In this document: positions 1 through 64,000 of the stretch, piece by piece
Layout of the letters: each line of letters opens with the position of its first letter
Numbering within the stretch: position 1 is the first letter of the stretch
Source: a virus
IMG/VR virus record: IMGVR_UViG_3300021256_000006
Span: 1 to 64,000 of that record
Direction: 5' to 3' (one strand)
Length of the DNA stretch: 64,000 nt
Made by a program: the position numbers and the translations under genes
Notes under the pieces: model-generated
What the model saw: only the letters and a program-made list of their open reading frames with translations
Told to the model about the DNA's origin: nothing
The model's database searches: none

Positions 1-240
1 CCACTCCCGACAGTCGCATTGAAACTCGTGGCGGTCGCTCTCCACTTCTCCGTAGCTTTTTCGATATAGGTTGCATGAGAAGTCAATCTTCACCACGCCC
101 TCCTTCTCGTAAATCTCACGGGCACGTTCCTCAATCTTCTTTGCTCTCATCCGAGCCGTGTGCACCAGTCGGTTGTAGTCCGTTTGCGTCAACTCCACCT
201 TGGGATTGACGTGGGTGTCTTTTAGAATCTTTTCTATCAT
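1..240 (-). CDS. hypothetical protein, C-terminus beyond window edge
   Basis: ATG at 240-238. 80 codons stay open to position 1 (MIEKILKDTHVNPKVELTQTDYNRL...). Absent from the ORF track because it is truncated. Confidence 0.4.
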   Translation of the reverse strand, partial: MIEKILKDTHVNPKVELTQTDYNRLVHTARMRAKKIEERAREIYEKEGVVKIDFSCNLYRKSYGEVESDRHEFQCDCREW

Positions 241-318
241 AGTTTCTTTTTCTTCTTTAATATTCTCGTATTGACCAACCTCCCTTTGTCCCACAGCTCC
301 ACGACCTCGACTTTCATG

Positions 319-849
319 TCAGGCTCTTGTGGTATCTTGATTATCTTCATTGATTTCCCTTTCTATTGATTGTAACACTCCTTCTATCTTTGCCTTTACG
401 CCTTCAAGAAACCCTTTTACCTCACACAAAGCAAGGTCTTTAGATTTGTAAGGGCCTGTCTCGTAGTAATCCTCACCGATGTCAACAGAAGCCTTGAATC
501 CTAACAACGAAACGTGCCAAGTGTCTAACTTAACTTCTGATGCAAACTTTTTCCCTTCGTTTATGCTTATCACTTTTTTCTGTTCCATCTGATGACCAAT
601 GGAAGCGCAAGCAAGAACGAACGGGTTGTTCTTTTCGTGTGCCCACTCGTCAGCCCGTTTGCAAACACGTTCCGTGAGTTTCATGGTCAGATCAACAACG
701 TAGTCCTCTTCCTTTCTTGCATAGACGTGCATGGCGCTGCAGCGAGCAAGAATCTCTATACCCACTTCTTCAGCATCTTCCCATGTAGATTCCTTCATTA
801 TATATTCCACACGCTCCATTGGAGTCATCTCACTTCTTTTCTTTCTCAT
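319..849 (-). CDS. hypothetical protein
   Basis: 176-aa ORF in a tight co-oriented gene string, 3-nt gap to the next ORF. Confidence 0.6.
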   Translation of the reverse strand: MRKKRSEMTPMERVEYIMKESTWEDAEEVGIEILARCSAMHVYARKEEDYVVDLTMKLTERVCKRADEWAHEKNNPFVLACASIGHQMEQKKVISINEGKKFASEVKLDTWHVSLLGFKASVDIGEDYYETGPYKSKDLALCEVKGFLEGVKAKIEGVLQSIEREINEDNQDTTRA

Positions 850-852
850 AAT

Positions 853-1287
853 TCAAATCATTGTTCCTTCTTCTTCAAAATGTTTACATTCGCCGAAACA
901 TCCAAATGTCGGCATGTCTTGGTCGTTCTCATTTTGTAGTTCGCAAAAAATCATGTACGGGCCATTATTATAGTCCCACCATACATCGGTGATATGCTTG
1001 CAGAAGAAACATCCACGAGGATGAGCATCGCACTTGTATTCGTCGCACTCATATACTTTCGTGAAATCCTTGCGCCTTGCTCTGAAATACGGCTTTGGCA
1101 TCGGCTTTCCTTCTCTTACGCATTTCAATATTCTCTCCCGATATTCGTCCATGCTCTTATAAAAGTCTTCAAAGAACTTGTCGGCATCGGGAAATTCAAT
1201 CTTTATAGGTTCTGCGTTTGGTCCTGTCAGTGGTATTCCGGGTGTATCCATAATTCTCCAATTCTCTAATTCTTTATAAACTTGCAA
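853..1287 (-). CDS. hypothetical Cys/His-rich protein
   Basis: 144-aa ORF with CDEYKCDAHPRGCFFCKH...CFGECKH. TTG at 1287; first ATG at 1251 is an alternative start. Confidence 0.55.
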   Translation of the reverse strand: MQVYKELENWRIMDTPGIPLTGPNAEPIKIEFPDADKFFEDFYKSMDEYRERILKCVREGKPMPKPYFRARRKDFTKVYECDEYKCDAHPRGCFFCKHITDVWWDYNNGPYMIFCELQNENDQDMPTFGCFGECKHFEEEGTMI

Positions 1288-1298
1288 CGAGTGAAGAA

Positions 1299-2057
1299 TC
1301 AGAAGTCGAAGAGCGACATCTGCTTGACGAAGTTTCCGTCCTTGCTGATGATTTCGCCTTTACACTCACGATTGAAACGCTCGCAGCCTTTGTCGAAGTA
1401 TTCCTTATCGAGTTCGCAACCCACGTAGTCATAGCCCAGCTTGTAGGCTGCGATACGACTTGACTGACTGCCCATCATGGGGTCAAAGATGCGGTCGCCT
1501 GGCTTGGCATAGTTCGTCAGCAGCCATGCGTACAGGGCGACAGGCTTTTGCGTGGGATGGATGCGCTGCTCGTTCAGCGACTTGTTGCCTTGCTGACCAA
1601 GCGCACGCCGAATGTCGATGTCGCAGTGCTCACCTTGGAACATTCCCATCCACATGTAGTGAACAATATCCGTCCGCAGGTCGAACGACTGCCATGCTAT
1701 CTCGCATCCGAACTGGTCGCTGTGGCCGTTCATCTTGTCCCACACCAGCATACCACCTTTCAGTCCGAAGTAATTGGCTCCCCAGATAATCTGATTCTCG
1801 CTAACCCGCATCAGTTCGTCGAAAAACTCCCGACGAGGTGCTTCTGCGTCCCAATCCTTCTTGCCGTAGTCATTTAGCGTGGCTGGCAGATACGAGCCGT
1901 TCTTCTGCCTAATCATGCCAGGCTTCTTTGCAGGCTTGTCGGCTCCTATGCCATACGGCGGGTCGGCAATCACCAACTGAAAAGCCTTGTCGGGTAATGT
2001 CCTCATATATTCGAGGCAATCGGTGTTGAATACTTCGCTTATCATATATTCGTTCAA
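1299..2057 (-). CDS. DNA methyltransferase, beta-class N6-adenine/N4-cytosine (DPPY)
   Basis: Motif IV VIADPPYGIG precedes the AdoMet motif IFDPMMGSQSS. HPTQKPVALYAWLL is typical of the PF01555-type family. Confidence 0.85.
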   Translation of the reverse strand: MNEYMISEVFNTDCLEYMRTLPDKAFQLVIADPPYGIGADKPAKKPGMIRQKNGSYLPATLNDYGKKDWDAEAPRREFFDELMRVSENQIIWGANYFGLKGGMLVWDKMNGHSDQFGCEIAWQSFDLRTDIVHYMWMGMFQGEHCDIDIRRALGQQGNKSLNEQRIHPTQKPVALYAWLLTNYAKPGDRIFDPMMGSQSSRIAAYKLGYDYVGCELDKEYFDKGCERFNRECKGEIISKDGNFVKQMSLFDF

Positions 2058-2080
2058 TTCGTGGGAAGTGCAAGAACCCT

Positions 2081-2593
2081 CTATCCCTTTTGCGACATCT
2101 TTTCCACAAGTTCCTTCACCTCTGAAAATGCAAACACATAATTCTTGCCAGCCTCCTCCTTTTCTTTTATAATCCTCTCCAGCTCGGCCAGGACAATTTT
2201 CTTTCCATACTCGATAGCATCAATATATGTAGGAGTGCGGCTGCTCTTTTTTAGACAGTCCCCCACAAAGTCAGAATTAACCTGTACCTGTTCTTTGGTT
2301 AGGTTGCCGCAGTAAGCAAGAAGGTTCTTTTCAACCTGCTCTTTCTGCCAATTAGCAATATCTAAGCATAGACCATAGAACACATTATAAGACTCAATTA
2401 CAGAATACTCATGTCCTGAATTTATCTCGTTCCATAGTTTTTTAACGACTTCTTCAAAGTCCTCACTTACAGGCTCTTCTTGCAATGCTTTAATAGCCAT
2501 ACCAATAGCCTCTATTCTTTGCTCATCGAGCCAACAATGCCCACCATTAGGGTACAATTGTTGTAGATATTTTATTGCTTCTTCTTTTGTCAT
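2081..2593 (-). CDS. hypothetical protein
   Basis: 170-aa ORF, co-oriented and tightly packed. Confidence 0.6.
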   Translation of the reverse strand: MTKEEAIKYLQQLYPNGGHCWLDEQRIEAIGMAIKALQEEPVSEDFEEVVKKLWNEINSGHEYSVIESYNVFYGLCLDIANWQKEQVEKNLLAYCGNLTKEQVQVNSDFVGDCLKKSSRTPTYIDAIEYGKKIVLAELERIIKEKEEAGKNYVFAFSEVKELVEKMSQKG

Positions 2594-2596
2594 ACC

Positions 2597-2788
2597 CTAC
2601 TCACTTATTAAATTCGTAACTTTATTGTACGATTCTGAGTTTAAATTGTATCTCGTACCATTTTTAAGGATAAGTATATAGTCTGTGTAACTAAAACCAC
2701 CTTCTATACGACAAGAACTAATTTCGTCAACATTAACAATTATTTCACCACATCTTCCTTGAGTGCGTAAACTAATAAATTGTGCCAT
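2597..2788 (-). CDS. hypothetical protein
   Basis: 63-aa ORF filling the gap between neighbours. Confidence 0.5.
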   Translation of the reverse strand: MAQFISLRTQGRCGEIIVNVDEISSCRIEGGFSYTDYILILKNGTRYNLNSESYNKVTNLISE

Positions 2789-2789
2789 A

Positions 2790-3023
2790 CTATTCTCCTT
2801 TCTGCGCTAAAACCTCTTCAAGTAAAATACAACTATCAGTGTCTGGTACACCATCGTCCATTATCCTACGAAACTCAATTTCTGCGCCATTACATAAGTC
2901 GGCTACTACATCATACCCAAGCCTTTCACTTGCAGCACTGGCCAACTTCTGCAACTTGTTTGACAAATCAATGTTTAATAATAAAACTTTGTCATTTAGA
3001 TTGATTATCTGCTTGTCTGTCAT
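2790..3023 (-). CDS. hypothetical protein
   Basis: 77-aa ORF, 1-2 nt spacing to neighbours. Confidence 0.5.
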   Translation of the reverse strand: MTDKQIINLNDKVLLLNIDLSNKLQKLASAASERLGYDVVADLCNGAEIEFRRIMDDGVPDTDSCILLEEVLAQKGE

Positions 3024-3025
3024 AG

Positions 3026-4441
3026 CTATTCCTCCCTTAGTTTCTTCAAGTGTTTATATAACCCCATAAGACAAGTACCATCTTTTTCAGCAGCAAGTTT
3101 AAGGACTTCAAGTTCATGCTCACTTGGCTTCCAAGTGGTCTGAGGTCTAAGGGATTTGAGTTTATCTTCAAGCCAACGTGAAATAATCTTCGTATCCCAT
3201 TTGTCTGTAGTTTTTTCCAAAGCATTTTTACATACAAGAAGATATTGGTCGTCCTCTTCACTCCACTCTCTTGTGGTTGTGCAATTCACTTCACAACCAA
3301 CTCTTTCTTTGAGTGATTTGAGCCAAAATTTTACATCGCCAAACCCATCAGGTGCTTTGTTATAATCTTCAAGAGTTTCTATCAAAGCAATAGTACTCTT
3401 AAACATTTTCTCATCCTCTTCACTCCAATAAGGCTTCTGCTCTTCTATGTGCGCCCACTCACTACCATCTACACAAGCTACGCACCCTTTTGTATTGTTA
3501 CAGCCTTCGCACTTATCAGGATCATCTTCAATCTTCTTCAATTCTTTCTTCTCAGCATTCCACTCATATTCGGCTTGTTTCATCTTAGCGAATAAGAGGT
3601 CACGTTGTTCTTTGGTTGCTGGAGTCGCATCTTTTCTTGAAGCAAGATTGGTATATGGAAGATTCCCATCGAACACCTCATAGCGATTACCATTTGTTAG
3701 ACAAAACCAAAATTCAATCTTCTTGTCTGTAATACTTTTGATTAGTTCAATACAATCATTCCCGTGACCATCATTAAAAGAAAGCACGTCACCTTCCTTT
3801 GCATCTTTAATTGTCCAATGGTGATGTAGTCTATCATATTCATTTATGTTGTATTCATCATCTTCAACGACATAATAATTATTGTACCTATCATGATGAA
3901 CTCCTAAGATTTGTCTTGCTTTTCCATCAAGCTTAGATACCGTCCAATCACCAACCTCAAACTTTGGTTCAGCCTTGTCAGTAGTTTTCTGCTCACCTTG
4001 CTTTTCATACCAATTTACAAAATGAACTACAACCTCATGAAATCCATCTTTAGTTGCAGTAAACTTATTATCGCAACTTAATTTTTCCCATATATTCTCA
4101 ATCTCTCCATCTAATGTATCGGCAGGATTGTTATATGGGAACTCACCTTCTGTTGGTAAACTGAATGAAATCTTCTGCTCACCTTTCTTTTCAAGCCAAG
4201 CAATAAACTCCTCGTTAGTAACAGCTTCAAACAACCTTTCTTCAGAGCCTTTAGTTTCTTGTATTAACACTCTCCGTATCATCTCATCCTCGCTCTCCTG
4301 AAGCTCGGGTAAAATATAGGTGATGTCCTGAAGGAAAGTCTTGCCGTTATAGGACAAGCGTTCCCAATTAGGCATCATCGCCCTTAATTGTTCAATAGCC
4401 TCGTCGTAGCGTTGAGCCTTTTCCTCAATTGATAATTCCAT
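3026..4441 (-). CDS. hypothetical protein
   Basis: 471-aa ORF. ATG at 4441 is preceded on the coding strand by a (GAAAAC)n leader and GAAAGACAGGC. Confidence 0.7.
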   Translation of the reverse strand: MELSIEEKAQRYDEAIEQLRAMMPNWERLSYNGKTFLQDITYILPELQESEDEMIRRVLIQETKGSEERLFEAVTNEEFIAWLEKKGEQKISFSLPTEGEFPYNNPADTLDGEIENIWEKLSCDNKFTATKDGFHEVVVHFVNWYEKQGEQKTTDKAEPKFEVGDWTVSKLDGKARQILGVHHDRYNNYYVVEDDEYNINEYDRLHHHWTIKDAKEGDVLSFNDGHGNDCIELIKSITDKKIEFWFCLTNGNRYEVFDGNLPYTNLASRKDATPATKEQRDLLFAKMKQAEYEWNAEKKELKKIEDDPDKCEGCNNTKGCVACVDGSEWAHIEEQKPYWSEEDEKMFKSTIALIETLEDYNKAPDGFGDVKFWLKSLKERVGCEVNCTTTREWSEEDDQYLLVCKNALEKTTDKWDTKIISRWLEDKLKSLRPQTTWKPSEHELEVLKLAAEKDGTCLMGLYKHLKKLREE

Positions 4442-4543
4442 GCCTGTCTTTCTTTTTCGTTTTCGTTTTCGTTATTCGCCCACCATCCGTCCAGCCCGTT
4501 GTTGTCAATTCGTTCAATTCGTCAAATTCGTCAAATTCGTGGG

Positions 4544-4720
4544 CTATTTTTTACACTTGTATAGTTGTGACTCCACGAGAGTTTTTAGTTGTTCCTGAGT
4601 CACCTCTATAATGACCTTTATTCCCTTCGGCTTTTTCTTCACGCAGTACTCTACAGAAAATTCTGATGTCCGCAGCAAATCAGCGAGACCGCTAATCACC
4701 TTCTCTCTTTGTTCTTCCAT
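4544..4720 (-). CDS. hypothetical small protein
   Basis: Internal ATG at 4720 of the 116-aa track ORF. It has the same upstream context (GAAAACGAAAAC..GAAAGACAGGCATGGAA) as the ATG at 4441. 58 aa. Confidence 0.45.
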   Translation of the reverse strand: MEEQREKVISGLADLLRTSEFSVEYCVKKKPKGIKVIIEVTQEQLKTLVESQLYKCKK

Positions 4721-4752
4721 GCCTGTCTTTCTTTTCCGTTTTCGTTTTCGTT

Positions 4753-5175
4753 TTAGTTTAACACCCGGAACAAGTAATACCCCGTCACCACCAGTCCCCA
4801 TAGGTTGAACAGCATCGGACTCACCACGTCCCTCCATTCTTCGGGACGAAAAACCAAAATACCAACGAGCATCACCATCCATACCAACGAGCAAATGAAA
4901 GCCATAAGGGTGACTGGCTTGACCGTTCTGTCCTGTCTTATAATCGCTTTACATAGAACCTTCAAAATCAATTTATTCTCTTTTTGGGTGAGAAATCTGT
5001 AAAGCATCTGTGAGACTTGTAGGCCATCGGCGCAACGAGAGACGGACTGATGCACTCCGTCTTTTTCCTTATCCATAGCAAGAAGCAGCACGGCTCTGTT
5101 CTCCGGATCCTTTTTGACGTGGATTTCAAAAGCCTTGTGCAGCGCTTGCACATCATTTAATAATTCACTTTCCAT
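4753..5175 (-). CDS. hypothetical membrane protein
   Basis: 140-aa ORF with a hydrophobic C-terminal half (LMAFICSLVWMVMLVGILVF...LWGLVVTGYYLF). Confidence 0.6.
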   Translation of the reverse strand: MESELLNDVQALHKAFEIHVKKDPENRAVLLLAMDKEKDGVHQSVSRCADGLQVSQMLYRFLTQKENKLILKVLCKAIIRQDRTVKPVTLMAFICSLVWMVMLVGILVFRPEEWRDVVSPMLFNLWGLVVTGYYLFRVLN

Positions 5176-5181
5176 GTTCTT

Positions 5182-5469
5182 TCAATGATTTGTTTTGGTT
5201 TTCGTTTTCGTTTTGGTTTTCGTTTCCTTCGGCAACTCAGGCAACGGCATCCAGTGCGAGATAATGCCACTATCCAATGTAGGTACACAAGGCAACAGGC
5301 TGAACTGCTGTGATTCTAACCTCCATCGGTCGGAAGGCTGATGCCCTTCAAGACGCGCAATGTCATGCACGCGAATGACGCGCTTCAGTCCTTCAATGTG
5401 CAGCTCGCGACACACCAGCACCATGTTGTTCACCTTTGGTAACTCGTCCTTTACACTAATCCACTCCAC
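5182..5469 (-). CDS. DUF551-like phage protein
   Basis: N-terminal WISVKDELPK and C-terminal SHWMPLPELP are hallmarks of DUF551. The tail KETKTKTKTKTKT is encoded by a GTTTTS hexamer array. Confidence 0.7.
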   Translation of the reverse strand: MEWISVKDELPKVNNMVLVCRELHIEGLKRVIRVHDIARLEGHQPSDRWRLESQQFSLLPCVPTLDSGIISHWMPLPELPKETKTKTKTKTKTNH

Positions 5470-5504
5470 TTTTAGTTAATTTATAATTTATAATGTATAA
5501 TTGA

Positions 5505-5678
5505 ATGTCAAAAGTCTAATGTCAAATGTCTAATGTCAAATGTCAAATGTCGGAGGTCTAAGGTCAAACAATTCCTCACTCCTAACTCCTCATTCCTAAC
5601 TCCTCATTCCTCACTCCTAACTCTTCATCCCTCATCCCTCATCCATCTTCCCTCATCCATCTTCCATCATACATCTTC
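5505..5678. repeat. heptamer-repeat array (TGTCAAA/GGTCTAA class followed by about 15 ANTCCTN heptads)
   Basis: Direct reading shows strict 7-nt periodicity over more than 150 nt. Pyrimidine-rich on the plus strand. Confidence 0.85.
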
Positions 5679-5679
5679 G

Positions 5680-5759
5680 TGGGGAGTAGCGGACTCGAAC
5701 CGCCAGCTCATTCCTACTGTTATGAAGAGATTGCCACATTGTTTCTCTTTTTTCTCCCC
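5680..5759 (-). other. tRNA-like element (perfect T-arm plus acceptor, non-canonical D/anticodon arms)
   Basis: Minus strand reads GGGGAGA...GGCGG-TTCGAGT-CCGCT-ACTCCCC-A. The acceptor pairs 6 of 7. The other two arms have 13- and 10-nt loops. Confidence 0.35.
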
Positions 5760-5874
5760 AAGTTGTTGGTGCGGCTCTCACGAGTGGCACCAACTCGTTA
5801 ATGTATTAAAACTAACTGTCATGGTTTCTACAAGACTCTAATATCTACTTATTGAAAACAAACTTCCTAAAGAA

Positions 5875-6062
5875 TGAACGGGGGAGGCGACAGATTTGGA
5901 GTACTGGTTGTTTGCTGTGTTTTGCCCCCCCCCGTTCACGGGGCCTTTCACCCCTGTCTTCCCAGGACCTCTATTCGCCTGTTGCAATACAGGCATTTGT
6001 ATCGAATGGGAGAGGGTGGTGGTAGTTTCGTGCCATCTGCCAGTGCTGGCTCGCCCTCTCCC
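5875..6062. ncRNA. candidate structured RNA (GC-rich multi-hairpin block)
   Basis: 10-bp stem TGAACGGGGG/CCCCCGTTCA (5875-5884/5929-5938). 6-bp hairpin GCCTGT/ACAGGC. 9-bp stem GGGAGAGGG/CCCTCTCCC (6008-6016/6054-6062) enclosing GCCAG-TG-CTGGC. No credible ORF. Confidence 0.3.
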
Positions 6063-6076
6063 AGGCAGCTCTTTAT

Positions 6077-6712
6077 CTATACGGCTCGCTCTACCTTGAC
6101 ATACTGCCAGCAGAGCTGCACTTCACCAATCTGCTTCATCACATCCTCTAAAGCATCATGAGGCGTATCAACTTTCTCTAATTGAAGTCCGCAGTCCTTG
6201 CAAAAGGATACAATACTCCGCACGTCCACCACATTCCAAAACTTCCAAGGAGTATGATAGCATTCTCCTACAGCACGACGCATGGCTTCATCCAGAATAG
6301 GAAGGTCAAAGTTAGCCACGCCACGACCCCAAATGTGAAGGTCATAATTTTCGTTCCACTGCTTGAAGAGTTCATATACAAGAATCATTTCTGATGTAAT
6401 GTCAATAGACTCTTTCTGCCCGTCCTGTATGCGCTGCCGTGCCTCCTCACTCTGACGGTTCCACCATTCTTCTGTATTGAAGTCACTTGTCATGTGCATC
6501 AACAACGAACTGATAATAGACACATGCTGATGGTGCGTGAGAATCGTGAGAGGAATGGAACCATCCAACGAGAATGTTTTGAAGGCGACACTCAACACGA
6601 TGCTCCCAGCTGATGTGCCTAACGTCTCCAGGTCAAGCATGACATCTAATCTTTCTTTTTCCTTTTTATATTCCATCTTTCTTAATTTGTCCAAAAACCT
6701 TTCCGTCTTCAC
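6077..6712 (-). CDS. DEDD-family 3'-5' exonuclease
   Basis: Exo I motif MLDLETLG and Exo III motif HDALEDV. Alternative starts at 6676 and 6640. Confidence 0.75.
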   Translation of the reverse strand: MKTERFLDKLRKMEYKKEKERLDVMLDLETLGTSAGSIVLSVAFKTFSLDGSIPLTILTHHQHVSIISSLLMHMTSDFNTEEWWNRQSEEARQRIQDGQKESIDITSEMILVYELFKQWNENYDLHIWGRGVANFDLPILDEAMRRAVGECYHTPWKFWNVVDVRSIVSFCKDCGLQLEKVDTPHDALEDVMKQIGEVQLCWQYVKVERAV

Positions 6713-7043
6713 TCAAAAAGGCTACGTCAATTCCCTTGCTCCAGCATTCTTTCATCTCTCTCCTGCAACCATTGCTTCCGTGCCATCCGGGGCAAAACAA
6801 TGCCAGCTCGCATTCCGAAAGCGCTTGAAGGTCTGCACTCATGTATTCTTCATAAGTAGGCTTGACAATATGACCCGCCTCGTCCATCTTCTGCTTCTCT
6901 AAACGGGAAGCAACATGAAACGGGTTGATGACCTCCCAGCCCTCATGGGCAATCGTCAAAAGGGCGGAGGTTCTTGCAGCATATTGCCAACGCTCCTGCT
7001 CTTCATATCCGCTGATGGGCAAACTTAAATAGACTTTCATCAT
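6666..7043 (-). CDS. DUF4406 / nucleoside 2-deoxyribosyltransferase-like protein
   Basis: MKVYLSLPISG N-terminus and LFCPGWHGSNGCRREMKEC match the DUF4406 pattern. Confidence 0.65.
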   Translation of the reverse strand: MMKVYLSLPISGYEEQERWQYAARTSALLTIAHEGWEVINPFHVASRLEKQKMDEAGHIVKPTYEEYMSADLQALSECELALFCPGWHGSNGCRREMKECWSKGIDVAFLSEDGKVFGQIKKDGI

Positions 7044-7063
7044 GCTGGTTTCTTTTTTCAGTG

Positions 7064-7071
7064 CAAAGATA
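7064..7071 (-). promoter_or_regulatory. Bacteroidota -7 box (TAtcTTTG on minus strand)
   Basis: CAAAGATA on the plus strand, 21 nt upstream of the ATG at 7043. Confidence 0.5.
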
Positions 7072-7250
7072 AACGAAAATAAGAAACTAATTACTATATT
7101 TGTATATGTTATAAAACATATTTCACAAACCGATTACTGTTTTTGTACGCTTGCTATAAGAAGTTTTCAAGACGCTCTTCGTAAATCCCTTCTTCGTCGG
7201 GCATGTTCAATAAATATTCTAACAATATCTGAATTCCTAATTCCTCACTC

Positions 7251-7739
7251 CTAACTCTCAAAGTCCTCCAACTTCACATCATACACACCACTCTCGTTGG
7301 GCATTGTCAACAAGAACTCCAGCAGCATCCTCGTCTTTTGTGCATTGGTTATCTTGGTCTCAACCAATTTAAGAAAATTCAAATACCAGTCCGAACAACT
7401 TGCCGCATCGTCTGAATCCTTCATGTAATAGAGAGGGCGGGCAAACGCACCGGCATTACACCTCGTGCTATGCACAGATTTTTGGAAGAGGAGAAACCTG
7501 TGCTTGTCCTCTCCGCTCAACGCCATCCCCATTTCCTTCAAGGTCTTTTCCGTTTCCATAAGAAACGAGTTGCATACATCTGCCAAGATGTAAGTAATGT
7601 TCAGGCTACTGATTGCCTGCCGTGCCTTCAGTATCGCCTCCTCCTCAGAAAGGTTCTTATTCCCCTTCATCAAATTCTCTTTATAGAAGTTCACCTGCTC
7701 CAGGAACTCCTTCTTCTCTTGCTCTGTCTGAAATACCAT
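7251..7739 (-). CDS. hypothetical protein
   Basis: 162-aa ORF flanked by heptamer arrays at 7231-7259 and 7779-7811. Confidence 0.6.
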   Translation of the reverse strand: MVFQTEQEKKEFLEQVNFYKENLMKGNKNLSEEEAILKARQAISSLNITYILADVCNSFLMETEKTLKEMGMALSGEDKHRFLLFQKSVHSTRCNAGAFARPLYYMKDSDDAASCSDWYLNFLKLVETKITNAQKTRMLLEFLLTMPNESGVYDVKLEDFES

Positions 7740-7809
7740 AATTCGTTTTGGTTGTTTAATTTGTTTGATTCGTAGAATAATTCCTCATTCCTCATTCCTA
7801 ATTCCTAAT

Positions 7810-8175
7810 TCAAAATAAACTCATCTGTTCTCCTGGTTCAATATCCGCATCTGTCTCTATGAACATCTTTCTGAATAGATGAAATAACACATCCACCACA
7901 ATGCTGTTACCTGCTAAGTGACACTGGCTTGTTCTGCTGATACCCGCAGCCTGTATCTTGTCAATGCTGGCATCATCGACACCCATCAACCGAAAGAGTT
8001 CTCGTTCCGTCAGTTTGCGGATTTTGAATTTCTTGCCTATCAGTTCGGGCGGCAATTTCAGACGGCCGCATCCAATTTCTTCAATATCCGCACAAGAGAA
8101 ATCAATAAGGCTCTCATCTGCCCAATCCATGCCAGCGAACAGGTCTTGCTGTGTTGCTTCTTCCATATCTGTCAC
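7810..8175 (-). pseudogene. C5-cytosine DNA methyltransferase, C-terminal part (motifs IX-X)
   Basis: KIRKLTERELFRLMG (motif IX) and AGNSIVV (motif X). There is no convincing own start; the track start is GTG. Confidence 0.75.
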
Positions 8176-8193
8176 TATTAAAGGCTCACGATT

Positions 8194-8201
8194 CCCCCCC
8201 C
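8194..8201 (-). repeat. G8 homopolymer (C8 on plus strand) on GGG codons
   Basis: Counted directly. A G7 tract would fuse ..VSPTINTMGG to NREPLIV..GNSIVV. Confidence 0.95.
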
Positions 8202-8595
8202 ATTGTGTTGATGGTGGGGCTCACTCCATCGGTTCCGTACACGTTTCCCGCAAAGCTGCCGCCCGTGAAGCCGTAGATATTGAACAATCTGTTTATTTTC
8301 ACTGTTTGCTATTATAAAGTTATTGCATTCAAACGATGATGTCGTGATTGCAGGACAGATGTCCGTAATTCCGCCATCAAAGTACCCGTGAGGCATCCGT
8401 ATCATTCGTATATCTCGCATATCAAACAATCTTTTGCTACACTTGTAACAGCATTAGCTATTTCATCCCCGAGCTCAATCCGTTGATGATGTTCCGAAGC
8501 ATGCCACTTGCCATCACTCCTTCCTCTCATCGCACAAGCCAGCACTTTCTTCTTCTTCATAAACTTCTACAATTAAAACCATCATCGTCTCAAAT

Positions 8596-8605
8596 CCCCC
8601 CCCCC
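8596..8605 (-). repeat. G10 homopolymer on GGG codons
   Basis: Counted directly. It ends the module ..NCIHTLAGGGI-stop. Confidence 0.95.
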
Positions 8606-8989
8606 GCAAGAGTGTGGATGCAGTTGACATAAGGATTGAGATGAACGCCAACCCAGTCACCTTTCTTGTCACGGCTCCTGCCTAATCCATATACCTTCCT
8701 TTTCATCTTCAGTTCGCATTATCCGTGTCAGGCTCCAAGAAAGGACAATCATCGTTGTACTGGCACACCCCACATATCCGCACATCGCCATGATTGCAAG
8801 TGCGGCTCTCATCATTCGTTGGTACTGACTTAGTTCTTCTCATATTCTATTATAAAAGGTACGACACCACCGTGAGGCCCTGCCGTGATGCAAGGGGCAA
8901 TTCCTGTTGGGTCATATATCTTTCCGTTCTGCTTGCTGTTCCACACCGTCCCCACAATCTTCGTACTCGGCGATGGCTGTTGCTCCGTA

Positions 8990-8999
8990 CCCCCCCCCC
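8990..8999 (-). repeat. G10 homopolymer on GGG codons
   Basis: Counted directly. A G11 tract would fuse ..NSLANFLRGGG to TEQQPSPSTKIVG... Confidence 0.95.
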
Positions 9000-9146
9000 T
9001 CGCAGGAAGTTGGCAAGACTGTTCTTGCAATATTGAGCCTTGATTGTTCTACATGTCCCATTTGGCTCCGCATTAAATGGTATCAATTTCTTCATACAAA
9101 AAGTTATCAGTTTTTCTGTTTCCCGGTCGTGATTGAATCGTCACCG

Positions 9147-9941
9147 CTATATCCCCCCCCCTCGTGGCTTAAAGTCAAAACCATTGCCTTTTTCTTTCTC
9201 TTTCTTGCAACTCTTGAATAGTCCTTGCAACCGTTCCGCTGTGAGATAATACTTCTCGTCAACATTCTCTTCCACCATATCTATCAATCGCTTCTCTAAC
9301 TTGAACGGTTTTGGGAAGTGATAACGCACATTCCCCGCCAAACCCTCCAGTCCGTCCATACGGATGCTTACCAAAAAGATGCGAGGTCGGTGTTGTGGCA
9401 CACCGTAATCCATGCTGTTCAGAATCCTGGCAAAGTTCACATAGCCCAACCGCTCCAATTCCCTCTGCCACAAATTGAACATCCCGACAAACTTCTTCTG
9501 CACCATTGCAGCCACATTCTCCAAACACAAATATTTCGGCCGCTTCGCCATCACCGCATCTCTCACATTCCAAATGATGGAACTTCTAGTTCCGCTTCCT
9601 TCGGCAAAGCCGTGCTGCAAGCCAGCGGCTGAAATTGACTGACACGGTGTTGAGTAAAACAGAAGGTCACAGTCGGGAAATTTCTCCCAATCTATCTTGG
9701 TCATGTCACCCCAATTCCTGTCTGCCCACTGGGGAAACAAGGCATTGTGCGCCCGTACTGCCGGCTGTCGTTCCAACGGCGACTTGCTCTCAGGGTCAAA
9801 CTCACTCCAGGCCACTAACTCGTAGTCAAAGTCAGGATAGAATTTCTTCAATCGCTCTAATGCAAGGCATTGGCTATCATAGCCACTGCAAAGCGTTGCT
9901 ACCCGTAAAGGGTTTGCTTTGGTGTATAAAATCTTTCCCAT
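9147..9941 (-). CDS. C5-cytosine DNA methyltransferase, N-terminal catalytic part (motifs I-VIII)
   Basis: Motif I ATLCSGYDS, motif IV STPCQSIS, motif VI CLENVAAMV, motif VIII VPQHRPRIFLVS. ATG at 9941 is preferred; the track start at 10067 adds 42 aa. Confidence 0.8.
   Translation of the reverse strand: MGKILYTKANPLRVATLCSGYDSQCLALERLKKFYPDFDYELVAWSEFDPESKSPLERQPAVRAHNALFPQWADRNWGDMTKIDWEKFPDCDLLFYSTPCQSISAAGLQHGFAEGSGTRSSIIWNVRDAVMAKRPKYLCLENVAAMVQKKFVGMFNLWQRELERLGYVNFARILNSMDYGVPQHRPRIFLVSIRMDGLEGLAGNVRYHFPKPFKLEKRLIDMVEENVDEKYYLTAERLQGLFKSCKKEKEKGNGFDFKPRGGGI
9153..9161 (-). repeat. G9 homopolymer on GGG codons
   Basis: Counted directly. The N-terminal MTase half ends KPRGGGI-TAG. A G10 tract would continue as GGGDIAVTIQSRPGNRK... 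Confidence 0.95.
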
Positions 9942-10076
9942 GTTGTAGTATTGTTGCAACCAGCGGTTTGTGTTTACGCTGGCTTGATTGTTGTCTTGTA
10001 TAAAAGCGGGTACGCTCGGCAAGAAGGGAACAACTCTTTGCCGCATGGCGCGGCTTGCCTCACGCACCCGCTTCTT

Positions 10077-13000
10077 TTACTGGTCTGTCTCTCCGCAGCT
10101 CCACACTTCTTCTTTGCTTTGAGGTACGTCTTCTATCTTGTAAAAGTAATAACAACGCTCATCGGCTTTCTTCTCTCTCGGTCTGCCGGGGTCGTAGCCT
10201 ATCAAATTCTCACTATATCTGTCATCGAGAGGACTTACCCAAGCCTTGCGGCTTACAACTTTCTCTACTCTCCAACGCTGCTCGTCTTTGAACAGGCTTT
10301 CTGGATTGACAACAACTCGCTTTTCGTATGGAAGGTTCTCGCAATAACTGTTCAAACTCTTGCCAAATTTGGTTACATTCTGGGCGGTCAGTGCTTCTCG
10401 ACGGATGCCGACTACATGGTCAAGCTCTATTCCTTCGTTTTTCTGCAATTTGTATAGCTCGAACTGCAAAACCATTTCTTTCCTGGAGATAGGACGCTTG
10501 AAATGACGCTCGTCTCTGAAGAACTCTTGCAGGAAAAGAATCATGTCTGTGTCGTGAATCAGGTCGGCAAGACGCTCCTGCTGTTTCTTTGAGTCCGGAT
10601 CTACACGCACAATCACATGCTCGAAGTGGTCACGGTTCTCACGAATGTAGAGCTGGCAGCATTTCATGAGCCACCACATCGTTTCCTGACGTTCTTCGTC
10701 GGTCATTTCTTCTATGATGTTCCGACCGAACTTTATCATGGGGTTATAGGCTCCATACTGACCACGCTCGTCTTCTGCATGGTAATAGTCGGAGTGAGGC
10801 TGCAACCAAATTCGCTCATACTGGGAAGCACTGCTCAGGTCAAATACTTTGGGGTTGTTGGTGCTCATCATGATTTTGGGCACCCACTGACCTTGTATCT
10901 GAATGGCATCGTGGTAAAGCCTACGCTTGCTAATCATGTTGCCGGAGTTGAACAGCACTTCAACGTCTAACTGGGTCTTTAAGTCGTCAAGGTATAGATA
11001 GGAGTGTTCTGTCAACTCGTAGTTCGAGAAGTTCTCGGCAAACTTGTCTGGCTTGGTGTTGATGTTCTTTCCTCCTATCATCAATCCTTTTCGTACTAAT
11101 GGCAGCAACTGAGCGCCTACAAAGGATTTCATGTTTCGGCCTTGGGCTTTCCCGGATTGGTCGTTGTAGTCGGTGCTGACAACGGCATAGATACGGGTGG
11201 GGTCTCTGAAGGGATGAAGCATATAACCAATGCTAAGACACTTGCTGATAAAGTACATGTCTTGACGCTGCTTTTCTTCATCTGTCAACTCAAGACCTGC
11301 TTTTTCTTTTTTCCAATAGATGCGCCCTGCATCATAGACTACCTGAAAGGCTGGCGGCATGTCGTTCATCTTCTTGCCTTCTTTGAATACTAACTTGTAG
11401 CGCCACAGCCTTTCTAACTTTGACACGCGCTCGTTTTCTATGTGCATGGCTTGCTCGCTCATCATGCCCTTCTCTTTAAGGGATTTGAGGCGCTGCTCTT
11501 TGGTCTTGGAGAGTTTTTTGAGAACTTCTGTATTGTACTCTATATCAAAAAACTCAATGCCTTGATAGTCGAAGTCGCTGTTGATGATGGCTTTCTTGTT
11601 GACAAAGAACGGCAACTTTTCATAACTTTCCTTGGTCATGCCGTCGGCAGTCACTTTTACTGCGCAGTTCCTGAAAAAGAAGTAGCAGTATTCTTTCCCC
11701 CACGCAATGAATGAGGTGTCGCGGGTGGACAACGCAAACATGGTGTCGGGGATTAAACGACGGGATGTGATGATGGCGTTCTTTAGGCTCTGATTGTTGT
11801 AGTACCAGTTCTGGGACAGGAATAGGAGCATGTCTTGTTTTAGGCTGCTCACAATTTCCTTGTCTTCTATCATGGAAGAAATGTTGTCTTGCACATGGAA
11901 ATAGAAGTGACCTAACTGACCGTCTTCTCCGTAGAGTTTGGGCTGATAGAAGAAGAAGCCTCGGGCTTGAGCGTATTGGGCTACTCCATCTACTAACATT
12001 TCATACTTTGGCTCATATTCACGAGCACCGCCTACGTTGCGACGACCACCAATGACTTTCCAAAACTGCATGGGGATGGCATTGCTTAACAGACCTTCAA
12101 AAGCATAACGACGACTCGTGCCGTCGGGCAACGGATAGTAACACAAATACTCGCTTAAATCTTTGCACGGCTTTCTTGTTCTCTGATTCCGTATGCCGGA
12201 TAGGTCACTCGGCAAATAGACAACTTTGACGTCGAGATACTGCAGGGCTATCCTGTTCATGCCAGCTATACCCGTGCGGTCTATGTCATAACAAATGTAT
12301 ATCTCTTTGGCAATATGACGCAGCCTTGACATCATGTCTGCGCTAATCATTACCTGCTCGTTCATGGGCCAGCACACATGGGCACTGCCATGATACCAGG
12401 CATTGATGCCATCTTTGGGACCTGAACAGATGAGCAGTCGCTCAAACTTCCAGACCTTTTCTGCATCTTCTTCGTGCTGAGAACCTTCTTCGCTAACATC
12501 AACTTTCACCAAGGGGTGCAACGTCATTCCTTTGGATAAACGTTCTGCATCAGTAAGGCATGAACCTTTCTTGCCGTGACGGTCTATGCGATGAACTTCA
12601 CCGCTTCTCCATGCTGACATGAACTCGGCATCTCCCCACAGGTCTCCTTTTAACTCGTAGTCGTTGCCGGACTTGCCGTAGTAGTAAAACTTGCTCCTTC
12701 CTTTTTCTTTTTTGTCGGCTGTGCGTAACAAAAGAGGCTCATATAATTTCCAAAATCCTCTCCCTGCAGGGTCTGTGTAATCAAATGCAAGGATAGGATA
12801 CCAGTCTGTGCTTTTGACCTCCCAACTCTTGGAACCTTCCGCATCGGGCTCTTTGCAAGGCAAGACCATCTTTTCGACGTTCTGGATGCTGAAGTCGCTG
12901 GAAAGGAAACGCGGCTCAAATCCGTCACCCCAATTGCAGCGCACACCTCTCACTTCTCCATCGGACTCTCTAACTGACACGCTGCGGGTGCAACCTAATG

Positions 13001-13484
13001 CTTCACAGGACACCCAGGTCATTTCTTTGCCAGTCAATGTGAAGCATTCTTGTGGCTCTACCTTTTTGGCACGATGCAGAAATCCGTTGGGATAGTCTTC
13101 CTCGGTCTCTCCGTTTTTGCCATTGTCATACTCAATGGAAATGTTGAATTTCTTCGACAGCTCTTTACCTATATATATAAAGTCCTCACGATGGTCTTTG
13201 CCACTAAGAGCTGCCTCTAATGTGATAGCACCAGCACCGGACTTGCCACATCCAAAGCAGTGCCACTCTTCTCGCTCTCCTACATTCTTCTTCAGGTGAA
13301 TGTGGAAACTTGGAGTCGTTTCGCTGTGGAATGGACATAGGTAAATCCAGCCCGTCCCGTCTTTTTTGACAGGATGATAACCGCTTCTCTCCATCACTTC
13401 CTTTAACGGAAGCGCATCGAGCACGTCTTTGGTGTTCTTGCTGATATGTTTCGCCATGTGTATATAGGTGACAACATCTGCCAC
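10077..13484 (-). CDS. DNA primase / helicase-like replication protein
   Basis: CHC2 zinc finger CPFHSETTPSFHI..WHCFGCGKSG. TOPRIM-like YICYDIDRTG. Large C-terminal D5/VirE-like region. 1135 aa. Confidence 0.75.
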   Translation of the reverse strand: MADVVTYIHMAKHISKNTKDVLDALPLKEVMERSGYHPVKKDGTGWIYLCPFHSETTPSFHIHLKKNVGEREEWHCFGCGKSGAGAITLEAALSGKDHREDFIYIGKELSKKFNISIEYDNGKNGETEEDYPNGFLHRAKKVEPQECFTLTGKEMTWVSCEALGCTRSVSVRESDGEVRGVRCNWGDGFEPRFLSSDFSIQNVEKMVLPCKEPDAEGSKSWEVKSTDWYPILAFDYTDPAGRGFWKLYEPLLLRTADKKEKGRSKFYYYGKSGNDYELKGDLWGDAEFMSAWRSGEVHRIDRHGKKGSCLTDAERLSKGMTLHPLVKVDVSEEGSQHEEDAEKVWKFERLLICSGPKDGINAWYHGSAHVCWPMNEQVMISADMMSRLRHIAKEIYICYDIDRTGIAGMNRIALQYLDVKVVYLPSDLSGIRNQRTRKPCKDLSEYLCYYPLPDGTSRRYAFEGLLSNAIPMQFWKVIGGRRNVGGAREYEPKYEMLVDGVAQYAQARGFFFYQPKLYGEDGQLGHFYFHVQDNISSMIEDKEIVSSLKQDMLLFLSQNWYYNNQSLKNAIITSRRLIPDTMFALSTRDTSFIAWGKEYCYFFFRNCAVKVTADGMTKESYEKLPFFVNKKAIINSDFDYQGIEFFDIEYNTEVLKKLSKTKEQRLKSLKEKGMMSEQAMHIENERVSKLERLWRYKLVFKEGKKMNDMPPAFQVVYDAGRIYWKKEKAGLELTDEEKQRQDMYFISKCLSIGYMLHPFRDPTRIYAVVSTDYNDQSGKAQGRNMKSFVGAQLLPLVRKGLMIGGKNINTKPDKFAENFSNYELTEHSYLYLDDLKTQLDVEVLFNSGNMISKRRLYHDAIQIQGQWVPKIMMSTNNPKVFDLSSASQYERIWLQPHSDYYHAEDERGQYGAYNPMIKFGRNIIEEMTDEERQETMWWLMKCCQLYIRENRDHFEHVIVRVDPDSKKQQERLADLIHDTDMILFLQEFFRDERHFKRPISRKEMVLQFELYKLQKNEGIELDHVVGIRREALTAQNVTKFGKSLNSYCENLPYEKRVVVNPESLFKDEQRWRVEKVVSRKAWVSPLDDRYSENLIGYDPGRPREKKADERCYYFYKIEDVPQSKEEVWSCGETDQ

Positions 13485-14280
13485 CGAGTTGTTCCGGATG
13501 CAAATATGGTAATTGTTTTCTGTTTCGCAATCGCTTTAGTACACAAATCAGTAGTATTTTTTCATATTTTAACATTACGAGGTGTTATTTGGGTCCTGCG
13601 GACTTCTCTTTTTTGGGGCAGGGTGACAAAAAGGCCTGATGGAGCATCTGCAGAAAAAGGGGGAAAAGGGGTAGGGGATGGTGTTCCCGCGCGGAAACGC
13701 GCCGCAACGCGCCACTTACTGCGAACGTAATTTATTGAATATCAATATACCGCACCGTTTTGCGCGAAAAACACGAAAATTAAATAATCTAATTAAAAAA
13801 TAAATTGCAAAATAATCTGCCAACTGGTGCGTGATGTGAGGGATCCTGGTTGCAACGTGTTCCCTGTCTCTGTGTGCCGTTCTGTAAGCACTTGAATTTC
13901 AATTTAATCGTGCCAACATGACTAACTTCTCCTTAAATCTCTTATTACAGAAAAACTAAAAAAACGCAGAAAGAAAGTATTGTGTTTTTAGTATAATATA
14001 GTGCGGAAACGAAAAATAAAAAAACAGTAATAATGTAAAATATTGATTTACAAAGATAAAATGTGTGGGAGTTTTACGCGAGAGGGAGTGCGGAAAGGGT
14101 GCGGTGGGTATCGCAGTGCGTGCGGAAGTCTTTGCTGTGAATGTGTGATAATGACGTGAAGGGCTGTTGCTGTTTTTAAGGGCACGGCATCACTTTTTTA
14201 CAGGGAAGCGAACGGGAAAACAATTTATTTTACTATATTTGCACCTGAAATACGGAGTTTTTCTGTAAGTCTTTAACATT
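13485..14280. promoter_or_regulatory. divergent intergenic control region
   Basis: 796 nt without an ORF between leftward and rightward gene blocks. Contains AT-rich tracts, four or more GTGCGGAA-like boxes (about 13993-14130) and a TAtaTTTG box at 14234-14241. Confidence 0.55.
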
Positions 14281-14295
14281 TTGACCAATAGGCAA

Positions 14296-14877
14296 ATGAC
14301 AGCAACTTTCTTTAACCACAATCAAATTATTGGCATACGTCTGATTCCAGCTGACGCGCTGAAATGGCGTATCGGGGATATGTTTGTGCCTTATCCGCAA
14401 GTGTTCCACCTACAAAGCATCAAGGTGAAGAAGATGCTGACGATTGCGTTTGCCGATGGCGGCATCTTCAAATCTTTGTCTGATGGACACACAATCCAAC
14501 TCGATGAAAATGAAGTACCGATTTGCGATGCTGTCATAACCGAAGAACCTATTCCGCTTATTTTTGACCCGGAGGATGTATCTTTCAAATCGTCCGGAGA
14601 GAAGAAGGAGTCTGGAGTATTGTACAAGAATGAGTTAGGCTATTCTCTTCCTAAAATGGATGAGGACGAATTTGAAGACGTACAGGAACAACTTTCTTTA
14701 ATCAAGTCTGGGAAAGGTTTCCACCTGCTCATCCAACTGGCAAGCTGCGAAAAGGCTTACACGATTGTCACCTGTCCTACAAATAACGCATTTTCTGCAA
14801 TGGCTGAGGATAACATAAGCGATAACAATGTTGCCATAACAATACAGAATTTGACAGCACACCAATTTTTAAGATAA
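14296..14877 (+). CDS. hypothetical protein
   Basis: First ATG of the 198-aa track ORF (TTG at 14281). It lies downstream of the -7 box at 14234-14241. Confidence 0.55.
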   Translation: MTATFFNHNQIIGIRLIPADALKWRIGDMFVPYPQVFHLQSIKVKKMLTIAFADGGIFKSLSDGHTIQLDENEVPICDAVITEEPIPLIFDPEDVSFKSSGEKKESGVLYKNELGYSLPKMDEDEFEDVQEQLSLIKSGKGFHLLIQLASCEKAYTIVTCPTNNAFSAMAEDNISDNNVAITIQNLTAHQFLR

Positions 14878-14979
14878 ATAGAGTTATATTTTTTGAATGT
14901 TTTTTGGGGCTACCGCTTGTGAAAGTCGTAGCCTTTTTTGTGCGTTCAAAGTGTTAAAACGCACGCATGAATAATAATG

Positions 14980-14987
14980 TATATTTG
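14980..14987 (+). promoter_or_regulatory. Bacteroidota -7 box TAtaTTTG
   Basis: 22 nt upstream of the ATG at 15010. It overlaps the track start at 14977, which argues against that start. Confidence 0.5.
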
Positions 14988-15009
14988 CCACAACATAACT
15001 CAACGGCAA

Positions 15010-15993
15010 ATGAACTCATCTTATTCTTTTCTTCGAGAAGTGCTGACAACGCTGGCCTGGAATATAGAGTATTCGGCCGGCTCTTCGCTCGCTCGACAAT
15101 TACGAAGCAATTTATTGGCTCACGCTCCTTTGAATGAAGAGCGAACGATTGATAAGACCACATCAAGAATGGAAATCCTTGTCTGCAAGGCTTCTTCGAG
15201 ACGGGATTTTGAACGCCAGCACGCTGCACAAATGATTGCAAATCCAATGTATAAGGAAAGGGCGCAATTGTTTGAATCTAAAGTAATGGTCGGAAATGCA
15301 CGGTCTTTGGATTGGTGGGACGAGCTGGACGAAGATGACCAGGTGATTAACCTGCTCCATGTGGAGGGCCCAATCACACGCAACGGCGGAGCATGCTCTT
15401 ATGGCTCTAAAGATATTCGTGACCAAATGCTTTATGTGGCAGGGATGCCTAACTGCCTCGGTCACATCATCGTAATGGATTCTCCCGGCGGCTCTGCATA
15501 TTCTTCTAATGATTTTGAACAGGCTACAGATGCTGCTCGTAATGCGAAGCAACCTTCTGTTGGCTTGATTGACGGAATGTGCTGCTCGGCTTGCTTTGAC
15601 CTTTCTTCCATGCTGGATGAAGTGTATTACACTCACCCAAAGGACATGATAGGAAGCATAGGCACTTACATGAATGTTTTCACACTGAAGAATGGCGACC
15701 AAAACACGGTCACACAAGAAGTATTCCGTGAGGTCTATGCGGATGTGAGTGAGGATAAGAACCTCATCTTCCGTATGCTCGCCGATGGAGACGAGACTGG
15801 TGTGAAGGAGTGGGTCAATAAATTTGCGCAGGAGTTCCGCGACCGAGTGAAGGCGCGTCTTCCAAATACTCCGGATGAATGGCTGAAAGGAAAGACTTTT
15901 GGCGCTGCGGAAACAGTGGGCATTTGGACGATGGGACAGTCCGACCTCAACGGATGCATTGAACGGATCTTGCAACTGAACTCGCAAAGATAA
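15010..15993 (+). CDS. S49 (SppA/ClpP-fold) head maturation protease
   Basis: VMDSPGGS, GMCCSACF and IGSIGTY motifs. Positioned before the scaffold and capsid genes. Confidence 0.75.
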   Translation: MNSSYSFLREVLTTLAWNIEYSAGSSLARQLRSNLLAHAPLNEERTIDKTTSRMEILVCKASSRRDFERQHAAQMIANPMYKERAQLFESKVMVGNARSLDWWDELDEDDQVINLLHVEGPITRNGGACSYGSKDIRDQMLYVAGMPNCLGHIIVMDSPGGSAYSSNDFEQATDAARNAKQPSVGLIDGMCCSACFDLSSMLDEVYYTHPKDMIGSIGTYMNVFTLKNGDQNTVTQEVFREVYADVSEDKNLIFRMLADGDETGVKEWVNKFAQEFRDRVKARLPNTPDEWLKGKTFGAAETVGIWTMGQSDLNGCIERILQLNSQR

Positions 15994-16048
15994 TCTTGGT
16001 TTTGGCTTTTGCCACTACCGCAATAATTCAAACTTAAATACAAACACA

Positions 16049-16648
16049 ATGGCAAAGACTTACAAAAACATTCAGGCGTTTCTTGGTCTTGAATCGCTTG
16101 AGGTTCCAACGGACAAAAGCGTATGGCTTGCAGAGGTACTAGCAGACACGCTTGATGCGCGTATCGGGCAAGCAATCAGCAAGGAGGAAACGCTGGGCGT
16201 CAAGATGGAGGAGATTGTTAAACTTAACTCAACCATCAAGGAATTGCGCGAAACACTCGCACAGAAGGACGCTGCTCTTGAAGAGAAGGAAACTTCTATC
16301 AATGAACTGAATGAGCAGATTGGCCAGCTCAACGAGCAGGTGAACACGCTCAACTCTAATGCGGAAGAAAGCACAAATGCTGTAACCGAAAAGGAGAATC
16401 AGATTGCACAGCTGAACGAAGAGGTGACCAACCTCAAGCAAACCATCACGGAAAAGGAGGCTGAAATTGCCAAACTCGCTGGCAAAGCTCCGGAGGTTCC
16501 CGCCTCTAACGTAAAGGGTGGTGAGGGAGCATCTGAAGAAAAAGATGAATCTTTGAGCCCTCACAACGTGACTCATGCTGGCATGACTCTGAAAGAGGAG
16601 ACTGAGGCTATCAAGGCTCGTATCGCTGCTCTGAACGGACAGTCATAA
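16049..16648 (+). CDS. putative scaffolding protein
   Basis: 199-aa protein, E/K/Q-rich with heptad-like coiled-coil character. Lies between the protease and the capsid gene. Confidence 0.5.
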   Translation: MAKTYKNIQAFLGLESLEVPTDKSVWLAEVLADTLDARIGQAISKEETLGVKMEEIVKLNSTIKELRETLAQKDAALEEKETSINELNEQIGQLNEQVNTLNSNAEESTNAVTEKENQIAQLNEEVTNLKQTITEKEAEIAKLAGKAPEVPASNVKGGEGASEEKDESLSPHNVTHAGMTLKEETEAIKARIAALNGQS

Positions 16649-16707
16649 AGCAGCTGTCACCTTATAAGAATAACCACAACACAAACCACAAAAAACAAAA
16701 CAACCTT

Positions 16708-17946
16708 ATGGCAACAAAACAAGCAATTGACCTCTCGAATGTGAAGAGCGTCAAAAACGACATCCACCGTGACCTTATCGTCACTATCTCTGGCGCCACC
16801 AATGAGGCTCTTCAGCGATTGAAGGTGAACATCCTTCGTGGTGTGGAGAACCGCGATTCTGTCTTTGTTTACAAAGGCAATCAGCACATTGCTTCACAGT
16901 ATCAGGCTGGCAAGACTCCACGAGGCAAACTCGGCAAGGCTTACGAGCGCGAACTGGTAGTGAAGAACGCCATCACTTACGTTCCTGACAACGTGCAGAA
17001 CTACAGAAGCTCTGAACCGGAGTCTATGCTGGGCGTTTCTTCTGAAGGCGTGAAAAATTCTGCCATCATCCAGCGCCGACTCCTTTTCCAGGCTGTGCAG
17101 TTCGGCAATCAGGTGGTAAAGAACTTCTTCCATGGTGATTACTCTAAGGGCGCTGGCAACCCTTATGGCTTGTACGACGGTCTGCTGGTGAAGATTGAGG
17201 AGGATAAGACTAACGGTCTCATCAGCGAGGCTGCTGGCAACCTCGTCAACATCGGCGCTATCGACCTCTCTGACCCTGTTGCTTGCTATGACAAGTACAT
17301 TGCCTTCGTGAAGAAGCTCCACAGCGACCTCCGACAGAATGTGATTGTGTACACAACCGAGGAACTGGAAAGCGCTATCATCCGTGGCTATGCGCTGAAG
17401 TTTAACAACCTGCAGCAAGAGGTGTCTGCACAGAGCACGTTCCGCTCGTTCGAGGCTCGCAACGCTGAACTGATTTCTACTACGCTCCTTGGCACGGGTA
17501 CTGGTTTCATCGCTACTATGCCTGGCAACATCGACTATGCAACAGACCTCACCGGAGCTGAAGAGGCAAGTGATGCTTACCTTGGCGTGTTTGAGGATAG
17601 CGAAGACCCTCTCAACAGCATTCTCCTCGGCATGCAGTGTGCATCAGGAACGCGCCTTGTCAACTTCAATCCACAGGCTTTCGCTATCAGCAAGGACTAC
17701 AGCTTCACTCCTGAGGATATCGACGACCAGGAACTTGATTTCGTTGATGAAAACAAGGTGGCAGAACTGGAAGCACTCCTGAAGGACTTGATTCACTATA
17801 CCGCTGTGGACAAGACTGGTGAAGGGTACTCCTTGAAGAATCCTGCTAATGAGGGCTGGTATGAAAAGGAGGGCGACAACTACGTTCTCTCTGAGGATAC
17901 AACGGTTGACGATAACAAGACTTACTACACTCGCAGCGTAGGCTAA
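16708..17946 (+). CDS. putative major capsid protein
   Basis: 412-aa ORF directly after the protease and scaffold, followed by a strong hairpin. The call rests on position and size. Confidence 0.6.
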   Translation: MATKQAIDLSNVKSVKNDIHRDLIVTISGATNEALQRLKVNILRGVENRDSVFVYKGNQHIASQYQAGKTPRGKLGKAYERELVVKNAITYVPDNVQNYRSSEPESMLGVSSEGVKNSAIIQRRLLFQAVQFGNQVVKNFFHGDYSKGAGNPYGLYDGLLVKIEEDKTNGLISEAAGNLVNIGAIDLSDPVACYDKYIAFVKKLHSDLRQNVIVYTTEELESAIIRGYALKFNNLQQEVSAQSTFRSFEARNAELISTTLLGTGTGFIATMPGNIDYATDLTGAEEASDAYLGVFEDSEDPLNSILLGMQCASGTRLVNFNPQAFAISKDYSFTPEDIDDQELDFVDENKVAELEALLKDLIHYTAVDKTGEGYSLKNPANEGWYEKEGDNYVLSEDTTVDDNKTYYTRSVG

Positions 17947-17963
17947 TCTTGGGCTGATTGATT

Positions 17964-17997
17964 GTGCCGGGGAAACTGGCTTCGGTTCCCCCGGCAC
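17964..17997. terminator. GC-rich hairpin after capsid gene
   Basis: GTGCCGGGGAA..TTCCCCCGGCAC with one bulge. No clear U-run follows. Confidence 0.4.
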
Positions 17998-18038
17998 AAA
18001 ATAAAAAGAATGTCAAACAACACATACACAAATAGAAT

Positions 18039-18650
18039 ATGGCTAACATAACAGCAGCAAACGGCAATACGTATTCATGCGACCCTATCGACATCATCGT
18101 GGATGCTATGTGCCAAACTGAGCTTGCCGGAAACGGCGACCAGGTTTACTATTTTGACCGCTCTTTGGTCAAGGACTTGAACATTGACGAAAAGGGTAAC
18201 TTGAATGCTGACGAGTTCGTCGCAGCAGTGCGAGGAAAGGTCTATCAGCTGGATATGCACTCTGACACCGTACAGGGTACAGCAACCGTAGAGGACGACC
18301 AGACTGCAGGTCAGTCGCAGTTGACCGCTCGCGCCGATAAGGGAGAACAGGACTTCCGCCAGTTCGACCGCACCGCACGCTATGCTGACTATGCTTATAT
18401 GGCTGTCAGCACAACTGGCTTCCTCCGTCTCTACTACGGTCAGTTCAAGCGCAATAAGTATGCATCTTCGTATGACACGGGCACTGAATACAACAGCGAC
18501 CACGGTTTCACAATCACGATTACCGCTCCTGCTACGGAGTATGCGTATATCGGTGTGGACTTGTCAACGCAGACGGGCGAAACAAAGGCTACGCTCAGCG
18601 ACCTCCTGGCACGAAACGTTAATGCACCAGTTGTCAACGATGGCAATTAA
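18039..18650 (+). CDS. hypothetical head-module protein
   Basis: 203-aa ORF after the capsid gene. Confidence 0.55.
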   Translation: MANITAANGNTYSCDPIDIIVDAMCQTELAGNGDQVYYFDRSLVKDLNIDEKGNLNADEFVAAVRGKVYQLDMHSDTVQGTATVEDDQTAGQSQLTARADKGEQDFRQFDRTARYADYAYMAVSTTGFLRLYYGQFKRNKYASSYDTGTEYNSDHGFTITITAPATEYAYIGVDLSTQTGETKATLSDLLARNVNAPVVNDGN

Positions 18651-18672
18651 GCAGTTCGTCTTGTTTTAACTT

Positions 18673-18706
18673 TAAGCCCCGTCCCTCGAAAGGGGAACGG
18701 GGCTTC
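18673..18706. terminator. hairpin after head operon
   Basis: AAGCCCCGTCCCT-cgaa-AGGGGAACGGGGCTT. Confidence 0.4.
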
Positions 18707-18720
18707 TTAATTTATCGCAA

Positions 18721-18990
18721 ATGCTTTATTTACACTACCGGAGACTTTCTCGACTTACGGAGCAGAAGAACGCAAAGGGAGAGCCCATGCCTTATCGGAT
18801 TCTTTATGCTGCCAAGAACGGCGACATCATCACTCCGTCTAACGGGGAAATGATTACAACATCCGTAAATATCCGTAACGGAACACGGACCGTCCAATTC
18901 TTGCAGTCTGGGCAAACACGAACGCTGCGAGATTGCCTCTTCCTGTCAGTACACCTGAACGGAAAGGAATACAAAATCGTCGCGAACTAA
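18721..18990 (+). CDS. hypothetical protein
   Basis: 89-aa ORF. An internal ATG (MPYRILYAAKNGD) is also possible. Confidence 0.4.
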   Translation: MLYLHYRRLSRLTEQKNAKGEPMPYRILYAAKNGDIITPSNGEMITTSVNIRNGTRTVQFLQSGQTRTLRDCLFLSVHLNGKEYKIVAN

Positions 18991-19147
18991 AGGCCGAATG
19001 GCAATTGTCAAATGTCAAATGTCTAAGGTCTAATGTCTAAGGTCAAAGGTCTAAGGTCAAAAGTCACAGGCCGAATGGCTAATTGTCAATTGTCAACTAT
19101 CAACTGTCAACTATCAATTCCTCATTCCTAATTCCTCATTCCTAATT
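18991..19147. repeat. composite heptamer array (full copy)
   Basis: Order is GGCCGAATGGC, then TGTCAAA/GGTCTAA units, then GGCCGAATGGC, then TGTCAAC/TATCAAC units, then ATTCCTN units. It ends 13 nt before the ATG at 19161. Confidence 0.85.
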
Positions 19148-19160
19148 ATAAACTATCATC

Positions 19161-21008
19161 ATGCCTAAAAATGACTTCAAACATAAAATTGATGCACTCC
19201 AAGAATCAATAGCACGAAATGAAAAGGATGGCTTCGTGCCACTCATGACGGATAGAAGCATACTCGGCGCATTTTCTGCAATGGTATCTTCTGTCAGCAC
19301 GGGTTATGATGCCAAATCCTTATCTGGCACTAACCGCGATGATGAACTGAATGCGGGCAAATTTGCCATCACAGCGGGAAAACTATTTGGCGAACCAAAG
19401 GTGACGGTCGTCACAAAAGATGAACCTGACCTGCCGGGAAATGGAGCCGTAGGGTGGGGAACCAGAAATGACCTTCCTGCATACATATATAAAACGGCAA
19501 AGACGCTCCCATATACGGCACAAGGATTGGAGTACCAGGCGAACGCATCTGTGGGCATAAAGGCGATGTTTGTGTATCAGTACGCCACAATATCTAACGG
19601 AGTGATTACTAAGCACGAATGTGATTTCCATTTGGCCGGCCAACTGCTCATTTCTGAAATACGGGAAATCAGAAGGAGAATAAAGGAGGAGGAGGAAGAG
19701 AAGAGCGCACAGGAACAGAACGTGACACAGCAGCCATCTAAAGGAAATGTTATAGTGGTTGACGGACAACAGGAACAAAAAAGTTCTGAACCTTTGTCGT
19801 ATCGAACAAAGCCGGAACCGTATGTGCCGGAAGTTCCTCTTGCAGAAGTGGAGGATAGCGAGCTGGACTCATTGCAACGGGAATTGGATAACAAAGTGGC
19901 AGAGTACCGCAAATGGTATCAGGCGGACATCGAACTGAGAAACTTTGAGAAGAATAACGACTTGTCTAAATTGTTTAACGATTTAGCACAAGATGATATA
20001 GCACTCGACCTGAATTTTCCGCTCATTGGACTTGAACAAGGTACTAAAGAACAATGGGCTGCTAAAGACTGGTTCCCGAAAATTGTCAAGGTAGGATTTT
20101 CACCTGCAGTCATATCGCGCTTTGAATTGAAGGGCGAGGATAATAGAAGCCACTATGTCTATGCGAATGAGAAATGGAGATACCATCTTTCTGTAAGAAG
20201 AAACATCGTGGCCAACACGATTCCTTATCCGCTTATTCGGTGGATGAATTTCCACGACGACCTCGATAATTATATCGAAGAACAAAAAAAGAAGAAGAAT
20301 GGAAATGGCTGGTACTGTTGGTATGCGGTGCCTAATAAGCACCTCTCTAACGAAATGGAATATTACACCTTCCCCGCATGGTGGTCTATTTATCCGTCTT
20401 TGGCTTTTCTGTATGCGACAACGCTGATGCTGGATAAGTCTATCGCCAGACAGAATGATATTGCTTGGAGACGCATCATCTATGTAGATAGAGGCTATCT
20501 TGAAGATCTTTACGCACAAGACGAAGACGGACAAGACAAAAAACGACAAGAGGAAATCCGTAAAGAGCTGGAGATGAAGGTGAATAATTTTCTCTCTAAC
20601 AAAGCAAATAACGGAAAAACGCTCATGGTGGATTCCACTATATCGGAGGACGGTAAGACGCTCGTCAATTCTATACGTGTCGAAACCATACCAGAGACCT
20701 CGCAAAAGACTACAGAGGATGAAATACACGCCATATCTTCTGTTCTGTTTTATGCACAAGGACTGGACCCAAGACTGGTGGGCGCCGTGCCCGGAAAGCA
20801 AAATAGCAGCTCTGGAACTCAAGCAAGAGAGCTTGAACTGCTGAACATTAAAAAACTGACAACACGACGTGAACGCATCAAGCGATTCATGCTCAATATC
20901 GCATACCATAACGGATGGTGCCCTGAGCATGTGGGTGTGACAATCCAAGATTTGTCGCTCTCAACGCTGGATCGCTCTAACACCGGAATGGTCGAAACGA
21001 ATAACTAA
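19161..21008 (+). CDS. putative portal protein
   Basis: 615-aa ORF in the head module. The call rests on size and position only. Confidence 0.4.
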   Translation: MPKNDFKHKIDALQESIARNEKDGFVPLMTDRSILGAFSAMVSSVSTGYDAKSLSGTNRDDELNAGKFAITAGKLFGEPKVTVVTKDEPDLPGNGAVGWGTRNDLPAYIYKTAKTLPYTAQGLEYQANASVGIKAMFVYQYATISNGVITKHECDFHLAGQLLISEIREIRRRIKEEEEEKSAQEQNVTQQPSKGNVIVVDGQQEQKSSEPLSYRTKPEPYVPEVPLAEVEDSELDSLQRELDNKVAEYRKWYQADIELRNFEKNNDLSKLFNDLAQDDIALDLNFPLIGLEQGTKEQWAAKDWFPKIVKVGFSPAVISRFELKGEDNRSHYVYANEKWRYHLSVRRNIVANTIPYPLIRWMNFHDDLDNYIEEQKKKKNGNGWYCWYAVPNKHLSNEMEYYTFPAWWSIYPSLAFLYATTLMLDKSIARQNDIAWRRIIYVDRGYLEDLYAQDEDGQDKKRQEEIRKELEMKVNNFLSNKANNGKTLMVDSTISEDGKTLVNSIRVETIPETSQKTTEDEIHAISSVLFYAQGLDPRLVGAVPGKQNSSSGTQARELELLNIKKLTTRRERIKRFMLNIAYHNGWCPEHVGVTIQDLSLSTLDRSNTGMVETNN

Positions 21009-21027
21009 TATTTAATTCTGTACGCTC

Positions 21028-22056
21028 ATGTTATTTAGCAACACCAAGGAAATATCTCACATCATTCCTACATCTAAATTCGCCAAAATAGACAATCTGA
21101 TTTCACGGCTGAATGCAGAGGAGATGAGCAGCCTTTATCCGCTGGTCGGAATGGAACTTCTGGAACAACTTCGTGAAGATTACAAAAACCTTTCTAATAG
21201 AGAGGATGGAATTTGGGCGGAGCTTGACCCCGAAGATAACAAGGTCAAAATTCTAATCTTGCGCACAGCTCAGGAAATCTTGTTGTTTACTTATCTCGCT
21301 AATGATAATGCTATATTGCAAACTTCGTTCAACATGGGCGGAGGATGGAACAAGGCATCGACGGGTGACTACGAGGCCCTTGACGTGAAAGATAATGACA
21401 GACTCGACAAGAACTTGTGGCAGCGCTCGCTGAAGGCAAAGGAAACGCTGCTCTTGTATCTTGAAATGGATGCAAGGAACGACCAGGTATATACTTCACT
21501 ATGGAAGGAGTCTGAATATTACTACAAGCATTCAGACCTCTTGTTTACCACATCTTCTGAACTGCACCCTAATTATATTGACCTGGGCGATAAGCCACAC
21601 CTGACATTTCATTCTTACATCTCCACGCTGCATGACTGCCAGGACGGATATATTGCTGGAACAATAGGATATACGCTTCTGCAAGCGCTCATAGACCGAA
21701 AGTATTCAGTCAATACACCACAAAACGAACTGGAAAATGATTCTGAAGATGAAGAAGTGAAAGTGCATTGGCGAACACTTGACAGACACATCAGAACTGC
21801 GCTTGCTAATTTCGTGGTCTTCGAGAAAGGCGGAGCAAAACAGGAACATATCAGAAACCGAGGACAGTCGCAACTTTCCATCGCTACACGTTATATTCAC
21901 GAACATTATAGCACCTTCTCGTCATACATACCGGAAGGAACGCCTATATATGTGCCACCAAAGGAAAATCCGGAGGAACACAAACCGTCGGACAAATCAC
22001 ACCAACACCATTGCAAACCGCCGCATAAAGGAACTGTTTTTTCACTCCTACACTAA
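21028..22056 (+). CDS. hypothetical structural-module protein
   Basis: 342-aa ORF. Confidence 0.6.
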   Translation: MLFSNTKEISHIIPTSKFAKIDNLISRLNAEEMSSLYPLVGMELLEQLREDYKNLSNREDGIWAELDPEDNKVKILILRTAQEILLFTYLANDNAILQTSFNMGGGWNKASTGDYEALDVKDNDRLDKNLWQRSLKAKETLLLYLEMDARNDQVYTSLWKESEYYYKHSDLLFTTSSELHPNYIDLGDKPHLTFHSYISTLHDCQDGYIAGTIGYTLLQALIDRKYSVNTPQNELENDSEDEEVKVHWRTLDRHIRTALANFVVFEKGGAKQEHIRNRGQSQLSIATRYIHEHYSTFSSYIPEGTPIYVPPKENPEEHKPSDKSHQHHCKPPHKGTVFSLLH

Positions 22057-22095
22057 AACCACGGTTAGTTAGGGTGGCTCATCATGAGCCAAACG

Positions 22096-22140
22096 AAGTG
22101 GGAAGAACTTGTGAAAGCTCTTCCCACTTTACTGTTTTTT
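22096..22140. terminator. bidirectional intrinsic terminator
   Basis: AAGTGGGAAGA-12 nt-TCTTCCCACTT followed by a T-run. It lies between convergent genes. Confidence 0.65.
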
Positions 22141-22148
22141 GGGGTGCA

Positions 22149-22466
22149 TCATGCAGGGCAAGCATCTGCAAAACGCTCTTTGACTGGAAAGCACATCTTG
22201 CCATGTAGCCACGGACAAGGATATTCTTTGTAGCCAAAACCAATAAGAGCGTCTCTGTAACTAACTAATCCGTCCGTCGTAAACTCTGCACGCTCGCAAC
22301 CAAAGAAATCACGCAACTTGATGTCGTCAAAAAACTCGGTGGCAACATCCATGCTGCAGCTTTCATACAAATCGGTGAAAGTGATGACACGGGACTCATA
22401 ATAGGGAGCCTCTTCTACCGGCCCTCCTTGTGCATTGTTGTTAACAACCTCTACTTCGTTTTCCAT
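22149..22466 (-). CDS. hypothetical protein
   Basis: ATG at 22466 (MENEVEVVNNN), 21 nt downstream of the minus-strand -7 box at 22487-22494. The track start at 22553 lies inside the promoter. Confidence 0.5.
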   Translation of the reverse strand: MENEVEVVNNNAQGGPVEEAPYYESRVITFTDLYESCSMDVATEFFDDIKLRDFFGCERAEFTTDGLVSYRDALIGFGYKEYPCPWLHGKMCFPVKERFADACPA

Positions 22467-22538
22467 ACTGAAAATTATTTTTTTCACAAAAATATGAAAA
22501 AAACAAGAAAAAAGAATAATAGATAGAAAACAAATTAC

Positions 22539-22546
22539 TACATTTG
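22539..22546 (+). promoter_or_regulatory. Bacteroidota -7 box TAcaTTTG
   Basis: 29 nt upstream of the ATG at 22575. It is divergent from the minus-strand box CAAAAATA at 22487-22494. Confidence 0.5.
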
Positions 22547-22574
22547 CACACAAAGCAATTAAAAAATAAAGAGA

Positions 22575-23165
22575 ATGGCTGCAATTTACCTTTCGTACTC
22601 ATCACATATTGCAAAGGTTCTCAGGCAAGAACTGTCTAAAGACGGTCTGCCCATTGAACTTCCGGCAGGTATGAGACCAGCATCTTACTGGAGAAAGTTT
22701 GAGCCATATCTCACGGCCATAGAACTGAAACGGAAACCATCACTTCGCGCCATGATGATTGATGCCTTGAGAACAGAAGACACAACATCAACAGCTACGC
22801 CTTATGTGCTTGCCTTTTCGGAAGAGGAATACAGGACTTTCCCGGAGTCGGACGAAAAGAAAAACGAACTGGTGGCATTCGCTCTCCCAAAATTCCTCAA
22901 CATCGGCAATAAAACGATATGCACGAACTCCAGAACAATCATGGAGAAGAAGCGAGGGCAGCGATTCCGACAAGCGACCATCTACTATGCGTATGAAATC
23001 CTGCGCAATTATCTGCACACGGCAGAACTGAACGCGCATAAGAATAACGAGAATTTCAACCTCTCAGAGGCTATCAGAAAGTTTGCGGACAAGTATGACA
23101 TGAGCTCATGTGAAGAAGCAACGCTATTGACACAATGCTACAGACGACTCATGCGCCAACTATAA
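22575..23165 (+). CDS. hypothetical protein
   Basis: 196-aa ORF. Confidence 0.6.
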   Translation: MAAIYLSYSSHIAKVLRQELSKDGLPIELPAGMRPASYWRKFEPYLTAIELKRKPSLRAMMIDALRTEDTTSTATPYVLAFSEEEYRTFPESDEKKNELVAFALPKFLNIGNKTICTNSRTIMEKKRGQRFRQATIYYAYEILRNYLHTAELNAHKNNENFNLSEAIRKFADKYDMSSCEEATLLTQCYRRLMRQL

Positions 23166-23170
23166 ACAAC

Positions 23171-23662
23171 ATGCCTATGACGACTATACTTGAACCTTGC
23201 TGCAAAACAACGCAGTTCTCGAAGTTCTTGGAAAAACTGGGGCGCTTCCACAAAGACGACTTTGCGCATTATGGCGATGTGGAATTCAAAGAATGGTTTG
23301 GACTGCTCATGCTGGAGGCTAAAGGCGCAGAGGCGCAAATTAGACTGAATAGATTAGAACTTTCCTCGCTGATGTTTATCTGCCACCTATTAAGTCTTCC
23401 GGCATTTATACCTGGCCGAAAACTACGGCTTCTCAACAAAGCGACCATCACGGCGAAAGAACTGCCAGAACATACACCGAATGTTGCAGAGGGACTAATC
23501 AAAGTCAATAGACTTGTTATCAAAAAAAGCAAAAAGGCCCCAAGGCTGGAATCTATAACGCTGACAACAGACGATAAGGTTTACAGACTCTCAGGCACCT
23601 TCTTTGCTGAAAGCCCAACAACACCTCGCAAAATACATATTGAGGTGAATGACAAAAAATAA
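23171..23662 (+). CDS. hypothetical protein
   Basis: First ATG that does not overlap the upstream gene (MPMTTILEP...). Confidence 0.55.
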   Translation: MPMTTILEPCCKTTQFSKFLEKLGRFHKDDFAHYGDVEFKEWFGLLMLEAKGAEAQIRLNRLELSSLMFICHLLSLPAFIPGRKLRLLNKATITAKELPEHTPNVAEGLIKVNRLVIKKSKKAPRLESITLTTDDKVYRLSGTFFAESPTTPRKIHIEVNDKK

Positions 23663-23685
23663 AATACAAAGGCACAGACATAGAA

Positions 23686-24093
23686 ATGAAACCGAATCTT
23701 AAAACAGCACCAAAAGTTCACTACCTGGATGCAATTAAAATGATAGCGAAAGAGAACCATATCTCAGAAGCATCTGTAAGAACATCAATCGAGGGATTGT
23801 ATAACATGGTGGTTCGGGAACTTGCCAACGGGAAGACTATCGAACTGAAAGGATTTGGAATCTTCTACACGTCACAGCAACATGTCATCGCTAACTGGCT
23901 TACCGAAAAAAGACCAGATCGGAAAAGAACAACTATCAACCCGAAGTTTCGACCAGCGGTGCGATTCAAACAACAAATACAAGCGCTCACGGGCTACCCA
24001 ATATCAAACAACCACAAGCCCAGCGAAATGATAAAAGCTATCAAGAGCAATCCTGTAGCTCATCTCCAGCTCGACAAGTTCAAGAAGGACTAA
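23686..24093 (+). CDS. HU/IHF-family DNA-binding protein
   Basis: ANGKTIELKGFGIFY and INPKFRPAVRFK match the HU fold signature (G..v.L.GFG.F ... P.F.p). Confidence 0.75.
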   Translation: MKPNLKTAPKVHYLDAIKMIAKENHISEASVRTSIEGLYNMVVRELANGKTIELKGFGIFYTSQQHVIANWLTEKRPDRKRTTINPKFRPAVRFKQQIQALTGYPISNNHKPSEMIKAIKSNPVAHLQLDKFKKD

Positions 24094-24277
24094 CGAAAGC
24101 AGCATTACGGACAGCGCTTTACTTCATATATTTTGAAGACACTCAATTAGAAATCTCTTACCACTTATATAAAATCTCTTACCACATAAATCGTTTATAA
24201 AGTGTCCGGCGCCCCGTTGCCATTTCTCCCATGGATGGCTTCGGGGCCATTTTTTTATCTTGCCACAGGCACCTTGC

Positions 24278-24407
24278 TAATACGCTTTTCAGACCACACA
24301 ACACTCATGAGCCCACACCTTCATCGCAAAATCCTGATACGCTTTTTAGACCGAACGCCACTCATGCACCACCCGAACATCCATCCATCTTGATACGCTT
24401 TTTAGAC
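24278..24407 (+). repeat. three direct repeats RATACGCTTTTYAGACC at 56-57-bp spacing
   Basis: Copies at 24278-24294, 24335-24351 and 24391-24407. Confidence 0.8.
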
Positions 24408-24417
24408 CAAATAAGGG

Positions 24418-24432
24418 TCGCACAAATTGTGC
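24418..24432. promoter_or_regulatory. 15-bp palindrome CGCACAAWTTGTGCG (copy 1 of 3)
   Basis: 7-bp arms with a 1-nt centre. The same palindrome occurs at 28994-29008 and 29404-29418. Confidence 0.6.
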
Positions 24433-24652
24433 GCACACATATCGCACACGCACATATTACACGCATATATTCCACACCCACATAACACGCACAGACCCGC
24501 ATCGCACGCACATATTACGCACCCAAATAACAAACGCCCACACATCGCCCCCACATAACAAACACGCGCATATCACACACGATTCCACCAGATATTATAT
24601 CCGTCGCAATCTCCAGCAAATTACAAAGATAAATGATTGTATATAATGAAAT

Positions 24653-25165
24653 GGTCTAACAATTCCAACTTCTTACAACACAAGCCTTCTCGAAACGGTC
24701 TAATAATTCCAACTCCCACAACAAGCATCTTGAATCGGTCTAATAATTCCAACTTCTTACAGCACAAGCATTCTCCAGACGGTCCAACAATTCCAACTTC
24801 TTACAGCGCAAGCCTTCTCGATACGGTCTAACAATTCCAACTCCCACCCTCTGCCTTGGTCCAATAATTCCAACTAAGAAGAAGATTCTTTCTTTTTCTA
24901 TAATATTTATCTATTATTTACACCCTACATAACTAATTGACGCTAAATCAAATAACACACAAAACGGTCTAACAATTCCAACATCTCGGTCTAACAATTC
25001 CAACTTTCTCCCTGCTTTTAGTCCAACAATTCCAACTTGGCCCAACAATTCCAACTTGGCCCAATAATTCCAACTCCCACAACAGGCGCCTTGAACTGGT
25101 CTAATAATTCCAACTCCCACCCTCTGCCTTGGTCCAATAATTCCAACTGGTCCAATAATTCCAAC
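24653..25165 (+). repeat. iteron array (14 x GGYCYAAYAATTCCAAC), candidate oriV
   Basis: Copies start at 24653, 24697, 24737, 24781, 24825, 24858, 24966, 24988, 25020, 25039, 25058, 25098, 25131 and 25149. They form two clusters around an AT-rich spacer at 24875-24965. Confidence 0.85.
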
Positions 25166-25182
25166 ATCCACATCACCAGTCC

Positions 25183-25207
25183 TTGCGTGCAACGGTTTAC
25201 CCGTTGC
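25183..25207 (+). repeat. hairpin motif copy (variant stem GCAACGG/CCGTTGC)
   Basis: TTGCGTGCAACGGTTTACCCGTTGC. Confidence 0.8.
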
Positions 25208-25328
25208 TACCTCAAATACCCCAAACACCTCAAATACTTTAATAATGTAAAAATGTAATAATGTGAAAATGTAACAAAAGATGCTCAACAACATAAAAAA
25301 ACTTTTGGCTGGCACCTCAAAAGAATGC

Positions 25329-25336
25329 TACCTTTG
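25329..25336 (+). promoter_or_regulatory. Bacteroidota -7 box TAccTTTG (rep promoter)
   Basis: About 185 nt upstream of the rep ATG. Confidence 0.5.
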
Positions 25337-25340
25337 CAGC

Positions 25341-25490
25341 GCTACAACTAAAAATATGTTTAACCTCTCTGTTGATTCCTTGTTGAATACATACTTATAT
25401 CATATAGGCGGTGGCCGTTTGGGTCATTCCAGATTCAGCAGAGGTATCCTTAGTTGTAGCAGACTTGGGAACGGCTACCGCCTTTCTTTT
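25341..25490 (+). promoter_or_regulatory. structured rep leader (terminator-like stem plus long-range pairing)
   Basis: 13-bp stem GGCGGTGGCCGTT/AACGGCTACCGCC (25407-25419/25470-25482) followed by TTTCTTTT. 11-nt GCTACAACTAA (25341-25351) is perfectly complementary to 25450-25460. Confidence 0.45.
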
Positions 25491-25522
25491 GGTTTGCTGC
25501 ACGGGATAAAAAACTTTTTGTC

Positions 25523-26923
25523 ATGGAAGAAAAAAAGAATGAGAAAAAGACACCTCTTGCCAAAAAGAGGGAAGTGGACGCATCTACTGCCACAGCGTCA
25601 ATGCCTGTAAGGTACATCAAGCAGCCTTACCCCATATCTGCAATGCAAGCCGATTTGAGCCGCCAGCAGATTAGAATATTGGTGGGCATGATGCAAAGCA
25701 TTCAGGATGGTGTGCAGGAAATGTTCAAGCATCCAAAACGGGATGAAAAAGGACAGCTGCTCTTGTTCCCAGAGCTGGAGGACGATCATGTCAACATCGA
25801 CTTCAAGTTCAGCGACGTGGTGGACCGTGCTGATAGCTATAAAAATGTGGAGAAGGTGGCACAGAAATTCATGCGGACGGTATTCCGCTACGAGGACAAG
25901 GAGGCCGGAGAGGTAACGCTGGCTCACTTCGTTGATAAGGTCTCATATCCGTCCAGAGGAAGCAAGCGTGACCGCATACGTTTCTCGTTCACCCGTGAAC
26001 AGGCAGAGGCTGTATTCAACTTCACCATGTATAGCCGATACCTTCAGAGCGTAGCCTTCAACGCGGGCAATAAGTACACGGCACGTCTATATATGTTGTT
26101 CACTACCTATCGTGGCTATGAGAAGAACGACACGGGGGTGTTCCACTGGTATGTGGGATATAATGAACTTCGGCGAATGTTGGGTTGCGACGAGTGCAAC
26201 GAGAAGGGAATATGGAAGCAAGTAAGCCAACTTCAGTACAAGCATTTCAAGGCGAATGTGCTGAAGACTGCCGAGGCTGAGCTTCGCTCGTTGGCAGAGA
26301 CGGGTAAGTCCGACTGCTGGTTTGAGTATGTAGAACTTCCTGAAGGCTGGAAGAAAGCGCCCGAACGCTTCGACTTTGTGGTGCACCTTACGGATATGGA
26401 CAAGAGCAAACAGATAGAAGAATCGAAGGAACTTGCTCCATTGACAAAGATGCTCACGGAGATGGGGCTGTCGGAGGAGGATGCCAAAGATGTTCTTTCT
26501 TCGGTGCATACCACCGATGGACTTGCCGACAAGATTGCCGAGATTGGCAGGGCAATGAGCAAGAGAACGAGCAAGGTGCGGAACGTGAAGAAGTATGTCT
26601 CGACGTGCTTGAACAAATGGAACCAGGAAGTGCGGGAGCGTGAAGATGCTGAGAGCGGACAGCACACCGACGCCACCACAATGAATAATGTGGGCAATAC
26701 AGAGGCACGGGCGCAATCAACCAAGGATAGCTGGATTAAGATAGTGGGCATGAAGAATTACAACACCTATCTCAAGTCGGTGGAAGTGAAGTGCGTGCCT
26801 GGCGAAAGCGCTCACGAGGAGAAACTCGTAGCCATTGCCCCACATCCGGAAGTGAAGAAATGGATTGAATCCTTTGGTCTCTCCAAACTTGGACTACACA
26901 GCTGCATCTTCAGCAACTCGTAA
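25523..26923 (+). CDS. replication initiator protein (Rep_3/RepB-like)
   Basis: 466-aa ORF immediately downstream of the iterons. The central region (FSFTREQAEAVFNF..YTARLYMLF..YNELRRMLG) resembles plasmid initiator winged-helix proteins. Confidence 0.6.
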   Translation: MEEKKNEKKTPLAKKREVDASTATASMPVRYIKQPYPISAMQADLSRQQIRILVGMMQSIQDGVQEMFKHPKRDEKGQLLLFPELEDDHVNIDFKFSDVVDRADSYKNVEKVAQKFMRTVFRYEDKEAGEVTLAHFVDKVSYPSRGSKRDRIRFSFTREQAEAVFNFTMYSRYLQSVAFNAGNKYTARLYMLFTTYRGYEKNDTGVFHWYVGYNELRRMLGCDECNEKGIWKQVSQLQYKHFKANVLKTAEAELRSLAETGKSDCWFEYVELPEGWKKAPERFDFVVHLTDMDKSKQIEESKELAPLTKMLTEMGLSEEDAKDVLSSVHTTDGLADKIAEIGRAMSKRTSKVRNVKKYVSTCLNKWNQEVREREDAESGQHTDATTMNNVGNTEARAQSTKDSWIKIVGMKNYNTYLKSVEVKCVPGESAHEEKLVAIAPHPEVKKWIESFGLSKLGLHSCIFSNS

Positions 26924-27053
26924 TGACCAACCATTCTCCTTGCCCACTTTTTTGTTCCCCAACTGTCCCACACTTTTTTCATAACTATCCCGCAAATTTT
27001 TCATAACTATCCCTAAATTTTCCACAGCTACATAATTATACATCCCACTTGTT

Positions 27054-27698
27054 ATGTACCCACGACTTTACAACAACCCTGGCTGCGCTTTCATGGTCTT
27101 GTTTGCCACTACACCTGTAGGCGGTCTTCTTCTTCTATTGGTTGGCATACCAATCCTTCTTGTGTACCTCTCCTATGATAGTGGACTGCCTATATGGGGA
27201 GTGGTGCTGGTGCTGGTTGCCACCGCTGTTCTTTCGTGTATTCTCACTCGTTTCCTCACGCTGTGGTATCTCCGTCATGTGGACGAGTTCCGGACGAAAC
27301 GGCTTCGCGAAGCATTTGAGCAGATGCCTAAAGACTGGGTGCCGTCCACCGATGATCCAGAAGCCGCCGCTCTTGAATTTCTGCAGTTTCTGCATCAGCA
27401 GAAGCGCAACCTCTTTTATCCTAAAGGCGACAAGCACATGATGGATTCAGAACATACGCCCGACATTTTATACGAGAACTACAAGGATATGCCAGAAGGA
27501 CCGGAGCGTGAAAGGGCAAAGCGCCTCTACATAACAGAAGACACAAAAAAGTTCATCCGTGAAATGTTGGAGCCAAAGCACCCCATCACGCTCCAGCAAA
27601 AGGAGCGGTACCTTCAGGGCCTCTTCTCTGCCATCTACTACCTCGGCTACCGCCTCGAACTGCACCGCCACAAAACCACACCGTCCCGCCCACAATGA
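27054..27698 (+). CDS. membrane protein
   Basis: Two or three N-terminal hydrophobic helices (GGLLLLLVGIPILLVYL, IWGVVLVLVATAVLSCIL). Confidence 0.6.
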   Translation: MYPRLYNNPGCAFMVLFATTPVGGLLLLLVGIPILLVYLSYDSGLPIWGVVLVLVATAVLSCILTRFLTLWYLRHVDEFRTKRLREAFEQMPKDWVPSTDDPEAAALEFLQFLHQQKRNLFYPKGDKHMMDSEHTPDILYENYKDMPEGPERERAKRLYITEDTKKFIREMLEPKHPITLQQKERYLQGLFSAIYYLGYRLELHRHKTTPSRPQ

Positions 27699-27929
27699 CG
27701 TGTACCCATCATCATTCTATCCACTCCCATGCCTTCCCAGCTCTTCCCACTCTTCTCACTCTTTCTACTTATCTCCCAATCTTCCCGCATCTTTCCCACA
27801 TCTTTCCCACGTCTTTCCCGCCCTCTAATCTGATTAAACCAATGAAGTCCGGCTCATGTGCGCCATTTCTTATATGTAAAAAGAAATAAAAAAGTCCGTG
27901 AAATATTTGTTTGTTCATAAAAAAGTCCG

Positions 27930-27937
27930 TAACTTTG
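27930..27937 (+). promoter_or_regulatory. Bacteroidota -7 box TAacTTTG
   Basis: Context AAAAGTCCGTAACTTTGC, 31 nt upstream of the ATG at 27968. A near-identical box lies at 29506-29513. Confidence 0.5.
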
Positions 27938-27967
27938 CCCACGGAACAACAACAAAACAATCAAATC

Positions 27968-28657
27968 ATGGCAAACTTCACAATTGAAAAACTTCCAGCC
28001 GACCAAGGCATGCGCCTGGTTCTCGACATGATTAAAAAGAAGTATATAGCCGAACAGATGGAAGGCGGCAATAGTTCATGTCAAACTCTACTGGGCATTG
28101 GAATTTCACACGCGCTTTACAACGGCAAGCCTTACTACTACTCTTCTCGGATGGTCGCAAACATCCAAAAAGCCGTTACTGAGGTTGGCGCTATGCTTAT
28201 GCAGGTTCAGATTATTCAAGGCCCACAAGACGTGCAGGAATACCCTTTGTGTTACGGTGAGGACATGGTAAGCAAGTTTAAAGTGTTGGGTAAGGTGATA
28301 AAACTTCCTTATCTGTTTGTCAACGTGTTAGGCAAAACAGAACGGTGGCAAAAGATGCACTTGGCAGACAAGAAAGAGGTCAGGTATTACAACCAGTTCA
28401 CAGACGATGAACTATCTATGATTAACGATGGCATTCGCTCCATTGCGCTGAAACTGTGCAGCATCCAACTGCAGTATCAAGACCCATGCGCAGAGAGTGC
28501 CCATACATCCATTTCGGATTCTTCTGATAGCGAGCCTTCCCTTGCCGTTAATGATACATCCGCTGATAGCGAGCTTTCCCTTGCCGTTAATGATACATCC
28601 GCTGATAGCGAGCCTTCTCTTCTTGACGATGAGATAGCCGCTGGCATTTACGGTTAG
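27968..28657 (+). CDS. hypothetical protein with C-terminal 13-aa tandem repeats
   Basis: ATG at 27968 (MANFTIEKL). A 39-nt in-frame repeat (ADSEPSLAVNDTS) occurs about 2.5 times at roughly 28523-28625. Confidence 0.55.
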   Translation: MANFTIEKLPADQGMRLVLDMIKKKYIAEQMEGGNSSCQTLLGIGISHALYNGKPYYYSSRMVANIQKAVTEVGAMLMQVQIIQGPQDVQEYPLCYGEDMVSKFKVLGKVIKLPYLFVNVLGKTERWQKMHLADKKEVRYYNQFTDDELSMINDGIRSIALKLCSIQLQYQDPCAESAHTSISDSSDSEPSLAVNDTSADSELSLAVNDTSADSEPSLLDDEIAAGIYG

Positions 28658-28687
28658 CAAATGCACTCCTGCATTTGTCTCAATTGA

Positions 28688-28735
28688 GTACAAGACCAGT
28701 CCTTTGTATCAGGGACTGGTCTTGTACTTTTCTTT
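28688..28735 (+). terminator. intrinsic terminator
   Basis: 15-bp stem GTACAAGACCAGTCC/GGACTGGTCTTGTAC followed by TTTTCTTT. Confidence 0.75.
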
Positions 28736-28993
28736 GGTCAGCCGTTGTGTGGAAGCGTTTGGTTTGCCGGATTTGTAGTTTCAATCCGCATCTATAAATG
28801 TTAAAACGTTTATTTGATATGTTAAATAATTAACAATTCAAAAAAGCGTTTAACATTTCGTTTAAGTTGTGTTTAACTGTTTTTATGCAATGTGCACGCA
28901 CACATAACAAAAAGAAAAGCAAATAAATGTACAGATTTCCAAAAGAATAACTACAAATAATTAGCGATTTTTGTTATTTGTATATAACGTGTG

Positions 28994-29008
28994 CGCACAA
29001 TTTGTGCG
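28994..29008. promoter_or_regulatory. 15-bp palindrome CGCACAATTTGTGCG (copy 2)
   Basis: Direct reading. Confidence 0.6.
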
Positions 29009-29012
29009 TGTG

Positions 29013-29069
29013 TATTTAGTTGGCAAATTCATAATTTCAGTATGAAATTATGAATTTGCCAACTAAATA
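29013..29069. repeat. 27-bp perfect inverted repeat with 3-nt centre
   Basis: I paired 29013-29039 against 29043-69 base by base. All 27 positions are complementary and the stem is AT-rich. Confidence 0.9.
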
Positions 29070-29206
29070 TCTTATGTGTGTGTTTTTGCGTGCGATTTCT
29101 TTTTGAATCATCGGCTATTCTTTTCCCCGAGCGCCGCCCCACTCGGGAGGATGGGCGCGTCTTGCGTACATTTCACCACAGACCATATATGCTGCACCCG
29201 TTCAGA

Positions 29207-29364
29207 GTGACGAGGTAGTGACAAGATGGTGACGAGGTAGTGACGAGGTAGTGACAAGGTAGTGACAAGATGGTGACAAGGTAGTGACAAGATGGTGACA
29301 AGATGGTGACGAGGTAGTGACAAGATGGTGACGAGGTAGTGACAAGATGGTGACAAGATGGTGA
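29207..29364 (+). repeat. 11-bp tandem array (14 x RTRGTGACRAG)
   Basis: GTGAC cores at 29207, 29218, 29229 and so on to 29350, at exact 11-nt spacing, plus one degenerate unit. Confidence 0.9.
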
Positions 29365-29403
29365 AAACAGCCACCAGTTCCCCTCGCGTGCGTACATATT
29401 TTA

Positions 29404-29418
29404 CGCACAAATTGTGCG
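29404..29418. promoter_or_regulatory. 15-bp palindrome CGCACAAATTGTGCG (copy 3)
   Basis: Direct reading. Confidence 0.6.
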
Positions 29419-29505
29419 AGAATGCCCTAAATTGACCTAAATCAAGAAAAATGAAAAAAATACGAAAAAAGTACGGAAAAAATTTTGTAATACGAAAAGT
29501 GTCCG

Positions 29506-29513
29506 TAAATTTG
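29506..29513 (+). promoter_or_regulatory. Bacteroidota -7 box TAaaTTTG
   Basis: Context GTCCGTAAATTTGC. It opens a roughly 750-nt A-rich untranslated stretch before the ATG at 30271. Confidence 0.4.
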
Positions 29514-30270
29514 CAACGAAATCAAAAAACAAACAGCCGCTTACATCGAAAAGCAAAACGGAACAAAACCGAAAATAATACGTTCTTTGAAAATTTAGAC
29601 CACACTCCACAACTTGCAAATTTTTTCAGGTACAGACACCTGAACAAATTCGCAAACAAGGGAAAAAAACAAAATGACTTAAGAGTGAACAAAAACGCAC
29701 TTTTTGCAGTTGTTAATTGATGTTTTGAAAAATTCACACGTTTTTCAATTTGGGATAAGACACAAAGCAACAAAGCAGCGGGCCTTTCGGGTCAATCAGG
29801 GAAACTAATAAAACGAAATGTTTTTGTTTCTTTGCATTCAGCGAGTAACCGCCAACCAAAGCGGAACGGAGGACACTCCAGGCGTTCACCTCTGAAAATC
29901 TTTTGTTTGGTGTGCATCTGCAAAACTGATGCAAAAACGCTTTGCTGGTAGGCGTTCCATTTTTGGAGAATGTACCGAAAGAAAACCTGATTGCATTTTC
30001 TCAATCAGGGAAAAAAGTCGCCGTAATTCTTAACATGAATTTGTGAAAGATAGCGACACGCAGAAAGCAAGGTTTTTTTTGTAAGTGTGAAACGCAAAAA
30101 AAACCAACCTGAAAGCATGAAAAAAACGAATGAAACGAACTAACAAACAAAGAAACATAAAACGAAAAGTGCTTTTTACTTTTTGTTTTGGGTGCTGGAA
30201 CGTAGCGAATATTTCCAGCACTCGCAAATTTATAGTTAACATATTTATTCACTTTCAAAAATTTAGTATT

Positions 30271-30780
30271 ATGGCAAAGAAAGAAAAAAGTGCAAAAGTT
30301 ATTGCAGTTAGCAACCTTATTGCAGCAAACAAAGAAACTAAAACTTTATCCGGAGTTATTAAGTTGGTGCAAAAGTTTTGGAGTGCTGGCTATCGTGAAG
30401 CGTTCCAGTATGTAGGTATTAACAAAATGAATGACATAAATTTTGAACTTATTGCAAAGGGTCTTCATTCCTCTTGCTATCTATCTGGCAAAGCTGCACA
30501 CGATGTTAAGGTAGCCAAAAAGGATGCAAAAGGAAACTTTATCATGACATCCAAGAACGGCAAAGAGTGCAGAGAGTATGAGAAGGTGCGCAAGGTTATT
30601 GACAAGTGGACACCACGCATTTTATTTGACTTATTGTTAGAGTCGAAAGAGGCAAAAGAGGCCGCTATTACTGTTGCCGCACCTACTGGCAAGGCAAAAC
30701 CTCAGACGTCTGCACCAAAGGGCAAGGCTAAGCCTACGGCAAAGAAGGGTGACACGAAGAATGGTGCAAAGGCCGCTTAA
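30271..30780 (+). CDS. hypothetical protein with Lys/Ala/Pro-rich histone-H1-like tail
   Basis: ATG at 30271 (MAKKEKSAKV). C-terminus is PTGKAKPQTSAPKGKAKPTAKKGDTKNGAKAA. Confidence 0.55.
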   Translation: MAKKEKSAKVIAVSNLIAANKETKTLSGVIKLVQKFWSAGYREAFQYVGINKMNDINFELIAKGLHSSCYLSGKAAHDVKVAKKDAKGNFIMTSKNGKECREYEKVRKVIDKWTPRILFDLLLESKEAKEAAITVAAPTGKAKPQTSAPKGKAKPTAKKGDTKNGAKAA

Positions 30781-30837
30781 CTATCTATTCACTCGACCAT
30801 GCGAGTATAAAGAGGCATTAGGCATGGTGCGTTATTA

Positions 30838-30861
30838 GGGTGCGGACATCCGCACCCTTTT
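30838..30861 (+). terminator. intrinsic terminator
   Basis: GGGTGCGG-acat-CCGCACCC-TTTT. Confidence 0.75.
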
Positions 30862-30899
30862 AGGTTGCAATTATTCACTAAATTATAGGAGGACTAACT

Positions 30900-31184
30900 A
30901 TGACAGCTTTATGGATTCTTCAAGCGCTATCAGATTGTGGGATTGGTGTGGACAAATGGGGAGTTATCCCCATGGGTAAAGACTACCCATTTGCGGAAAT
31001 GTTTGGCGGAAAGCCTTTTGGCGAGTTCAAGCCTGGGCGCTATGTGTATGTGAACGCTGCGCATATCAGCGATGAAGCATTTGCGCTTCTGACCAATGCA
31101 GCAGACCATACGATATTTGGCATTGACCCAGAAGGGAAAGAGCAAATTTCAATCTTAATCCAAATAGAGGAGGACAAAAAATGA
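30900..31184 (+). CDS. hypothetical protein
   Basis: 94-aa ORF preceded by TAGGAGGACTAACT. Confidence 0.6.
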   Translation: MTALWILQALSDCGIGVDKWGVIPMGKDYPFAEMFGGKPFGEFKPGRYVYVNAAHISDEAFALLTNAADHTIFGIDPEGKEQISILIQIEEDKK

Positions 31185-31408
31185 AAAAAATTATCAACAT
31201 CCTATCGTGGGCGTCATGTGGAATTATCTGCGCCTGCGTCATCATTGGCTCTATGTATGTCGGAGCCTTGGTGTGCAACTATCTCCATGACCATGTGCCA
31301 TTCTTTCAGGGTACTTGGACGTGCCTGTGCCTTGCTCCTATACTCCTTGTAACGGCATTCTCCGTGGAATTCTTTATCCTGTTAGGTCTAAAAAAGTTTC
31401 AATCTTAA
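31181..31408 (+). CDS. small membrane protein
   Basis: 75 aa with two hydrophobic helices. ATGA overlap with the upstream gene. Preceded by GAGGAGGAC. Confidence 0.55.
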   Translation: MKKIINILSWASCGIICACVIIGSMYVGALVCNYLHDHVPFFQGTWTCLCLAPILLVTAFSVEFFILLGLKKFQS

Positions 31409-31419
31409 AATCATTAACT

Positions 31420-31683
31420 ATGTCAGAGGAAATTATCGCACAAATTCGGATTAACTTCAATATGGGGTTAATCACTTACAAGGACTTCTGCCATCAGATT
31501 GCAGAAGTTCTTGGGCACAAGGTGCTATGCACTATCATCGGTCTTATCCCCTCGTGGGTCTTTGATACGATATGGACTGTGAAGATGGTAGCATGGGCTA
31601 TCATCAAGCCCGCTATAACTATTGCAGTCATCGTATTAGGAACCTTTAGCTTTTGGCTACTCATGTACTTCATAGCCGGTTAA
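31420..31683 (+). CDS. small membrane protein
   Basis: ATG at 31420 (MSEEIIAQIR). C-terminal hydrophobic helices. Confidence 0.5.
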   Translation: MSEEIIAQIRINFNMGLITYKDFCHQIAEVLGHKVLCTIIGLIPSWVFDTIWTVKMVAWAIIKPAITIAVIVLGTFSFWLLMYFIAG

Positions 31684-31713
31684 TTCATCATCATCATCAA
31701 AATCATCATCAAC

Positions 31714-31998
31714 ATGGAAACAATCAAGAAAAGCGTGAGCCGCCCACGCATCAAGGCGGTGCGAGTAAATCCATCAGAGTACGCAGCAATCGGCAGGGAC
31801 TACAAGCCCCAACCACGCATCTATGTGCGCAACACGAAGCCCAACCGCATGAAGGCAATCATGGTGGCTGCATCATTCGCTACCATGTTTGGCTTCTTCG
31901 ACCAAGGAGGCTATGACTATATGGGTGCCAAGTGGTGCTCCGAGGTGTTCCAAATCAGCCGTTTCTATCAGGATGGCAATGCACCTATCAGAGCATAA
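31714..31998 (+). CDS. hypothetical protein
   Basis: 94-aa ORF. Confidence 0.5.
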   Translation: METIKKSVSRPRIKAVRVNPSEYAAIGRDYKPQPRIYVRNTKPNRMKAIMVAASFATMFGFFDQGGYDYMGAKWCSEVFQISRFYQDGNAPIRA

Positions 31999-32054
31999 CA
32001 TTCCATTCCTCATTCCTCATTCCTAATCCCAAATTCAATTAAATTTTTACGACT

Positions 32055-33017
32055 ATGACACAAGAAGAAATTATCCGCATCGCAACACAGGCAGCTATTG
32101 CCGCAGTAAAAGCAATGGGCACAACAGCGCCACAAGTGAATAACTCTGCATCATCAAGGAGCGACAAGCCAAAGGCGCTCCCTGATGCAAAGGCGAATGC
32201 CATTGGAAGCATCGTGGCAGAAGCCGCTACGGAAGCCGCCAAAAATGGCAAGAGAGTAGAGGCGCCCAAGGGCACCGCTATATTCATGGAGTATAGCGAG
32301 AAACAGTTTGCCCTATGGGGTGACACGAAGGAAGTCCGCAATACGCTCAAAGAGTATGGAGCGAAAAAATGGGGCATCATCTGGGGGTTCATCCCCGATG
32401 GCTGCAAAGAGGAAAACAAGGCCGAAGGCTGGTTCTTCCCCAAGAAAAACCTCGAAGAACACGGTGGAAAGACTGCACTCTTCAAGGCACTCAAAGCTCT
32501 CGGAGTAAAAGTTACAGAGGGCGCAAGCCTAAAGGAGAAGACGGAGGCACACCGTGCCGCCATCGCCAAGGATAAGGCAGAGGAAGCTCCCAAGTCTGCT
32601 CCCAAGACAAAGGATAGCAAACCAAAGGAGAGCAAGCCCAAGACAGAGCCAAAGCCAAAGGTCATCCCTATCAGGGTTGACGAGTATGAAGGCATCGCCA
32701 TTGGAACGAAGAAACAAGAGAGTGGTGTCACATTCCAAGCCTATCCCGATGAGCCAGATGTGTTCTTCCGTGAGGACAAAATCTACCTCTGTATTGGGGA
32801 GATAGGCGGGGAAAGCGCATTCCTCTTTGTCGGCAAGAAGGTTGATGGAGCGGTACCACCGCATATCAGACAGACTGCCGAGGACGGCATCCTCGTCGCA
32901 ATCTCGAAGGGGATTGTCACCAAGGTTCATCAGTATATTATTGACGCATTCAAGGCTCTCGACGACAAATCCGGTTACAACTGGCTCGTCAAAGAGGGCT
33001 ATGTGAAAGCAGCGTGA
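32055..33017 (+). CDS. hypothetical protein with Lys-rich central linker
   Basis: 320-aa ORF. The antisense 230-aa ORF is judged to be a shadow. Confidence 0.6.
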   Translation: MTQEEIIRIATQAAIAAVKAMGTTAPQVNNSASSRSDKPKALPDAKANAIGSIVAEAATEAAKNGKRVEAPKGTAIFMEYSEKQFALWGDTKEVRNTLKEYGAKKWGIIWGFIPDGCKEENKAEGWFFPKKNLEEHGGKTALFKALKALGVKVTEGASLKEKTEAHRAAIAKDKAEEAPKSAPKTKDSKPKESKPKTEPKPKVIPIRVDEYEGIAIGTKKQESGVTFQAYPDEPDVFFREDKIYLCIGEIGGESAFLFVGKKVDGAVPPHIRQTAEDGILVAISKGIVTKVHQYIIDAFKALDDKSGYNWLVKEGYVKAA

Positions 33018-33022
33018 AACTA

Positions 33023-33130
33023 AATGAGGAGTTAGGAATTAGGAATTAGGAATTGATACCATGCCATCAGCATAACATTCCATTCCTCATTCCTCATTCC
33101 AAATTCCTAATTGTATCAACTCCTAATTCT
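33023..33130. repeat. palindromic heptamer element (AGGAATT arm / core / ATTCCTN arm)
   Basis: GAGGAGTTAGGAATTAGGAATTAGGAATTGATACC - core ATGCCATCAGCATAAC - ATTCCATTCCTCATTCCTCATTCC... Confidence 0.8.
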
Positions 33131-33140
33131 TTCAACGATT

Positions 33141-34178
33141 ATGGCTAAAAAGAAAAAACAATTTATCTCCGATTATAGCGCAAAGCGCATCGGAGACCTC
33201 ATAGAGGAAGTATTGAATAATGCGGAAAAGGTGCGGTGGCAAAAGCCGTGGCTTGATGTGGCAAGTGTGGAAACGCCTTGCCGCAACATTGATAGACCAG
33301 ACCCTTATCAAGGGGTTAATGCCGGACTCCTTCAGCTCGTAATGAGCGTGAAAGGCTACCGCACTCCATTGTTTGTGACTGGGGATAAAGCTCGTGACAT
33401 GGGGCTTTCTATCAAGAAGCAAGACAATGGCGACCGAGAGGAAGCATGGCCCGTGTTCAAGTGGCTCCATCTTATCTACGACAAAGATGGCAACCGCATC
33501 ACCTACGAGCAGTATTGCGACCTCGACGAAGAAGAGCAGCAGCAATGCCGAGAGCGTTGGTCACTCCGTGGCTATCTCGTCTATAACATTGACCAGACCA
33601 CTATGAAGGAAGATCTGCCAAACACTTATGCTAAATTCCTGGCCCTCTATCCTGAGGAAAAGGAGGTGCGCACCATGAAGGCAGAGGAAGACACCGTTGA
33701 CGAGGCATTGGACTATGTGCTTTCCACAGAGGGTGCATGGAGATGCCCAATTCATCATTCAATTAGCCACAAGGCTTATTATTCACCTGCCGAGGATGGC
33801 ATTCACCTCCCAATGAGGGAGCAGTTCAAGACAAACTCCGCTTATTATGGCGTGGCGCTTCATGAGATGGCGCACAGCACCAAGGGCGAGAAGAACATGA
33901 AGCGTGACTATGGGAGCAAAGGTTTTGGCTCCGAGGGCTATGCCCTTGAGGAATTGGTGGCAGAGTTCACTTCCGCATTCGTCGGACTTGACCGAGGTCA
34001 CACAAAGACTATCGACCAAGAGCACATCGCCTATGTGCAGAGTTGGCGCAAAGCCATCAAGAAGCACGATGTGGTAAGTACCATTGTTGACGACCTGATG
34101 AAAGCCGTCAATTACGAGATACGCATACTCCGAGAGACAGATACGATGCTTGCCGCTCCAAGCGCAGAGGCAGCATGA
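33141..34178 (+). CDS. ardC: ArdC-like antirestriction protein (ssDNA-binding N-domain plus zincin protease domain)
   Basis: HExxH motif LHEMAHST. Overall layout and length are typical of ArdC/DUF1738 proteins. Confidence 0.75.
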   Translation: MAKKKKQFISDYSAKRIGDLIEEVLNNAEKVRWQKPWLDVASVETPCRNIDRPDPYQGVNAGLLQLVMSVKGYRTPLFVTGDKARDMGLSIKKQDNGDREEAWPVFKWLHLIYDKDGNRITYEQYCDLDEEEQQQCRERWSLRGYLVYNIDQTTMKEDLPNTYAKFLALYPEEKEVRTMKAEEDTVDEALDYVLSTEGAWRCPIHHSISHKAYYSPAEDGIHLPMREQFKTNSAYYGVALHEMAHSTKGEKNMKRDYGSKGFGSEGYALEELVAEFTSAFVGLDRGHTKTIDQEHIAYVQSWRKAIKKHDVVSTIVDDLMKAVNYEIRILRETDTMLAAPSAEAA

Positions 34179-34181
34179 TGC

Positions 34182-34300
34182 GGAGTTAGGAATTAGGAGT
34201 TAGGAATTAGGAATGAAATGTCATACCATTGGCAGAGTATCAATTCCTCATTCCTCATTCCTCATTCCTAATTCTATCAACATTCCTCATTCCTAATTCT
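34182..34300. repeat. palindromic heptamer element
   Basis: GGAGTTAGGAATTAGGAGTTAGGAATTAGGAATG - core - ATTCCTCATTCCTCATTCCTCATTCCTAATTC. Confidence 0.8.
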
Positions 34301-34309
34301 TAAACAACT

Positions 34310-34816
34310 ATGGCAAATCTTATGAACGGCACACTCTCTGCCATACTCAAGCAATCGCTTGACGAGAGAGCAAAAACGGATGCAGACTTTGCATCCAAGT
34401 ATAAAACAAAAAAAATCGAAGACTGCGTGTCTGCCATCTATGCTGCATTGGAAAGCATGGCAAGGAAAGCGGTCAGCGGTTCTGGTGGTGCTGCCGCCTG
34501 TGGTAGTGACGACCTGCTTGTCTCTGCCGCTGTCCATTGGTATGATGAGGAAAAACCCACGACCGAAAGCGTCGTGGCAATCCTCGAAGGTGGTACGGAA
34601 ATCATCAAGCAGAACAAACCGACGAAGCAAGCCAAGACTGCCGACGCCAAACCAACCGCAAAGCCCGCACCAACTGCCAAGCCAGCCGCAAAGCCAGCAC
34701 CGACACCAAAGCCAACTCCCAAGCCGATTCCGAAGATGGAGATTGTCAAGCCATCTGCAGCACCTATGACAGACGATGATGACGATGACGACGATGACAT
34801 TGATTTGTTCAGCTAA
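34310..34816 (+). CDS. hypothetical protein (possibly PcfK-like) with P/A/K linker and acidic tip
   Basis: The C-terminus DDDDDDDDDIDLFS resembles SSB-type interaction tips. The PcfK call comes from memory of gene neighbourhoods only. Confidence 0.5.
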   Translation: MANLMNGTLSAILKQSLDERAKTDADFASKYKTKKIEDCVSAIYAALESMARKAVSGSGGAAACGSDDLLVSAAVHWYDEEKPTTESVVAILEGGTEIIKQNKPTKQAKTADAKPTAKPAPTAKPAAKPAPTPKPTPKPIPKMEIVKPSAAPMTDDDDDDDDDIDLFS

Positions 34817-34884
34817 TCGTCAGGGTAGGGGGACGCAGAGAATATTCCCCCTATCCACCAAGTATTATAAAAAATAGGAGGACT

Positions 34885-35067
34885 ATGGACAAGATTTGTA
34901 AAGGATGCCACTACAATCGTGGTTATTGGTGCAACCGATTGGTTATTCCTGGAGGAATGGGAATGCACGACAGAGTTGCAAGTGATTATCTGAAAGACAA
35001 TAAATGCAATTATTTCGAGGCAGGTCATTCAGAACCAACAACCAAACCTAATTTTGAAAATTCATAA
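34885..35067 (+). CDS. small Cys-rich protein
   Basis: 60 aa with CKGCHYNRGYWC. Preceded by TAGGAGGACT. Confidence 0.45.
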   Translation: MDKICKGCHYNRGYWCNRLVIPGGMGMHDRVASDYLKDNKCNYFEAGHSEPTTKPNFENS

Positions 35068-35082
35068 TTGGAGGACAAAACT

Positions 35083-36441
35083 ATGACGGAAATCGAACAC
35101 ATCAACGCATTGTTGGAGAAAAACACTCCGACATTTGGCGAAAGCGATATGATGGGTATCGCTTGTGACATTGAAGCAGATTTGGATTGGAACTATTATC
35201 CGGATAATGACGCAGAGGTGGCCATTGCCACTCATGCAGACGACTATCAAATAATAACCAACCATGTCATGTATATGTTACAGAAAGTCCACTGGAAAGA
35301 CCTTGACGGTGTGGAGCATGATGGAGAATATGACGAATGGGAAGACTATTATAGCTCGCTTAGTGATGTTGAGCGAGATAATTACGACAACGGATACGAT
35401 GACTTGTTCGATTATTATATGAAAGTCGAAGACGAGGGGGCGTATCGTCAATATTGGTACAATGTCAAGACTGGTGCTTGCTTTGTTCGTGACAGGCTTC
35501 TCGATCATCCAAAATATGGTACTATCAATAATGTCGAAGGAGAGTGGACGCCTCTGAAGGCTATCAAGCCATGCGAGGCGATAGATGAAGCCTATTACAA
35601 GGTTGATTTCAGCATCCATCCTCTTCTCGAAGAGAGAGGCTATGAATGTTTTTCCGCTCAGGAATACAACGATGCCACCGACCCAACAAACGACCATATC
35701 ATTGAGAATCGGATGCAGTTCTTCGATGGCATGAGAACAAATCCACAGTTGTGTTCGGTCATCCGTTACGGAGGATTGAAGATGCTTGGGCTTGTGTCTG
35801 GCGAACACCGTGAGCAATACATTACTGCCGTTAAGATTGCCAACCGACATCGCTATATGCCAGCCGACAAAGGAATGTGGATGGATTACCTTCACGACCT
35901 CATCGAATTGGGCAAAGACCTTCACAATCCATTTTATGTATGCCCCGAAGATTTGAGGGCTGCACATGAGAAATACCACCGCCTCTATGTTAGAGAAATG
36001 GAGAAGAGAGAAAAGGAAAGACGATTGCAGGAACTTATTGCCCGTTCCAAGCCCTATGCACAACGCATTGCTCCATTCCTTTCTCTTGCCTGGCACACCG
36101 ACCAGTATGCCGTGTTTGTCTGCCCATCGGTGGAAGATATGGTGGAGGAAGGACAGAAGATGCACCACTGCGTAGGCATTATGGGCTACGACAAGAAGCC
36201 CGACTCCCTCATCCTCTTCTGCCGCACTCCACAAGGAGAGCGTATCAGCACGATTGAGTACAGCATCAGTCGTGGCAAGGTGTTGCAAAACCGAGCCGCC
36301 TGCAACAAAGTTCCCCTCTATCTTGACGAGGTGAACAAGATGCTTGAAAAGGATGCAGAGCGCATCAGGTCTTGCAAACTTATCAGCATCAACAAAAACA
36401 AAGTTCAACCAGCAGCCGAGGCAATCGCCTTGGCTGCATAA
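35083..36441 (+). CDS. hypothetical protein, possibly PcfJ-like
   Basis: ATG at 35083 after TTGGAGGAC. The MHHCVGIMGY region resembles PcfJ-like proteins of conjugative elements. Confidence 0.55.
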   Translation: MTEIEHINALLEKNTPTFGESDMMGIACDIEADLDWNYYPDNDAEVAIATHADDYQIITNHVMYMLQKVHWKDLDGVEHDGEYDEWEDYYSSLSDVERDNYDNGYDDLFDYYMKVEDEGAYRQYWYNVKTGACFVRDRLLDHPKYGTINNVEGEWTPLKAIKPCEAIDEAYYKVDFSIHPLLEERGYECFSAQEYNDATDPTNDHIIENRMQFFDGMRTNPQLCSVIRYGGLKMLGLVSGEHREQYITAVKIANRHRYMPADKGMWMDYLHDLIELGKDLHNPFYVCPEDLRAAHEKYHRLYVREMEKREKERRLQELIARSKPYAQRIAPFLSLAWHTDQYAVFVCPSVEDMVEEGQKMHHCVGIMGYDKKPDSLILFCRTPQGERISTIEYSISRGKVLQNRAACNKVPLYLDEVNKMLEKDAERIRSCKLISINKNKVQPAAEAIALAA

Positions 36442-36452
36442 TACTACGAATT

Positions 36453-36944
36453 ATGGCACACAGCAAAATTTTTCAAGTTAGCGAAGCTCCTATCGACAAG
36501 GACGACTTCAAAAGCTCGTATGATTATTGCGATAACCATCAAGAATTTGCCGACTGGATTGGCGATAACGTGGAAGATGAAGTAGAACGAAAAAAGTATA
36601 TTGAGTATCTCGTCAAAGAATTGGATGGCACATTCTCCATGGGTGAGAATGACACATTGGTGTTCAATGGTAAAAAGCCGCTCAACAAATTCTTGGAGGC
36701 ATGGGCAAACAAACTACAAGAACTTGCTAAAAGCATAACGAAAGATACAATCACAAGCAGCTCTGCCCTTAGCGACCTTCGCCATGTGGCAAGCGACACT
36801 CACAAGAACTCCGACTATAGATTTGACATTGAGAGCTGGACGGGTTATGCCGCACCTCTCTGCGAATTTATTGACTTTATATCAAATAGGTTAAAGAAAG
36901 GCGACAAAGTTTACATCGGAGCAATTATTGATTTTCACTATTAA
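36453..36944 (+). CDS. hypothetical protein
   Basis: ATG at 36453 (MAHSKIFQV). Confidence 0.55.
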   Translation: MAHSKIFQVSEAPIDKDDFKSSYDYCDNHQEFADWIGDNVEDEVERKKYIEYLVKELDGTFSMGENDTLVFNGKKPLNKFLEAWANKLQELAKSITKDTITSSSALSDLRHVASDTHKNSDYRFDIESWTGYAAPLCEFIDFISNRLKKGDKVYIGAIIDFHY

Positions 36945-36956
36945 AAAACAACAACT

Positions 36957-37118
36957 ATGGCAATACAAATTTCAATTTACAACCTGCGAACAAAGCAAAA
37001 GGATATTCGTTATATATATGACGAATCAAAAAATGTCGAGATTTGGAACGCTCAAAGAATACTCACAAATGAGACTTCGTGCAAAGGCTTTGATATGGTA
37101 TTAACTGAAATTGTATAA
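36957..37118 (+). CDS. hypothetical small protein
   Basis: 53-aa ORF found by hand (MAIQISIYNLRTKQ...) with the CAACTATGGCA start context. Below the track cutoff. Confidence 0.35.
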   Translation: MAIQISIYNLRTKQKDIRYIYDESKNVEIWNAQRILTNETSCKGFDMVLTEIV

Positions 37119-37168
37119 AGTATGGCAATACGTTATAAGAACCTGATAAGAGATAAGGAGGAACAGTT

Positions 37169-37705
37169 ATGGATAAAGAAATGAGAAAAAGACTCGAAAA
37201 GTTTGGTCGAGTTGAGGAAGATTCAAAAACTTGGGTGCATCCTTGGGAAACCTATTGGAGATTGTATTGCAAGAAACATCACGGCTTACTTGTAAAGATT
37301 CTTAGCAAGATGTACCCAGACTACACATTTTCACTGGGTGAGAGCCATATTTGCGGAACGATTTTCCAAGTAATCATAATAAACAAAAAAGGAATGACTA
37401 TGGCAAAGAAAAAAATATGGCTTGTCACACAAGAAAGCAATGTGGACGGAGAAATAACATTCAATGTGACGCCTTGCAAGGATTTAGGTACAGCCATCCG
37501 AACAATGAAGAAGGAAATAGACACAATCCTGGACGAGTCGCAAAAGTACAAGGATGCCCGCAGATGGATGGAAGGTGACGACACACTCAACTACGACGAT
37601 TGCCCCTTTGTATGGGAAAATGAAAACCATGACTCGTGGTATCTTAAAGTCATTAACGATGACTACTACGAAGACTTACGAATTGAAGAAAAGGAAATAA
37701 TTTAG
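37169..37705 (+). CDS. hypothetical protein
   Basis: 178-aa ORF preceded by TAAGGAGGAAC. Confidence 0.55.
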   Translation: MDKEMRKRLEKFGRVEEDSKTWVHPWETYWRLYCKKHHGLLVKILSKMYPDYTFSLGESHICGTIFQVIIINKKGMTMAKKKIWLVTQESNVDGEITFNVTPCKDLGTAIRTMKKEIDTILDESQKYKDARRWMEGDDTLNYDDCPFVWENENHDSWYLKVINDDYYEDLRIEEKEII

Positions 37706-37717
37706 GAGGACAACACC

Positions 37718-38197
37718 ATGCTAATAGATTTAATTCTCAATCGCAAAGACGGTCAGCCCTACAACGCAAAGAAGTTCTATGATGCCGTAACTTCTTACCT
37801 CGACACTTTCCACTGCTACATCGGATTGGCAAGGGCGCTCGACGGTGGCGAAGAAGAGGACGTTATCACCGAACTCTGCGACTACATCAAAAGTGGAAAC
37901 TACAACCTCAACATCTGCGACTACATCAGCAGCGTGAAGTGGTTGGAAGACGACGAGCCAGAAAAGACAGAACAGCGTTCCGTTTGGCTACGCATTGGAG
38001 TGGTGGTAACAGGAACAGCGGAAGAAATCGAAGCCTTGTTCCAAGAAGAGGGTGCAGATAAAGCACTCCAAAAATTGCTTGACAACAAGCAATATGAGTT
38101 TGATGGCGACACTTACATCCCAGAATATTGTGTCGAAACCTACAATGAGGAATATCACACCGACCATGAAGTCGGTGAATACGAATTTAATGTATAA
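37718..38197 (+). CDS. hypothetical acidic protein
   Basis: 159-aa ORF preceded by TTAGGAGGAC. Strongly D/E-rich. Confidence 0.55.
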   Translation: MLIDLILNRKDGQPYNAKKFYDAVTSYLDTFHCYIGLARALDGGEEEDVITELCDYIKSGNYNLNICDYISSVKWLEDDEPEKTEQRSVWLRIGVVVTGTAEEIEALFQEEGADKALQKLLDNKQYEFDGDTYIPEYCVETYNEEYHTDHEVGEYEFNV

Positions 38198-38471
38198 CTA
38201 AAAAAATATAACCAATAGGAACAGAAATAACAGTAAAGAAAACAACATTCGAGGTGGAGGGTTGCAAAGAGCCCTGCATTGAAGTAAGCAATGGCTATTG
38301 CATGGTAAGAATCAGCAAGTGCCACAGGCTGATAGGGCGGAGCTCGCTCTATATAAGAGAGTATCTGGACGGCTTCTACAATGGAGAAGACGAGTTTACG
38401 GGCAACTTTGACTCGCTATCCGATGAAGATGCAATCAGGTTGGCCAGGCAATACTCAGCATATCTATAATC

Positions 38472-38738
38472 ATGTTCCATTTAAACACCGACAAAACAAT
38501 GAAGAAACATATCAAGAACGCAATTCAATACGTGAAAGAAAATCACGAATGGAGCGAAGCGTGTGAGCAACACGCATTGGAAATCATTGACAAATGCAGA
38601 TGCCCTATTTCTCAGGCCTCCGACGAAATCACCTATGAAATTCAGCAGTTGATGAATGACTACGGCGATGATCATGACTTGCCTGAAGGCTGGTGGATGG
38701 AAGATATAGACGAGGATGAAATATTTATGAGAATATAA
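38472..38738 (+). CDS. hypothetical protein
   Basis: 88-aa ORF. The ORF at 38254-38469 upstream is weaker (GTG start). Confidence 0.45.
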
Positions 38739-38739
38739 T

Positions 38740-39354
38740 ATGGAAAAGACAATTATTCAGCAGTTCAATGAACTGAAAGAGAAGCACCCAACGGCAATCC
38801 TCCTGTTCCGGTGTGGCGACTTCTACGTAACCTACGAGGATGATGCTCAAATCTGTGCAAACGTGTTGGGCATCACCCTTACCAAACGAACAAGCGACGG
38901 CACTCGCACGGCAGGTTTTCCTTACCATGCTCTTGACACATATCTTCCCAAATTGGTACGATACGTGAATCAACCCGAAAGCATTATGAAACGTATCGCT
39001 ATCTGTGACCAGTTGGAAGACCCACAGACCCAAAAACTTGTGAAGCGAGGCAGTAACGAATTAACCAAACAAGGAGGACTAACAATGAAACTTTTCCACG
39101 ATGTAGGCATTAACGAGCCTTGCCGTGACATCAAAGTCAACGGCAGAAAAATCATGGCAAACGTGTGGGGAGGGCAGACGGAAGTCACCCTCACCACATG
39201 GAGCGAAATCCGACGACTGGGGTTCAAGAAAAGAGAGCGAGCCTTCGGCAACCTTAACGACGGAACTCCCGCACTCTACTTTCAAGCATGGGACGAACAA
39301 AACAATAACCACTGGTTTCTCACCACAGAGAAACTTGAAGAGCTGGAGGACTGA
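38740..39354 (+). CDS. stand-alone MutS domain I (mismatch-binding domain) protein
   Basis: Residues 1-105 align by eye to the E. coli MutS N-terminus: [27 protein letters not shown]...L.ITLTKR...[15 protein letters not shown]...[10 protein letters not shown]. An in-frame SD plus ATG lies at 39085. Confidence 0.7.
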
Positions 39355-39510
39355 CAATGACCTACAAACGATTTCACCGCATCATGAATGGTAGGAGTTA
39401 CACCATCACAACCCACCAGCCTGACGTGCCGGACACACTCCGCATATCGAGAGACAAAATGATTGTGTTTAACTATATCAAATAAATTCATCATCTAAAT
39501 CATCACAACT

Positions 39511-40611
39511 ATGGAAACTATGACAGCAAACGGAGTGACTTACTACCAAGATTGGGAAAAGTCAGAGGGTCACATCTATATGGTAAAGCCCAAGACCATC
39601 AATCGCTACATAAAAATTAAAGAAGAGCATCCACGAGAAGAAGCCTACGGTGTGTTTTTTGCTTTCAGCAAGGAACAGTTTCAGGAAGGCTACAAATCGC
39701 TGGTGCGACGTGGTTACATCAAGGATGGCGACAAGATAACACCCGGTGCTATGGGCATCTATGGCACCGCTGATGAAATAGCACGATTCTTCGATTTCTA
39801 CAATGAACGAGACAAGCGCATCGCTAAGGAGTGCGACCCACAAGAGGTGTATTTCTACGAGTGGAACAACCACGAATGTATGTTTGGCGATGATGACGAT
39901 GTGGTGAAACTCATTGCAGACTACTTCGGCAAGGAAGCAGCCCACAAAATTCATCGGGTGGGAGGTGGAAGGGACATCAACATTCTTGTTCCAATTACCG
40001 AACGAGACCACCACCTGCAAGCCCATGAGCATGACATCCTGCTTCTCTCACGGCTGAAGTATGACTGCGAAGGATTCCTCAGCGAAGGTGACTGCCGACA
40101 CGCCAGACCCAGTGACCTGTGGGCAAAGGATTTGAAAATGCAGATAAAAAAGATGCGAGAGTTGTTAGGAGGACTGCCCGATGACATCAAGGGAGAATCG
40201 CCAGTTACCGAGTCTGACATTGACGACTACGAGAAGAGGATGGTTGACGAACTCTGCAAGGAATTTTCCAAACCCAAATACAATCCTGCACCTGATACAA
40301 CATTTGACGAGTACCACAACGCAGAAATCAATGACGTAGATTTATATTACCAAGACGATGACGGGAAATGGCAACGACCTACCAATGTGTGGTTTTCCAA
40401 TGATTCCAGACGCTGGCATCTCAATGATGCCAACACACACGGCAGAGCATTCACATCCTACCTTGGCAAGCATGGCACCACGTTGGCTCCAGTCTATTAC
40501 ATGAGTTGGGGGTCATTGACGAGAAGGCCCTACGTCAACCAGAGATTCTGCAACGTCACCGCCCGCTACGACCATGAATCCGAACGACTTTACGATTTTT
40601 ACAGAGAATAG
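39511..40611 (+). CDS. hypothetical protein
   Basis: 366-aa ORF. Preceded by the AAATTCATCATCTAAATCATCACAACT cassette. Confidence 0.6.
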   Translation: METMTANGVTYYQDWEKSEGHIYMVKPKTINRYIKIKEEHPREEAYGVFFAFSKEQFQEGYKSLVRRGYIKDGDKITPGAMGIYGTADEIARFFDFYNERDKRIAKECDPQEVYFYEWNNHECMFGDDDDVVKLIADYFGKEAAHKIHRVGGGRDINILVPITERDHHLQAHEHDILLLSRLKYDCEGFLSEGDCRHARPSDLWAKDLKMQIKKMRELLGGLPDDIKGESPVTESDIDDYEKRMVDELCKEFSKPKYNPAPDTTFDEYHNAEINDVDLYYQDDDGKWQRPTNVWFSNDSRRWHLNDANTHGRAFTSYLGKHGTTLAPVYYMSWGSLTRRPYVNQRFCNVTARYDHESERLYDFYRE

Positions 40612-40638
40612 AAACAACAATTCAAATTCATCACAACT

Positions 40639-41529
40639 ATGGCAAAAGATTTTATCAAACAATGGGATGGCAGACGGCTTGAAGATTGGGGAAGTGTAGT
40701 TTCCAAGGAGTTCAACCAATTCCAAAACGCTTTCAAGCGTGAGGTGGAACGTCTGGCACAAGAGGGTGGGGCAAAGCTGGTGAGTTATAGCAAAGGGCAT
40801 TACGATATGAGCGGTTTCATAGAAAAGGATGGAATCTATGTGTATTTCAGCTATGGAGCACTTGACCGCACCAAAGTGCAACTCACATCTGCATCCGACT
40901 TTATCTCTCCACTCTTGATGCGAACGGCCAAGCATGAAAAGGATTTTAGTGGAGGGTCAAACAACCATATCCTCTTCACACAGTTCCTGCCCACCATGCA
41001 ACGACTGTTTAAGCAACAGCAACCAAGTGTAGTCACTACACAACCCGAACCTGTAAAGGAGGTGAAACCAAGTGTAGTCACCCCACAAAAGAGTTTAGAC
41101 CGACGCATCTATGACAAGCTGCTGGAATTGGCTCAATGGGAATTTGAACAGAATATGGAACTTGTCGGGCTTCCCGTTACAATGACAGAAGCCACTTTCA
41201 CACTGTATGAACTGACGCATGATAAACATTCCAAATATGGGCCATTTACCTTTGTGGAAAAAGACCGATGGAAAAAATTTCATATTGAAGAAGACAACTT
41301 TAAGTGTAACTTTTTATCAAGTGAAGTGTTTGCAATAGCCTATAAGTTTGAAAATCTTTGCAACATCAAACCTAAAGACAAGGCTCGTTTCCATTACGAG
41401 AAAATGAAGAAACCGGCAACGCCACTTGTCAAACAATCTTTGACAACTGAAGCCATGTGGCTCCATTATGCTAACCTCTTCTTCCTTTTCTTCAACTTTA
41501 ACCAAGCAGAGGCACAACAAGCTGCCTAA
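40639..41529 (+). CDS. hypothetical protein
   Basis: 296-aa ORF. The C-terminal HYANLFFLFFNF is encoded by a repeat also present at 42878-42925. Confidence 0.6.
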   Translation: MAKDFIKQWDGRRLEDWGSVVSKEFNQFQNAFKREVERLAQEGGAKLVSYSKGHYDMSGFIEKDGIYVYFSYGALDRTKVQLTSASDFISPLLMRTAKHEKDFSGGSNNHILFTQFLPTMQRLFKQQQPSVVTTQPEPVKEVKPSVVTPQKSLDRRIYDKLLELAQWEFEQNMELVGLPVTMTEATFTLYELTHDKHSKYGPFTFVEKDRWKKFHIEEDNFKCNFLSSEVFAIAYKFENLCNIKPKDKARFHYEKMKKPATPLVKQSLTTEAMWLHYANLFFLFFNFNQAEAQQAA

Positions 41530-41606
41530 CCCCCAGGGTGTGTGAGTGTAGCAAATATCTCACACATCCACTAATTTCAAATTCATCATCTAAATCATCA
41601 ACAATT

Positions 41607-44600
41607 ATGGCAACAAAACTACAAAGGCTTCGCGACAACATCGAAGCCATCAGGCACGCCCTGACATCCCCGCATTACGATGCCGACATCATGAACAAGT
41701 ACACGGGATTTGGCGGCATGACTTTTCTCCTCAACAACTTGGAGAAGAAATCATGGAGCAAGACTGACAAGCCCTGCTATGACGACACCGTGAAACTGCG
41801 CCAGCTGCTGCATGACAAGAGCGAGAACGAGAAACAATACGAGGCATGGATACAGAGTCTGAAGGCAAGCACATCTACCGCCTACTACACACCAAGGGAG
41901 ATTCCTCAAACGCTCTTCGACAATCTCTACCACATGGCAAAAGGTTGGTACGACAGCAACATCTATCCCAAAAAGGTGCTTGACCCATCAGCAGGAACTG
42001 GAGTCTTCATGTGCTCTGTCCTCCAAGCCTCTCTGGATTCCGGCAACATCCCTAAGCAAGTGGGCTACGAACTTGACCTACTCACAGGAACTATCCTCAA
42101 ACAAAGACTCCTGGGGCATGACATCCGCATCAAGGGTTTTGAGACCATCCCGAATGAAGACCTCGGCACATTCGACCTCGTGACCACCAATGTTCCCTTC
42201 GGCAACATCAACGTGTTTGACCCTCTCTACACCAATAGCAAGGAGCAAGTGAAAAGGGATGCAGCAAAGATGATCCACCGCTACTATGTGCTGAAAGGTC
42301 TTGATTGCCTCCGCAATGGAGGAGTGCTTGCCTACATCATCACCAGCAACTACATCAACCGTGACAACGACCAATTGGCAGAAGCGCTGAAGCACGCCAA
42401 CCTCGTCACCGCCATCCGATTTCCGAACAACCTCTTCAAGGAGGCGGGAACAGAAGTAGGGACCGACCTTCTCATACTCCAGAAGGACGAGCACAAGCAA
42501 GCTCTCACAGAAGACGAGCAGCAACTCCTCACACCTATGGAAATGGACGATTGCCCAACCAACCTCTACTTCAACAATCATCCCGACCACATCATTGCCA
42601 CCTCCACCGAGATAGGCACCGACCCCTACGGAAAGCCTGGCTATATCTACTACCACAAAGACGGAGTGCAAGGCGTAGCCGCAGACATGGGCCGCTTGCT
42701 CAAAGCGGAATTGCCAAACATTGACAAGTCTGCCTTTCAAAAGGGCCCCTCACTCTCTCCATCTTCCTCCCTTGCAGTCAGCGGTTCCCCCGCTGACACC
42801 ACTTCCCCCGCTCCCACCGCCAAGCATCCCATTCCTAATTCCTCATTCCTCATTCCTAATTCCGAACCCCTCTTCTTCCACTATGCCAACAAGTTTTTCC
42901 TCTTCTTCACCTTTGCACCAAGCAAGCATCAAGCACCTGCAAGCAAAGAACAGAAACTGAAAAACTTGCACAAGTTATACACCGACCTCTACAATTACGA
43001 GGCAAGCTATCAGAACGAGGACGAAGAAGGGCGCTGCAAGTTGAATGCTTCTTATGATTTGTTCGTCAGGTCTTACGGTTTCCTGAACGATTCCAAGAAT
43101 GCTTCTCTTGCCAAGCGTTTAGGCATTACCGACTTGCTTGCCATTGAGCGTTACGAGAATGGCACATGGGTAAAGGCAGACATCATGCTGGCACCCGTCG
43201 CCTTCTCCACCGACGAGGAACCGAAAGCGAGCTCACCCCAAGAGGCATTGGCAGCATCGCTGAATAAATACGGAAAGCCCAATATTGATTATATGCTCTC
43301 CATCACCACCTGTACCCGTGACCAACTTCTCAGCGAACTGCATGACGAGGTGTTCCTCAACCCCATCAACGGGCAATACGAAGTCAGGGCAAAGTTCCTC
43401 AGCGGAAATGTGATTGAGAAGATTGATGCAATCGAAAAACTTTCAGCTTCTCAACTGTCAACTGCGACCTGTCAACTTTCGCTGAAGGCTCTCAAGTCTG
43501 TCATCCCCGCTCCCATTCCTTTTGAGGAACTTGACTTCAACCTTGGCGAGCGCTGGATTGACTGCAAGGTGTATGAGCGCTTCGCCAACGACTTCTTCTC
43601 CATGCCTGGCAACACTCCCGACATCGAGGTGCGCTACAATCCTCTCCTCGACCAGTATGCAGCAGGTCTCAGGAAATGGGACTGGAATGAGAAGATACGC
43701 ACTCAGTACGCGGTCAAGAGTGAAGCATCCAAGACGCTTGACGGACTTGAAATATTCACTCATGCCCTGCATAATACAATACCCAAGTTGATGAAGTATC
43801 AACGAGACAAGGAAGGGCGCATCATGACGGACGAGAACTACGATAAAATTAAAATAGAGGACTCGGAGAATATGCAGTTGGCAGCAACCAAGATTGAAGA
43901 AATCAGACAGGCATTTGAGGAGTGGCTACGCCGACAGCCAAGGGAGTTCAGGGATGATTTGGCCAGCGTATACAACCATCGCTTCAACTGCTTTGTCAAG
44001 CCTAAATATGACGGTAGCCATCAGACATTCCCGGACCTCAACATGAAAGGGCTGAAAGAAAAGTATGGCATTGACCACATCTACGACAGCCAAAAGGATT
44101 GCGTCTGGATGCTCTTGCTGAATGGTGGTGGCATCTGCGACCACGAGGTAGGAAGCGGAAAGACACTCATCATGTGTATTGCAGCCCACGAGATGAAACG
44201 TCTCGGACTGTGCCACAAGCCAATGATAATAGGCATGAAGGCCAACGTGAGTGCCATAGCAGAAACATATCGGACAGCATATCCCAATGCTCGCATCCTC
44301 TTCGCTACAGAGGCTGACTACTCGGCAAGCAACCGTATGGCGTTCTTCAACAACGCCAAAAACAACGACTATGACTGCATCATCATGAGCCACGACCAGT
44401 TCGGACGTATTCCACAGAGCGAAAAAATACAGCTCGACATCATGTGCGACGAACTGCGACAGGTAGAAGACAGTCTGACAGCAATGGAGGATTGGGGCTA
44501 CAAAGTGACTTCAAAAATGCTCCGTGGATTGGAGATTAGAAAGCGCAACCTTCACGCAAAAATCATGAACCTCCGCAATTCTATCAATTCGAGGAAGGAT

Positions 44601-46628
44601 GATATTGTGGACTTCGAGAGGCTGGGCATTGACCACATCTTCATTGACGAGAGCCACCAGTTCAAGAACCTCGGCTTTGTGACACGGCATGACCGCGTGG
44701 CTGGCATTGGCAACACACAGGGCAGCAAGCGTGCTTTCAATCTGTTGATGGCCATCCGCACCATACAGAACCGCACAGGGCGTGACCTCGGTGCCACCTT
44801 CCTCAGTGGCACCACCGTTACTAATTCCCTCACAGAACTGTTCCTTCTCTTCAAGTATCTCCGGCCCAATGCACTTCGCAAACAAGCCATCACTTGCTTC
44901 GATGCTTGGGCTGCTATATTCACGAAGAAGAGCACGGAGTTCGAGTTCAATGTCACCAACTGCATCGTTCAGAAGGAGCGCTTCCGTTACTTTATCAAGG
45001 TGCCGGAACTCGCCATGTTCTACAACGAGATTACAGACTTCCGAACGGCAGAGGATGTCGGCATCGAACGACCCCAAAAGCATGCAAGACTGCTGAACAT
45101 AAAGCCGACACCGGACCAAGAGGGCTTCATTGAGCGTCTGATGAAGTTTGCGCAGGGAGGTTCCCCTTCCCTGATATTCCGTGAAAGCCTTTCCGACAAC
45201 GAGGAAAAGGCGCGTATGCTTATCTGTACCGACCTCGCTCGAAAGATGTCTCTGGATATGCGGCTGATTGACCCTCGCTTTGGTGATCATCCATCCAACA
45301 AGGCAAGCCAATGCGCCAACCTCGTCAAGAAGTATTATGATGAATATGACGACCAACGTGGCACACAGCTCATCTTCTCCGACATATCCACATGGCAAAA
45401 CAATACCGATTGGAGTGTGTACAGCGAAATCAAGCGAAAGCTGATGGACATGGGCATACCTGGCAGCGAAATCAGGTTCATTCAGGAGTGTAAGAACGAC
45501 CACCAAAAACAATTGCTCATTGAGCAGGTCAACCTCGGATATGTGCGTGTCCTCTTTGGCTCCACATCCATGCTGGGTACCGGAGTGAACCTCCAGCAGC
45601 GAGTGGTGGCCGTGCATCACCTCGACACACCGTGGCGACCTTCCGACCTCGAACAGAGAGACGGACGGGCCATCCGGAAAGGAAACGAAGTGGCACGGCT
45701 CTATGCCAACAACCAAGTAGATGTTATCATCTATGCTGTTGAACGCTCGTTGGACTCTTACAAGTTCAATCTCCTGCACCTCAAACAAACCTTCATCAAC
45801 CAACTCAAACGAGGACAACTCGGAGTGAGAACGATTGACGAGGGCAGCATGGACGAGAACGGCATGAACTTCTCGGAGTACATGGCTATTCTTTCCGGCA
45901 ACACCGACTTGCTGGAACGTGCCAAACTGGAGAAGCGCATTGCCATGCTGGAGGCCGAACGCAAGAACTTCTACCGTGACCAGCGAGAACAAGAGGAAAA
46001 AATGGAAACGCTGAAAAAGGATAACGAGCTCTACAAAAATCACCTTGCAGACGCCCAAGCCGACTTTGCCAAGTTCAACAAAGCAAGGCGCCTCGATGAA
46101 GAGGGCAATGTAGTGAACGACCTCCGTCTGGATGGTCTCGCACTCAGCGGTTCCCCCGCTGAGATACAAACCCTCCTCGGCAACCACCTCATCAAAATTG
46201 CCAACACCGCCAGAACACAAGATGCCCACCTTCCCATCGGCTCCATCTATGGATTCAAGGTGCTGGTCAAGACGGTGGAGACAGCAACGATGGACGGCAA
46301 TCCGCAGTACGCTAATATGTTCTTTGTCAGCAGCGACACACTCATGTATTCTTACAATAATGGCTACATCAATCGCAACTCTCCCAAGGCATCAGCACTC
46401 TACCCGCTGAACGCCTTGCAGCGCATCCCGGAAATCATCACTGGGTGGATGGAGAAAATCGAAAGCAACGAGAACAGCATCAAGCAGATTGCATCTATCC
46501 TTTCCGCAACGACTGAATGGTCAAAGGAGGACCGTTTGAAGCAGCTGAAGAATGACCTCAAACTTCTTGACAAGAAGATTGAGGAAGACATGAAGAAAAA
46601 GGACGAGCCCACCAAGAAAGCAGCCTAA
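41607..46628 (+). CDS. DarB-like fused N6-adenine methyltransferase / SF2 (SNF2-type) helicase
   Basis: MTase motif I VLDPSAGTGVF and motif IV TNVPFGN. Helicase motifs EVGSGKT, IFIDESHQFKN, TSMLGTGVNLQ and QRDGRAIRKGN. ATG at 41607 is preferred over the GTG at 41538. Confidence 0.8.
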   Translation: MATKLQRLRDNIEAIRHALTSPHYDADIMNKYTGFGGMTFLLNNLEKKSWSKTDKPCYDDTVKLRQLLHDKSENEKQYEAWIQSLKASTSTAYYTPREIPQTLFDNLYHMAKGWYDSNIYPKKVLDPSAGTGVFMCSVLQASLDSGNIPKQVGYELDLLTGTILKQRLLGHDIRIKGFETIPNEDLGTFDLVTTNVPFGNINVFDPLYTNSKEQVKRDAAKMIHRYYVLKGLDCLRNGGVLAYIITSNYINRDNDQLAEALKHANLVTAIRFPNNLFKEAGTEVGTDLLILQKDEHKQALTEDEQQLLTPMEMDDCPTNLYFNNHPDHIIATSTEIGTDPYGKPGYIYYHKDGVQGVAADMGRLLKAELPNIDKSAFQKGPSLSPSSSLAVSGSPADTTSPAPTAKHPIPNSSFLIPNSEPLFFHYANKFFLFFTFAPSKHQAPASKEQKLKNLHKLYTDLYNYEASYQNEDEEGRCKLNASYDLFVRSYGFLNDSKNASLAKRLGITDLLAIERYENGTWVKADIMLAPVAFSTDEEPKASSPQEALAASLNKYGKPNIDYMLSITTCTRDQLLSELHDEVFLNPINGQYEVRAKFLSGNVIEKIDAIEKLSASQLSTATCQLSLKALKSVIPAPIPFEELDFNLGERWIDCKVYERFANDFFSMPGNTPDIEVRYNPLLDQYAAGLRKWDWNEKIRTQYAVKSEASKTLDGLEIFTHALHNTIPKLMKYQRDKEGRIMTDENYDKIKIEDSENMQLAATKIEEIRQAFEEWLRRQPREFRDDLASVYNHRFNCFVKPKYDGSHQTFPDLNMKGLKEKYGIDHIYDSQKDCVWMLLLNGGGICDHEVGSGKTLIMCIAAHEMKRLGLCHKPMIIGMKANVSAIAETYRTAYPNARILFATEADYSASNRMAFFNNAKNNDYDCIIMSHDQFGRIPQSEKIQLDIMCDELRQVEDSLTAMEDWGYKVTSKMLRGLEIRKRNLHAKIMNLRNSINSRKDDIVDFERLGIDHIFIDESHQFKNLGFVTRHDRVAGIGNTQGSKRAFNLLMAIRTIQNRTGRDLGATFLSGTTVTNSLTELFLLFKYLRPNALRKQAITCFDAWAAIFTKKSTEFEFNVTNCIVQKERFRYFIKVPELAMFYNEITDFRTAEDVGIERPQKHARLLNIKPTPDQEGFIERLMKFAQGGSPSLIFRESLSDNEEKARMLICTDLARKMSLDMRLIDPRFGDHPSNKASQCANLVKKYYDEYDDQRGTQLIFSDISTWQNNTDWSVYSEIKRKLMDMGIPGSEIRFIQECKNDHQKQLLIEQVNLGYVRVLFGSTSMLGTGVNLQQRVVAVHHLDTPWRPSDLEQRDGRAIRKGNEVARLYANNQVDVIIYAVERSLDSYKFNLLHLKQTFINQLKRGQLGVRTIDEGSMDENGMNFSEYMAILSGNTDLLERAKLEKRIAMLEAERKNFYRDQREQEEKMETLKKDNELYKNHLADAQADFAKFNKARRLDEEGNVVNDLRLDGLALSGSPAEIQTLLGNHLIKIANTARTQDAHLPIGSIYGFKVLVKTVETATMDGNPQYANMFFVSSDTLMYSYNNGYINRNSPKASALYPLNALQRIPEIITGWMEKIESNENSIKQIASILSATTEWSKEDRLKQLKNDLKLLDKKIEEDMKKKDEPTKKAA
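42772..42925 (+). repeat. intergenic-type composite element embedded in frame in the methylase-helicase ORF
   Basis: Hairpin motif at 42772-42797, heptamers CATTCCTAATTCCTCATTCCTCATTCCTAATTCC at 42830-42863, then TTCTTCACCTTTGCACC resembling the promoter box at 46793-46808. Confidence 0.7.
46138..46163 (+). repeat. hairpin motif copy inside coding sequence
   Basis: TCGCACTCAGCGGTTCCCCCGCTGAG, encoding LALSGSPAE. Confidence 0.75.
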
Positions 46629-46636
46629 TAAAAAAA

Positions 46637-46790
46637 TAGGAATTTGGAATGAGGAATGAGGAATGGTATGTTATGCTGATTGCATGGTATCAATTCCTAT
46701 CTCCTCATTTCTCATTCCTAACTCCTCATTGTATCAACATTCCATTCCTAACTCCTAATTCCTAATTCCTCATTTTGTATAATTCCTCAT
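46637..46790. repeat. palindromic heptamer element
   Basis: TAGGAATTTGGAATGAGGAATGAGGAATGG - core TATGTTATGCTGATTGCATGGTATC (inverted relative to the core at 33055-33080) - ATTCCT arrays. Confidence 0.8.
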
Positions 46791-46797
46791 TTATTCT

Positions 46798-46903
46798 TAC
46801 CTTTGCACCGGAAATGCGATAGTTTCCGGTCATAGTAATCCTTGTTTCCAAGGATGATTTGATGATGAGGAGGGCGGCGTGATGAACCGCCCTCCAACTT
46901 TTT
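46798..46903 (+). ncRNA. candidate sRNA or leader with its own promoter and terminator
   Basis: -33 TTTG (46774-46777) and -7 TAccTTTG (46798-46805). Hairpins CCGGAAA/TTTCCGG and CCTTG/CAAGG. Terminator GGAGGGCGG-9 nt-CCGCCCTCC followed by AACTTTTT (46869-46903). Confidence 0.45.
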
Positions 46904-46917
46904 CCCATCCTTTGCTC

Positions 46918-46985
46918 CTGCGTACAGCGGTTTTCCCGCTGACACCGCTCAATCACCCTCCCTGCGTACAGCGGTTTTCCCGCTG
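46918..46985 (+). repeat. two hairpin motif copies (46918-46941, 46962-46985)
   Basis: CTGCGTACAGCGGTTTTCCCGCTG twice, 20 nt apart. Confidence 0.9.
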
Positions 46986-47090
46986 TCTCCCATCTTATAT
47001 AAATAATGTGTACTGCAACTTCAAGACAAAAAAGTTGCAAAACATGTTGCATAACATAAAAATGATGTAACAAAATACATCAAAACACGA

Positions 47091-47098
47091 TAACTTTG
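47091..47098 (+). promoter_or_regulatory. Bacteroidota -7 box TAacTTTG
   Basis: 67 nt upstream of the ATG at 47165. Confidence 0.45.
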
Positions 47099-47164
47099 CA
47101 AACAGAATCAATAAACGCTGCGCCAGATAGCAAAACCAAATCCCAAGGGCATGGGTAACAGATT

Positions 47165-48280
47165 ATGAAAAAGTTCACAGCATCCGAGAACGCAACACGC
47201 AAGCAGGTTTTCGCCTACAACCGCGAGAGGTCAAAGAACTCATGGATGGACTCTTGCACCAAGGTATTCGGCAAGAGTAAGGTTGTTCGCCAGGCCATCG
47301 AAGACAGCAACAAGCGCATTGCTTCTCACACTACAGTTCTTACAGGTATCGACGCTTACAAGGCTCGATTGAAGGACCGCCTCGAAGGTTTTGCCGCTTG
47401 CCTTCCTTCATCCGGTTACAGCATGGGCGAGTTCAAACACATTACTTGCCGCCACCTGGGCATCGTTTCTTCTTACGACGCTACCGATGAATACGCAAGG
47501 TCTTGCAAGTTCCGCGCAACTCACGGACGTGTAGAGGTTGAGCTTCCCGTTCGCTTGCTCGCCAAGGCTGAGAACATGGACGGCATGATTACCATCCGCA
47601 CCAAGCAGATTCAGAATCGCATCTGGAAGTGCCAGTGGGTAGAGTTTGACTACACCCGAAACGGTCGTGGCATCATCAACAGCGAGGTTGGCTACCATCT
47701 GGTAAGTGGTTACGTTGTACGCTATGAGAACCACCGAGTTGAGACTTACGCTTTCAAGAATGGTAAGAACAACACATCAGGCGTTGATTACATCGGAGGT
47801 TGGTATCACACCACATCACTTGACAAAGCTCGCAAGAACTTGAAGAGATACCTTGCTGAAGAGAAGTATTACACCAAGTGTCACGCCATCTTCGCAAAGC
47901 GTCGCGCTATCGAAGAGAAGGAGGACGAGAAACGCGCCAAGGCTGAAGCTCGTGCCAAGGCAAAGGCTGCCAAGGAGTTTGCCAAGCAGGTGAAGCGCGT
48001 ACAGAAGAGCACCGAACTTTCCGACATCCTTCAGCACATGTACGTCTATCAGGACAGCATCAAGGCTGGCAACTGTGTGCCCGGAACCGATGGATTCCTC
48101 AAAGCTCACAACCTTCAGAAGACTGACACCCGTAGCGGTGAGTTTCTTCTCCGCATCAGTCGCCACACATGGCAGCATAAGAACGTCATCCGCGTCCTTG
48201 TCCGCTACGCCGCTGACACTCACACCGATTTCTATCAGCAGAATCAGGAGGCTGTTCGTTCAATTCTTAATACTTTATAA
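47165..48280 (+). CDS. hypothetical protein
   Basis: 371-aa ORF. Confidence 0.65.
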   Translation: MKKFTASENATRKQVFAYNRERSKNSWMDSCTKVFGKSKVVRQAIEDSNKRIASHTTVLTGIDAYKARLKDRLEGFAACLPSSGYSMGEFKHITCRHLGIVSSYDATDEYARSCKFRATHGRVEVELPVRLLAKAENMDGMITIRTKQIQNRIWKCQWVEFDYTRNGRGIINSEVGYHLVSGYVVRYENHRVETYAFKNGKNNTSGVDYIGGWYHTTSLDKARKNLKRYLAEEKYYTKCHAIFAKRRAIEEKEDEKRAKAEARAKAKAAKEFAKQVKRVQKSTELSDILQHMYVYQDSIKAGNCVPGTDGFLKAHNLQKTDTRSGEFLLRISRHTWQHKNVIRVLVRYAADTHTDFYQQNQEAVRSILNTL

Positions 48281-48336
48281 TCCTACTTCATTATATAACC
48301 CAACAGCCCTCGACATCACGGTTAAGTCAGGAACTT

Positions 48337-49149
48337 ATGAAAACAATGGAATGGAAAGATTACCTGAATACTCAGCAAGATGCCTATTTGGATGAAGAAA
48401 ATGGTGCTGACAACGAGGTTGCATATAAGAATGATGACTATACAGTATGGGCACACCAGTCATTACACGCAGACGGAGAACATTTCTTCAGTGGTAGCGG
48501 CATTGATTTCGCGATGGTTAGCAACAACGCTGAATACGAATACCTGTGCTATGACTGCACGCTGAATGAGATTATCAAGAGTCTGGCTCCCGATGCTGAG
48601 ACTATGCAGGACGTAGCCGACTACTACAACAATTGCGAATCCCTCGACACCCAGGCTCTTGAAGCCATGATTGAGGCTAACGGATGGGTAAGCGATTGTG
48701 ATACCGAGTGGGGTGTATGCCACAACGACACAGAGAGGGTGATCATCAACGATGAAGGTCAGGCTGTAGTTGTTTCGATGGAAAAGAACTCAGCACTTGC
48801 CGCGCTCATGGATGTTAGACTTCAAATTGCGGTCGAAGGTTGGACTATCCCCACCAATGACGAAGGTAGTGGCAGCGCAGGCGTGAACTTCCTGACAGAC
48901 ACCGAGGCTGTTGATGCTTACATCCGCTTTGCCTTGACAGGTGACAACACCGATTGTCCTAACACTAACAGCATCGAGTATGTTCCTGTTGCTGATTTTG
49001 GCGACACCGAGAATGAAGTGCTCGACGAGATTATGCAGTACGCTCACATTTGCAACGTGGAACGTGACGAGGTTCTTGGATTCATCGTCTGTCACGAAGC
49101 ATATCACGATATGCCTTACACATTCTACATCACTCACATTCGCGGATAA
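48337..49149 (+). CDS. hypothetical highly acidic protein
   Basis: 270 aa with very few K/R and many D/E. Confidence 0.6.
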   Translation: MKTMEWKDYLNTQQDAYLDEENGADNEVAYKNDDYTVWAHQSLHADGEHFFSGSGIDFAMVSNNAEYEYLCYDCTLNEIIKSLAPDAETMQDVADYYNNCESLDTQALEAMIEANGWVSDCDTEWGVCHNDTERVIINDEGQAVVVSMEKNSALAALMDVRLQIAVEGWTIPTNDEGSGSAGVNFLTDTEAVDAYIRFALTGDNTDCPNTNSIEYVPVADFGDTENEVLDEIMQYAHICNVERDEVLGFIVCHEAYHDMPYTFYITHIRG

Positions 49150-49179
49150 TAACGAACGAAAGCATTATATCATATAATT

Positions 49180-49398
49180 ATGAATTTACTCCAACTATCA
49201 GCAGTTGCACAGGCATACTACGAGGGGCTTCGCGCCCCCAGCCTGGCGCAAGGGTGGGAAAAGTATGTCGCCACCAACGGCACAACGTGTATGTTTGTTC
49301 ACAGCGACTACAACCCACAACCAGGCGAGGCAGTCTTTTTCCTCGCAACGAGAAACCGTCAAATCAGTTGTCAACTCTACAAACACGTTGAACCATGA
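49180..49398 (+). CDS. hypothetical protein
   Basis: 72-aa ORF, ATGA overlap with the next gene. Confidence 0.5.
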   Translation: MNLLQLSAVAQAYYEGLRAPSLAQGWEKYVATNGTTCMFVHSDYNPQPGEAVFFLATRNRQISCQLYKHVEP

Positions 49399-49868
49399 AG
49401 GCTCCACAAAAACCGCTCTTCATCATCGACTCGTCTCACACTCATGGACGAGGGACAGAGACAGAATGGGTGAGCTGCACATCATCAAGCTGTCCATTTG
49501 TGGCAAGTGTTGTCGTTGTCAGTGAGCAAGAGTACAACAGGCACTATGACCCTGCTGATACAATGACCGCTTACTCGGACGTACAAAATGGTATGCGCCT
49601 GATGGTTCACGTCACCAACATTGACACCGAGCATGACCCTTCACAACTCCGTACCTTGCTGCGCAAACTTGTGAAGGAGTTAATGCTTCGGAAAGCCATC
49701 GTTGAGTATTCACCAGAGGCACCGTCAGACGAAGCCATCATCAAGTTCATTGAGATTCTGCAAGGGCAGAACCGCGAGAACCTGCGCACGGAACCTAACG
49801 AGCAGACACACCGAACGGTGTATGCGCTCCTGAAGAAGATGCACGATGACTACACGAACAAGCAATAA
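49395..49868 (+). CDS. hypothetical protein
   Basis: 157-aa ORF. Confidence 0.55.
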   Translation: MKAPQKPLFIIDSSHTHGRGTETEWVSCTSSSCPFVASVVVVSEQEYNRHYDPADTMTAYSDVQNGMRLMVHVTNIDTEHDPSQLRTLLRKLVKELMLRKAIVEYSPEAPSDEAIIKFIEILQGQNRENLRTEPNEQTHRTVYALLKKMHDDYTNKQ

Positions 49869-49980
49869 CAAACGAAGGGAGGGAGCCAACAGACTCCCTC
49901 CTAAGATACTAATTTGTGAGCAATTCACATACCGCTTTTGCGGTTATCTACAATAGTAGAAATTCAATGCTGCAAAGGTA
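49862..49980 (-). ncRNA. candidate minus-strand sRNA
   Basis: Minus-strand -7 box TAccTTTG (plus-strand CAAAGGTA at 49973-49980). Hairpin ACCGC-AAAA-GCGGT. 8-bp GC hairpin GGAGGGAG/CTCCCTCC (49878-49901) followed by UUCGUUUGUU on the minus strand. Confidence 0.3.
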
Positions 49981-50042
49981 CTGAGTATGCACGGTGTGAA
50001 CAAACAAAAAAAGATGTTTAACGACATAAAACCACTACAATT

Positions 50043-50204
50043 ATGACTGCAAAACAACTCGACCGCCTCATTGACGAGCTTCTTAATCTAACAGAAGAAG
50101 AACGTAAGCAATTCCTAAGCCGGATGCGACAAGTGATAAAGTCCACAGCTTGCAACTGTGAAGACCTTGCCAAAGCCTTTTCTAATTTCACGCAAGAAGA
50201 ATGA
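50043..50204 (+). CDS. hypothetical small protein
   Basis: 53-aa ORF found by hand (MTAKQLDRLIDELLNLTEEERKQF...). ATGA overlap with the HTH gene. Preferred over the antisense 95-aa track ORF. Confidence 0.4.
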   Translation: MTAKQLDRLIDELLNLTEEERKQFLSRMRQVIKSTACNCEDLAKAFSNFTQEE

Positions 50205-50422
50205 ATACAAGAACTAATATCGGCAAGCGCATTGCCGAACTCCGAGAACAACAAAATCTGTCGCAGAGAGAGCTGGCCCGTCGATGCAACATTGACCAGG
50301 CTCACATATCCAGAATAGAGCGAGGACTGTTATCGCCATCTCTCGACACGCTTGCAGAAATAGCGGAAACACTTGATGCCAAGGTGGAACTTGTCCCCTG
50401 CGCTCAACGGTTTTCCCGTTGA
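50201..50422 (+). CDS. XRE-family helix-turn-helix regulator
   Basis: IGKRIAELREQQNLSQRELARRCNIDQAHISRIERG. The last 8 codons are supplied by hairpin motif copy 50398-50421. Confidence 0.75.
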   Translation: MNTRTNIGKRIAELREQQNLSQRELARRCNIDQAHISRIERGLLSPSLDTLAEIAETLDAKVELVPCAQRFSR

Positions 50423-50458
50423 AAAATAAAAATACTAATCATCAAATCTCAAACAACT

Positions 50459-50908
50459 ATGTTAACAATTATCGCAATCATCATCACAGCAGTAGTGGCA
50501 GCATCACTTACTTTTACAGCCACACGCTCACTCTACATTCACCGCTTTGCGGAATGGTATCGCCAAGCCGTTGACAGCGAAGACATCAACGAAACAGCAA
50601 GAGCTGAAGGAGACGCCATGTATAATACGCTTTACAACAAGTGGCACATGATCCGGGAAGTGGACAATTCCATCATCCCAGAATATGTGTCCCAAAAATT
50701 TGACGTCGAAGGAGATGTGTTCACACAATGTGACCTGCGCTTCAATTGCCGTGTGGCCCGTTGGTTGGGTTATGACCTCACATTGACTAAGCGTGACGTT
50801 CCGCCACCACCACCATTCAAACCATCTTCCCCCAAAAACATACGCACCGAATTGGTGGAGTGCATAGATGCAACATTAAGCGCCGAAGATGAACAGGAAG
50901 AATCATGA
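50459..50908 (+). CDS. hypothetical protein with N-terminal transmembrane helix
   Basis: MLTIIAIIITAVVAASLTF... Confidence 0.55.
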   Translation: MLTIIAIIITAVVAASLTFTATRSLYIHRFAEWYRQAVDSEDINETARAEGDAMYNTLYNKWHMIREVDNSIIPEYVSQKFDVEGDVFTQCDLRFNCRVARWLGYDLTLTKRDVPPPPPFKPSSPKNIRTELVECIDATLSAEDEQEES

Positions 50909-51088
50909 ATGTAACCGCAATTATGTTAAATACCGAGGGGAATGCCTAAAAAAGACGGCACCTTATAAGGGTGTCGCCACTTGTGCTTAGCAATCAAATG
51001 CAGAAACTCTTACCACTCCGTACACATAATTGCCATACAGCATAATATTGATTCCAGTTGCTTTATGTTTGGTGTTCTCGCAATCCCA

Positions 51089-51781
51089 TCACAGGGAGTC
51101 GCTAAAATCTTCTGCTACTTTCATGCTTTGCTCGTCCAGCTCACCAAGTGCAGCAGCAAGTTCACGGCTTTTCCTGCCAAGTGCTTGCCTGAGCCGTTCC
51201 ACCTCCTGCTTCAGTTCAGCAACGGTCGCCCGCTCCTTATCCAGCTCTCTCACAAGCCTTGCATTATAGGACATCACGTCAATATTGCGTGCCGAGAGCG
51301 CTTGTAGGCTCCCTTCTTTTCGCCCCATGTACCCGTCCAGCACAGGAACGTCAACAGAATTGCTGGTGAAGAAGTCTAAAGGATAAGTCTTTGTCTTGTT
51401 GCACATCCTTAACCATTTCTGTATCGTGATGTTAGGCCCTATCGTGTTGCAATTGCGGAAATTGCCGTAAAATGTGGTCGCGCTGATGCCCACAAGAGAA
51501 CAGAAGTCTAAGACCTGCCTTCCTTGGATGGTTGTCACCTCTTCCCCAAATTCTTTGTTCAAGAATCGGATGCGGGTAAAAGAATCGGAGCGTTCTATGT
51601 AGTGTCGTCTTCCCACATGCACCTTTGTGGACTCTTGGGTGCAGATGAAATGTCCGATTTGTATTTTCAACGTGTTGCACAAGTTCAAAAGATTAACGAT
51701 GGGCAGGTCGCCAGAGCGACGCCACCGTCTCAGGGTCGTGTCGGTTACTCCAATCGCTTGTGCTACCGAGTGCGCACTCAT
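51089..51781 (-). CDS. HTH DNA-binding protein with C-terminal coiled coil
   Basis: MSAHSVAQAIGVTDTTLRRWRRSGDLP is excisionase/MerR-type HTH-like. Alternative starts at 51832 and 51925. Minus-strand -7 box at 52028-52035. Confidence 0.5.
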   Translation of the reverse strand: MSAHSVAQAIGVTDTTLRRWRRSGDLPIVNLLNLCNTLKIQIGHFICTQESTKVHVGRRHYIERSDSFTRIRFLNKEFGEEVTTIQGRQVLDFCSLVGISATTFYGNFRNCNTIGPNITIQKWLRMCNKTKTYPLDFFTSNSVDVPVLDGYMGRKEGSLQALSARNIDVMSYNARLVRELDKERATVAELKQEVERLRQALGRKSRELAAALGELDEQSMKVAEDFSDSL

Positions 51782-52171
51782 TTCCAGCAAGGTTGGCAAC
51801 GAACAGAAAAGACTCTCATTAAAATAATACATAATCACAACAAATTTACATAAAAACAATATACTGGGGACGTTATCCTGTCTAAAAATCCTCTGTTTAC
51901 GAACAAACTTAGGGCTAAAATCCAATTCATGTGCGAATGAGTTAAGCCGTCATAATTAAATTACTTCATCCGGTTTCTCACTTTTTTGGCTACAAATTTA
52001 TGCGCACATATTGTATATATATGTATGCAAAAGTATGTTTTGCAGCATGTTTTTCCTGTTGAGAACTTGGCTTCCTAAAGCAAAGTTCTCAAAATTTTTT
52101 CATCACCCCAACCACCAAAGGCCAAACTATGCCCTTTTGTCACTTACCCCCCCCTTTCTCCCTCCTCTCTC

Positions 52172-52195
52172 CTGCGTCCAGCGGTTTTCCCGCTG
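52172..52195 (+). repeat. hairpin motif copy
   Basis: CTGCGTCCAGCGGTTTTCCCGCTG. Confidence 0.9.
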
Positions 52196-52214
52196 TCTCT
52201 CCCTCCCCCTCACC

Positions 52215-52247
52215 CAAAAAGCGCCCGACTTTCACAAGCCGGGCGCT
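52215..52247 (-). terminator. intrinsic terminator of the tape-measure operon
   Basis: AGCGCCCG/CGGGCGCT stem followed on the minus strand by UUUUU. 33 nt after the stop at 52280. Confidence 0.7.
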
Positions 52248-52279
52248 CCCCAAAACAATCAATTAAAAAAAGAAAACGA

Positions 52280-55200
52280 TTACAAATCTATACCTCGTCT
52301 TTGCGCAAACCTGTCGCCTTTCTTCCCCGTTGCTCTCATGCCATACTTTCCATAGTAGTCCACGATGGCGGGGATTCCAGTTTGCTTGATGTCTGCAAGC
52401 ACAGAAGACAGTTCAGAAAGAGTTTGTCTCATGCTCTCCATAGTGCCATCGGTTGAAGGCATAGATGCAGGACTGATAACCTCTCCGATATTTCCGTCTG
52501 CATACGCGCGTACACCTCCACGATTCATCACCACCTCATTGCCCATTCTTGCAGTCTTGGAGAAGTCAATGCTCCGCATTCCATACTGCTTCATGGCATA
52601 AATGCGTCGCAGAGTCTCGGGGTCATACCGTTTCAGTCCTTCGTAAGTCTGGTGGTCGATAATGACTTCTGCCCCTTTCTCGCCCACGATGCCTAAATGA
52701 GGCCCGTTCACCACGCCCGTCTTCAAGTTGGGCTGGTACTTGGCAGCATACGTCTGCCCGTCATTGCCCCTCACACTCACCAACTGGCCCTGCACACGTC
52801 CGTTTCCATCATCCGCATACGCTCCATTCGCATACACTGGATAACGGCCCTTGCCGTAGGTCAGCATACCTGTAGCAAGTTTGCCAGCACTGCCACTGCT
52901 CACGCCAGTTGCAGCAGAAATAGCGCTTCTCGCTTTGGCTGACAATGCGCTGAACACCATGGTCATTAAGAGAGAAAGCCCGGCACCAATAGCCCAGCCA
53001 ATCCAACCAGCTCTTGATGCTTCTTTGGCTTGTGCGCTGGCTGCATCTGTGGCATTCTGTGCCAATTTCACGGTCTCTTCGGCTTGTGCAGTCTGTCCCC
53101 ATACTTTCATTTTTGCCGCTTGTGCTTCAAGTTCGATAGCAAGGAGTTGCTGCTGCTTGACTTGCTCGTTCAATACTTCCATTTTGTCGAACATCTGCTT
53201 GGTGGAGACATAAACAAGCCATTGTGTCAGCATCTTTCCTGTTGTTTGAATCAAATTGGCGAGTGCTTCTCTTGCGGCTTGTTGTCTGTCCTCTTTTTTG
53301 CCAAACATATTGGCACCAAAATCTTCAGCGAATGAATGAAGATTGTCATAATAGGGCTTAATCTGTTCAACGCTATTGGTCATCAGCTCAAACTGCGCTT
53401 GAGTTGCATTTCGCTGGGCTTCTTCCACATCATGCCATGCTTCTGCCTCTGCTTTCATAGAGGCGGTCTTCAGCGCCTCTGCCTCTTGCATCAGTAAAGC
53501 CTTCTCTTTCGGGTCGCCTTCCAGTTCAATTCTTTTCTGAATAGCGGCTATCTCCTTAGCATATCGCTCCTTGTCGAGCAGGTATTGCTCTTTCTTGATG
53601 GCAAGTTCTTCTTTAAGGATGTCGATGTTTGAATACTCTGAAGTGGTCACTCCTGCAACGTCATTTCCAGCCATTCCCCACGATTCTGCCACGCCTTCCG
53701 TCTGCTGGCGCCTTGATAGGCGGTTCGTTCTTTCTTCCCATCGCTGATTTTGCGATAGACCATCTTCTCCAACCATGCTCCGCTCCAGTTCAATTCTTCG
53801 CTCAATCTTCTTAATCATCTTTCGAGTGGCATCTTCATAATCATCGTAGAAACTTTGTGTTTTGAGCACAAGGGCCGACAGCGCATCGGGTGAAAGGCTT
53901 TCAATCCATGCGTTAATGGCTGGGTTGCCGTTCTTTTTGGCGTCTTCTTTCAGTTCTTCGGCAGTCAACGCATATCCTTTTTTGGCTTCCTCCATTAAGA
54001 ACGACATGCGCTCAATCATCATCTTCCGTGTTTCTTCTTCCGTGTGCAGCATGGCTTCATCGGCATCGTTCCAAAGCACACCGAGGTCTGCAAGGTCTTT
54101 GGTGAACGATTCCGCAACTTTGGCAATTGGGCGCTCGTCCAGCAGCACCTTCAGGATTTTTTCTCTATTAGCACGGATATTTTTCTCCAACTCATTCTCG
54201 TCTTTGGCAATGTTCAGCTTGATGCCATCCACCATATTCTGCCCCATACCTTTCAAGAATTCACTCAATGCAGGGAAATCAACCCCCTTCATCAGGTCTT
54301 TCACACCCTCTGTTGCAAACTCATGACTGCTGTCAAGCCATTTCTTGCGAAGGTTCTCACGTTCTAACAGGTGCTCTTGCTCGTTGGCATACATATAGCG
54401 GTTGTATTCATCCTCGCCAATCATCCCCTCATTCAGATACTTCTCTGCCATCATCTTTCTCCGTTCGTAATATTCTTCTAACTTCTTCAAGGTGGCATCC
54501 ATCAGTTCCTTCATTTCGGTTTCTTTCTTCCCTCCCTTCTTGTCTGTAAAGTCTTTGAAGTCACCTTTAGGGTTGGCAAAGTTATCTGTTTCTTGCATTT
54601 TCTTTGCTTCTTGCCAGTTGGTATATGCCCAATTTCTGATCTGCTCCTTGGTCCAGAAGTTGATGTCGGACGGAATGGTTACGCCTGCAGGTGTCTTGTG
54701 GGCGCTGGTCCGCTGAATGTCTTGCCCTGACCTCCAGTTTTTATAGATGTCATTGAAGAAGTCAACAACGTCGGCCAGGTCTGCTCCGGCCTGCTCGGAA
54801 AGGTCAAAGGAAGTCTTTCCCCACGGCTTGATGTATTCAAGCAACTGGGGGATTGCTTTCGCGAACTCTTTGGAATACTTGTCTCCGTATTTATTGCGTG
54901 GGTCTTTATCGTATTTCTCGTTTAATTCTCTGTACTTTGTGATATTGGCATACAGCTCTCTGTATTCCATGCCAGTCTTTTGGGGATTTTGCTGGGCTGC
55001 TACAATCTGCTTCCTCAGTTCTGTCATAAGACGGATTTCCTCGTCTTGTGCCATTTGTTTCTGACCTTTGGCTTGCTCCACAAACGGTGCCCTCACCATT
55101 TCTCCTTCAAACACAGCGTTGATATAATCATTCACGGCTTTTTGAAGGCGTGTGGTCCGTGATTGGGATTTGGCAGCGACGCGCTTTCCCCCGCGCACCA

Positions 55201-58200
55201 TCATGATTTGACCAGTCAATTGATTGGTTTCGTACTTGGTGTTGCTGTCTCCTCCTGTTCCCCAGGTGGTTGCCACCAGTCTTTGGTCATTGCCAAGTCG
55301 TCTGCCAAGTTCGGCTTGTATGCGCTGTTTCAGCTTTTCTTGTTCCGACTTGCTTTGCGGAATACCTTCTTCTGTCATTTGCAGCACCACGCTCTGTATG
55401 CTCGATGCGATATTGCTGCGGTCGTAGGAGGAAATACCTTTCCGTTTGGCCCAGTTCTCGCCCAGATTACCTTGCATGAGCGCTTCTATCATGGCGCCGA
55501 TGGCTTCTCTTTGGTCGTCCCCACTGGCTTCTTCTGCTGCTTGTTTGCCTTTTTCTTCCATGGCTGCTGCGTTCTTTTCGCGGATGGCTGCGGCAGCTTC
55601 ATGATAGGCTATTTTCAACCGTTTGGCAACGTCTTCTTCACGGAGAAGTTTCGAGAGGTAGCCTCCGAACATACGGTTAAAGGCGTTGATTTTGTTGGTT
55701 CTGTCTTGCTGGGCAAGGTTCACATTCTTCAAACTGCGGTACAGGGAATTAAGGCTTGCGATTTCATCCTCGACCTTGTTTTGAAGTTCACCAAGACTCT
55801 TCCTTGCGTCTGCTGTGGCTTTGGCTGTGCGCATGAGATACCCTATCAGCATGCCTAACGCAGTCAGTACAAGTCCAATCCAGTTACTGCTCCACGCAAT
55901 CTTAAAGCGCTCTGTTGCCTGTCGCGCTTTTTCTGCAGCGACGGCGCTTCCCAGCAATGCGGCGGTCTTTAAGGCAAGGACCTTGACGCCTTGATACATG
56001 ATTTGTATAAGCCCGAACAATGTTCCCTTGAATCCTTTATAGGTGGATTCGTTCAATGCGGCAGCGACTGAATCCTGCCACCACGCTTTGGCGTTGACAA
56101 TAAGTTGTTTGGTCAGTACGAGCAATGTGGCAATGACAACTCCGCCAAGGATATTCCACTCTCTCAGCCATTTTACAAAGCCGAGCAGCGTATTGGCCGC
56201 AGTCAGCATTGAGCTATTGGTTCCTTCTACACTGGTGGTCATCTCGTAGAACTCATTGCCTACCTGTGCCATCACACCGGCCAGGTTGTTGTTGGCTCGC
56301 TCAAATTCTTGCGTGACAAGGGTGCCTTCCGCAAATCCTTCCTCTGCAAGGGCAACTTGATAGTTAAGTTCGCCTATGTGTTGGCTTAACAATGCCATGG
56401 CGTTTCTTGCCTGAACATTGTTTCTGCCTCCTATGGCTTTGAAGAAATTGTCATATACGGCAGGACCTTGCTCGCCCAGTTCTGTCAACACAAGCTCTAA
56501 CGCCTCAAAGGTTTTGCCAGCTTGTATCATCTGGTCAAGTTCGTCATAACCGATATTCAGGGCTTGTGCCACGTCTTTGGTATGAGACACAATGCCGAGA
56601 ACCACACGCTGTGTGGCGGTTGAGGAGCGTTCCATGGTCTCGCCTAACGAGCTGAAGGCTCCGCCTAAACCGAAGATTTGCTGCATGGTCAGTCCGGTCA
56701 CACTTCCTGTTGCGCCTAATCGCTTGGTGAACTCTACAACGTCTGCGTAGGTGGCTTTGGAGTTGTTACCGACATTCAAAATAGCAGAGCCAATCTTGTT
56801 CAGGTCTTTTTCCAAACCCTCGCTCTGCTTGTTGACAACATCATTCACCTTCAGCAGGTCGTTGATGGCCTCTGCGCCGCCAATATCACCAAGGGTGTTA
56901 AGAATCTTCTGTCCTTCTTTCACGAAAGAGACAAGACCGTCTGCACCTTCTCGGGTCGCAATACCCAGTTTACCTGCCTGTTCTGCCATCTCCATCAACT
57001 GCTGATTGCTCATTCGGGTGTCAATGGACTGAATGGCATTGGTCATGTGCTCGATTTCTTCTGTTGTCAACTGCGTGACTTTTTGTACATTGGTCATTTG
57101 GTCACTCAGCTCAATCGTGTTATGGATGATTTCTCGTGTCTTGTTCATCAAGGCATTAAAGCCAATATAAATCATCACATAGTTTTTGAGTCGGCTGAAA
57201 GCATTTTCAAGCGTAGAGACATGATGTGCCATGTGGCCGTTCAACCGCTTCACTTGCTCGTTGATGGCTTTGAGTTGCATCGCCTTCTCGTTGTACTCTT
57301 TCTGTGCAGGACTCAGGCTTTCTATCTCTTTTTTCAGCGTCTCGTAGGCGTTCTTCAACTCTGTCAAACTGCGCTTCTTTAACTCGCTTCCTCTGTATTT
57401 CTCCCACTTGATTTCGCTGGATGCCACCTGCTTTGTCTTCCGGTCAATGGCAGTCAGCATGGTCTCTATTTGCTTCAATTGCTCCGGATCTGCGTTTTTA
57501 AGACTCTTCTTGAAGGCTTCAAGGTTGGTCCGAATGGCTTGCAGTTCCTTGGTAGAGGAAGGCAATATTTTGACAACGCGACCAACTCCTTCTATTGCTG
57601 CGTCGTGAAGATTATTGAAGGCTTGTTCTCCGTCAATTACATCTTGCTTGGTTTGTGCAAGGGCCTCGTTGAGTTTGTTGATGGCGTTAGTCGTCGCTTC
57701 CAGTCCAGAACGGTCGTCTGTGCGCAGTTCACTCTTGTATGCCTGTATCTTTTTGATGGCTTCTTCGGTCTCCTTGATGGTGCCTTGGAACTGCCCATTG
57801 TTGACCTGCGTAACTAATGCTTGACCTTCACTAATAGTCGATAATTGTTTGCGATATTCAAGTTCTGCATTAAGTGCTTTTAGGTGGACTGTAGCCGTTT
57901 CTATCTCCTGACTTCCCTGCTTTGCCTTTTCCTGTACCGTCGTCCAATATTTCTGCAGGTTGGCTATTTCTGATTTGCTAAGTTCTGAAACGTGATCCAT
58001 CTCTACAGACATTTGTGTAAACATGCTTGTTCCAGCCTTGTATTTCGATGCGTCTTGGTAGGTCTGTAGATATTGTGTGCCACGAGCAATGGCGCTGTTC
58101 AATTTGTTGGCATATTCTTCTGTAAGGTTTGTCTGCTGCGCAAATTTTTGGAGATACTCCACAGATTTCTGTACTTCTTCAGGCGTTCGGAGGTCCATAA

Positions 58201-59020
58201 TGCCTTTTTGGAGACTTTTTAGGCTTTTTTCAAGAAGAAGACCTCTGGCCTCTTTGTATTTGTCATTGAATAGTTCAATTTGCTTTGCGCTTGCACCACT
58301 ATACTCACCCATCTCTTTCCAAAACATGGCAGACCGTTCTAAATCTTCCCGACTCATGCTTTCTGTCAGTTTCTTCAACGAGCCATTGAGATACCCAATG
58401 CGTAATTTTGCATTGGTAGCGTTCTCGCCCATCTGCGCAAATGCCTTGTTGCTGTTTTCGTAATTGTCAGCAAGTGCTTTTCCGCTTTGTTCGTAGGTCT
58501 TAATATATCGTGTCAATTCCTCTACTCCCAACGAACTCGTCTTCAGTTTTGCCGTCATGTCCTGGAACCCTTGCCCAATAGCATTGGCTTGTGCTTGCAG
58601 TCCTGTCATTTCCTTAACAAGTCCTGCGATATGGCCTCTCAACTTTTCTGCTTCGGCTGCATCAAGGTCTTTGAGGCTGATGCTCTTGACACCCTTAATG
58701 ATAGACTTAGTGGCTGTCTCCAGTTTCTTGCCCGACTCCACCGTCTTGTTGTTGATGATGTCAAGAACGGTGCTTGCTTGTTTCCCAAGGTCCTGAAGAA
58801 GTTTCTTCTGTCGCTCATAATAGGCGTTTGCTTTATCCACGTTCTTTGCCTGAGCCTTGTAAGCCTCAGTACCTGCAGAAAGTGTTTTCAGCAATTCCTT
58901 TTGGTCTTTCAAAGAATCCTTTGCGTTCTTTGCAATCTTCTTCTGAGCTTCATACACGGCATCCATTCCGCTGATGCCGAACTTGACCACCCTCTCCTGT
59001 AAAATTCGTTTGTCTGCCAT
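52280..59020 (-). CDS. tail tape measure protein
   Basis: 2246 aa with long coiled coils. TMP core-like segment GATGSVTGLTMQQIFGLGGAFSSLGETMERSSTATQRVV. Internal hydrophobic helices. Confidence 0.8.
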   Translation of the reverse strand: MADKRILQERVVKFGISGMDAVYEAQKKIAKNAKDSLKDQKELLKTLSAGTEAYKAQAKNVDKANAYYERQKKLLQDLGKQASTVLDIINNKTVESGKKLETATKSIIKGVKSISLKDLDAAEAEKLRGHIAGLVKEMTGLQAQANAIGQGFQDMTAKLKTSSLGVEELTRYIKTYEQSGKALADNYENSNKAFAQMGENATNAKLRIGYLNGSLKKLTESMSREDLERSAMFWKEMGEYSGASAKQIELFNDKYKEARGLLLEKSLKSLQKGIMDLRTPEEVQKSVEYLQKFAQQTNLTEEYANKLNSAIARGTQYLQTYQDASKYKAGTSMFTQMSVEMDHVSELSKSEIANLQKYWTTVQEKAKQGSQEIETATVHLKALNAELEYRKQLSTISEGQALVTQVNNGQFQGTIKETEEAIKKIQAYKSELRTDDRSGLEATTNAINKLNEALAQTKQDVIDGEQAFNNLHDAAIEGVGRVVKILPSSTKELQAIRTNLEAFKKSLKNADPEQLKQIETMLTAIDRKTKQVASSEIKWEKYRGSELKKRSLTELKNAYETLKKEIESLSPAQKEYNEKAMQLKAINEQVKRLNGHMAHHVSTLENAFSRLKNYVMIYIGFNALMNKTREIIHNTIELSDQMTNVQKVTQLTTEEIEHMTNAIQSIDTRMSNQQLMEMAEQAGKLGIATREGADGLVSFVKEGQKILNTLGDIGGAEAINDLLKVNDVVNKQSEGLEKDLNKIGSAILNVGNNSKATYADVVEFTKRLGATGSVTGLTMQQIFGLGGAFSSLGETMERSSTATQRVVLGIVSHTKDVAQALNIGYDELDQMIQAGKTFEALELVLTELGEQGPAVYDNFFKAIGGRNNVQARNAMALLSQHIGELNYQVALAEEGFAEGTLVTQEFERANNNLAGVMAQVGNEFYEMTTSVEGTNSSMLTAANTLLGFVKWLREWNILGGVVIATLLVLTKQLIVNAKAWWQDSVAAALNESTYKGFKGTLFGLIQIMYQGVKVLALKTAALLGSAVAAEKARQATERFKIAWSSNWIGLVLTALGMLIGYLMRTAKATADARKSLGELQNKVEDEIASLNSLYRSLKNVNLAQQDRTNKINAFNRMFGGYLSKLLREEDVAKRLKIAYHEAAAAIREKNAAAMEEKGKQAAEEASGDDQREAIGAMIEALMQGNLGENWAKRKGISSYDRSNIASSIQSVVLQMTEEGIPQSKSEQEKLKQRIQAELGRRLGNDQRLVATTWGTGGDSNTKYETNQLTGQIMMVRGGKRVAAKSQSRTTRLQKAVNDYINAVFEGEMVRAPFVEQAKGQKQMAQDEEIRLMTELRKQIVAAQQNPQKTGMEYRELYANITKYRELNEKYDKDPRNKYGDKYSKEFAKAIPQLLEYIKPWGKTSFDLSEQAGADLADVVDFFNDIYKNWRSGQDIQRTSAHKTPAGVTIPSDINFWTKEQIRNWAYTNWQEAKKMQETDNFANPKGDFKDFTDKKGGKKETEMKELMDATLKKLEEYYERRKMMAEKYLNEGMIGEDEYNRYMYANEQEHLLERENLRKKWLDSSHEFATEGVKDLMKGVDFPALSEFLKGMGQNMVDGIKLNIAKDENELEKNIRANREKILKVLLDERPIAKVAESFTKDLADLGVLWNDADEAMLHTEEETRKMMIERMSFLMEEAKKGYALTAEELKEDAKKNGNPAINAWIESLSPDALSALVLKTQSFYDDYEDATRKMIKKIERRIELERSMVGEDGLSQNQRWEERTNRLSRRQQTEGVAESWGMAGNDVAGVTTSEYSNIDILKEELAIKKEQYLLDKERYAKEIAAIQKRIELEGDPKEKALLMQEAEALKTASMKAEAEAWHDVEEAQRNATQAQFELMTNSVEQIKPYYDNLHSFAEDFGANMFGKKEDRQQAAREALANLIQTTGKMLTQWLVYVSTKQMFDKMEVLNEQVKQQQLLAIELEAQAAKMKVWGQTAQAEETVKLAQNATDAASAQAKEASRAGWIGWAIGAGLSLLMTMVFSALSAKARSAISAATGVSSGSAGKLATGMLTYGKGRYPVYANGAYADDGNGRVQGQLVSVRGNDGQTYAAKYQPNLKTGVVNGPHLGIVGEKGAEVIIDHQTYEGLKRYDPETLRRIYAMKQYGMRSIDFSKTARMGNEVVMNRGGVRAYADGNIGEVISPASMPSTDGTMESMRQTLSELSSVLADIKQTGIPAIVDYYGKYGMRATGKKGDRFAQRRGIDL

Positions 59021-59094
59021 AGCTGTGCTTGTTATTTGTGCTTGTGTTATTTGTGTCTGTTTTTGTATGGTTATACAATTTTAATTGCTTCTCC

Positions 59095-59118
59095 CTGCGT
59101 CCAGCGGTTTTCCAGCTG
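59095..59118 (+). repeat. hairpin motif copy (one stem mismatch)
   Basis: CTGCGTCCAGCGGTTTTCCAGCTG. Followed by a CCCTCAT-type pyrimidine heptamer tract at about 59150-59258. Confidence 0.8.
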
Positions 59119-59254
59119 TCTCTCTCCTTTCCCCTCTCTTCGTCTTCGTTTTCGTCCTCCTCCCTCCTGCGCCCGCCGGTCCTCTCTCCCCTCTCCTCTC
59201 TTCCCTCATCCCTCATCCCTCATACATCTTCCCTCATCCCTCTTCCCTCTTCCC

Positions 59255-61174
59255 TCACCATCTCCGGCTCCCCCATCTTCCGTTCTTCCATGCGTTATGA
59301 CTTCTTCCGCTCCACATCGTCTGCTCTTTCATACCAAACTTGCAAAGTCCTCGCATGATATTGTCGAAGGCATCGCTCATGTCGGTGTAGTTGTTGCTGC
59401 CCAGTTCATCATCTGTACTCATCCCATCACCGCTTGTGCGCTTCTCTGGAGCCTTGTACTTGTGCAACTTGCCCATCTTTGTCGTCGTCTTTGAGTTCTC
59501 CAGCGAGGCCACAAGATAGTCATTGCGAATAGCGTTAATTCGTGGCATATACCGCTCTTTACCGGCAAAGCACGCATTGATAAACTCAAACTTCACATCG
59601 TGGAACATCGGATTGCCCATGTCAATCATGATGACATTCCATCCATGATTTTCGAGTGATTCACGGATGATATTGTAGAAGTAGTATCGTTCATCGTTTC
59701 CAGCGCGACTGGCATACGAGCGCCCTTGCTTGCCTGTGCTGTCATAGTATAGCACGACGTCTTTGCAGGTGTACTGGTGTGGAGCGTAGTAATTGTGCCA
59801 CTTCTCCATAAGGTCTTCCAGCATCTTTGGATTCTTCATGAACATGCTGGATAGGATGATGGCGCTTTCTGTGCCATCCATCATGCCCGTCTGTGCAGTC
59901 ACCACCGTATTCACGTTGGAGTTGTAGTCATGAGCAATATAGAGTGGCTTGCCCGGCTGCATATCCACGTCAAGGGTGCAGTTGCCGCCTACGGCACCGA
60001 GTTCCTGAAGGTCTGGCGCCTCATAATCGTAGGTCTTGCTGTAAGCTCCGAGGTCAATGTTGGCCTTGTGCTTGGACTGAAACTTGCTGTAAATACGGTT
60101 GGTCTCATCGCTTTGGCTTGGCGTGTAGCCGTGAATATCCATGTCGAAGTTCGGATAAAAGCGCTGTGACTTGTCTAACGTGGCTTTCTTTCCAAGAATC
60201 TGCACGTTGTACAAGAGGTCTGGCATGTCTCGTTTTCGGTCTGCCATGTACTGCATTCCTAAAATGCTGGCATTGTAAAACGAAGAGAACCTAAAGAACA
60301 CTCTGGACTGGCACCTCAAATAGCGGAGCCGTTCTACAAACTTGGGCGCATGGGATAATTGCCAGGCTGCATCCGTCGTGTATCGACCGTCTTTCTTGTT
60401 GGCTTCATCATATTCTTCTGCATATTTCAGTTGCGCCAGCATCTCGCAGATGAGGTCATTGTAGTCTCCCGTTTGGTCTTCTTCCATGCATTCCCACTCT
60501 TGCTGCTTCTTGATGACTCCTGCATCGGAGAAGAAGGACTCGGAGAGGTAAAACGGGTTTTCGTTCCGTCTGTAACCGGGGTGATCATATACTTCGCCAC
60601 GCAGAGCAGGACGCACAGACTCCACATAGTTCCTCCAGTTGGCATATCTTGCCTCGTCCATCAACGAATAGCTGAGGTTCAGACCATTTGCTGGGGCGTA
60701 GGAATTGGTGGAGATGCACATCAGGATATTCCCGTTGATGAACGACAGCACGTTCTCCCATCGGCGAGGAACAGCCATAGGTTTGTCCCATCCCCACCGC
60801 GCGTTGGGCTTTCCGCGCACAAAGTCACGGCCCTCTATGATGCCAAAAGTCTCCATCGACTTCACAAGGTTGGGCATCAGGATGGCAAACACCTGCTTGA
60901 TGGTGGCGCCAAACAACGCACCTGTTGCCCTCGGCAAGGTGGCTACGCACCCATGTAGCCGGGTGGATTCAAAGGTGGTCTTGCCCAGACCACGACCGCC
61001 GCACATAGCCATTGACTTGCTGCCCATGTTGTGTGCCAGCCGTTGTGCGGGATTAAGATACACCTGTTTGGTCCCACTCGCCATAGGTGTCTCTTCCGTC
61101 TCGCTAAACATCAATGGGTACTGCTTGGCCACGTCTTTGATGTTATCCTCTAATGTAAGCCCATTTCTTGCCAT
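59255..61174 (-). CDS. terL: terminase large subunit
   Basis: Walker A CGGRGLGKTT and Walker B LSYSLMDEA. C-terminal nuclease-like half. 639 aa. Confidence 0.8.
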   Translation of the reverse strand: MARNGLTLEDNIKDVAKQYPLMFSETEETPMASGTKQVYLNPAQRLAHNMGSKSMAMCGGRGLGKTTFESTRLHGCVATLPRATGALFGATIKQVFAILMPNLVKSMETFGIIEGRDFVRGKPNARWGWDKPMAVPRRWENVLSFINGNILMCISTNSYAPANGLNLSYSLMDEARYANWRNYVESVRPALRGEVYDHPGYRRNENPFYLSESFFSDAGVIKKQQEWECMEEDQTGDYNDLICEMLAQLKYAEEYDEANKKDGRYTTDAAWQLSHAPKFVERLRYLRCQSRVFFRFSSFYNASILGMQYMADRKRDMPDLLYNVQILGKKATLDKSQRFYPNFDMDIHGYTPSQSDETNRIYSKFQSKHKANIDLGAYSKTYDYEAPDLQELGAVGGNCTLDVDMQPGKPLYIAHDYNSNVNTVVTAQTGMMDGTESAIILSSMFMKNPKMLEDLMEKWHNYYAPHQYTCKDVVLYYDSTGKQGRSYASRAGNDERYYFYNIIRESLENHGWNVIMIDMGNPMFHDVKFEFINACFAGKERYMPRINAIRNDYLVASLENSKTTTKMGKLHKYKAPEKRTSGDGMSTDDELGSNNYTDMSDAFDNIMRGLCKFGMKEQTMWSGRSHNAWKNGRWGSRRW

Positions 61175-61175
61175 A

Positions 61176-61252
61176 TCAATTCCCTAATTGTCAACTATCA
61201 ACTGTCAACTATCAACTGTCAGCTATCAACTGTCAATTATCAATTCCCTCCT
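61176..61252. repeat. heptamer array (TGTCAAC/TATCAAC class)
   Basis: Direct reading. Immediately followed by hairpin motif copy 61256-61279 (CTGCGTCCAGCGGTTCGCCCGCTG). Confidence 0.85.
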
Positions 61253-61895
61253 CCCCTGCGTCCAGCGGTTCGCCCGCTGGTTCATCCATCTTGTGTGTAA
61301 TACGGTTCCCAACTTCCACTTCCTGCTTCTCCTTCAACTTATCCAGTGCTTTTTCAATCTTCTCATCATGTTCATCAATATGCGCATCCCATTGTCGCAT
61401 AATGCCCAGCAAAGTCTTGTCGCCAATCGTTTTGCGGTCAGGGTCAAGCACCTCGACGTAGGGAGTGTACACAAAGGCTTGTGGTCTGATTTGCTTGTCT
61501 TCAACCTCCGGCTCTGGCTTGTCAAGTTGATTGGCTCTTGTCAGCACCTTGGCAGCATCGAGCATGCCTTTTCGGTCGTTCACTGCCGCAGAATCTCGCA
61601 TGACCTTTTCGCTGGCCCAGTTCACCAGGTCTTTCGCCTTCTGCCGTGTCATGCGCTGAAAGTTGTTGCGGATATACTCGAAGTAAACCATGTCCTCAGC
61701 AATCATGGACGGTGAATGTTTGAACTTCCACCGTAGGCACTGAACCACATCCATGCAAGGATTCTCGTTGTACATGTCGTACAGCGAAAACAAGTCATTA
61801 AGCCTCTTGCGAACGTGCACAAGTTCCGTCAGTTCGTGTGCCGGAATGCCGTTCACGAAGTGTGACTGAATAAAAGGTGTCAAATCTGTCTTCAT
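61233..61895 (-). CDS. hypothetical protein (possible small terminase by position)
   Basis: ATG at 61895 (MKTDLTPF). The track start at 61913 is a TTG inside the repeat array. Lies directly upstream of terL. Confidence 0.5.
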   Translation of the reverse strand: MKTDLTPFIQSHFVNGIPAHELTELVHVRKRLNDLFSLYDMYNENPCMDVVQCLRWKFKHSPSMIAEDMVYFEYIRNNFQRMTRQKAKDLVNWASEKVMRDSAAVNDRKGMLDAAKVLTRANQLDKPEPEVEDKQIRPQAFVYTPYVEVLDPDRKTIGDKTLLGIMRQWDAHIDEHDEKIEKALDKLKEKQEVEVGNRITHKMDEPAGEPLDAGEEGIDN

Positions 61896-61897
61896 AT

Positions 61898-62000
61898 AAC
61901 TGTCAACTATCAACTATCAACTATCAACTATCAATTCCTCATTCCTAATTCCTAACTCCTAATTCCTAACTCCTCACTCCTAACTCCTCACTCCTAACTC
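61898..62000. repeat. heptamer array (TATCAAC units then ANTCCTN units)
   Basis: Direct reading. Confidence 0.85.
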
Positions 62001-62302
62001 ATCATTCTCAATTTCATCTCTTTCTCTATCTCTTTCAGCAGTATTTTTTTTTCTGCCTTTTCGTCTGCGAGGCTCTTGATGGCTGTGTCGTATTGGTCCT
62101 GTGCCATCTTCATGTGGCGGTCAAGTTCTTCAATCGCGCCCTCGGCCCATGGAAGGAATGAGGCAAGCGCTTTCACTTCCGTATCCATTGCTTTTTCCTC
62201 TTCGTCCGTGAATGGCACCATGGGGCGCTCATGCATGACTCTTAAATACTCTTGTTCCATCTCTTTCAGGTATTTACACTTTGCGCACAACGCTCTCCAC
62301 AA
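61994..62302 (-). CDS. hypothetical protein
   Basis: 102-aa ORF. Alternative non-overlapping ATG at 62260. Confidence 0.5.
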   Translation of the reverse strand: MWRALCAKCKYLKEMEQEYLRVMHERPMVPFTDEEEKAMDTEVKALASFLPWAEGAIEELDRHMKMAQDQYDTAIKSLADEKAEKKILLKEIEKEMKLRMMS

Positions 62303-62693
62303 ACACCATCATTGATTTTTGGTCGTAGATTCCGACATACAAAGGCTTTACGTCTTGGTCAACGACCGTGAAATGCAGCAAGTGCACTTCTTCTTTCTTC
62401 ACACCGTCCGATTCTCCTGCACTTCTGCGCTCATGATTCACATGGGCGAGAATACGGTCTAAATAGAACTTGACCTGCTCTTCAAACACCAGCTCTTCAA
62501 ACCATGAGTGATTCAAGATGGCAACAATTTTGAGCAGCCATTTCTTCCAGCGTGCCATTTTGTGCGCACGCAAAGCAAAGTCAAACATACTTGTATCAAG
62601 GAGTTCCTGATACAAGTCCTGACGGATAAAGACATGAGGCGTGTCAACGTCCACCGCCAAACGGTCATTTTTTAATTCGTCCCTAATATTCAT
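62274..62693 (-). CDS. hypothetical protein
   Basis: ATG at 62693 (MNIRDELKNDR). The track TTG start at 62729 lies inside the repeat array. Confidence 0.5.
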   Translation of the reverse strand: MNIRDELKNDRLAVDVDTPHVFIRQDLYQELLDTSMFDFALRAHKMARWKKWLLKIVAILNHSWFEELVFEEQVKFYLDRILAHVNHERRSAGESDGVKKEEVHLLHFTVVDQDVKPLYVGIYDQKSMMVFVESVVRKV

Positions 62694-62817
62694 ATTCCTA
62701 ATTATCAATTGTCTAATGTCTAATGTCAAAAGTCACAGGCCGAATGGCAATTATCAACTGTCAACTGTCAACTATCAACTATCAATTCCTAATTCCTCAT
62801 TCCTAATTCCTAATTCC
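62694..62817. repeat. composite heptamer array (full copy)
   Basis: TGTCTAA units, then AGTCACAGGCCGAATGGC, then TATCAAC/TGTCAAC units, then ATTCCTN units. It fills the whole intergenic gap. Confidence 0.85.
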
Positions 62818-63442
62818 GATAAGGCCTACTTTTCACGTCCACATAATTGTCCTCCAGCGTATAATCATCGGTGGACCCGTTCTTAAACGGAGCGTGCAGG
62901 AGCCGTGCAACCTCTCCCCCAATCTCTGCACCAATTAGGTTAGCGATATGGATGTCAATCAGCACGCCAGCCTCGCTCATCAGCTTATAACTGATACGCT
63001 CAACTTGTCTTCTAATCTCGCTTCGCAGAAACGGTCTGGGTCTGTGGGTCTCCTCACGTCTCGCGTTTTGTGGCACCCCGCTGAAGGATGCTTTCAAGGC
63101 GCTATATCCGTATGTCGAAATCTGTGGCGCTTGAATGTTCTTACTCTTTACACCAACCTTTTTCCCAAGGTCTTTATCCACGCCATAATACTTACCTACG
63201 GCCTGTTCCACGCAGTCTCCGTAGTTCCAGTAAAAAAACTCAACAAGAGCCTCGTTCCCTCCGGCGTTGGTGTGAACAAGCGCCCTTATGCTGTCGCGCA
63301 AAGCTCCGGTGTTATAGATATTCATGCGGTCTATATGGTCAAAAATTTTTCCGACCGTATCTACCACAAAATAATGAAGGATAATGTAAACTTCCGAGGA
63401 AAATTTACGCTCCAGGTCTATTCTGCTATCTAATTGCGCCAT
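62810..63442 (-). CDS. HK97 gp10-like head-tail connector / tail completion protein
   Basis: NTGALRDSI resembles the TGxLRxSI signature of the HK97 gp10 family. Confidence 0.45.
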   Translation of the reverse strand: MAQLDSRIDLERKFSSEVYIILHYFVVDTVGKIFDHIDRMNIYNTGALRDSIRALVHTNAGGNEALVEFFYWNYGDCVEQAVGKYYGVDKDLGKKVGVKSKNIQAPQISTYGYSALKASFSGVPQNARREETHRPRPFLRSEIRRQVERISYKLMSEAGVLIDIHIANLIGAEIGGEVARLLHAPFKNGSTDDYTLEDNYVDVKSRPYRN

Positions 63443-63449
63443 ACACTAA

Positions 63450-63586
63450 CCGTTTTCGTTTTCGTCTTCGTTTTGGTTTTCGTTTCTCCTGCGCTCAGCG
63501 GTTTTCCCGCTGGCCCTCTCTCCTCGTCTCTCCCGCCGTTTTCGTTTTCGTTTTCGTTTCTACTGCGCTCAGCGGTTTTCCCGCTG
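63450..63586 (+). repeat. GTTTTS hexamer arrays plus two hairpin motif copies (63489-63512, 63563-63586)
   Basis: CTGCGCTCAGCGGTTTTCCCGCTG twice, 50 nt apart. A C9 run follows at 63594-63602. Confidence 0.9.
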
Positions 63587-63603
63587 ATTCTCTCCCCCCC
63601 CCA

Positions 63604-64000
63604 TCAGCAATAATTGAACGGCATAACCACATTGACGTGCAGCACCACACTCTCCCAACCGTCTCCAAACGGACCGGTTGTGTCCCAGCTTAGATTGTCC
63701 ACATCAATCCAGAAAGCCAGCCCCATTGTATGATTCTTTTTGGCATCTTTGTGCGCAGAGACAAGGTCTTTGACAAACGCCTCAGTCATGTTTTGGGCGC
63801 GGTCAAGCGCTGCCGCCAGCCCTTGTGCGTTGGCATAGTCTGGCTCTCGGGCATTCATGTACAGTTCAAACGTGGCATACTTGAAGTCGCCTCTTTTCCC
63901 ACCGCCATAATTGAGGTCCATCATGGTAGAGTGAAATATCTCATTGCTCGCATGCTGCAGCATGTCCATCTTGCCCGCAAAGCCGTTGGCCAAAAAGCAC
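63604..64000 (-). CDS. hypothetical structural-module protein, N-terminus beyond window edge
   Basis: The frame stays open from 63993 to the window end. The track start is a TTG. Confidence 0.5.
   Translation of the reverse strand, partial: CFLANGFAGKMDMLQHASNEIFHSTMMDLNYGGGKRGDFKYATFELYMNAREPDYANAQGLAAALDRAQNMTEAFVKDLVSAHKDAKKNHTMGLAFWIDVDNLSWDTTGPFGDGWESVVLHVNVVMPFNYC

Follow-up and report, generated by a model that had tools for sequence, protein, structure and literature searches.

The window analysed here, a stretch of 64,000 nt (positions 1 to 64,000 of the IMG/VR virus record IMGVR_UViG_3300021256_000006), raises the question of what the 7-nt tandem arrays at its gene junctions are and how they came about. 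Such arrays had been proposed in a first-pass annotation, and Tandem Repeats Finder (TRF) reported period-7 arrays at each locus named there, all 13 of which were true tandem arrays (Table 1). A periodicity scan gave 51 positions for period 7 and none for periods 5, 6, 8, 9, 10 and 12, while the 46 positions with period 11 all came from one unrelated array. Counted as arrays, the element held 14 at period 7, five at period 6 and at most two at any other period. The period-6 arrays were hexamer repeats that TRF placed inside ORFs. Period-7 arrays numbered 10 in the relatives and 22 in Bacteroidales MAG loci, vs. 0–1 at other periods. Against 100 dinucleotide-preserving shuffles, two adjacent units of AYTCCTM were matched 46 times (0.00 expected), of TRTCAAC 11 times (0.00 expected) and of DGTCWAA 15 times (0.03 expected). 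The heptad arrays are thereby confirmed as real features of a phage-like element from rumen Bacteroidales.

Table 1. Heptamer arrays and palindromes of the window, with unit composition, context and predicted folding.
Feature	Position	Strand	Composition and context
Composite	5505..5678	+	Class 1 DGTCWAA x9, then class 3 AYTCCTM, then class 4 CCCTCAT/CCATCTT; class transitions via point changes, 7-nt register uninterrupted; between start of − strand gene 5182-5469 and tRNA 3'-end-like sequence
Short class 3 array	7231..7259	+	Includes stop codon of − strand gene 7251-7739
Class 3 array	7779..7811	+	Between two − strand genes; includes stop codon of 7810-8175
Full composite	18991..19147	+	GGCCGAA TGGCAAT, class 1 x8, AGTCACA, GGCCGAA TGGCTAA, class 2 x5, class 3 x4; from stop codon (18988-18990) to 13 nt before ATG at 19161; identical in three assemblies
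Short class 3 array	31998..32030	+	Right after stop codon; within 32-nt repeat shared with 33069-33100
Palindrome upstream of ardC	33023..33130	.	Purine arm KAGGART x4, core ATACCATGCCATCAGCATAAC, pyrimidine arm ATTCCTM, then single-stranded pyrimidine tail; RNA fold −32.9 kcal/mol, z −5.2
Palindrome downstream of ardC	34182..34300	.	Purine arm x5, core ATGTCATACCATTGGCAGAGTATC, pyrimidine arm x4, tail; RNA fold −42.8 kcal/mol, z −6.8
In-ORF class 3 array	42830..42863	+	In frame in 1696-aa methylase-helicase polyvalent ORF; encodes IPNSSFLIPNS within Pro-rich linker
Palindrome past polyvalent gene stop	46637..46790	.	Right arm long; RNA fold −38.8 kcal/mol, z −4.4; followed by promoter-like Bacteroidetes-type TTTG-N20-TACCTTTG at ~46770-46806
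Class 4 array CCCTCAT/CCCTCTT	59184..59258	+	Includes stop of − strand gene 59255-61174; 14- and 21-nt higher order; G3N4 pattern on − strand
Class 2 array, TGTCAAC/TATCAAC alternating, period 14	61176..61252	+	Fills gap from start of 59255-61174 (−) to stop of 61233-61913 (−)
Composite	61898..62000	+	Class 2 x5, then class 3 x10; between − strand genes, 2 nt from start codon; MFE 0.0 kcal/mol over 103 nt on + strand
Full composite	62694..62817	+	Class 1 x3, AGTCACA, GGCCGAA TGGCAAT, class 2 x5, class 3 x5; fills the stretch between the start codon of a − strand gene and the stop codon of the following one

Three unit classes had been annotated, and these were retained: class 1 (DGTCWAA; TGTCAAA/GGTCTAA), class 2 (TRTCAAC; TGTCAAC/TATCAAC) and class 3 (AYTCCTM; ATTCCTC/ATTCCTA). 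However, CCCTCAT, treated there as a variant of class 3, makes up a fourth class together with CCATCTT. The "unique core" of the composites was present, but its 14 nt are two in-register heptads, GGCCGAA TGGCWAA; GGCCGAATGGC occurs at 18992, 19069 and 62738, on the + strand only. The fixed module order (class 1, 2, 3 and, in some cases, 4) was seen at every composite locus of the element and is also kept by a further composite at window-equivalent positions 66531-66622. Throughout the composites, cores included, one unbroken 7-nt register is held, which is new here. The stacked heptads have the profile T-n-Y-C-w-M-A, nearly without G. The reported 32-nt exact repeat was found at 31992 and 33069. 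Arrays do fill gene junctions, with the exception of 42830-42863, which had been counted as intergenic and lies within the 1696-aa ORF. The locus first given as 59150-59258 is 7-periodic from ~59184 to 59258, whereas 59150-59183 is C/T-rich without periodicity.

Tandem pairs of classes 1, 2 and 4 were without exception on the + strand, as were 39 pairs of class 3; the seven class 3 pairs on the − strand make up the left arms at the three palindromic loci. All 11 single-polarity loci of the 78.8-kb extended element were pyrimidine-rich on the + strand regardless of gene direction, seven of them among − strand genes. This bears out the first-pass annotation for the window and is new as a property of the whole element. 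In relatives the polarity count was 22 vs. 4. A replication-type GC3 skew was looked for and none was found. Read on the − strand, all three frames were closed at 11 of 14 loci, and single-polarity arrays folded at about 0 kcal/mol. Ends of opposite-strand ORFs lay within ~4 nt of 63 of the 107 class 3 arrays. Arrays inside ORFs were present in the polyvalent ORF of the window and, in relatives L108 and L110, in the primase ORF. The TAAATGA unit of relatives L108 and L174 followed gene direction in 7/7 cases. Ahead of an orthologous 226-aa/639-aa gene block, relative L112 has pyrimidine arrays and the window has sense-direction purine arrays, and therefore transcript sequence is not what is conserved.

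Folding predicted long hairpins at the three palindromic loci, as had been expected from their arms, and six palindromes had folding energies of −29 to −44 kcal/mol. A single core had been assigned to all three. This is correct for the 46637 core, which matches the 33023 core in reverse complement except at one position, but the 34182 core shares only ATACCAT. The ardC gene is bracketed by two of the palindromes, as annotated, and its product (33111-34178) matched the Pfam families ArdcN and MPTase-PolyVal. Inverted pairs showed a single chirality, 5'-purine arm, core, pyrimidine arm-3' (29 vs. 0), also new here. One palindrome is located between a gene end and a conserved promoter-like TAnnTTTG box. 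Judging by their position, the palindromic forms are probably operon-end or cassette hairpins; this role is weakened because RNA contigs traverse the ardC palindromes with similar depth on both sides.

Absence or misplacement of the arrays in relatives had been named as grounds for doubt, and the comparison gave a divided picture. The relative L172, with an ArdC 79% identical and genes 72–84% identical to the window at the nucleotide level, retained the ardC hairpins, the in-ORF array and the post-operon palindrome in position. Relatives at 56–69% protein identity carried arrays elsewhere, other units or none, and their junctions held nothing, a GC hairpin or other units; the 18991 composite was missing at the orthologous junction of four relatives. 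A new result is that, between the window and L172, arrays are retained, units are homogenised within each arm, cores are swapped between loci and one core is inverted. In the palindrome downstream of ardC, the core was 100% identical and unit numbers were equal, whereas the variable unit positions differed, with arms homogenised to ATTCCTC in the window and to ACTCCTA in L172. The palindrome upstream of ardC best matched a non-orthologous L172 palindrome (89.8% over 98 nt), and the 46637 core was in opposite orientation in L172, where GTACCTTTGCAC is conserved. About 45 nt at the in-ORF array were identical in L172. The 100% conservation of this array and one core, against a background of 72–81%, together with identity in three assemblies, looks like constraint or recent conversion.

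The arrays were not confined to the element, which is phage-like (phage-plasmid-like), and are common to it and rumen Bacteroidales chromosomes. Array words in DNA runs occurred at 3–28 times element depth with many different flanks. The same unit classes adjoin housekeeping genes in rumen Bacteroidales MAGs, and in MAG locus L117 they lie beside MacB/FtsX and GT4 genes. In IMG/VR, AYTCCTM arrays were found in 103 stretches vs. 20 for a scrambled unit of the same composition, an excess of about five times.

The window loci are heptanucleotide simple-sequence mosaics of a described kind (STRR, TAACTGA, GGGAATC), themselves without explanation in those hosts. The STRR units CCCCAGT, TTGGTCA and CAACAGT are, when rotated, close to the classes here (AGTCAAC vs. 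TGTCAAC; GGTCATT vs. GGTCAAA). The element family had not been recognised in the first-pass annotation, but heptanucleotide arrays, mosaics and inverted pairs were already described, with intergenic heptamer arrays known from Cyanobacteria, Beggiatoaceae, Bacteroidetes and Xanthomonas (PMC4679880, PMC4692102). As summarised in these later papers, STRR/long SSR are dispersed intergenic 7-nt tandems with several types per genome, like those here (Mazel 1990, Mrazek 2007; cited in PMC4692102, PMC4679880), and among the long SSR of prokaryotes those with heptamer units are the most frequent, with polymerase slippage proposed as their source (Mrazek 2007). Unlike STRR, the composites here have a fixed order on a single strand; the units are not identical, and the hosts are heterocystous cyanobacteria in one case and rumen Bacteroidales and a phage-like element in the other.

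The TAACTGA repeats of marine Beggiatoaceae, Cyanobacteria and some Bacteroidetes are likewise intergenic heptamers, often a few nt before start codons without SD (MacGregor 2015, PMC4679880). Other heptamers accompany them in Gramella, Elizabethkingia, Aequorivita and Microcystis, and they are missing from orthologous gaps of close relatives, sometimes lie within ORFs and break assemblies (PMC4679880). Relatives L108 and L174 carry TAAATGA, one substitution away and always in sense direction. The window, in contrast, is without TAACTGA arrays and its orientation tracks the DNA strand rather than the downstream gene. The reverse complement GATTCCC of the Xanthomonas repeat GGGAATC, described together with GGGGAYT of Nostoc, is near ATTCCTC and ATCCCTC of classes 3/4 (Rehm 2015, PMC4692102). 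Those repeats can form stem-loops from inverted pairs, are transcribed and differ in length from one close relative to another, with no regulatory role detected (Rehm 2015, PMC4692102). Unlike them, classes 1–3 are without G3 tracts, so no G-quadruplex is expected for these classes; G3N4 is found in class 4 only (− strand GAGGGAT). To our knowledge the tandem repeats of Borg elements are not confined to a 7-nt unit, whereas the period here is strictly 7. The Borg repeats are reported as pervasive, fast-evolving, intergenic and in-frame within proteins of a large mobile element, as here, and as virtually absent from the host, whereas here host-like genomes carry the same units (PMC9879509).

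Our best explanation, which we hold tentatively, is that these are STRR/long-SSR heptad arrays, the products of slippage and recombination that persist in stop-to-start gaps and have generic effects. Growth and change would take place at the DNA level, by 7-nt duplication or loss through slippage followed by divergence of units. Homogenisation of units within arms, exchange of sequence between loci and inversion of cores between inverted arms may act on them. Arrays would persist where reading frames permit, in gaps between a stop and the next start and occasionally in an in-frame protein linker. Their effects would be generic, not sequence-specific: the purine-rich strand would close all three reading frames, the G-poor strand would give RNA without secondary structure beside start codons, and facing arms would form a long mismatched hairpin at a cassette or operon end, most likely as a transcript end, insulator or stabiliser. 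That polarity is confined to one strand suggests a DNA process which runs in a single direction across the genome (unidirectional or rolling-circle replication, or packaging) and would set the array orientation that arises or survives. Slippage alone does not explain the preference for 7 over 5, 8 or 10, the AYTCCTM excess in IMG/VR, the chirality of inverted pairs, the abutment of class 3 arrays on opposite-strand ORF ends, or the tracking of gene direction by TAAATGA.

The period of 7 would be accounted for if a protein with affinity for single-stranded nucleic acid used the arrays as landing pads in a 7-nt register, one copy to each heptad. Such a protein might have a cold-shock/S1-like OB fold or belong to the RRM-type Rbp proteins known from Bacteroidetes and Cyanobacteria, and its target would be either RNA, with a role in translation, stability or antitermination, or the + strand while single-stranded during replication. 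The first-pass annotation had called a 7-bp period unusual for protein binding; precedents for such a register are an RHH protein on heptamer boxes near ardC (PMC6294495) and CspB, which binds single strands with one protein per heptanucleotide (consensus GTCTTTG/T, with T2, C3 and T4 strongly preferred; PMC1904285). Nearly all units here have xTC in a G-poor heptad (GTCTAAT, GTCAACT, TTCCTCA), a contiguous protein filament would require the unbroken register across classes and cores, and many arrays end 0–24 nt upstream of a start codon. For the TAACTGA repeats, to which sense-only TAAATGA is so close, binding of S1, Csp or CsrA has been proposed. We nevertheless consider such a binding protein unlikely: orientation in the element tracks the DNA strand and not the transcript, arrays at one orthologous gene start are of pyrimidine or purine type depending on the lineage, and unit sequences vary widely among relatives. 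Moreover, no CSD, S1 or RRM domain was found among the 33 window proteins scanned individually against Pfam; a further 35 small proteins were scanned in bulk, giving the best 25 of 56 matched families.

Double-stranded operator or centromere arrays were also considered, on which an RHH (omega-like) or nucleoid-associated protein would polymerise along 7-bp heptads, with silencing, insulation or partitioning of the element as the outcome. An arrangement of contiguous direct and inverted heptads (WATCACW) is what omega of pSM19035 recognises, and class 2 TATCAAC agrees with this consensus at 5/7 positions. TTATCCC heptamers are the sites by which the RHH protein Reg576 of p576 regulates ardC and further establishment genes (PMC6294495), and heptad arrays bracket ardC here; both the RHH operators and the window arrays combine direct and inverted 7-bp units in an off-helical register. 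Several arrays lie directly 5' of promoter-like TAnnTTTG boxes, and the element carries a plasmid-type Rep3 with iterons and an HU-HIG protein. However, the arrays are far longer than RHH operators, lie mostly between co-transcribed genes or at start codons with no promoter room, belong to unit classes that also flank housekeeping genes in chromosome-like MAG contigs and have units that are not conserved among relatives. An RHH family was absent from the 33 individually scanned proteins and from the best 25 of the 56 families matched in the bulk scan, and a ParA-type partner was not found among the scanned window proteins. This reading is quite improbable.

Very improbable, in our view, is a reading of the composites as copies of some small mobile or mosaic element that is non-autonomous (BIME, REPIN, MITE-like) and inserts strand-specifically at replication forks, with module order reflecting the structure of that element. 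The 23-nt junction TCAAAAGTCACAGGCCGAATGGC and the module order are common to the two full composites, five rumen MAG contigs contain the class 2-to-3 junction word, the palindromes are REPIN-like with inverted arms around a core, and loci resemble non-orthologous loci more than orthologous ones. Transposition of the IS200/IS605 type, which proceeds via single strands, typically shows one-strand polarity, and relative L114 carries a TnpB/OrfB_IS605 gene. Nevertheless, the core word AGTCACAGGCCGAATGGC had no other array-context occurrence in IMG/VR or the JGI metagenome collection, target-site duplications and defined ends are lacking, classes grade into each other in register, module order differs in MAG locus L117, and no RAYT or TnpA gene was found among the scanned window proteins.

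Finally, k=31 unitigs break at the arrays and yield spurious joints between them, but assembly artefact of low-complexity reads is next to impossible as an explanation, as contigs of three assemblies (ENA ERZ12302812, JGI 3300002641, Logan SRR873596) span identical arrays, an independent wolf-gut assembly keeps arrays at orthologous positions, DNA depth is even on either flank, and the same kind of array recurs in the IMG/VR stretches and MAGs noted above. Two low-depth contigs carried an additional 42 and 49 nt at a class 1 array and may derive from other genomes.

The heptad arrays are a real and statistically overwhelming feature of this DNA. TRF returned a period of 7 at 13 of the 13 loci listed by the first-pass annotation, whose description of the feature was accurate apart from the corrections below, and both TRF and our own scans found three or more head-to-tail copies of a 7-nt unit. 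Tandem unit pairs were compared with shuffled expectation (AYTCCTM, class 3, 46 observed vs. 0.00 expected; TRTCAAC, class 2, 11 vs. 0.00; DGTCWAA, class 1, 15 vs. 0.03). The extended element held 14 arrays of period 7, five of period 6 and at most two of any other period, the period-6 arrays being hexamer repeats that TRF placed inside ORFs. Ten period-7 arrays were found in four relatives of the element, and five metagenome-assembled genome (MAG) loci contained 22, vs. 0-1 at other periods. Rfam at gathering threshold identified no family at the arrays.

Thirteen loci lie in the window and one just outside it. The intergenic placement originally claimed applies to 12 of the 13, which sit at gene junctions, whereas the array at 42830-42863 runs in frame through a linker of the polyvalent ORF. 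The locus placed at about 59150 is periodic only at 59184-59258. Likewise, the three unit classes became four, with CCCTCAT forming the fourth; the classes are mixed within loci, share one register and merge into each other through point changes. The core GGCCGAATGGC, which had been described as unique, consists of two heptads, GGCCGAA TGGCWAA, in register with their surroundings. Written in rows of seven, each composite is an unbroken series of heptads that begins at the stop codon and runs to within ~10 nt of the following ATG. The stacked profile of ~163 heptads reads T-n-Y-C-w-M-A, with G nearly absent. Two contigs, both of low depth, point to length differences of +42 and +49 nt.

Heptad loci and other features of the element and its relatives. 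Positions are those of the window unless a relative's contig (L number) is given; L172 is from a wolf-gut assembly.
Feature	Position	Strand	Remarks
Hexamer arrays (TTTCGT, GTTTTC, CGTTTT)	4449-4478, 4728-4759, 5192-5225, 63451-63485, 63537-63559		TRF; some inside ORFs code Lys-Thr repeats, e.g., the KTKTKTKTKT tail of the DUF551 protein at 5182-5469
tRNA-like sequence GCGGTTCGAGTCCGCTACTCCCCA	5679-5705	-	Resembles tRNA T arm and acceptor 3' end; directly beside the array at 5505-5678
121-aa ORF	7810-8175	-	Match limited to the C terminus of a C5 cytosine methylase
306-aa C5 methylase	9147-10067	-	Separate gene near the 121-aa ORF
Scaffold/major-capsid segment	15921-18630		Gives the element's most abundant RNA (four rumen or gut metatranscriptomes)
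Full composites	18991-19147, 62694-62817
Direct repeats of 44 nt (x4.5), 19 nt and 18 nt	24648-25165		Just upstream of the Rep3-type initiator gene
Rep3-type initiator gene	25523-26923		Beside the 44-, 19- and 18-nt repeats
11-nt array, unit AGTGACAAGAT	29206-29364		14.5 copies, 33-nt higher order; non-coding gap (TRF)
Pistol self-cleaving ribozyme	30791-30869	+	Rfam RF02679, 47.9 bits vs. gathering score 34.5
Pistol region	30783-30885		95% identical in L172 vs. ~72-84% in neighbouring genes
Palindrome upstream of ardC	33023-33130
Palindrome downstream of ardC	34182-34300
MutS domain I alone	38740-39354	+	204-aa protein; Pfam E 2e-25
Intergenic 142-nt stretch	39345-39486		95.8% identical to L172 vs. 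72-84% in genes
In-ORF array	42830-42863		In the 1696-aa polyvalent ORF
Post-polyvalent palindrome	46637-46790
Additional composite	66531-66622		Window-equivalent position
2246-aa tape-measure protein (PhageMin_Tail)
S49-like protease			Adjoins a coiled-coil protein and a 412-aa protein
1135-aa DnaG-type primase
C5 and N6 DNA methylases
HU-HIG protein	23686-24093
ArdC, PcfJ/PcfK, LPD11
1696-aa polyvalent protein			Methylase-helicase
Identical 28-mer TCATTTCTCATTTCTCCTTTATCATTTA	L108 582-609, 633-660, 3147-3174; L174 3402-3429		Sole open frame on the sense strand is NDKGEMRN
IS605 OrfB/TnpB (Cas12f-like) gene	L114 18820-19965	-	One relative
Anti-restriction region	L173 4252-6151		Relative with 64% identical ArdC; beside umuC/umuD-like (IMS, Peptidase_S24) and polysaccharide-synthesis genes

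The claim that the arrays are pyrimidine-rich on the + strand whatever the gene direction was borne out. With the element extended to 78.8 kb using contigs L152 and L153, it held at 11 of 11 single-polarity loci, the additional composite included; seven of these have - strand genes around them and four have + strand genes. Among relatives whose orientation was set by synteny, the count was 22 vs. 4, including arrays in the - strand primase ORF of L108 and L110. In L112 and L108 the + strand carries a block of genes for 226-aa and 639-aa proteins, which in the window is - strand, and the arrays near this block are pyrimidine-rich on the + strand for either block orientation. The gene block flips and the array polarity does not; what is kept is therefore the DNA strand and not the transcript sequence. 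The rule has a limit in the TAAATGA arrays of L108 and L174, which track gene direction (7/7). Polarity was also rejected as a general trait of viral heptad arrays, being only weak in other IMG/VR contigs (58 minority-strand arrays vs. 66 expected, 43 loci), and replication-type skew was rejected as its cause since GC3 skew at four-fold sites tracks codon usage and not strand. For inverted pairing in IMG/VR, a pyrimidine array had a purine array ≤400 nt upstream in 29 of 104 cases and downstream in 0, and the three window palindromes obey this purine-then-pyrimidine chirality. One relative carries the 28-mer TCATTTCTCATTTCTCCTTTATCATTTA three times within the primase ORF and once in a further - strand ORF.

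Within operons, start and stop codons directly adjoin most of the window arrays, and TAnnTTTG boxes are abutted by one palindrome and several MAG arrays. Class 3 arrays adjoined the end of an opposite-strand ORF in 63 of 107 cases (median 4 nt), in part an effect of the purine reading, in which all three frames are closed, as at 11 of 14 loci; six - strand ORFs of the window end inside arrays. Single-polarity arrays are structure-free (e.g., 0.0 kcal/mol across 103 nt). For the window palindromes the folding energy is -33 to -43 kcal/mol (z -4.4 to -6.8), and the fold consists of 6-bp helices in which every seventh nucleotide is mismatched. A small hairpin directly 5' of pyrimidine arrays was rejected as a rule, since the 45-nt mean MFE did not differ (-7.0 upstream vs. 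-7.2 kcal/mol downstream).

Intrinsic (Rho-independent) terminators have a GC-rich hairpin followed directly by a U tract and a drop in RNA. The three hairpins are AU-rich, carry a mismatch at every seventh nucleotide and have no U tract, and they were rejected as terminators of this kind. RNA was followed as assembled contigs from four metatranscriptomes, which carry no strand information. Overlapping RNA contigs that are alike in depth (12, 18 and 12) span the loci at 32.0-34.3 kb, although this coverage may include DNA carry-over. These loci therefore appear to be transcribed and not to be strong terminators, and the ardC palindromes were rejected in that role because depth is similar on both sides. 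RNA contig depth was 17-48 over the capsid segment vs. 2-6 downstream, and the strongly expressed part ended at 18575-18925 in 4 of 4 runs, 65-400 nt upstream of the array at 18991. Because this 4-8-fold drop lies upstream of the array, it is not assignable to it. The tail-gene block was barely expressed, too weakly to judge a terminator role of the arrays there.

The first-pass annotation had regarded absence or random placement in close relatives as counting against its reading. The arrays are kept in L172 but are not positionally conserved at 60-69% protein identity. L172, the closer relative (ArdC 79% identical, genes 72-84% identical at the nucleotide level), keeps the palindromes flanking ardC, the in-ORF array (identical over ~45 nt) and the post-polyvalent palindrome, which is followed in both sequences by a conserved GTACCTTTGCAC box. 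Hairpin potential is kept in 6 of 6 palindromes of the window and L172 (-29 to -44 kcal/mol). In four relatives with a 60-69% identical 615-aa protein, the junction upstream of its gene holds 4-57 nt, a GC hairpin or no array, and the next junction holds nothing or TCAAC-type heptads reaching the ATG.

Presence or absence and unit turnover thus differ among relatives, with unit numbers equal at one orthologous locus, the palindrome downstream of ardC, where the 40-nt core is also 100% identical between the window and L172. Every right-arm unit there reads ATTCCTC in the window but ACTCCTA in L172, a difference that appears to be homogenisation within the arm, the other arm showing no compensation. 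The window palindrome upstream of ardC is 89.8% identical to the post-polyvalent palindrome of L172 and 81% identical to the orthologous one, and the post-polyvalent core is inverted between the two. Judged from these alignments, the arrays appear to evolve in concert, to exchange sequence from locus to locus and to invert the segment between their inverted arms. In addition, an intergenic stretch at 39345-39486, for which Rfam at gathering threshold gave no match, might specify an unknown RNA or act as a control region.

The repeat words were also found in other genomes. Four tandem copies of AYTCCTM occurred in 103 IMG/VR stretches (27-70% G+C) vs. 20 for a scrambled unit of the same composition, and four copies of TRTCAAC in 12 stretches. 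The class 2 to class 3 junction word was present in five rumen MAG contigs. One of these, a Bacteroidales MAG locus, contained 16 arrays of classes 1, 2 and 3 within 8 kb, in both orientations and differing module orders, between genes for a MacB/FtsX-type permease and a GT4 glycosyltransferase, which are ordinary chromosomal genes. Words common to the phage-like element and Bacteroidales chromosome-like contigs form homology patches at gene borders and could serve there as sites of recombination between phages or between phage and host; core swapping and inversion between loci were observed in the element. Hits to the core word AGTCACAGGCCGAATGGC in IMG/VR and the JGI metagenome collection were confined to chance matches within coding DNA, and the core is therefore not a dispersed element. 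In DNA runs that contain the element, array depth was 3-28 x flank depth, with many different loose ends at module borders. This is a practical hazard in rumen metagenomes, in which the arrays break short-read assemblies and give false joins and depth spikes.

Heptanucleotide repeats, which are reported to be the commonest long simple repeats of prokaryotes, have been known since 1990; to our knowledge no function has gained acceptance for them, and the number 7 has not been explained. The STRR1-3 units of heterocystous cyanobacteria are CCCCAGT, TTGGTCA and CAACAGT. The units of the element (DGTCWAA, TRTCAAC, AYTCCTM and CCCTCAT) share only similar rotations with these, and the element comes from a gut or rumen metagenome and not from heterocystous cyanobacteria; it does not belong to this group. 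A literature search on the array sequence found no paper, and one on STRR unit strings only unrelated papers. The array family had been called unrecognised, but intergenic tandem heptanucleotide arrays are already in the literature (PMC4679880, PMC4692102), and the family is recognisable as a known kind. TAACTGA repeats occur in marine Beggiatoaceae, 15 cyanobacteria and 5 Bacteroidetes, often a few nt before start codons and occasionally in ORFs; they break assemblies, are interspersed with other heptamers in Gramella, Aequorivita, Elizabethkingia and Microcystis, and are absent from the same gaps of close relatives (PMC4679880). The element falls outside that network, as TRF found no TAACTGA arrays in the window. 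TAACTGA repeats run forward before start codons, whereas the orientation of the element's arrays tracks the DNA strand; L108 and L174 have TAAATGA in the sense direction. GGGAATC (Xanthomonas) and GGGGAYT (Nostoc) show a preference for gene ends, occur in inverted pairs and are transcribed, with no regulatory role detected (PMC4692102). Both papers cite three Calothrix heptanucleotides (STRR) and Mrazek 2007, who, as cited there, found heptamers to be the most abundant long SSR and proposed polymerase slippage.

Several other candidates were rejected. Rho rut sites do not fit, as class 1 units do not have C>G. Replication iterons are repeats of 17-22 bp or longer beside a rep gene; the 44-, 19- and 18-nt repeats at 24648-25165 fit that description instead, and the heptad arrays occur throughout the element. 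Type III restriction avoidance and a Chi-like role were discarded because ≥4 unrelated units cannot be one recognition site and inverted arms are present.

We tentatively favor a DNA-level origin, although we hold it at somewhat less than even confidence. The arrays would arise through slippage in 7-nt steps plus recombination and be retained wherever reading frames permit, with generic effects as trailers that close the frames, leaders free of structure and hairpins where cassettes and operons end. This origin is favored because the 7-nt register runs through the cores, arrays occur in ORFs and polarity tracks the DNA strand, and because of unit homogenisation, inter-locus exchange, core inversion and loss at larger distances. 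It leaves unexplained the number 7, the AYTCCTM enrichment, the 29:0 chirality and the perfect conservation of some pieces, and two binding models therefore stay alive. Protein binding in heptad register on single strands is the less improbable of these, though unlikely; CspB binds exactly one pyrimidine-rich heptanucleotide, GTCTTTG/T (PMC1904285). Binding of an RHH-type protein to duplex DNA is doubtful. In its favor, heptamers in promoters of ardC are bound by the RHH protein Reg576 (PMC6294495), and the element resembles RHH (omega-type) heptad operators in its contiguous 7-bp heptads, both direct and inverted. Operators of that type overlap promoters repressed by their protein, and the cognate RHH gene usually adjoins one of the arrays. 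Pfam reported neither kind of protein, and no RHH family, in 33 window proteins scanned individually; the scan of 35 further small proteins covers the best 25 of 56 matched families.

A broader reading, to which we give little credence, is a strand-polar code in 7-nt register on single-stranded nucleic acid, with same-strand recruitment and switchable hairpins. One small OB-fold or RRM protein would bind per heptad, such proteins being common to Bacteroidetes, Cyanobacteria and their phages, and arrays of differing units would recruit it to the same DNA strand, or transcript, genome-wide during unidirectional replication or packaging. Palindromes of purine arm, core and pyrimidine arm would be the switchable hairpins. 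If true, a ~100-kb element with ~14 one-strand arrays would make the decades-old question of heptanucleotide accumulation in bacteria directly testable. REP, BIME and REPIN elements are high-copy sequences, short and imperfectly palindromic, that come with a RAYT transposase. A mobile element of BIME/REPIN type is more improbable still, as the units repeat directly, the core is confined to this element apart from chance matches, the composites lack defined ends and no RAYT or TnpA was found among the window proteins scanned. An assembly artefact, a possibility raised in the first-pass annotation, is excluded. No new mechanism is shown here, but the element is a convenient model of an old open question: ~14 arrays, strict polarity, conserved anti-restriction-gene palindromes and relatives at graded distances make a compact system for weighing slippage vs. 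protein binding.

The window belongs to a metagenome contig of 99,478 bp (ENA ERZ12302812 NODE_360), and pieces identical to it occur in JGI 3300002641 and the Logan assembly of SRR873596. Because of its encoded gene set, it looks like a tailed phage or phage-plasmid. Megablast with 6 kb of the element had no match in GenBank phages or PLSDB plasmids, and no relatives of its 615-aa protein were found in IMG/VR; relatives with 56-79% identical proteins are 70-99-kb contigs from bovine and wolf gut metagenomes. We infer a Bacteroidales host from Bacteroidetes-type gene families, TAnnTTTG promoter-like boxes and array words common to rumen Bacteroidales MAGs. The repeats upstream of the Rep3-type gene are probably iterons of a plasmid-type origin, and the 11-nt array, which differs in kind from the heptads, is possibly centromere-like or a second iteron array. 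No heptad arrays were found at the L173 locus, where the element may be inserted into chromosomal DNA or lie next to it. Neither ARAGORN nor Rfam identified a tRNA, and a permissive Rfam scan of 5400-6000 gave noise only; the tRNA-like GCGGTTCGAGTCCGCTACTCCCCA could be an att-site remnant. The 121-aa ORF and the 306-aa gene may be a split or decayed second methylase gene. A homologue of the MutS-domain-I protein adjoins ardC in L174, and a stand-alone mismatch/loop-recognition domain amid slippage-prone repeats is a noteworthy pairing in the element.

Follow-up and report, generated by a model that had tools for sequence, protein, structure and literature searches.

A split C5-cytosine methyltransferase locus with multiple, probably phase-variable target-recognition modules in a likely gut Bacteroidales phage

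Layout of the locus and its catalytic halves

On the minus strand of the window (the whole stretch of 64,000 nt that was analyzed), a C5-cytosine methyltransferase gene occurs as two halves, an N-terminal half with motifs I to VIII (9941 to 9147) and a C-terminal half with motifs IX and X (8175 to 7810). The interval between the halves is occupied by seven target-recognition-domain (TRD) modules plus a Cys-rich mini-ORF, and in the window the TRD modules are separate ORFs spread over all three frames (Table 1). An earlier reading of the sequence alone (hereafter, the sequence-only reading) had the N-terminal half stop at a TAG directly after a G9 run and the C-terminal half resume about 970 nt further on. 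Both observations hold: the TAG stands one codon past the run at 9153 to 9161, the measured gap is 972 nt, and Pfam PF00145 matches both halves. The carrier of the locus is a gut phage, most likely with Bacteroidales as its host group. The same phage also encodes a DarB-like giant protein, that is, an investment in anti-restriction.

Table 1. Coordinates of the catalytic halves, module frames, and G tracts (T1 to T4) in the window
Feature	Positions	Strand	Description
N-terminal catalytic ORF, motifs I-VIII	9147..9941	-	264 aa at present; ends GGGI-TAG
T1	9153..9161	-	G9, off length; on Gly-Gly-Gly; G10 or G7 reads into TRD1
TRD1 frame	9073..9153	-	DIAVTIQSRPGNRKTDNFLYEEIDTI, then stop; joined to the N-terminal half when T1 is on
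ORF2 start and TRD2 N-part	9000..9095	-	MKKLIPFNAEPNGTCRTIKAQYCKNSLANFLR; ATG within the end of the TRD1 frame
T2	8990..8999	-	G10; G9 gives complete TRD2; G8 or G11 fuses TRD2 N-part with TRD3
TRD2 C-part frame	8912..8989	-	YGATAIAEYEDCG...KDI, then stop
TRD3 frame	8830..8988	-	...KIVGTVWNSKQNGKIYDPTGIAPCITAGPHGGVVPFIIEYEKN, then stop
ORF4, Cys-rich mini-ORF	8709..8843	-	44 aa; MRRTKSVPTNDESRTCNHGDVRICGVCQYNDDCPFLEPDTDNAN; not TRD-like
ORF5, TRD5 N-part	8590..8706	-	MKRKVYGLGRSRDKKGDWVGVHLNPYVNCIHTLAGGG; truncated at present tract length
T3	8596..8605	-	G10, off length; G9 restores TRD5
TRD5 C-part frame	8514..8594	-	FETMMVLIVEVYEEEESAGLCDERKE, then stop
ORF6 = TRD6	8402..8560	-	MKKKKVLACAMRGRSDGKW...ANAVTSVAKDCLICEIYE; no tract; ATG inside the YEEE codons of TRD5
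ORF7 = TRD7	8178..8405	-	MIRMPHGYFDGGITDICPAITTSSFECNNFII...; ATGA stop/start overlap with ORF6
ORF8 = TRD8	8186..8302	-	GTG start; VKINRLFNIYGFTGGSFAGNVYGTDGVSPTINTMGG...
T4	8194..8201	-	G8, off length; G7 or G10 gives TRD8 + C-terminal half; G9 gives ORF7 frame + C-terminal half
C-terminal frame	7810..8193	-	NREPLIVTD, linker, motif IX (KIRKLTERELFRLMG), motif X (GNSIVVDV)

By their motifs and profile matches, both halves are bona fide C5-methyltransferase parts. The N-terminal ORF covers positions 2 to 226 of the 324 positions of PF00145 (E = 7.5e-39), and its translation contains PCQSIS, ENV, and QHRPR, with motifs I to VIII (AdoMet binding, the catalytic PCQ, ENV, and QxRxR) present. The C-terminal ORF, to which the present tract lengths leave no starts but internal ones (GTG at 8175), covers profile positions 270 to 322 (E = 3.4e-7) and aligns with motifs IX and X of M.MpeI (PDB 4dkj, M.MpeI residues 334 to 393). 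The AlphaFold2 model of the C-subunit alone is of low confidence (pLDDT 61) and therefore gives no structural support. The order of the motifs in the window is canonical, with motif I ahead of motifs IX and X. The window does not hold the one-polypeptide form usual for C5-methyltransferases, and its relatives are split likewise; nor are there exactly two polypeptides, as in the M.AquI type, given that five more conserved mini-ORFs lie between the halves.

Target-recognition modules and G tracts

All seven TRD modules have homologs in the variable region (the part separating motif VIII from motif IX) of single-chain C5-methyltransferases, often several of them in tandem. The TRD-like segments picked out by the sequence-only reading are thereby borne out, each having homologs of 35-67% identity in such variable regions. 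In the relatives, TRD1 is in frame in P0001, P0002, P0005, and others, and TRDs like it occur in single-chain enzymes at 40-55% identity. The N-part of TRD2 has homologs in related arrays, and its C-part is in frame in L007 and L009. TRD3 forms an in-frame fusion with the module upstream of it in L001, L006, and L010, and it resembles the stretch QGERIYSTRGIAITLSAYGGG of M.HhaI. TRD5 is a stand-alone ORF of 50-79 aa in 20 protein clusters from independent samples, with its C-part in frame in L004, L006, L009, and P0121-P0137. Finally, TRD6 is an intact ORF in L001, L011, and L014 (62-65% identity), and TRD7 is fused in frame with TRD8 and the C-terminal half in L006, P0447, P0450, and P0453.

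The mini-ORFs are under purifying selection in their assigned frames. Counted at the first, second, and third codon positions, substitutions number 4/1/7 in the core of TRD3, 5/8/15 in ORF4, 3/3/12 in ORF5, 6/3/18 in ORF6, 2/1/6 in ORF7, and 0/1/12 in ORF8, and all three substitutions in the first 39 nt of the TRD2 C-part fall at third codon positions of the TRD2 frame. For TRD8, the codon differences from the window, summed over five relatives, comprise 33 synonymous and 1 non-synonymous. ORF4 stands outside the TRD scheme, which counts against the explanation that we prefer below. It is kept in the arrays of L004-L011, L016, L027, and L028 at 59-98% identity; its matches in Pfam are weak ones to zf-CCCH only, and no counterpart was found in single-chain enzymes.

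The sequence-only reading had also placed four of the seven C/G runs of at least 8 nt in the window inside about 1 kb, each on Gly-Gly-Gly codons. The count is exactly seven, all of them C on the plus strand, and the four in the locus are T1 to T4; GGG codons make up the Gly-Gly-Gly at all four, with the T4 run stopping one base short. Run lengths in the window are bimodal, with 710, 124, and 24 runs of 3, 4, and 5 nt, none of 6-7 nt, and seven of 8-10 nt. To obtain an expectation, we simulated 300 sequences with a first-order Markov model that keeps the dinucleotide frequencies. Runs of at least 8 nt were expected 0.47 times (simulation maximum 4) vs the seven observed, and runs of 6-7 nt 9.9 times (simulation minimum 1) vs none observed. 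Elsewhere in the window GGG is the rarest Gly codon (10%), and the three other Gly-Gly-Gly tripeptides in the long ORFs sampled there contain no GGG codon. In 28 related loci, tracts number 102 over 37.7 kb of array (2.7 per kb) and 7 over 156.6 kb of flank (0.045 per kb); a single locus has up to 14 (L027), and tract positions are kept across divergent phages. The tracts are selected.

Each tract decides which module frame is read (Table 1). As had been proposed from the sequence, one added G at T1 links the N-terminal half with TRD1 (as would G7), and one G fewer at T4 links TRD8 with the C-terminal half (as would G10); the joined product of TRD8 and C-terminal half, 164 aa, exists naturally at 90-95% identity (P0141, P0143, and P0144). 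The frame of ORF7 itself continues through T4. At T2, the proposal was right that one added G joins the flanking segments, here the N-part of TRD2 and TRD3, but it missed that one G fewer completes TRD2. Just past this tract, the frame under selection is that of TRD2, reached by the loss of one G; at the present G10, a third frame without third-codon-position bias is read and neither TRD is made. T3 had been thought only to toggle a short tail, which does not hold, since the loss of one G restores the conserved terminal strand of TRD5, FETMMVLIVEVYEEE, which is in frame in relatives. In the window, T1 to T4 are all at an off length, and by the reading frames only TRD6, TRD7, and possibly ORF4 would be intact.

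Tract lengths vary among close relatives: 9, 8, 7, 5, 8, and 6 at T1; 10, 10, 6, and 8 at T2; and 10, 9, 9, 10, 9, and 8 at T3, where L001 is tract-free and in frame. Between contigs with 0 mismatches, T2 measures 10 vs 9. L040 and L041 differ by 0 mismatches in 5207 nt and by 3 gaps, all in G tracts, and L040 and L042 by 0 mismatches in 4183 nt and 1 gap, again in a tract. Within protein clusters of at least 90% identity, the ratio of ON to OFF forms is about 40:60. Specifically, such clusters contain both ON and OFF forms of T1 as well as interrupted, "locked ON" alleles (such as GGDD, GVGD, and GGAD), and both joined (157-204 aa) and unjoined (106-130 aa) forms at T4; intact ON alleles exist at 90-96% identity. 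The tracts appear to be hypermutable in this comparison of consensus sequences, some of whose length differences could be homopolymer consensus errors. The 99.5-kb source contig, at 178x coverage, has the same tract lengths as the window, and one JGI contig identical with the window ends exactly at T2.

Relatives of the locus

Thousands of metagenomic relatives share the split layout. Some of these have no tracts, and in them each TRD is an intact ORF of 42-70 aa with its own ATG. In L014, L017, and L019, all tract-free, an N-terminal ORF is followed by 3-6 mini-ORFs with their own ATG and then by a C-terminal ORF. Therefore, the split does not arise from the tracts. In L002, the MKQ start codons of TRD mini-ORFs are followed immediately by poly-C tracts, a placement that is sensible only if translation starts there. 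The sequence-only reading, which had seen several of the segments open with Met-Lys/Arg, missed that the modules are separate translation units, that the family is widespread, and that it has circularly permuted members with only free-standing TRDs.

In these permuted members (L023 and L032/L033), the core is one ORF in the order IX-X-I-VIII. In L023 and L032, this core has no TRD and is followed by stand-alone TRD mini-ORFs only, so that a TRD joined to the core in one ORF is impossible without recoding. L021 and L034 have an upstream IX-X match and a core tail as in L023/L032, as judged from matches. The commonest split forms are N-terminal ORFs that end in TRD1 and C-terminal ORFs that open with one or two TRDs. 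Relatives also differ by exchange, insertion, and reordering of modules (L004, L009, and L011), and in L012 everything between T1 and T4 is deleted. More distant relatives have these TRD types arranged in tandem within one chain of 500-600 aa, the classical multispecific form, for example P0351 (571 aa), P0408 (626 aa), and L035 (595 aa). TRD mini-ORFs were always seen inside or adjoining a methyltransferase core gene, never independently.

Possible working, alternatives, and known systems

We consider it probable that the minus-strand locus encodes, in fragments, a multispecific C5-cytosine DNA methyltransferase, each TRD being translated on its own and phase-variable independently of the others. 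Among the earlier readings, this agrees best with a slipped-strand, phase-variable multispecific enzyme, which is favored by tracts that are over-represented, conserved in position, variable in length, and the sole differences between otherwise identical contigs. Catalysis would be divided between an N-subunit (motifs I to VIII) and a C-subunit (motifs IX and X). The mini-genes that separate the two would form an operon-like row, each with a single TRD that starts at its own ATG (Met-Lys/Arg...) and ends in a hydrophobic strand and an acidic tail (..I/V-x-E-I/V-Y-E). The N-subunit could carry the first TRD as an attached part, and the C-subunit the last. In four of the TRDs, slippage in the G8-G10 tract, placed on Gly-Gly-Gly after a "T-L/I" motif, would shift the frame and complete or truncate that one TRD, and at T2 and T4 a change of length would swap one TRD for another. 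Since every TRD would be its own translation unit, a frameshift in one would spare the downstream TRDs and motifs IX and X. A phage population would then hold a mixture of methylation-specificity combinations, a hedge against hosts that differ in restriction enzymes and methyl-dependent nucleases; the benefit is presumably anti-restriction.

Under this proposal, the free-standing TRD peptides would form non-covalent complexes with the catalytic subunits and provide the specificity. We give roughly even chances to the fuller version, in which TRD mini-proteins of 40-70 aa, with switches of their own, are detachable specificity subunits that dock non-covalently on a split or permuted TRD-less core and direct it to different sequences. 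Our literature searches returned no precedent for a TRD-only peptide acting in trans and no description of the present layout. It is established that C5 enzymes occur in split form in nature and that C5-methyltransferase fragments can complement one another (PMC3404938).

The chief alternative, which we regard as unlikely, is an M.AquI-type two-subunit enzyme, in which only TRDs covalently attached to the N- or C-terminal ORF are active and are switched by the end tracts, the internal mini-ORFs being a silent store of cassettes that are recombined into the expressed ends. The commonest forms of both terminal ORFs, the swaps, insertions, and reordering of modules, and L012, which lacks the T1-T4 interior, all fit this account, as does the finding, which also speaks against trans action in our preferred explanation, that large-domain and small-domain (TRD-domain) fragments engineered from the permuted forms of M.MpeI and M.SssI failed to complement each other (PMC5944983). 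However, the internal mini-ORFs keep their ATG, intact frames, and third-position substitution bias, some have a tract right after the start codon, which would be pointless in a silent cassette, and in the permuted relatives no TRD whatever is attached. The suggestion of a split enzyme like M.AquI is correct as to the split, but the locus goes beyond two subunits, with every TRD in its own mini-ORF even where there are no tracts.

We find it very improbable that long multi-TRD chains arise by recoding, whether through transcriptional slippage on the G runs or through re-initiation or ribosomal frameshifting at the recurrent TATGA(A/G) junctions. Polymerases readily slip on G9-G10 runs, the next ATG lies within Tyr-Glu codons at a strikingly regular junction, and the same TRDs stand in tandem in single-chain relatives. 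Against this, at least seven successive shifts would be needed, the junctions are not uniform in geometry (ATGA overlaps, others of 4 to about 50 nt, and a 2-nt spacer), tRNA-Tyr on UAU should be unable to re-pair on AUG, and tract-free relatives have stop codons between modules and no slippery run. A slighter chance still is left for free TRD peptides that do not direct methylation, for example decoys or inhibitors that bind DNA or host restriction enzymes. That they are conserved small proteins without a catalytic part, in a phage whose DarB-like protein shows its investment in anti-restriction, would suit such a role, but they are always found in or beside the core gene of a methyltransferase, and single-chain enzymes have working TRDs homologous to them.

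The two remaining accounts, both raised by the sequence-only reading, are rejected on the third-position bias, the recurrent split layout, the absence of any fusing tract combination, the enrichment of tracts, and the mismatch-free contigs whose sole differences are in tract length. That homopolymer sequencing or assembly errors broke an ordinary single ORF is highly implausible: long G runs are error-prone and the window-identical contig stops exactly at T2, but motif IV and motif X came into one frame in none of 625 tract-length combinations, the source contig repeats the lengths at its high coverage, tract-free relatives are equally split, and tract positions are conserved across divergent phages. 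Least probable of all is a decaying pseudogene, despite the four off-length tracts and a C-terminal half without an ATG start at the present lengths, in view of the codon-position bias (33:1 in TRD8), a layout common to thousands of relatives, and the intact ON alleles.

Among known systems, the Bacillus phage multispecific C5-methyltransferases (M.SPRI, M.phi3TI, M.rho11sI, and M.H2I) are single polypeptides in which each TRD gives one specificity. Like them, the locus is phage-encoded and has one core with tandem TRDs (about 40-60 aa) between motifs VIII and IX, and L035, P0351, and P0408 have their single-chain form with the TRD types of the locus. The locus differs in its mini-ORF TRDs in shifting frames, its split core, and its hypermutable G/C tracts; we know of no such tract switches in the Bacillus phage enzymes. 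With T1 and T4 on, the N-terminal ORF (with TRD1) and the C-terminal ORF (TRD8 with motifs IX and X) resemble M.AquI in being split within the variable region, its large subunit carrying motifs I to VIII and part of that region and its small subunit the rest and motifs IX and X (PMC3404938). M.AquI, however, has two polypeptides and one specificity, whereas the locus has up to nine ORFs, alternative TRDs, and tract switching.

In M.EcoHK31I, the beta polypeptide, at about 61 aa, comes from another reading frame. Unlike the modules of the locus, it supplies motif IX rather than a TRD, and the specificity is single and fixed; this very small polypeptide gives the alpha polypeptide an essential C5-methyltransferase part in trans (PMC3404938). 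L023 and L032 share with the circularly permuted M.BssHII and M.Alw26I a single chain with motifs IX and X ahead of I to VIII, but those enzymes keep the TRD in the chain (TRD-IX-X-I-VIII) (PMC5944983), whereas the L023/L032 core has none and free TRD mini-ORFs follow it. The motif order in the window is the ordinary one. Type I HsdS offers an analogy only, in that a separate, exchangeable, often phase-variable specificity part would likewise serve a common catalytic part; there is no homology, HsdS works with N6-adenine methyltransferases, and it varies mostly by inversion or recombination.

In bacteria, simple-sequence-repeat phase variation includes the Type III mod phasevarions and poly-G tracts in restriction-modification genes of Campylobacter, Helicobacter, and Neisseria, and in NgoAV poly-G in hsdS changes specificity. 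The bacterial genes share with the locus coding homopolymer tracts, length polymorphism in near-identical genomes, ON/OFF or C-terminal switching, and locked, interrupted alleles. They differ in having one or two tracts per gene, at which a shift of frame usually leaves the entire enzyme inactive or truncated, whereas the phage family has up to 14 tracts per locus, each for one recognition module. Of the features by which simple-sequence-repeat contingency loci are recognized, coding tracts that shift the frame, their over-representation, and length variation between otherwise identical genomes are found here. To our knowledge, slippage-based phase variation is undocumented for Bacteroidales phages, and the locus would be a clear case of it in gut phages of this group, with up to 14 independent switches per locus, whose target would be an anti-restriction function and not a receptor-binding protein.

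C5-methyltransferases have so far been known as monomers or, rarely, as two-piece enzymes. Free TRD peptides acting in trans, if confirmed, would represent a new architecture and a natural, minimal, swappable DNA-recognition module of 40-70 aa for engineered targeted cytosine methylation. If the detachable-subunit reading is true, phages would possess a combinatorial, Type-I-like system of 5mC specificity. The locus also offers a testable model of a phage hedging between restriction enzymes, blocked by methylation, and methyl-dependent nucleases, provoked by it. Public metagenomes, those of gut and rumen among them, contain the family in abundance, with 4076 homologs of the N-terminal half (the best 120 of which are all 239-337 aa) and 1578 stand-alone homologs of the C-terminal half (the best 120 of which are 91-263 aa); gene callers label its members truncated methylases, so that they have probably been overlooked or dismissed as broken genes.

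Layout of the locus and its G tracts

The C5-methyltransferase is divided between two minus-strand ORFs, an N-half with motifs I-VIII and a C-half with motifs IX-X, and the PF00145 positions absent from both are those of the variable region, where the target-recognition domain (TRD) sits. The 972 nt between the halves hold a row of modules in changing reading frames. Pfam and PHROGs searches with the individual mini-ORFs (short ORFs, mostly of one TRD) gave no family match, and these modules were identified as TRDs because of blastp matches to single-chain relatives. A PDB sequence search with the joined C-subunit returned weak matches to motifs IX-X of M.MpeI and a short TRD8 match, and an AlphaFold2 model of the C-subunit (44-sequence alignment; pLDDT 61, pTM 0.32) was too poor for a fold search. 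ORF4 carries the motif C-x-H-G-D-V-R-I-C-x-V-C-Q-Y-N-D-D-C-P and is kept in the arrays of several relatives. It has no counterpart in single-chain methyltransferases and might act as a zinc-binding accessory or else be an atypical recognition module.

Features of the window discussed here; the last column counts substitutions at codon positions 1/2/3 in the alignment of the window with five close relatives
Feature	Position	Strand	Description	Substitutions
N-half ORF	ATG 9941 to TAG 9147	minus	PF00145 positions 2-226 of 324, motifs I-VIII, E 7.5e-39	71/49/172
TRD1		minus	DIAVTIQSRPGNRKTDNFLYEE	
T1	9153-9161	minus	Gly-Gly-Gly of TRD1; present G9, stop after GGGI	
ORF2/TRD2		minus	MKKLIPFNAEPNGTCRTIKAQYCKNSLANFLRGGG, then YGATAIAEYE	
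T2	8990-8999	minus	Gly-Gly-Gly of TRD2; present G10	
First 39 nt after T2		minus	YGAT frame	0/0/3
TRD3		minus	KIVGTVWNSKQNGKIYDPTGIAPCITAGPHGGVVPFIIEYE	
ORF4	8709-8843	minus	Cys-rich, 44 aa, within TRD array	5/8/15
ORF5/TRD5		minus	MKRKVYGLGRSRDKKGDWVGVHLNPYVNCIHTLAGGG, then FETMMVLIVEVYEEE	3/3/12 (N-part)
T3	8596-8605	minus	Gly-Gly-Gly of TRD5; present G10, TRD5 truncated	
ORF6/TRD6		minus	MKKKKVLACAMRGRSDGKW...ANAVTSVAKDCLICEIYE	6/3/18
ORF7/TRD7		minus	MIRMPHGYFDGGITDICPAITTSSFECNNFII	2/1/6
ORF8/TRD8		minus	VKINRLFNIYGFTGGSFAGNVYGTDGVSPTINTMGGG, then NREPLIVTD continuing into C-half	0/1/12 (N-part)
T4	8194-8201	minus	Gly-Gly-Gly of TRD8; present G8, nothing joined	
C-half ORF	8175-7810	minus	PF00145 positions 270-322, motifs IX-X, E 3.4e-7	20/12/49
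Intergenic G tracts	5925-5933, 52147-52154, 63594-63602	minus	remaining three long tracts	
DarB-like protein	41538-46628	plus	1696 aa; anti-restriction/methyltransferase-helicase families, phrog_10089, E 1.4e-261	
Hairpin motif CAGCGGGAAAACCGCTG	e.g., 46925-46941, 52179-52195, 63570-63586	minus	10 copies (up to 2 mismatches) within 42779-63586; 0.02 expected	

All four tracts of the locus (T1-T4) stand in the window at an off length, i.e., one that cuts off a TRD rather than joining or completing it. T1 attaches TRD1 to the N-half at G10 or G7. At T2, the present G10 leads into a third frame without third-position bias, and neither TRD2 nor TRD3 is made; G9 completes TRD2, and at G8 or G11 the TRD2 N-part runs on into TRD3. 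T4 joins TRD8 to the C-half at G7 or G10, and at G9 it joins the ORF7 frame to the C-half. The sequence-only reading had proposed that one G added at T1 or T2, or removed at T4, joins the flanking segments, and these lengths (G10, G11, and G7, respectively) bear this out. It had also taken T3 to toggle only a short tail, which does not hold, since G9 restores the conserved last strand of TRD5.

The T1-T4 tracts are not a product of chance. The window contains seven G/C runs of 8-10 nt, all of them G on the minus strand, and none of 6 or 7 nt; a first-order Markov simulation (300 sequences, dinucleotide frequencies kept) predicts 0.47 runs in the class of at least 8 nt and 9.9 in that of 6-7 nt. 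GGG accounts for 10% of Gly codons in the other window genes, and the long ORFs sampled in the rest of the window have three Gly-Gly-Gly tripeptides, all without a GGG codon; at T1-T4, the tripeptide is spelled with G only, the T4 run being one base short. Taken together, the locus has a split catalytic core, separately startable TRD genes, and selected hypermutable tracts by which single TRDs are completed, truncated, or exchanged.

Split and permuted loci among relatives

The N-half search returned 4076 matches, the best 120 of which are all 239-337 aa long and end at or just past TRD1; the best 120 of the 1578 C-half matches are all 91-263 aa. In the 23 fetched loci with both halves, these lie 0.16-2.9 kb apart (0.8-2.9 kb leaving out the deletion variant L012), and in eleven more the locus ends, or the C-half is elsewhere, before any downstream C-half. 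Across the 28 loci with a delimitable array region, the arrays contain 102 G/C tracts of at least 7 nt (89 G, 13 C) in 37.7 kb, or 2.7 per kb, versus 7 in 156.6 kb of flanks, or 0.045 per kb. One locus (L027) has 14 tracts and about 15 modules in 2.85 kb.

The split itself is independent of the tracts. Three loci (L014, L017, and L019) have no tract of at least 7 nt, yet show the same organization of N-ORF, mini-ORFs, and C-ORF. Between their two outer ORFs lie 3-6 ORFs of 42-117 aa. Each of these starts at an ATG of its own, usually as Met-Lys/Arg, carries one TRD (two in one case), and ends in the pattern ..I/V-x-E-I/V-Y-E/D; the C-ORF comprises one or two TRDs plus motifs IX-X. Mini-ORF stops and starts overlap as in a tight operon, the next ATG very often lying within the preceding Tyr-Glu codons (TATGAA). 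Among sense ATG ORFs of 35-100 aa in the arrays, 66 of 206 end in the strand-plus-acid motif, compared with 1 of 100 antisense controls, and 95 of 206 have Lys or Arg as the second residue. In L002, poly-C tracts right behind MKQ start codons link the starts to the TRD frame; this is a classical position for a translational phase switch.

Two variants depart from this layout. L012 (3741-3905) has lost the whole stretch between T1 and T4 and retains KPKRGG[G8]NREPLIVTD; without any TRD, its N-half and C-half meet at one G tract, which suggests that tracts double as recombination or deletion points. In L043 (82-2004; Logan DRR596596), the N-terminal methyltransferase ORF reaches 640 aa and matches Hint_2, Intein_splicing, and LAGLIDADG, an intein being inserted in the catalytic half.

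In L023 and L032/L033, the core is circularly permuted, with IX-X-I-VIII in one ORF of 357 or 414 aa that Pfam matches in two stretches consistent with this order; L021 and L034 show the same upstream IX-X match and conserved core tail, their ORFs themselves being unread. In L023 and L032/L033, the permuted core itself lacks a TRD and has a conserved tail that is not TRD-like. Downstream of the core come four or five free-standing TRD mini-ORFs of 44-79 aa, which share the start and end features described above, and no IX-X part lies there. Several of these mini-ORFs are homologous to those of non-permuted loci and to single-chain TRDs; among the nine searched, m5 and n4 match their own locus only, and n1 its own locus and the duplicate L033 only.

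These loci bear on the possibility that slippage, frameshifting, or re-initiation stitches the modules into long multi-TRD chains. No reading-frame change can set a TRD between motifs VIII and IX in a permuted locus, and joining TRDs after motif VIII needs recoding at every junction. The permuted loci are either dead genes under purifying selection or a case of TRD peptides working in trans. Mainly because permuted cores without a TRD occur with free TRD mini-ORFs, we infer that free TRD peptides act in trans. Pairs of large-domain and small-domain fragments engineered from permuted M.MpeI and M.SssI failed to complement each other (PMC5944983). Native C5 enzymes split in the proximal variable region do complement, and two-polypeptide enzymes occur in nature, namely M.AquI and M.EcoHK31I (PMC3404938). 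Like our locus these two are split, but they have two pieces and one specificity.

Decay, artefact, and tract variability

A decaying pseudogene had been among the readings offered from the sequence alone. When the window was aligned with five relatives at 79-92% DNA identity (L004, L006, L007, L009, and L010), every 1-2 nt indel lay inside a tract, and the remaining differences were substitutions or whole-module insertions or swaps. The substitutions fall mainly on third codon positions of the claimed frames; in the TRD8 N-part, codon differences from the window, summed over the five relatives, are 33 synonymous and 1 non-synonymous. Segments off in the window are read in frame in relatives. 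The reconstructed T4-on protein occurs naturally at 90-95% identity (P0141, P0143, and P0144), and the TRD5 mini-protein is a stand-alone ORF of 50-79 aa in 20 clusters from independent samples. By the third-position bias and the in-frame relatives, the locus is not a pseudogene.

It had also been considered that corrected homopolymers might collapse the locus into one ordinary ORF. With each of the four tracts lengthened or shortened by up to 2 nt, the N-ORF reached at most 289 aa, and motifs IV and X shared a frame in none of the 625 combinations; therefore, this is not an ordinary gene broken by homopolymer errors. A 99.5-kb ENA contig at 178x coverage is identical to the window, tracts included. 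Contig L049 (JGI 3300002641), 100% identical to the window, ends exactly at T2 (window 8999/9000), consistent with an assembly break at a heterogeneous or poorly read homopolymer. Stop-codon reassignment was rejected as a rescue, as the N-ORF frame meets TAG and then TGA two codons on, and all three stop codons occur between modules; T4-gene-60-style ribosome hopping from one Gly codon to another was dropped as well, since it would have to span hundreds of nucleotides.

Since the five relatives are too divergent for inferring a mutation rate, three near-identical contigs (L040, L041, and L042) were used for tract mutability. L040 and L041, from different ENA assemblies, align without a mismatch over 5207 nt, and their three gaps all fall in G tracts (T1, 8 versus 9; T2, 10 versus 9; downstream-gene tract, 10 versus 8); L040 and L042 likewise show no mismatch across 4183 nt, with a single gap that lies in a tract. 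Of the 24 listed members of N-half clusters at 90% identity or more (two representatives counted), 10 are on and 14 off. Some members have interrupted tracts (e.g., GGDD, GVGD, and GGAD), which would lock TRD1 attachment on. C-half clusters mix joined forms of 157-204 aa with unjoined forms of 106-130 aa and include the locked forms MGGE and MGGD. This on/off mixture, together with the tract-only differences, has the appearance of the population signature of contingency loci.

An extra G8-G10 tract (L040:4135-4144, L041:4135-4142, and L042:4135-4143; also L004:7016-7023) lies just downstream of the methyltransferase locus, in the overlap of a 127-143 aa ORF and a PAPS-reductase-family ORF (PF01507). 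Its length varies among otherwise identical contigs, and both flanking genes are absent from the window. This appears to be a further phase-variable gene of DNA-modification type.

Origin, proposed mechanism, and setting

Among 50%-identity representatives, the closest cluster is likewise an N-half, of 281 aa, and the relatives at 45-67% identity are mostly single chains of 340-860 aa. Homologs of window TRD1, 2, 3, 5, 6, 7, and 8 (blastp, 35-67% identity) stand in tandem in single-chain variable regions: P0351 (571 aa) has TRD1, TRD3/8, TRD7, and TRD6, and P0408 (626 aa) has TRD8, 7, 6, and 5, each followed by the C-terminal motifs, and L035, from a Muribaculaceae bin, is a single 595-aa ORF with about six TRDs. 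Because single chains carry the same TRDs in tandem, the ancestor was probably a classical multispecific enzyme, and the present split family its fragmented derivative.

We propose that each TRD peptide docks onto the N- and C-subunits, or onto the permuted core, to give the enzyme one specificity. On structural reasoning, the uniform ..E-I/V-Y-E strand is a candidate docking element; we take its equivalent in single-chain enzymes to precede motif IX immediately. Fragmentation into independent translation units would let a frameshift in one TRD spare the other TRDs and motifs IX-X. The benefit could be a hedged methylation pattern in the face of hosts that differ in their restriction and methyl-dependent systems, a reading that fits because the same phage encodes the giant DarB-like anti-restriction protein, which would be a second, independent anti-restriction investment.

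The locus shares its TRD logic with the multispecific Bacillus-phage enzymes; unlike it, these are, to our knowledge, one chain without switches. The known bacterial phase-variable methyltransferases use the same switch principle but have one or two tracts with a whole-gene effect, and are found in bacteria rather than phages. A full-text literature search, covering few subscription journals, turned up neither TRD mini-genes nor poly-G-switched phage C5 methyltransferases. We consider it an even question whether the locus amounts to a new type of subunit architecture among C5 methyltransferases.

None of 50,697 GenBank phages matched the locus by megablast. With the neighboring primase, all tblastn matches were below 60% identity; the nearest cultured phages are at about 22% over the longest matches (Polaribacter and Bacteroides phages) and at up to 38% over shorter ones (Helicobacter phages). 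Related loci come mostly from bins named Bacteroidales, Muribaculaceae, Bacteroidaceae, Paludibacteraceae, and Candidatus Enterocola, with a few bins otherwise named, and the host is likely a member of the Bacteroidales.

Each of the three intergenic G tracts closely follows the end of a gene (an exonuclease gene, a 2246-aa tape-measure-like gene, and an ORF at 63604-63993), and the tracts could vary promoter or terminator function. Two of the three, those next to the latter two genes, are about 10-40 nt from a copy of the hairpin motif, possibly a terminator or a regulatory element to which a variable tract is coupled.

Follow-up and report, generated by a model that had tools for sequence, protein, structure and literature searches.

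A short hairpin repeat, conserved as a structure and held to one strand, in a ~100-kb phage of rumen Prevotella-type bacteria

Why would a phage genome carry many copies of a short hairpin, every one on the same strand, whichever way the surrounding genes run? The question is raised by a 64,000-nt stretch of DNA (the window), the reverse complement of positions 30123-94122 of a 99,478-bp metagenome contig, which comes from a ~100-kb phage of rumen Prevotella-type bacteria. The window holds 11 copies of the hairpin, all on the + strand and at the coordinates listed in the original prediction: a search for CARCGG-N5-CCGYTG with one mismatch allowed returned exactly these 11 sites, whereas shuffles of the window gave 0.32 sites on average and at most 3. 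The 24-nt motif first proposed describes eight of them to within three mismatches; the copies at 25183, 42772 and 46138 diverge from this full consensus in the flank or loop. The loop itself reads TTNNC on the + strand in 11 of 11. A strand count with a covariance model had been set earlier as a test, and our model R1 recovered the 11 copies plus one weak extra match, all on the + strand, with no match on the - strand of the window and none in positions 1-25000. A suspected degenerate relative at 9959-9985 proved to be a different hairpin, with a ~10-nt loop, that the model does not detect. Scanning beyond the window gave three further + strand copies in 9.4 kb to the right (window-equivalent 66514, 69616 and 69697) and none in 5.4 kb to the left, for an extended total of 14 copies on + and 0 on -.

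The leftmost copy (TTGCGTG-CAACGG-TTTAC-CCGTTG, 25183-25206, 37.0 bits) lies beside the Rep3-type iterons. It begins 18 nt past the last of ~14 direct iterons, GGTCTAACAATTCCAAC (24648-25165, + strand), that form a Rep3-type origin upstream of rep (25523-26923), and it stands ahead of an AT-rich stretch. The iterons set the polarity of the replicon, and the hairpins are co-oriented with it. The phage also encodes a 1135-aa DnaG-type zinc-finger primase. Two copies lie sense within the methylase-helicase ORF and encode SGSPA, as had been noted: 42772-42795 (37.4 bits) gives AVSGSPAD within a P/S/T-rich linker, and 46138-46161 (26.3 bits) gives ALSGSPAE. The weak extra match of the model (45141-45179, +, 17.5 bits, E 0.02) falls in the same ORF and is doubtful. 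A pair with 44-nt spacing, 46918-46941 (40.7 bits) and 46962-46985 (45.1 bits), occupies the 536-bp gap 3´ of that gene.

Farther right, the copy at 50398-50421, with a CAACGG/CCGTTG stem, supplies the final codons (PCAQRFSR) and the stop of the XRE gene (50201-50422), again as claimed. The copy at 52172-52195 (45.8 bits), bordered by C/T-rich tracts, lies in the gap between two leftward genes and is antisense to both. Between the leftward terminase and tape-measure genes, the copy at 59095-59118 has one G.A mismatch in its stem, and the orthologous copy in the 93%-identical relative L265 is perfect. A decayed + strand copy follows at 59163-59181 (CCTCCTGCGCC-CGCCGG), consisting of the flank and half a stem with the 3´ half lost, at a position where L265 has an intact second copy. 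The copy at 61256-61279 is antisense in the 3´ tail of a leftward gene (61233-61895), where it gives PAGEPLDAG, and a last pair with 74-nt spacing, 63489-63512 and 63563-63586, lies between leftward genes, the first member preceded by a CGTTTT array.

The directions of the genes around the copies are as originally described, and the claim that orientation follows the genome rather than transcription held up: gene blocks run in both directions, yet 14 of 14 copies are on +, and five of those in the window (at four sites) are antisense to every adjacent gene. The same arrangement was found in L059, a related pig-gut phage (71% terminase identity) with iterons identical to those of the window and 20 copies in 21.5 kb. 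Its terminase block is inverted relative to rep, yet all 20 copies remain on the rep-sense strand, and those to either side of the origin share one orientation. In the gene upstream of the terminase, the motif is antisense in the window and sense in the L059 orthologue, on the rep-sense strand in both cases; the L063 and L266 orthologues lack it. Strand counts were 20/0 for L059, 7/0 for L003 and 4/0 for L012. Nearly all loci with at least two strict copies have them in direct orientation only, the exception being L249, with one copy per strand ~6 kb apart. Within a replicon, then, it is the rep-sense strand that carries every copy, however the adjacent genes run.

The motif is common to phages and chromosomes of rumen and gut Prevotellaceae. 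It is carried by 16 loci from rumen Prevotellaceae and Bacteroidales MAGs, where it mostly falls inside ORFs and neighbours both housekeeping genes and PULs (SusD-like, rhamnosidase, RpoC and DnaB genes). Of 44 copies at these host loci, 43 run in the sense direction of the ORF around them or the gene nearest to them, among them copies downstream of rpoC and dnaB, a bias that a purely replication-based rule does not predict. It would suit an RNA-level stem-loop that stabilises, terminates or marks mRNAs, or that pauses ribosomes at linkers, with + as the transcribed strand. Most L059 copies are likewise sense, several of them 10-25 nt beyond stop codons, and the copies at 66514 and 69616 follow the stops of rightward genes by 17-19 nt. 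Such a role nevertheless sits poorly with the antisense copies of the window, with seven copies antisense within a 3684-aa ORF in L003, and with the opposite sense of the motif in the orthologous gene tails of the window and L059. In our reading, mismatched copies also show no strand asymmetry favouring G-U pairs. No window copy has a T-run 3´ of its stem, terminator-like sites are no more numerous than expected (19 against 19.5), and a separate canonical terminator (~52219-52247), upstream of the copy at 52172, belongs to the tape-measure gene. No Rfam 15 covariance model gave a match overlapping any copy at E <= 1. An RNA stem-loop or terminator, one of the roles first proposed, is therefore disfavoured in the phage, and we consider an RNA-level function improbable overall.

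What is conserved in the hairpin is its structure and not its sequence. The compensatory stem change in the original prediction is real: CAACGG/CCGTTG is present at 25190 and 50405 and, beyond the window, at 66514, and at least eight stem variants (CAGCGG, CAACGG, TGACGG, CGGCGG, CATCGG, ATGCGG, GTGAGG and GCAAGG) stay complementary. When every GGTTNNCCC 9-mer was taken, with pairing not demanded, all four outer pairs were complementary in 13 of 14 cases in the window region, and three or four of the four in 20 of 20 cases in L059. The L059 copies fall into six stem classes within one genome, with differing yet complementary outer stems, and keep the TTYNC loop, the GG/CC apex and the 5´ TGCG flank. 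At a seventh pair, outside the selection criteria, 40 of 56 copies have Watson-Crick partners, and four pair types are seen. Across the alignment 97% of cells are paired, and two-sided changes occur in 63 cells as against 12.8 in shuffles. Folded as ssDNA, the hairpins reach -6.7 to -9.4 kcal/mol (z -3.3 to -5.1).

The conserved parts are the apex and loop (GG-TTYNC-CC) and a TGCG (TGYG) flank 1-2 nt 5´ of the 6-8-bp stem; of 76 unique copies, 75 have G at position -5, and positions -4 and -3 are C or T and G or A, respectively. The repeat is usually embedded in C/T-rich DNA. Within genes, 18 of 19 sense coding copies are in frame to give x-S/D-G-S/F/L-P-A/V, and their codons are coupled as reverse complements (AGC..GCT, GAC..GTC, TGT..ACA), which fits pairing in DNA and not a peptide. 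Because conservation is limited to the structure, an asymmetric loop and a one-sided flank, the hairpin is most likely read, to judge from these patterns, in DNA that has become single-stranded and folded, and not in the duplex.

These same features bear on a duplex operator or partition site, to which a helix-turn-helix, ParB-like or Rep dimer would bind through a 6+5+6 dyad. The site does have dyad symmetry, the copy at 50398 overlaps the end of the XRE gene with two HTH genes nearby, and the phage-plasmid N15, with its scattered palindromic centromere sites, offers a precedent. However, a dimer that reads sequence needs constant half-sites, and here they vary within one genome, as the six stem classes of L059 attest; with at least eight different arm sequences, a strict orientation that a symmetric site does not need, conserved parts that are asymmetric or one-sided, and copies within ORFs and host chromosomes, the dimeric operator put forward earlier is disfavoured, and we rate any duplex-binding role as very unlikely.

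In DNA palindromes, template switching can produce "compensatory" arm changes without selection, and the repeat could conceivably be a by-product that nothing recognises: C/T-rich spacers would expand by slippage and local duplication, template switching would keep quasi-palindromes perfect, and copy orientation would mirror the strand asymmetry of the spacers. The intergenic + strand is indeed G-poor in both gene contexts (GC skew -0.26 and -0.17), the heptamer and hexamer arrays adjoining the hairpins share the strand bias, and there are tandem pairs and a decayed copy. On the other hand, the copies are spread over 45 kb, at 11 sites apart from one another, and one combination of loop, apex and TGCG flank reappears on differing stems in the distant phages L003 and L012, in host chromosomal genes and in coding linkers, contexts so unrelated that local slippage cannot account for them. 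We regard this origin as unlikely.

Among close relatives the distribution is patchy. L063 (77% terminase identity), L266 (82%), L066 and L267 have no match or one weak one, 80 terminase-relative loci (935 kb) yielded 11 matches, and the loci with a rep at ~60% identity have no copies. One 34-aa linker with the motif in it is inserted when compared with its orthologue in the window; a search for clean insertion junctions or target sites found none that could be defined. Turnover resembles that of a repeat, with tandem pairs at 44-81 nt spacing and one half-deleted copy.

Our tentative preference, put at somewhat under even odds, is for a REP-like interspersed hairpin element that is recognised as ssDNA and whose spread is strand-specific because the replicon is copied unidirectionally. 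Two of the roles first proposed, a REP-like element and an ssDNA hairpin tied to the direction of replication, both fit the data and are merged here. Under this reading, some ~100-kb Rep3-type tailed phages would have been colonised by copies that also reside in Prevotellaceae chromosomes. The copies would pile up at permissive sites (intergenic spacers, gene tails and flexible protein linkers), where they would duplicate locally and decay. They may be made or retained only on the strand exposed as ssDNA during one-directional replication, by unidirectional theta or rolling-circle copying. Y1/HUH enzymes of the IS200/IS605 and REP-RAYT families operate in that manner. The mobilising enzyme would be expected to be encoded by the host, and the direction of replication is likewise inferred. 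The substrate of Y1 transposases, TnpA-REP among them, is the lagging-strand template in its single-stranded state, and Bacteroidetes contain REP-associated Y1 subclasses (PMC6006769); in Pseudomonas fluorescens, tandem REP arrays are oriented by replichore (PMC3116915).

Several observations count against a REP-like element. The copies are direct singlets, whereas REPINs and BIMEs typically come as inverted doublets. No Y1/HUH or other candidate mobilising gene (no PF01797-type match) is listed in the Pfam tables precomputed for 79 kb of phage, and a crude motif scan of all fetched loci for HuH...Y(I/V)xxNP found none. Bacterial lagging-strand templates are usually G-rich, whereas the + strand of the phage is C-rich; third-codon GC skew gives no indication of the direction of replication. 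The sense bias at host loci, the lack of definable insertion junctions and the scope that template switching offers for paired arm changes weigh in the same direction.

The hairpins might instead be a functional, replication-linked signal, structure-specific sites that the replisome would recognise on a single template strand, although we think this unlikely, if less so than the alternatives above. They might serve primase or helicase loading or reloading, with primers laid down on the conserved G-Y-R/CTG flank and the polypyrimidine tract copied from there; a related option is a strand-specific site of nicking or pausing. In two genomes whose iterons are identical the repeat is locked to the rep-sense strand, one copy lies between the last iteron and the AT-rich origin stretch, and the phage has a DnaG-type primase of its own. 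The geometry also resembles that of the N4 virion RNA polymerase promoters, an example of hairpin-dependent initiation in which a conserved flank lies 5´ of a template-strand hairpin. Nonetheless, the identical origin of L059 has no hairpin, the motif is missing altogether in close relatives and in loci with a rep ~60% identical, no copy occurs in the 30 kb left of the origin, and decayed copies are tolerated. Spacing is highly irregular, with one 17.6-kb gap as against pairs 44-81 nt apart, and the copies in host chromosomes lie mostly within ORFs.

In a broader form, with a similarly low probability, the repeat would not be merely selfish; it would be a structure-based polar signal common to Prevotellaceae and the phages that infect them, which an ssDNA-binding enzyme of replication, repair or defence would recognise on a single template strand. 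If that were true, it would be a counterpart of Chi or KOPS in hairpin form, or else one of many scattered sites for priming or reloading; one-directional replication of Rep3-type 100-kb phages would thereby come to light, and the in-frame copies within genes would reflect dual coding under selection.

Among known systems, the repeat is like REP/BIME (REPIN): both are short, GC-rich hairpins whose stem is closely preceded by a conserved tetranucleotide (TGCG here, GTAG in REP), and both have stem subfamilies, tandem clusters and decayed copies. The repeat is also multi-copy, presumably active as ssDNA and apparently mostly extragenic, although most host copies fall inside ORFs. It differs in that inverted doublets are typical of REP/BIME and only direct singlets occur here (the window, L059, L003 and L012 have no opposite-strand copies), in that the loop and not the stem is the conserved sequence, in its presence in phage genomes and within ORFs, and in that no RAYT gene or REPtron was found in 79 kb of phage and the fetched loci. 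IS200/IS605 elements likewise have, at their ends, a subterminal hairpin that is recognised together with a short flank in ssDNA, and the direction of replication sets the orientation of their insertion; here orientation is fixed relative to rep and iterons in two genomes independently of genes. Unlike those elements, the repeat is a single ~25-40-nt hairpin type with no left and right ends, no transposase in 79 kb of phage and the fetched loci, and no defined target tetranucleotide that we could see. Rickettsia palindromic elements, 100-150 bp long, are also palindromes tolerated in ORFs, lengthening the surface or linker regions of the protein by a short peptide; neither a strand lock nor sharing with phages is known for them. 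Plasmid ssi/sso sites, the phage G4 origin and the N4 promoters are strand-specific small DNA hairpins in which structure and a few bases are read, with the conserved flank in N4 on the 5´ (template-downstream) side as it is here. Those signals are essential and number one to a few per replicon at fixed places, whereas the repeat has 14-20 or more irregular copies, is dispensable in close relatives and occurs also in host ORFs. Chi and KOPS are linear 8-mers read in duplex or threaded DNA, genome-wide and without a hairpin, but share with the repeat an orientation aligned with the polarity of the replicon rather than with its genes.

Allowing one mismatch, the stem-loop pattern CARCGG-N5-CCGYTG has 11 matches in the window, against 0.32 expected from dinucleotide-preserving shuffles (maximum 3), and it recovers exactly the 11 copies between 25183 and 63586 of the original prediction. 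Eight of the 11 depart from the full 24-nt consensus at no more than three positions; those at 25183, 42772 and 46138 are more divergent, in flank or loop. With a covariance model trained on 56 members of the family, the search returned the 11 copies and one weak match (45141-45179), with nothing on the minus strand of the window and nothing in 1-25000. The loop reads TTNNC on the plus strand in every window copy, so the claim that all copies lie on that strand holds, while the suspected degenerate relative at 9959 is a different hairpin that the model does not detect. Read in reverse complement, the window corresponds to positions 30123-94122 of a metagenome contig of 99,478 bp, and 78.8 kb of that contig was covered. 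Three extra copies lie to the right of the window, at window-equivalent positions 66514, 69616 and 69697, all on the plus strand, and there are none in the 5.4 kb to its left. Rightward genes surround nine of the 14 copies in this extended window and leftward genes the other five, and pairs spaced 44-81 nt apart point to local duplication. In two other assemblies, fragment contigs of the same phage (L016, L018, L019, L021 and L022) end about 20-100 nt from hairpin copies, and short-read assemblies of these phages appear to be broken by the repeats.

The replicon is that of a ~100-kb tailed phage, possibly a phage-plasmid, with an HU-HIG protein that points to Bacteroidota. Its Rep3-type initiator (25523-26923, plus strand) follows a run of about 14 direct iterons, GGTCTAACAATTCCAAC, that an AT-rich stretch divides (24648-25165 in the window, and 16160-16499 in the related pig-gut phage L059), and this region is likely a plasmid-type origin. 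The gene set further includes a 1135-aa DnaG-type primase (10077-13484, minus strand), a head protease, and the 'polyvalent' proteins ArdC, PcfJ and methylase-helicase. The 639-aa large terminase (59255-61174, minus strand) has no Pfam or PHROG match and was assigned by tblastn, at 20-25% identity over ~90% of its length to annotated Microcystis and Porphyromonas phage terminases; it is directly followed, unusually, by the gene for a 2246-aa tape-measure-like protein (52280-59020, minus strand).

The non-coding DNA of the window holds other elements as well. A Pistol self-cleaving ribozyme (RF02679; 47.9 bits, gathering score 34.5, E 1.2e-5) lies at 30791-30869 on the plus strand, in an intergenic gap within the rightward gene block. 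Tandem arrays of 7-nt units (AATTCCT, TCCTAAC, CAACTAT, AATGTCA), mostly in one orientation on the plus strand, occupy many intergenic gaps (33023-33112, 34182-34299 and 46638-46774; also 18997-19147, 61898-62007, 62748-62817 and 5504-5678). At three places inverted array pairs would form a long hairpin, and weak microRNA-like Rfam matches coincide with the arrays at 33023-33112 and 34182-34299. Of the CGTTTT/TTTCGT hexamer arrays (63451-63485, 63537-63559, 4449-4478, 4728-4759 and 5192-5225), two immediately precede hairpin copies on the 5´ side, and the copies at 59095 and 69616 are flanked by tracts of a similar kind. Rfam, searched over the whole window, gave no family at the hairpin copies, and the window contains no tRNAs.

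Hairpin orientation is locked to the strand of the replicon and is independent of gene direction. In both the window genome and L059, the strand that codes for the initiator carries every hairpin and the primase lies on the opposite strand; the iterons upstream of rep are identical in the two, and Rep is 58% identical. The terminase block has opposite directions in the two genomes, running leftward in the window but rightward in L059. A small gene immediately upstream of the terminase is orthologous in four phages (56-62% identity), with a C-terminal tail that bears the motif in antisense in the window (..PAGEPLDAG..), in sense in L059 (..PAVDGSPVN..) and not at all in the relatives L063 and L266. 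These opposite-sense and motif-free tails indicate separate acquisitions at one permissive spot, and the two tail copies each follow the strand rule of the replicon, not that of the gene, which bears out the earlier claim that orientation tracks the genome rather than transcription. DNA alignment of this insertion site gave no clean element boundaries. Copies in L059 lie on both sides of the origin without a flip in orientation, which argues for one-directional copying if replication sets the strand rule. GC skew and third-codon skew gave no informative read-out of replication direction: taken over all gaps between genes of the extended window, the plus strand is poor in G (GC skew -0.26 with leftward and -0.17 with rightward flanking genes), and third-codon skew has no such replicon-wide bias.

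The structure of the hairpin is conserved while its stem varies. As an unbiased check we took all GGTTNNCCC 9-mers, pairing not required. On the plus strand of the extended window, 13 of 14 had all four outer positions complementary, and the single minus-strand instance had one outer pair in four; in L059 all 20 were on the plus strand, each with 3-4 of the four outer pairs, as were all seven in the distant phage L003, six of them perfect. Outer stem variants include CAGCGG, CAACGG, TGACGG, CGGCGG/AGGCGG, CATCGG, ATGCGG, GTGAGG, GCAAGG, CGTCGG and AAGCGG. An alignment of 56 sequences, partly chosen for pairing, has 97% of cells paired, with two-sided changes in 63 cells against 12.8 in shuffles. 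More telling for kept pairing is the seventh pair, just beyond the selected stem, which is Watson-Crick in 40 of the 56 copies, with four pair types. The pairing-preserving stem changes of the original prediction are thus upheld by the selection-free 9-mers and the seventh pair. Template switching at quasi-palindromes could also give paired arm changes without selection. Folded as ssDNA, the copies reach -6.7 to -9.4 kcal/mol (z -3.3 to -5.1). Sequence is conserved at the apex and loop (GG-TTYNC-CC) and in a flank on one side, CC(C)TGCG, which lies 1-2 nt 5´ of the stem and has G at -5 in 75 of 76 copies. This pattern agrees with recognition of a folded single strand and not with a dimer that reads sequence in duplex DNA; a duplex operator or partition site is highly improbable, since the arms are variable and the conserved parts asymmetric. 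A by-product of slippage, recognised by nothing, would suit the strand bias of the spacer repeats, but we hold it to be improbable because loop and flank recur with different stems in unrelated genomes.

Hosts and phage have the hairpin in common. When one genome per species was scanned for CTGCGNNCAGCGGTTNNCCCGCTG, 32 loci were returned. Half of them (16/32) belong to rumen or deer Prevotellaceae and Bacteroidales MAGs, in which the motif often forms arrays within C/T-rich DNA. These 16 loci neighbour SusD-like, rhamnosidase, RpoC, DnaB and SMC-like genes and are therefore chromosomal. The remaining matches, among them those in Stenotrophomonas and Streptomyces, were set aside: they are one orthologous signal-peptide ORF of Stenotrophomonas or chance matches to GC-rich DNA. 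Further copies at the host loci, outside the selection of the scan, again have paired yet varied stems. Host copies are sense to an ORF or the nearest gene in 43 of 44 cases, some small ORFs possibly being artefacts of stop-poor C/T-rich DNA. This bias, and the position of some copies just 3´ of stop codons, would be expected of an RNA element, which we nevertheless find quite improbable given the antisense copies and the orthologous tails in opposite sense; a terminator role would moreover be superfluous at the tape-measure gene, where a canonical hairpin and T-run terminator, distinct from the copy at 52172, directly follows the stop (~52219-52247, minus strand).

Within real ORFs, 18 of 19 sense copies are read in the frame x-[S/D/C]-G-[S/F/L]-P-[A/V/T] and fall in linkers rich in P, S and T. 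Codons that pair with each other are reverse complements (AGC..GCT, GAC..GTC, TGT..ACA, AGT..ACT), and other frames are used by the antisense copies, seven of which lie in a 3684-aa ORF of L003; what is kept is therefore nucleic-acid pairing. On these grounds we rejected a peptide motif (SGSPA/DGSPV in one frame) as the primary cause, and the frame bias is best explained if linker peptides are filtered for those that are tolerated. At one host locus (L047, 917-5062) a rhamnosidase/BNR protein contains six tandem copies that encode a repeated ..PAPSGSPA.. low-complexity stretch, a DNA palindrome thus built into a protein repeat.

Among relatives, the hairpin acts as an expanding and decaying repeat. 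There are 11 copies in the 64 kb of the window, 20 in 21.5 kb of L059, whose terminase is 71% identical to that of the window, and 11 in the 935 kb of 80 terminase-relative loci. Close relatives have none or one weak match each (L063, 77%; L266, 82%; L066, 53%; L267). L267, a 93.5-kb contig free of hairpin copies, came from a homologue search with a 1628-aa protein next to the remaining 20 kb of the window's contig, which did not return that protein itself. It has a reverse transcriptase (RVT_1; 22789-23231) adjoining large tail-fibre-like genes, which suggests a diversity-generating retroelement. The relative L265 (93%) has two intact copies in the terminase/tape-measure gap; of these the window retains one, whose stem has a mismatch, and a remnant of the second, half of which is deleted (59163-59181). 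A 34-aa P/T-rich motif-bearing stretch in L059 is an insertion relative to the window orthologue. Exact 17-mer and relaxed 14-base scans of IMG/VR gave mostly single chance matches, the real multi-copy loci being only L003 and another distant phage, L012; single-protein scans of IMG/VR for related loci found almost nothing, and 14 kb compared by megablast with the INPHARED phages had no match there. Loci with a rep at ~60% identity have no copies and the L059 origin has no hairpin, so the motif is not obligatory to this replication module, and the idea of an origin element is weakened, L059 having identical iterons. A signal to the replisome, for priming, reloading or nicking, would draw on the strand lock, the copy beside the iterons and the phage-encoded primase; the patchy distribution, irregular spacing, copy-free L059 origin and copies in host ORFs make it unlikely.

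We tentatively favour, as plausible if short of probable, a REP-like interspersed hairpin element recognised as ssDNA. Recognition would be through structure, loop and TGCG flank, and spread or retention would occur only on the strand exposed during one-directional replication. The data show a conserved structure, the strand lock, its independence from gene direction, turnover and sharing with hosts; an ssDNA stage, a direction of replication and an acting enzyme are inferred. Among the candidate roles first proposed, the REP-like element and the ssDNA hairpin are thus favoured, the variable arms contradict the operator, and the antisense copies speak against the RNA stem-loop. Lagging-strand-template ssDNA is the substrate of Y1/HUH enzymes of IS200/IS605 and REP elements, and Bacteroidetes have REP-associated subclasses (PMC6006769). 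In P. fluorescens, the orientation of tandem REP arrays goes with the replichore (PMC3116915). The 78.8 kb of contig and the fetched loci yielded no Y1 gene, and the hairpin copies showed no inverted doublets or clean junctions. The motif strand is C-rich, unlike the usual pattern of a lagging-strand template.

Our literature search on the motif sequence and on Prevotella REP-like repeats found no description. The hairpin would give a major, little-studied gut and rumen lineage and its phages a REP-like repeat family, and its sharing between host and phage a sequence marker by which uncultured phages can be linked to hosts among the Prevotellaceae. That copies in a phage replicon keep strictly to one strand makes it possible to test cleanly how repeats spread by way of ssDNA and how these large Rep3-type phages replicate, and the in-frame copies exemplify a nucleic-acid palindrome shaping protein linkers. 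The family is best filed with the REP-like interspersed palindromes, from which it differs in being strictly one-stranded within phage replicons, in occurring as singlets rather than doublets, in combining a conserved loop with a free stem, in being common to host and phage, and in residing in frame inside genes.
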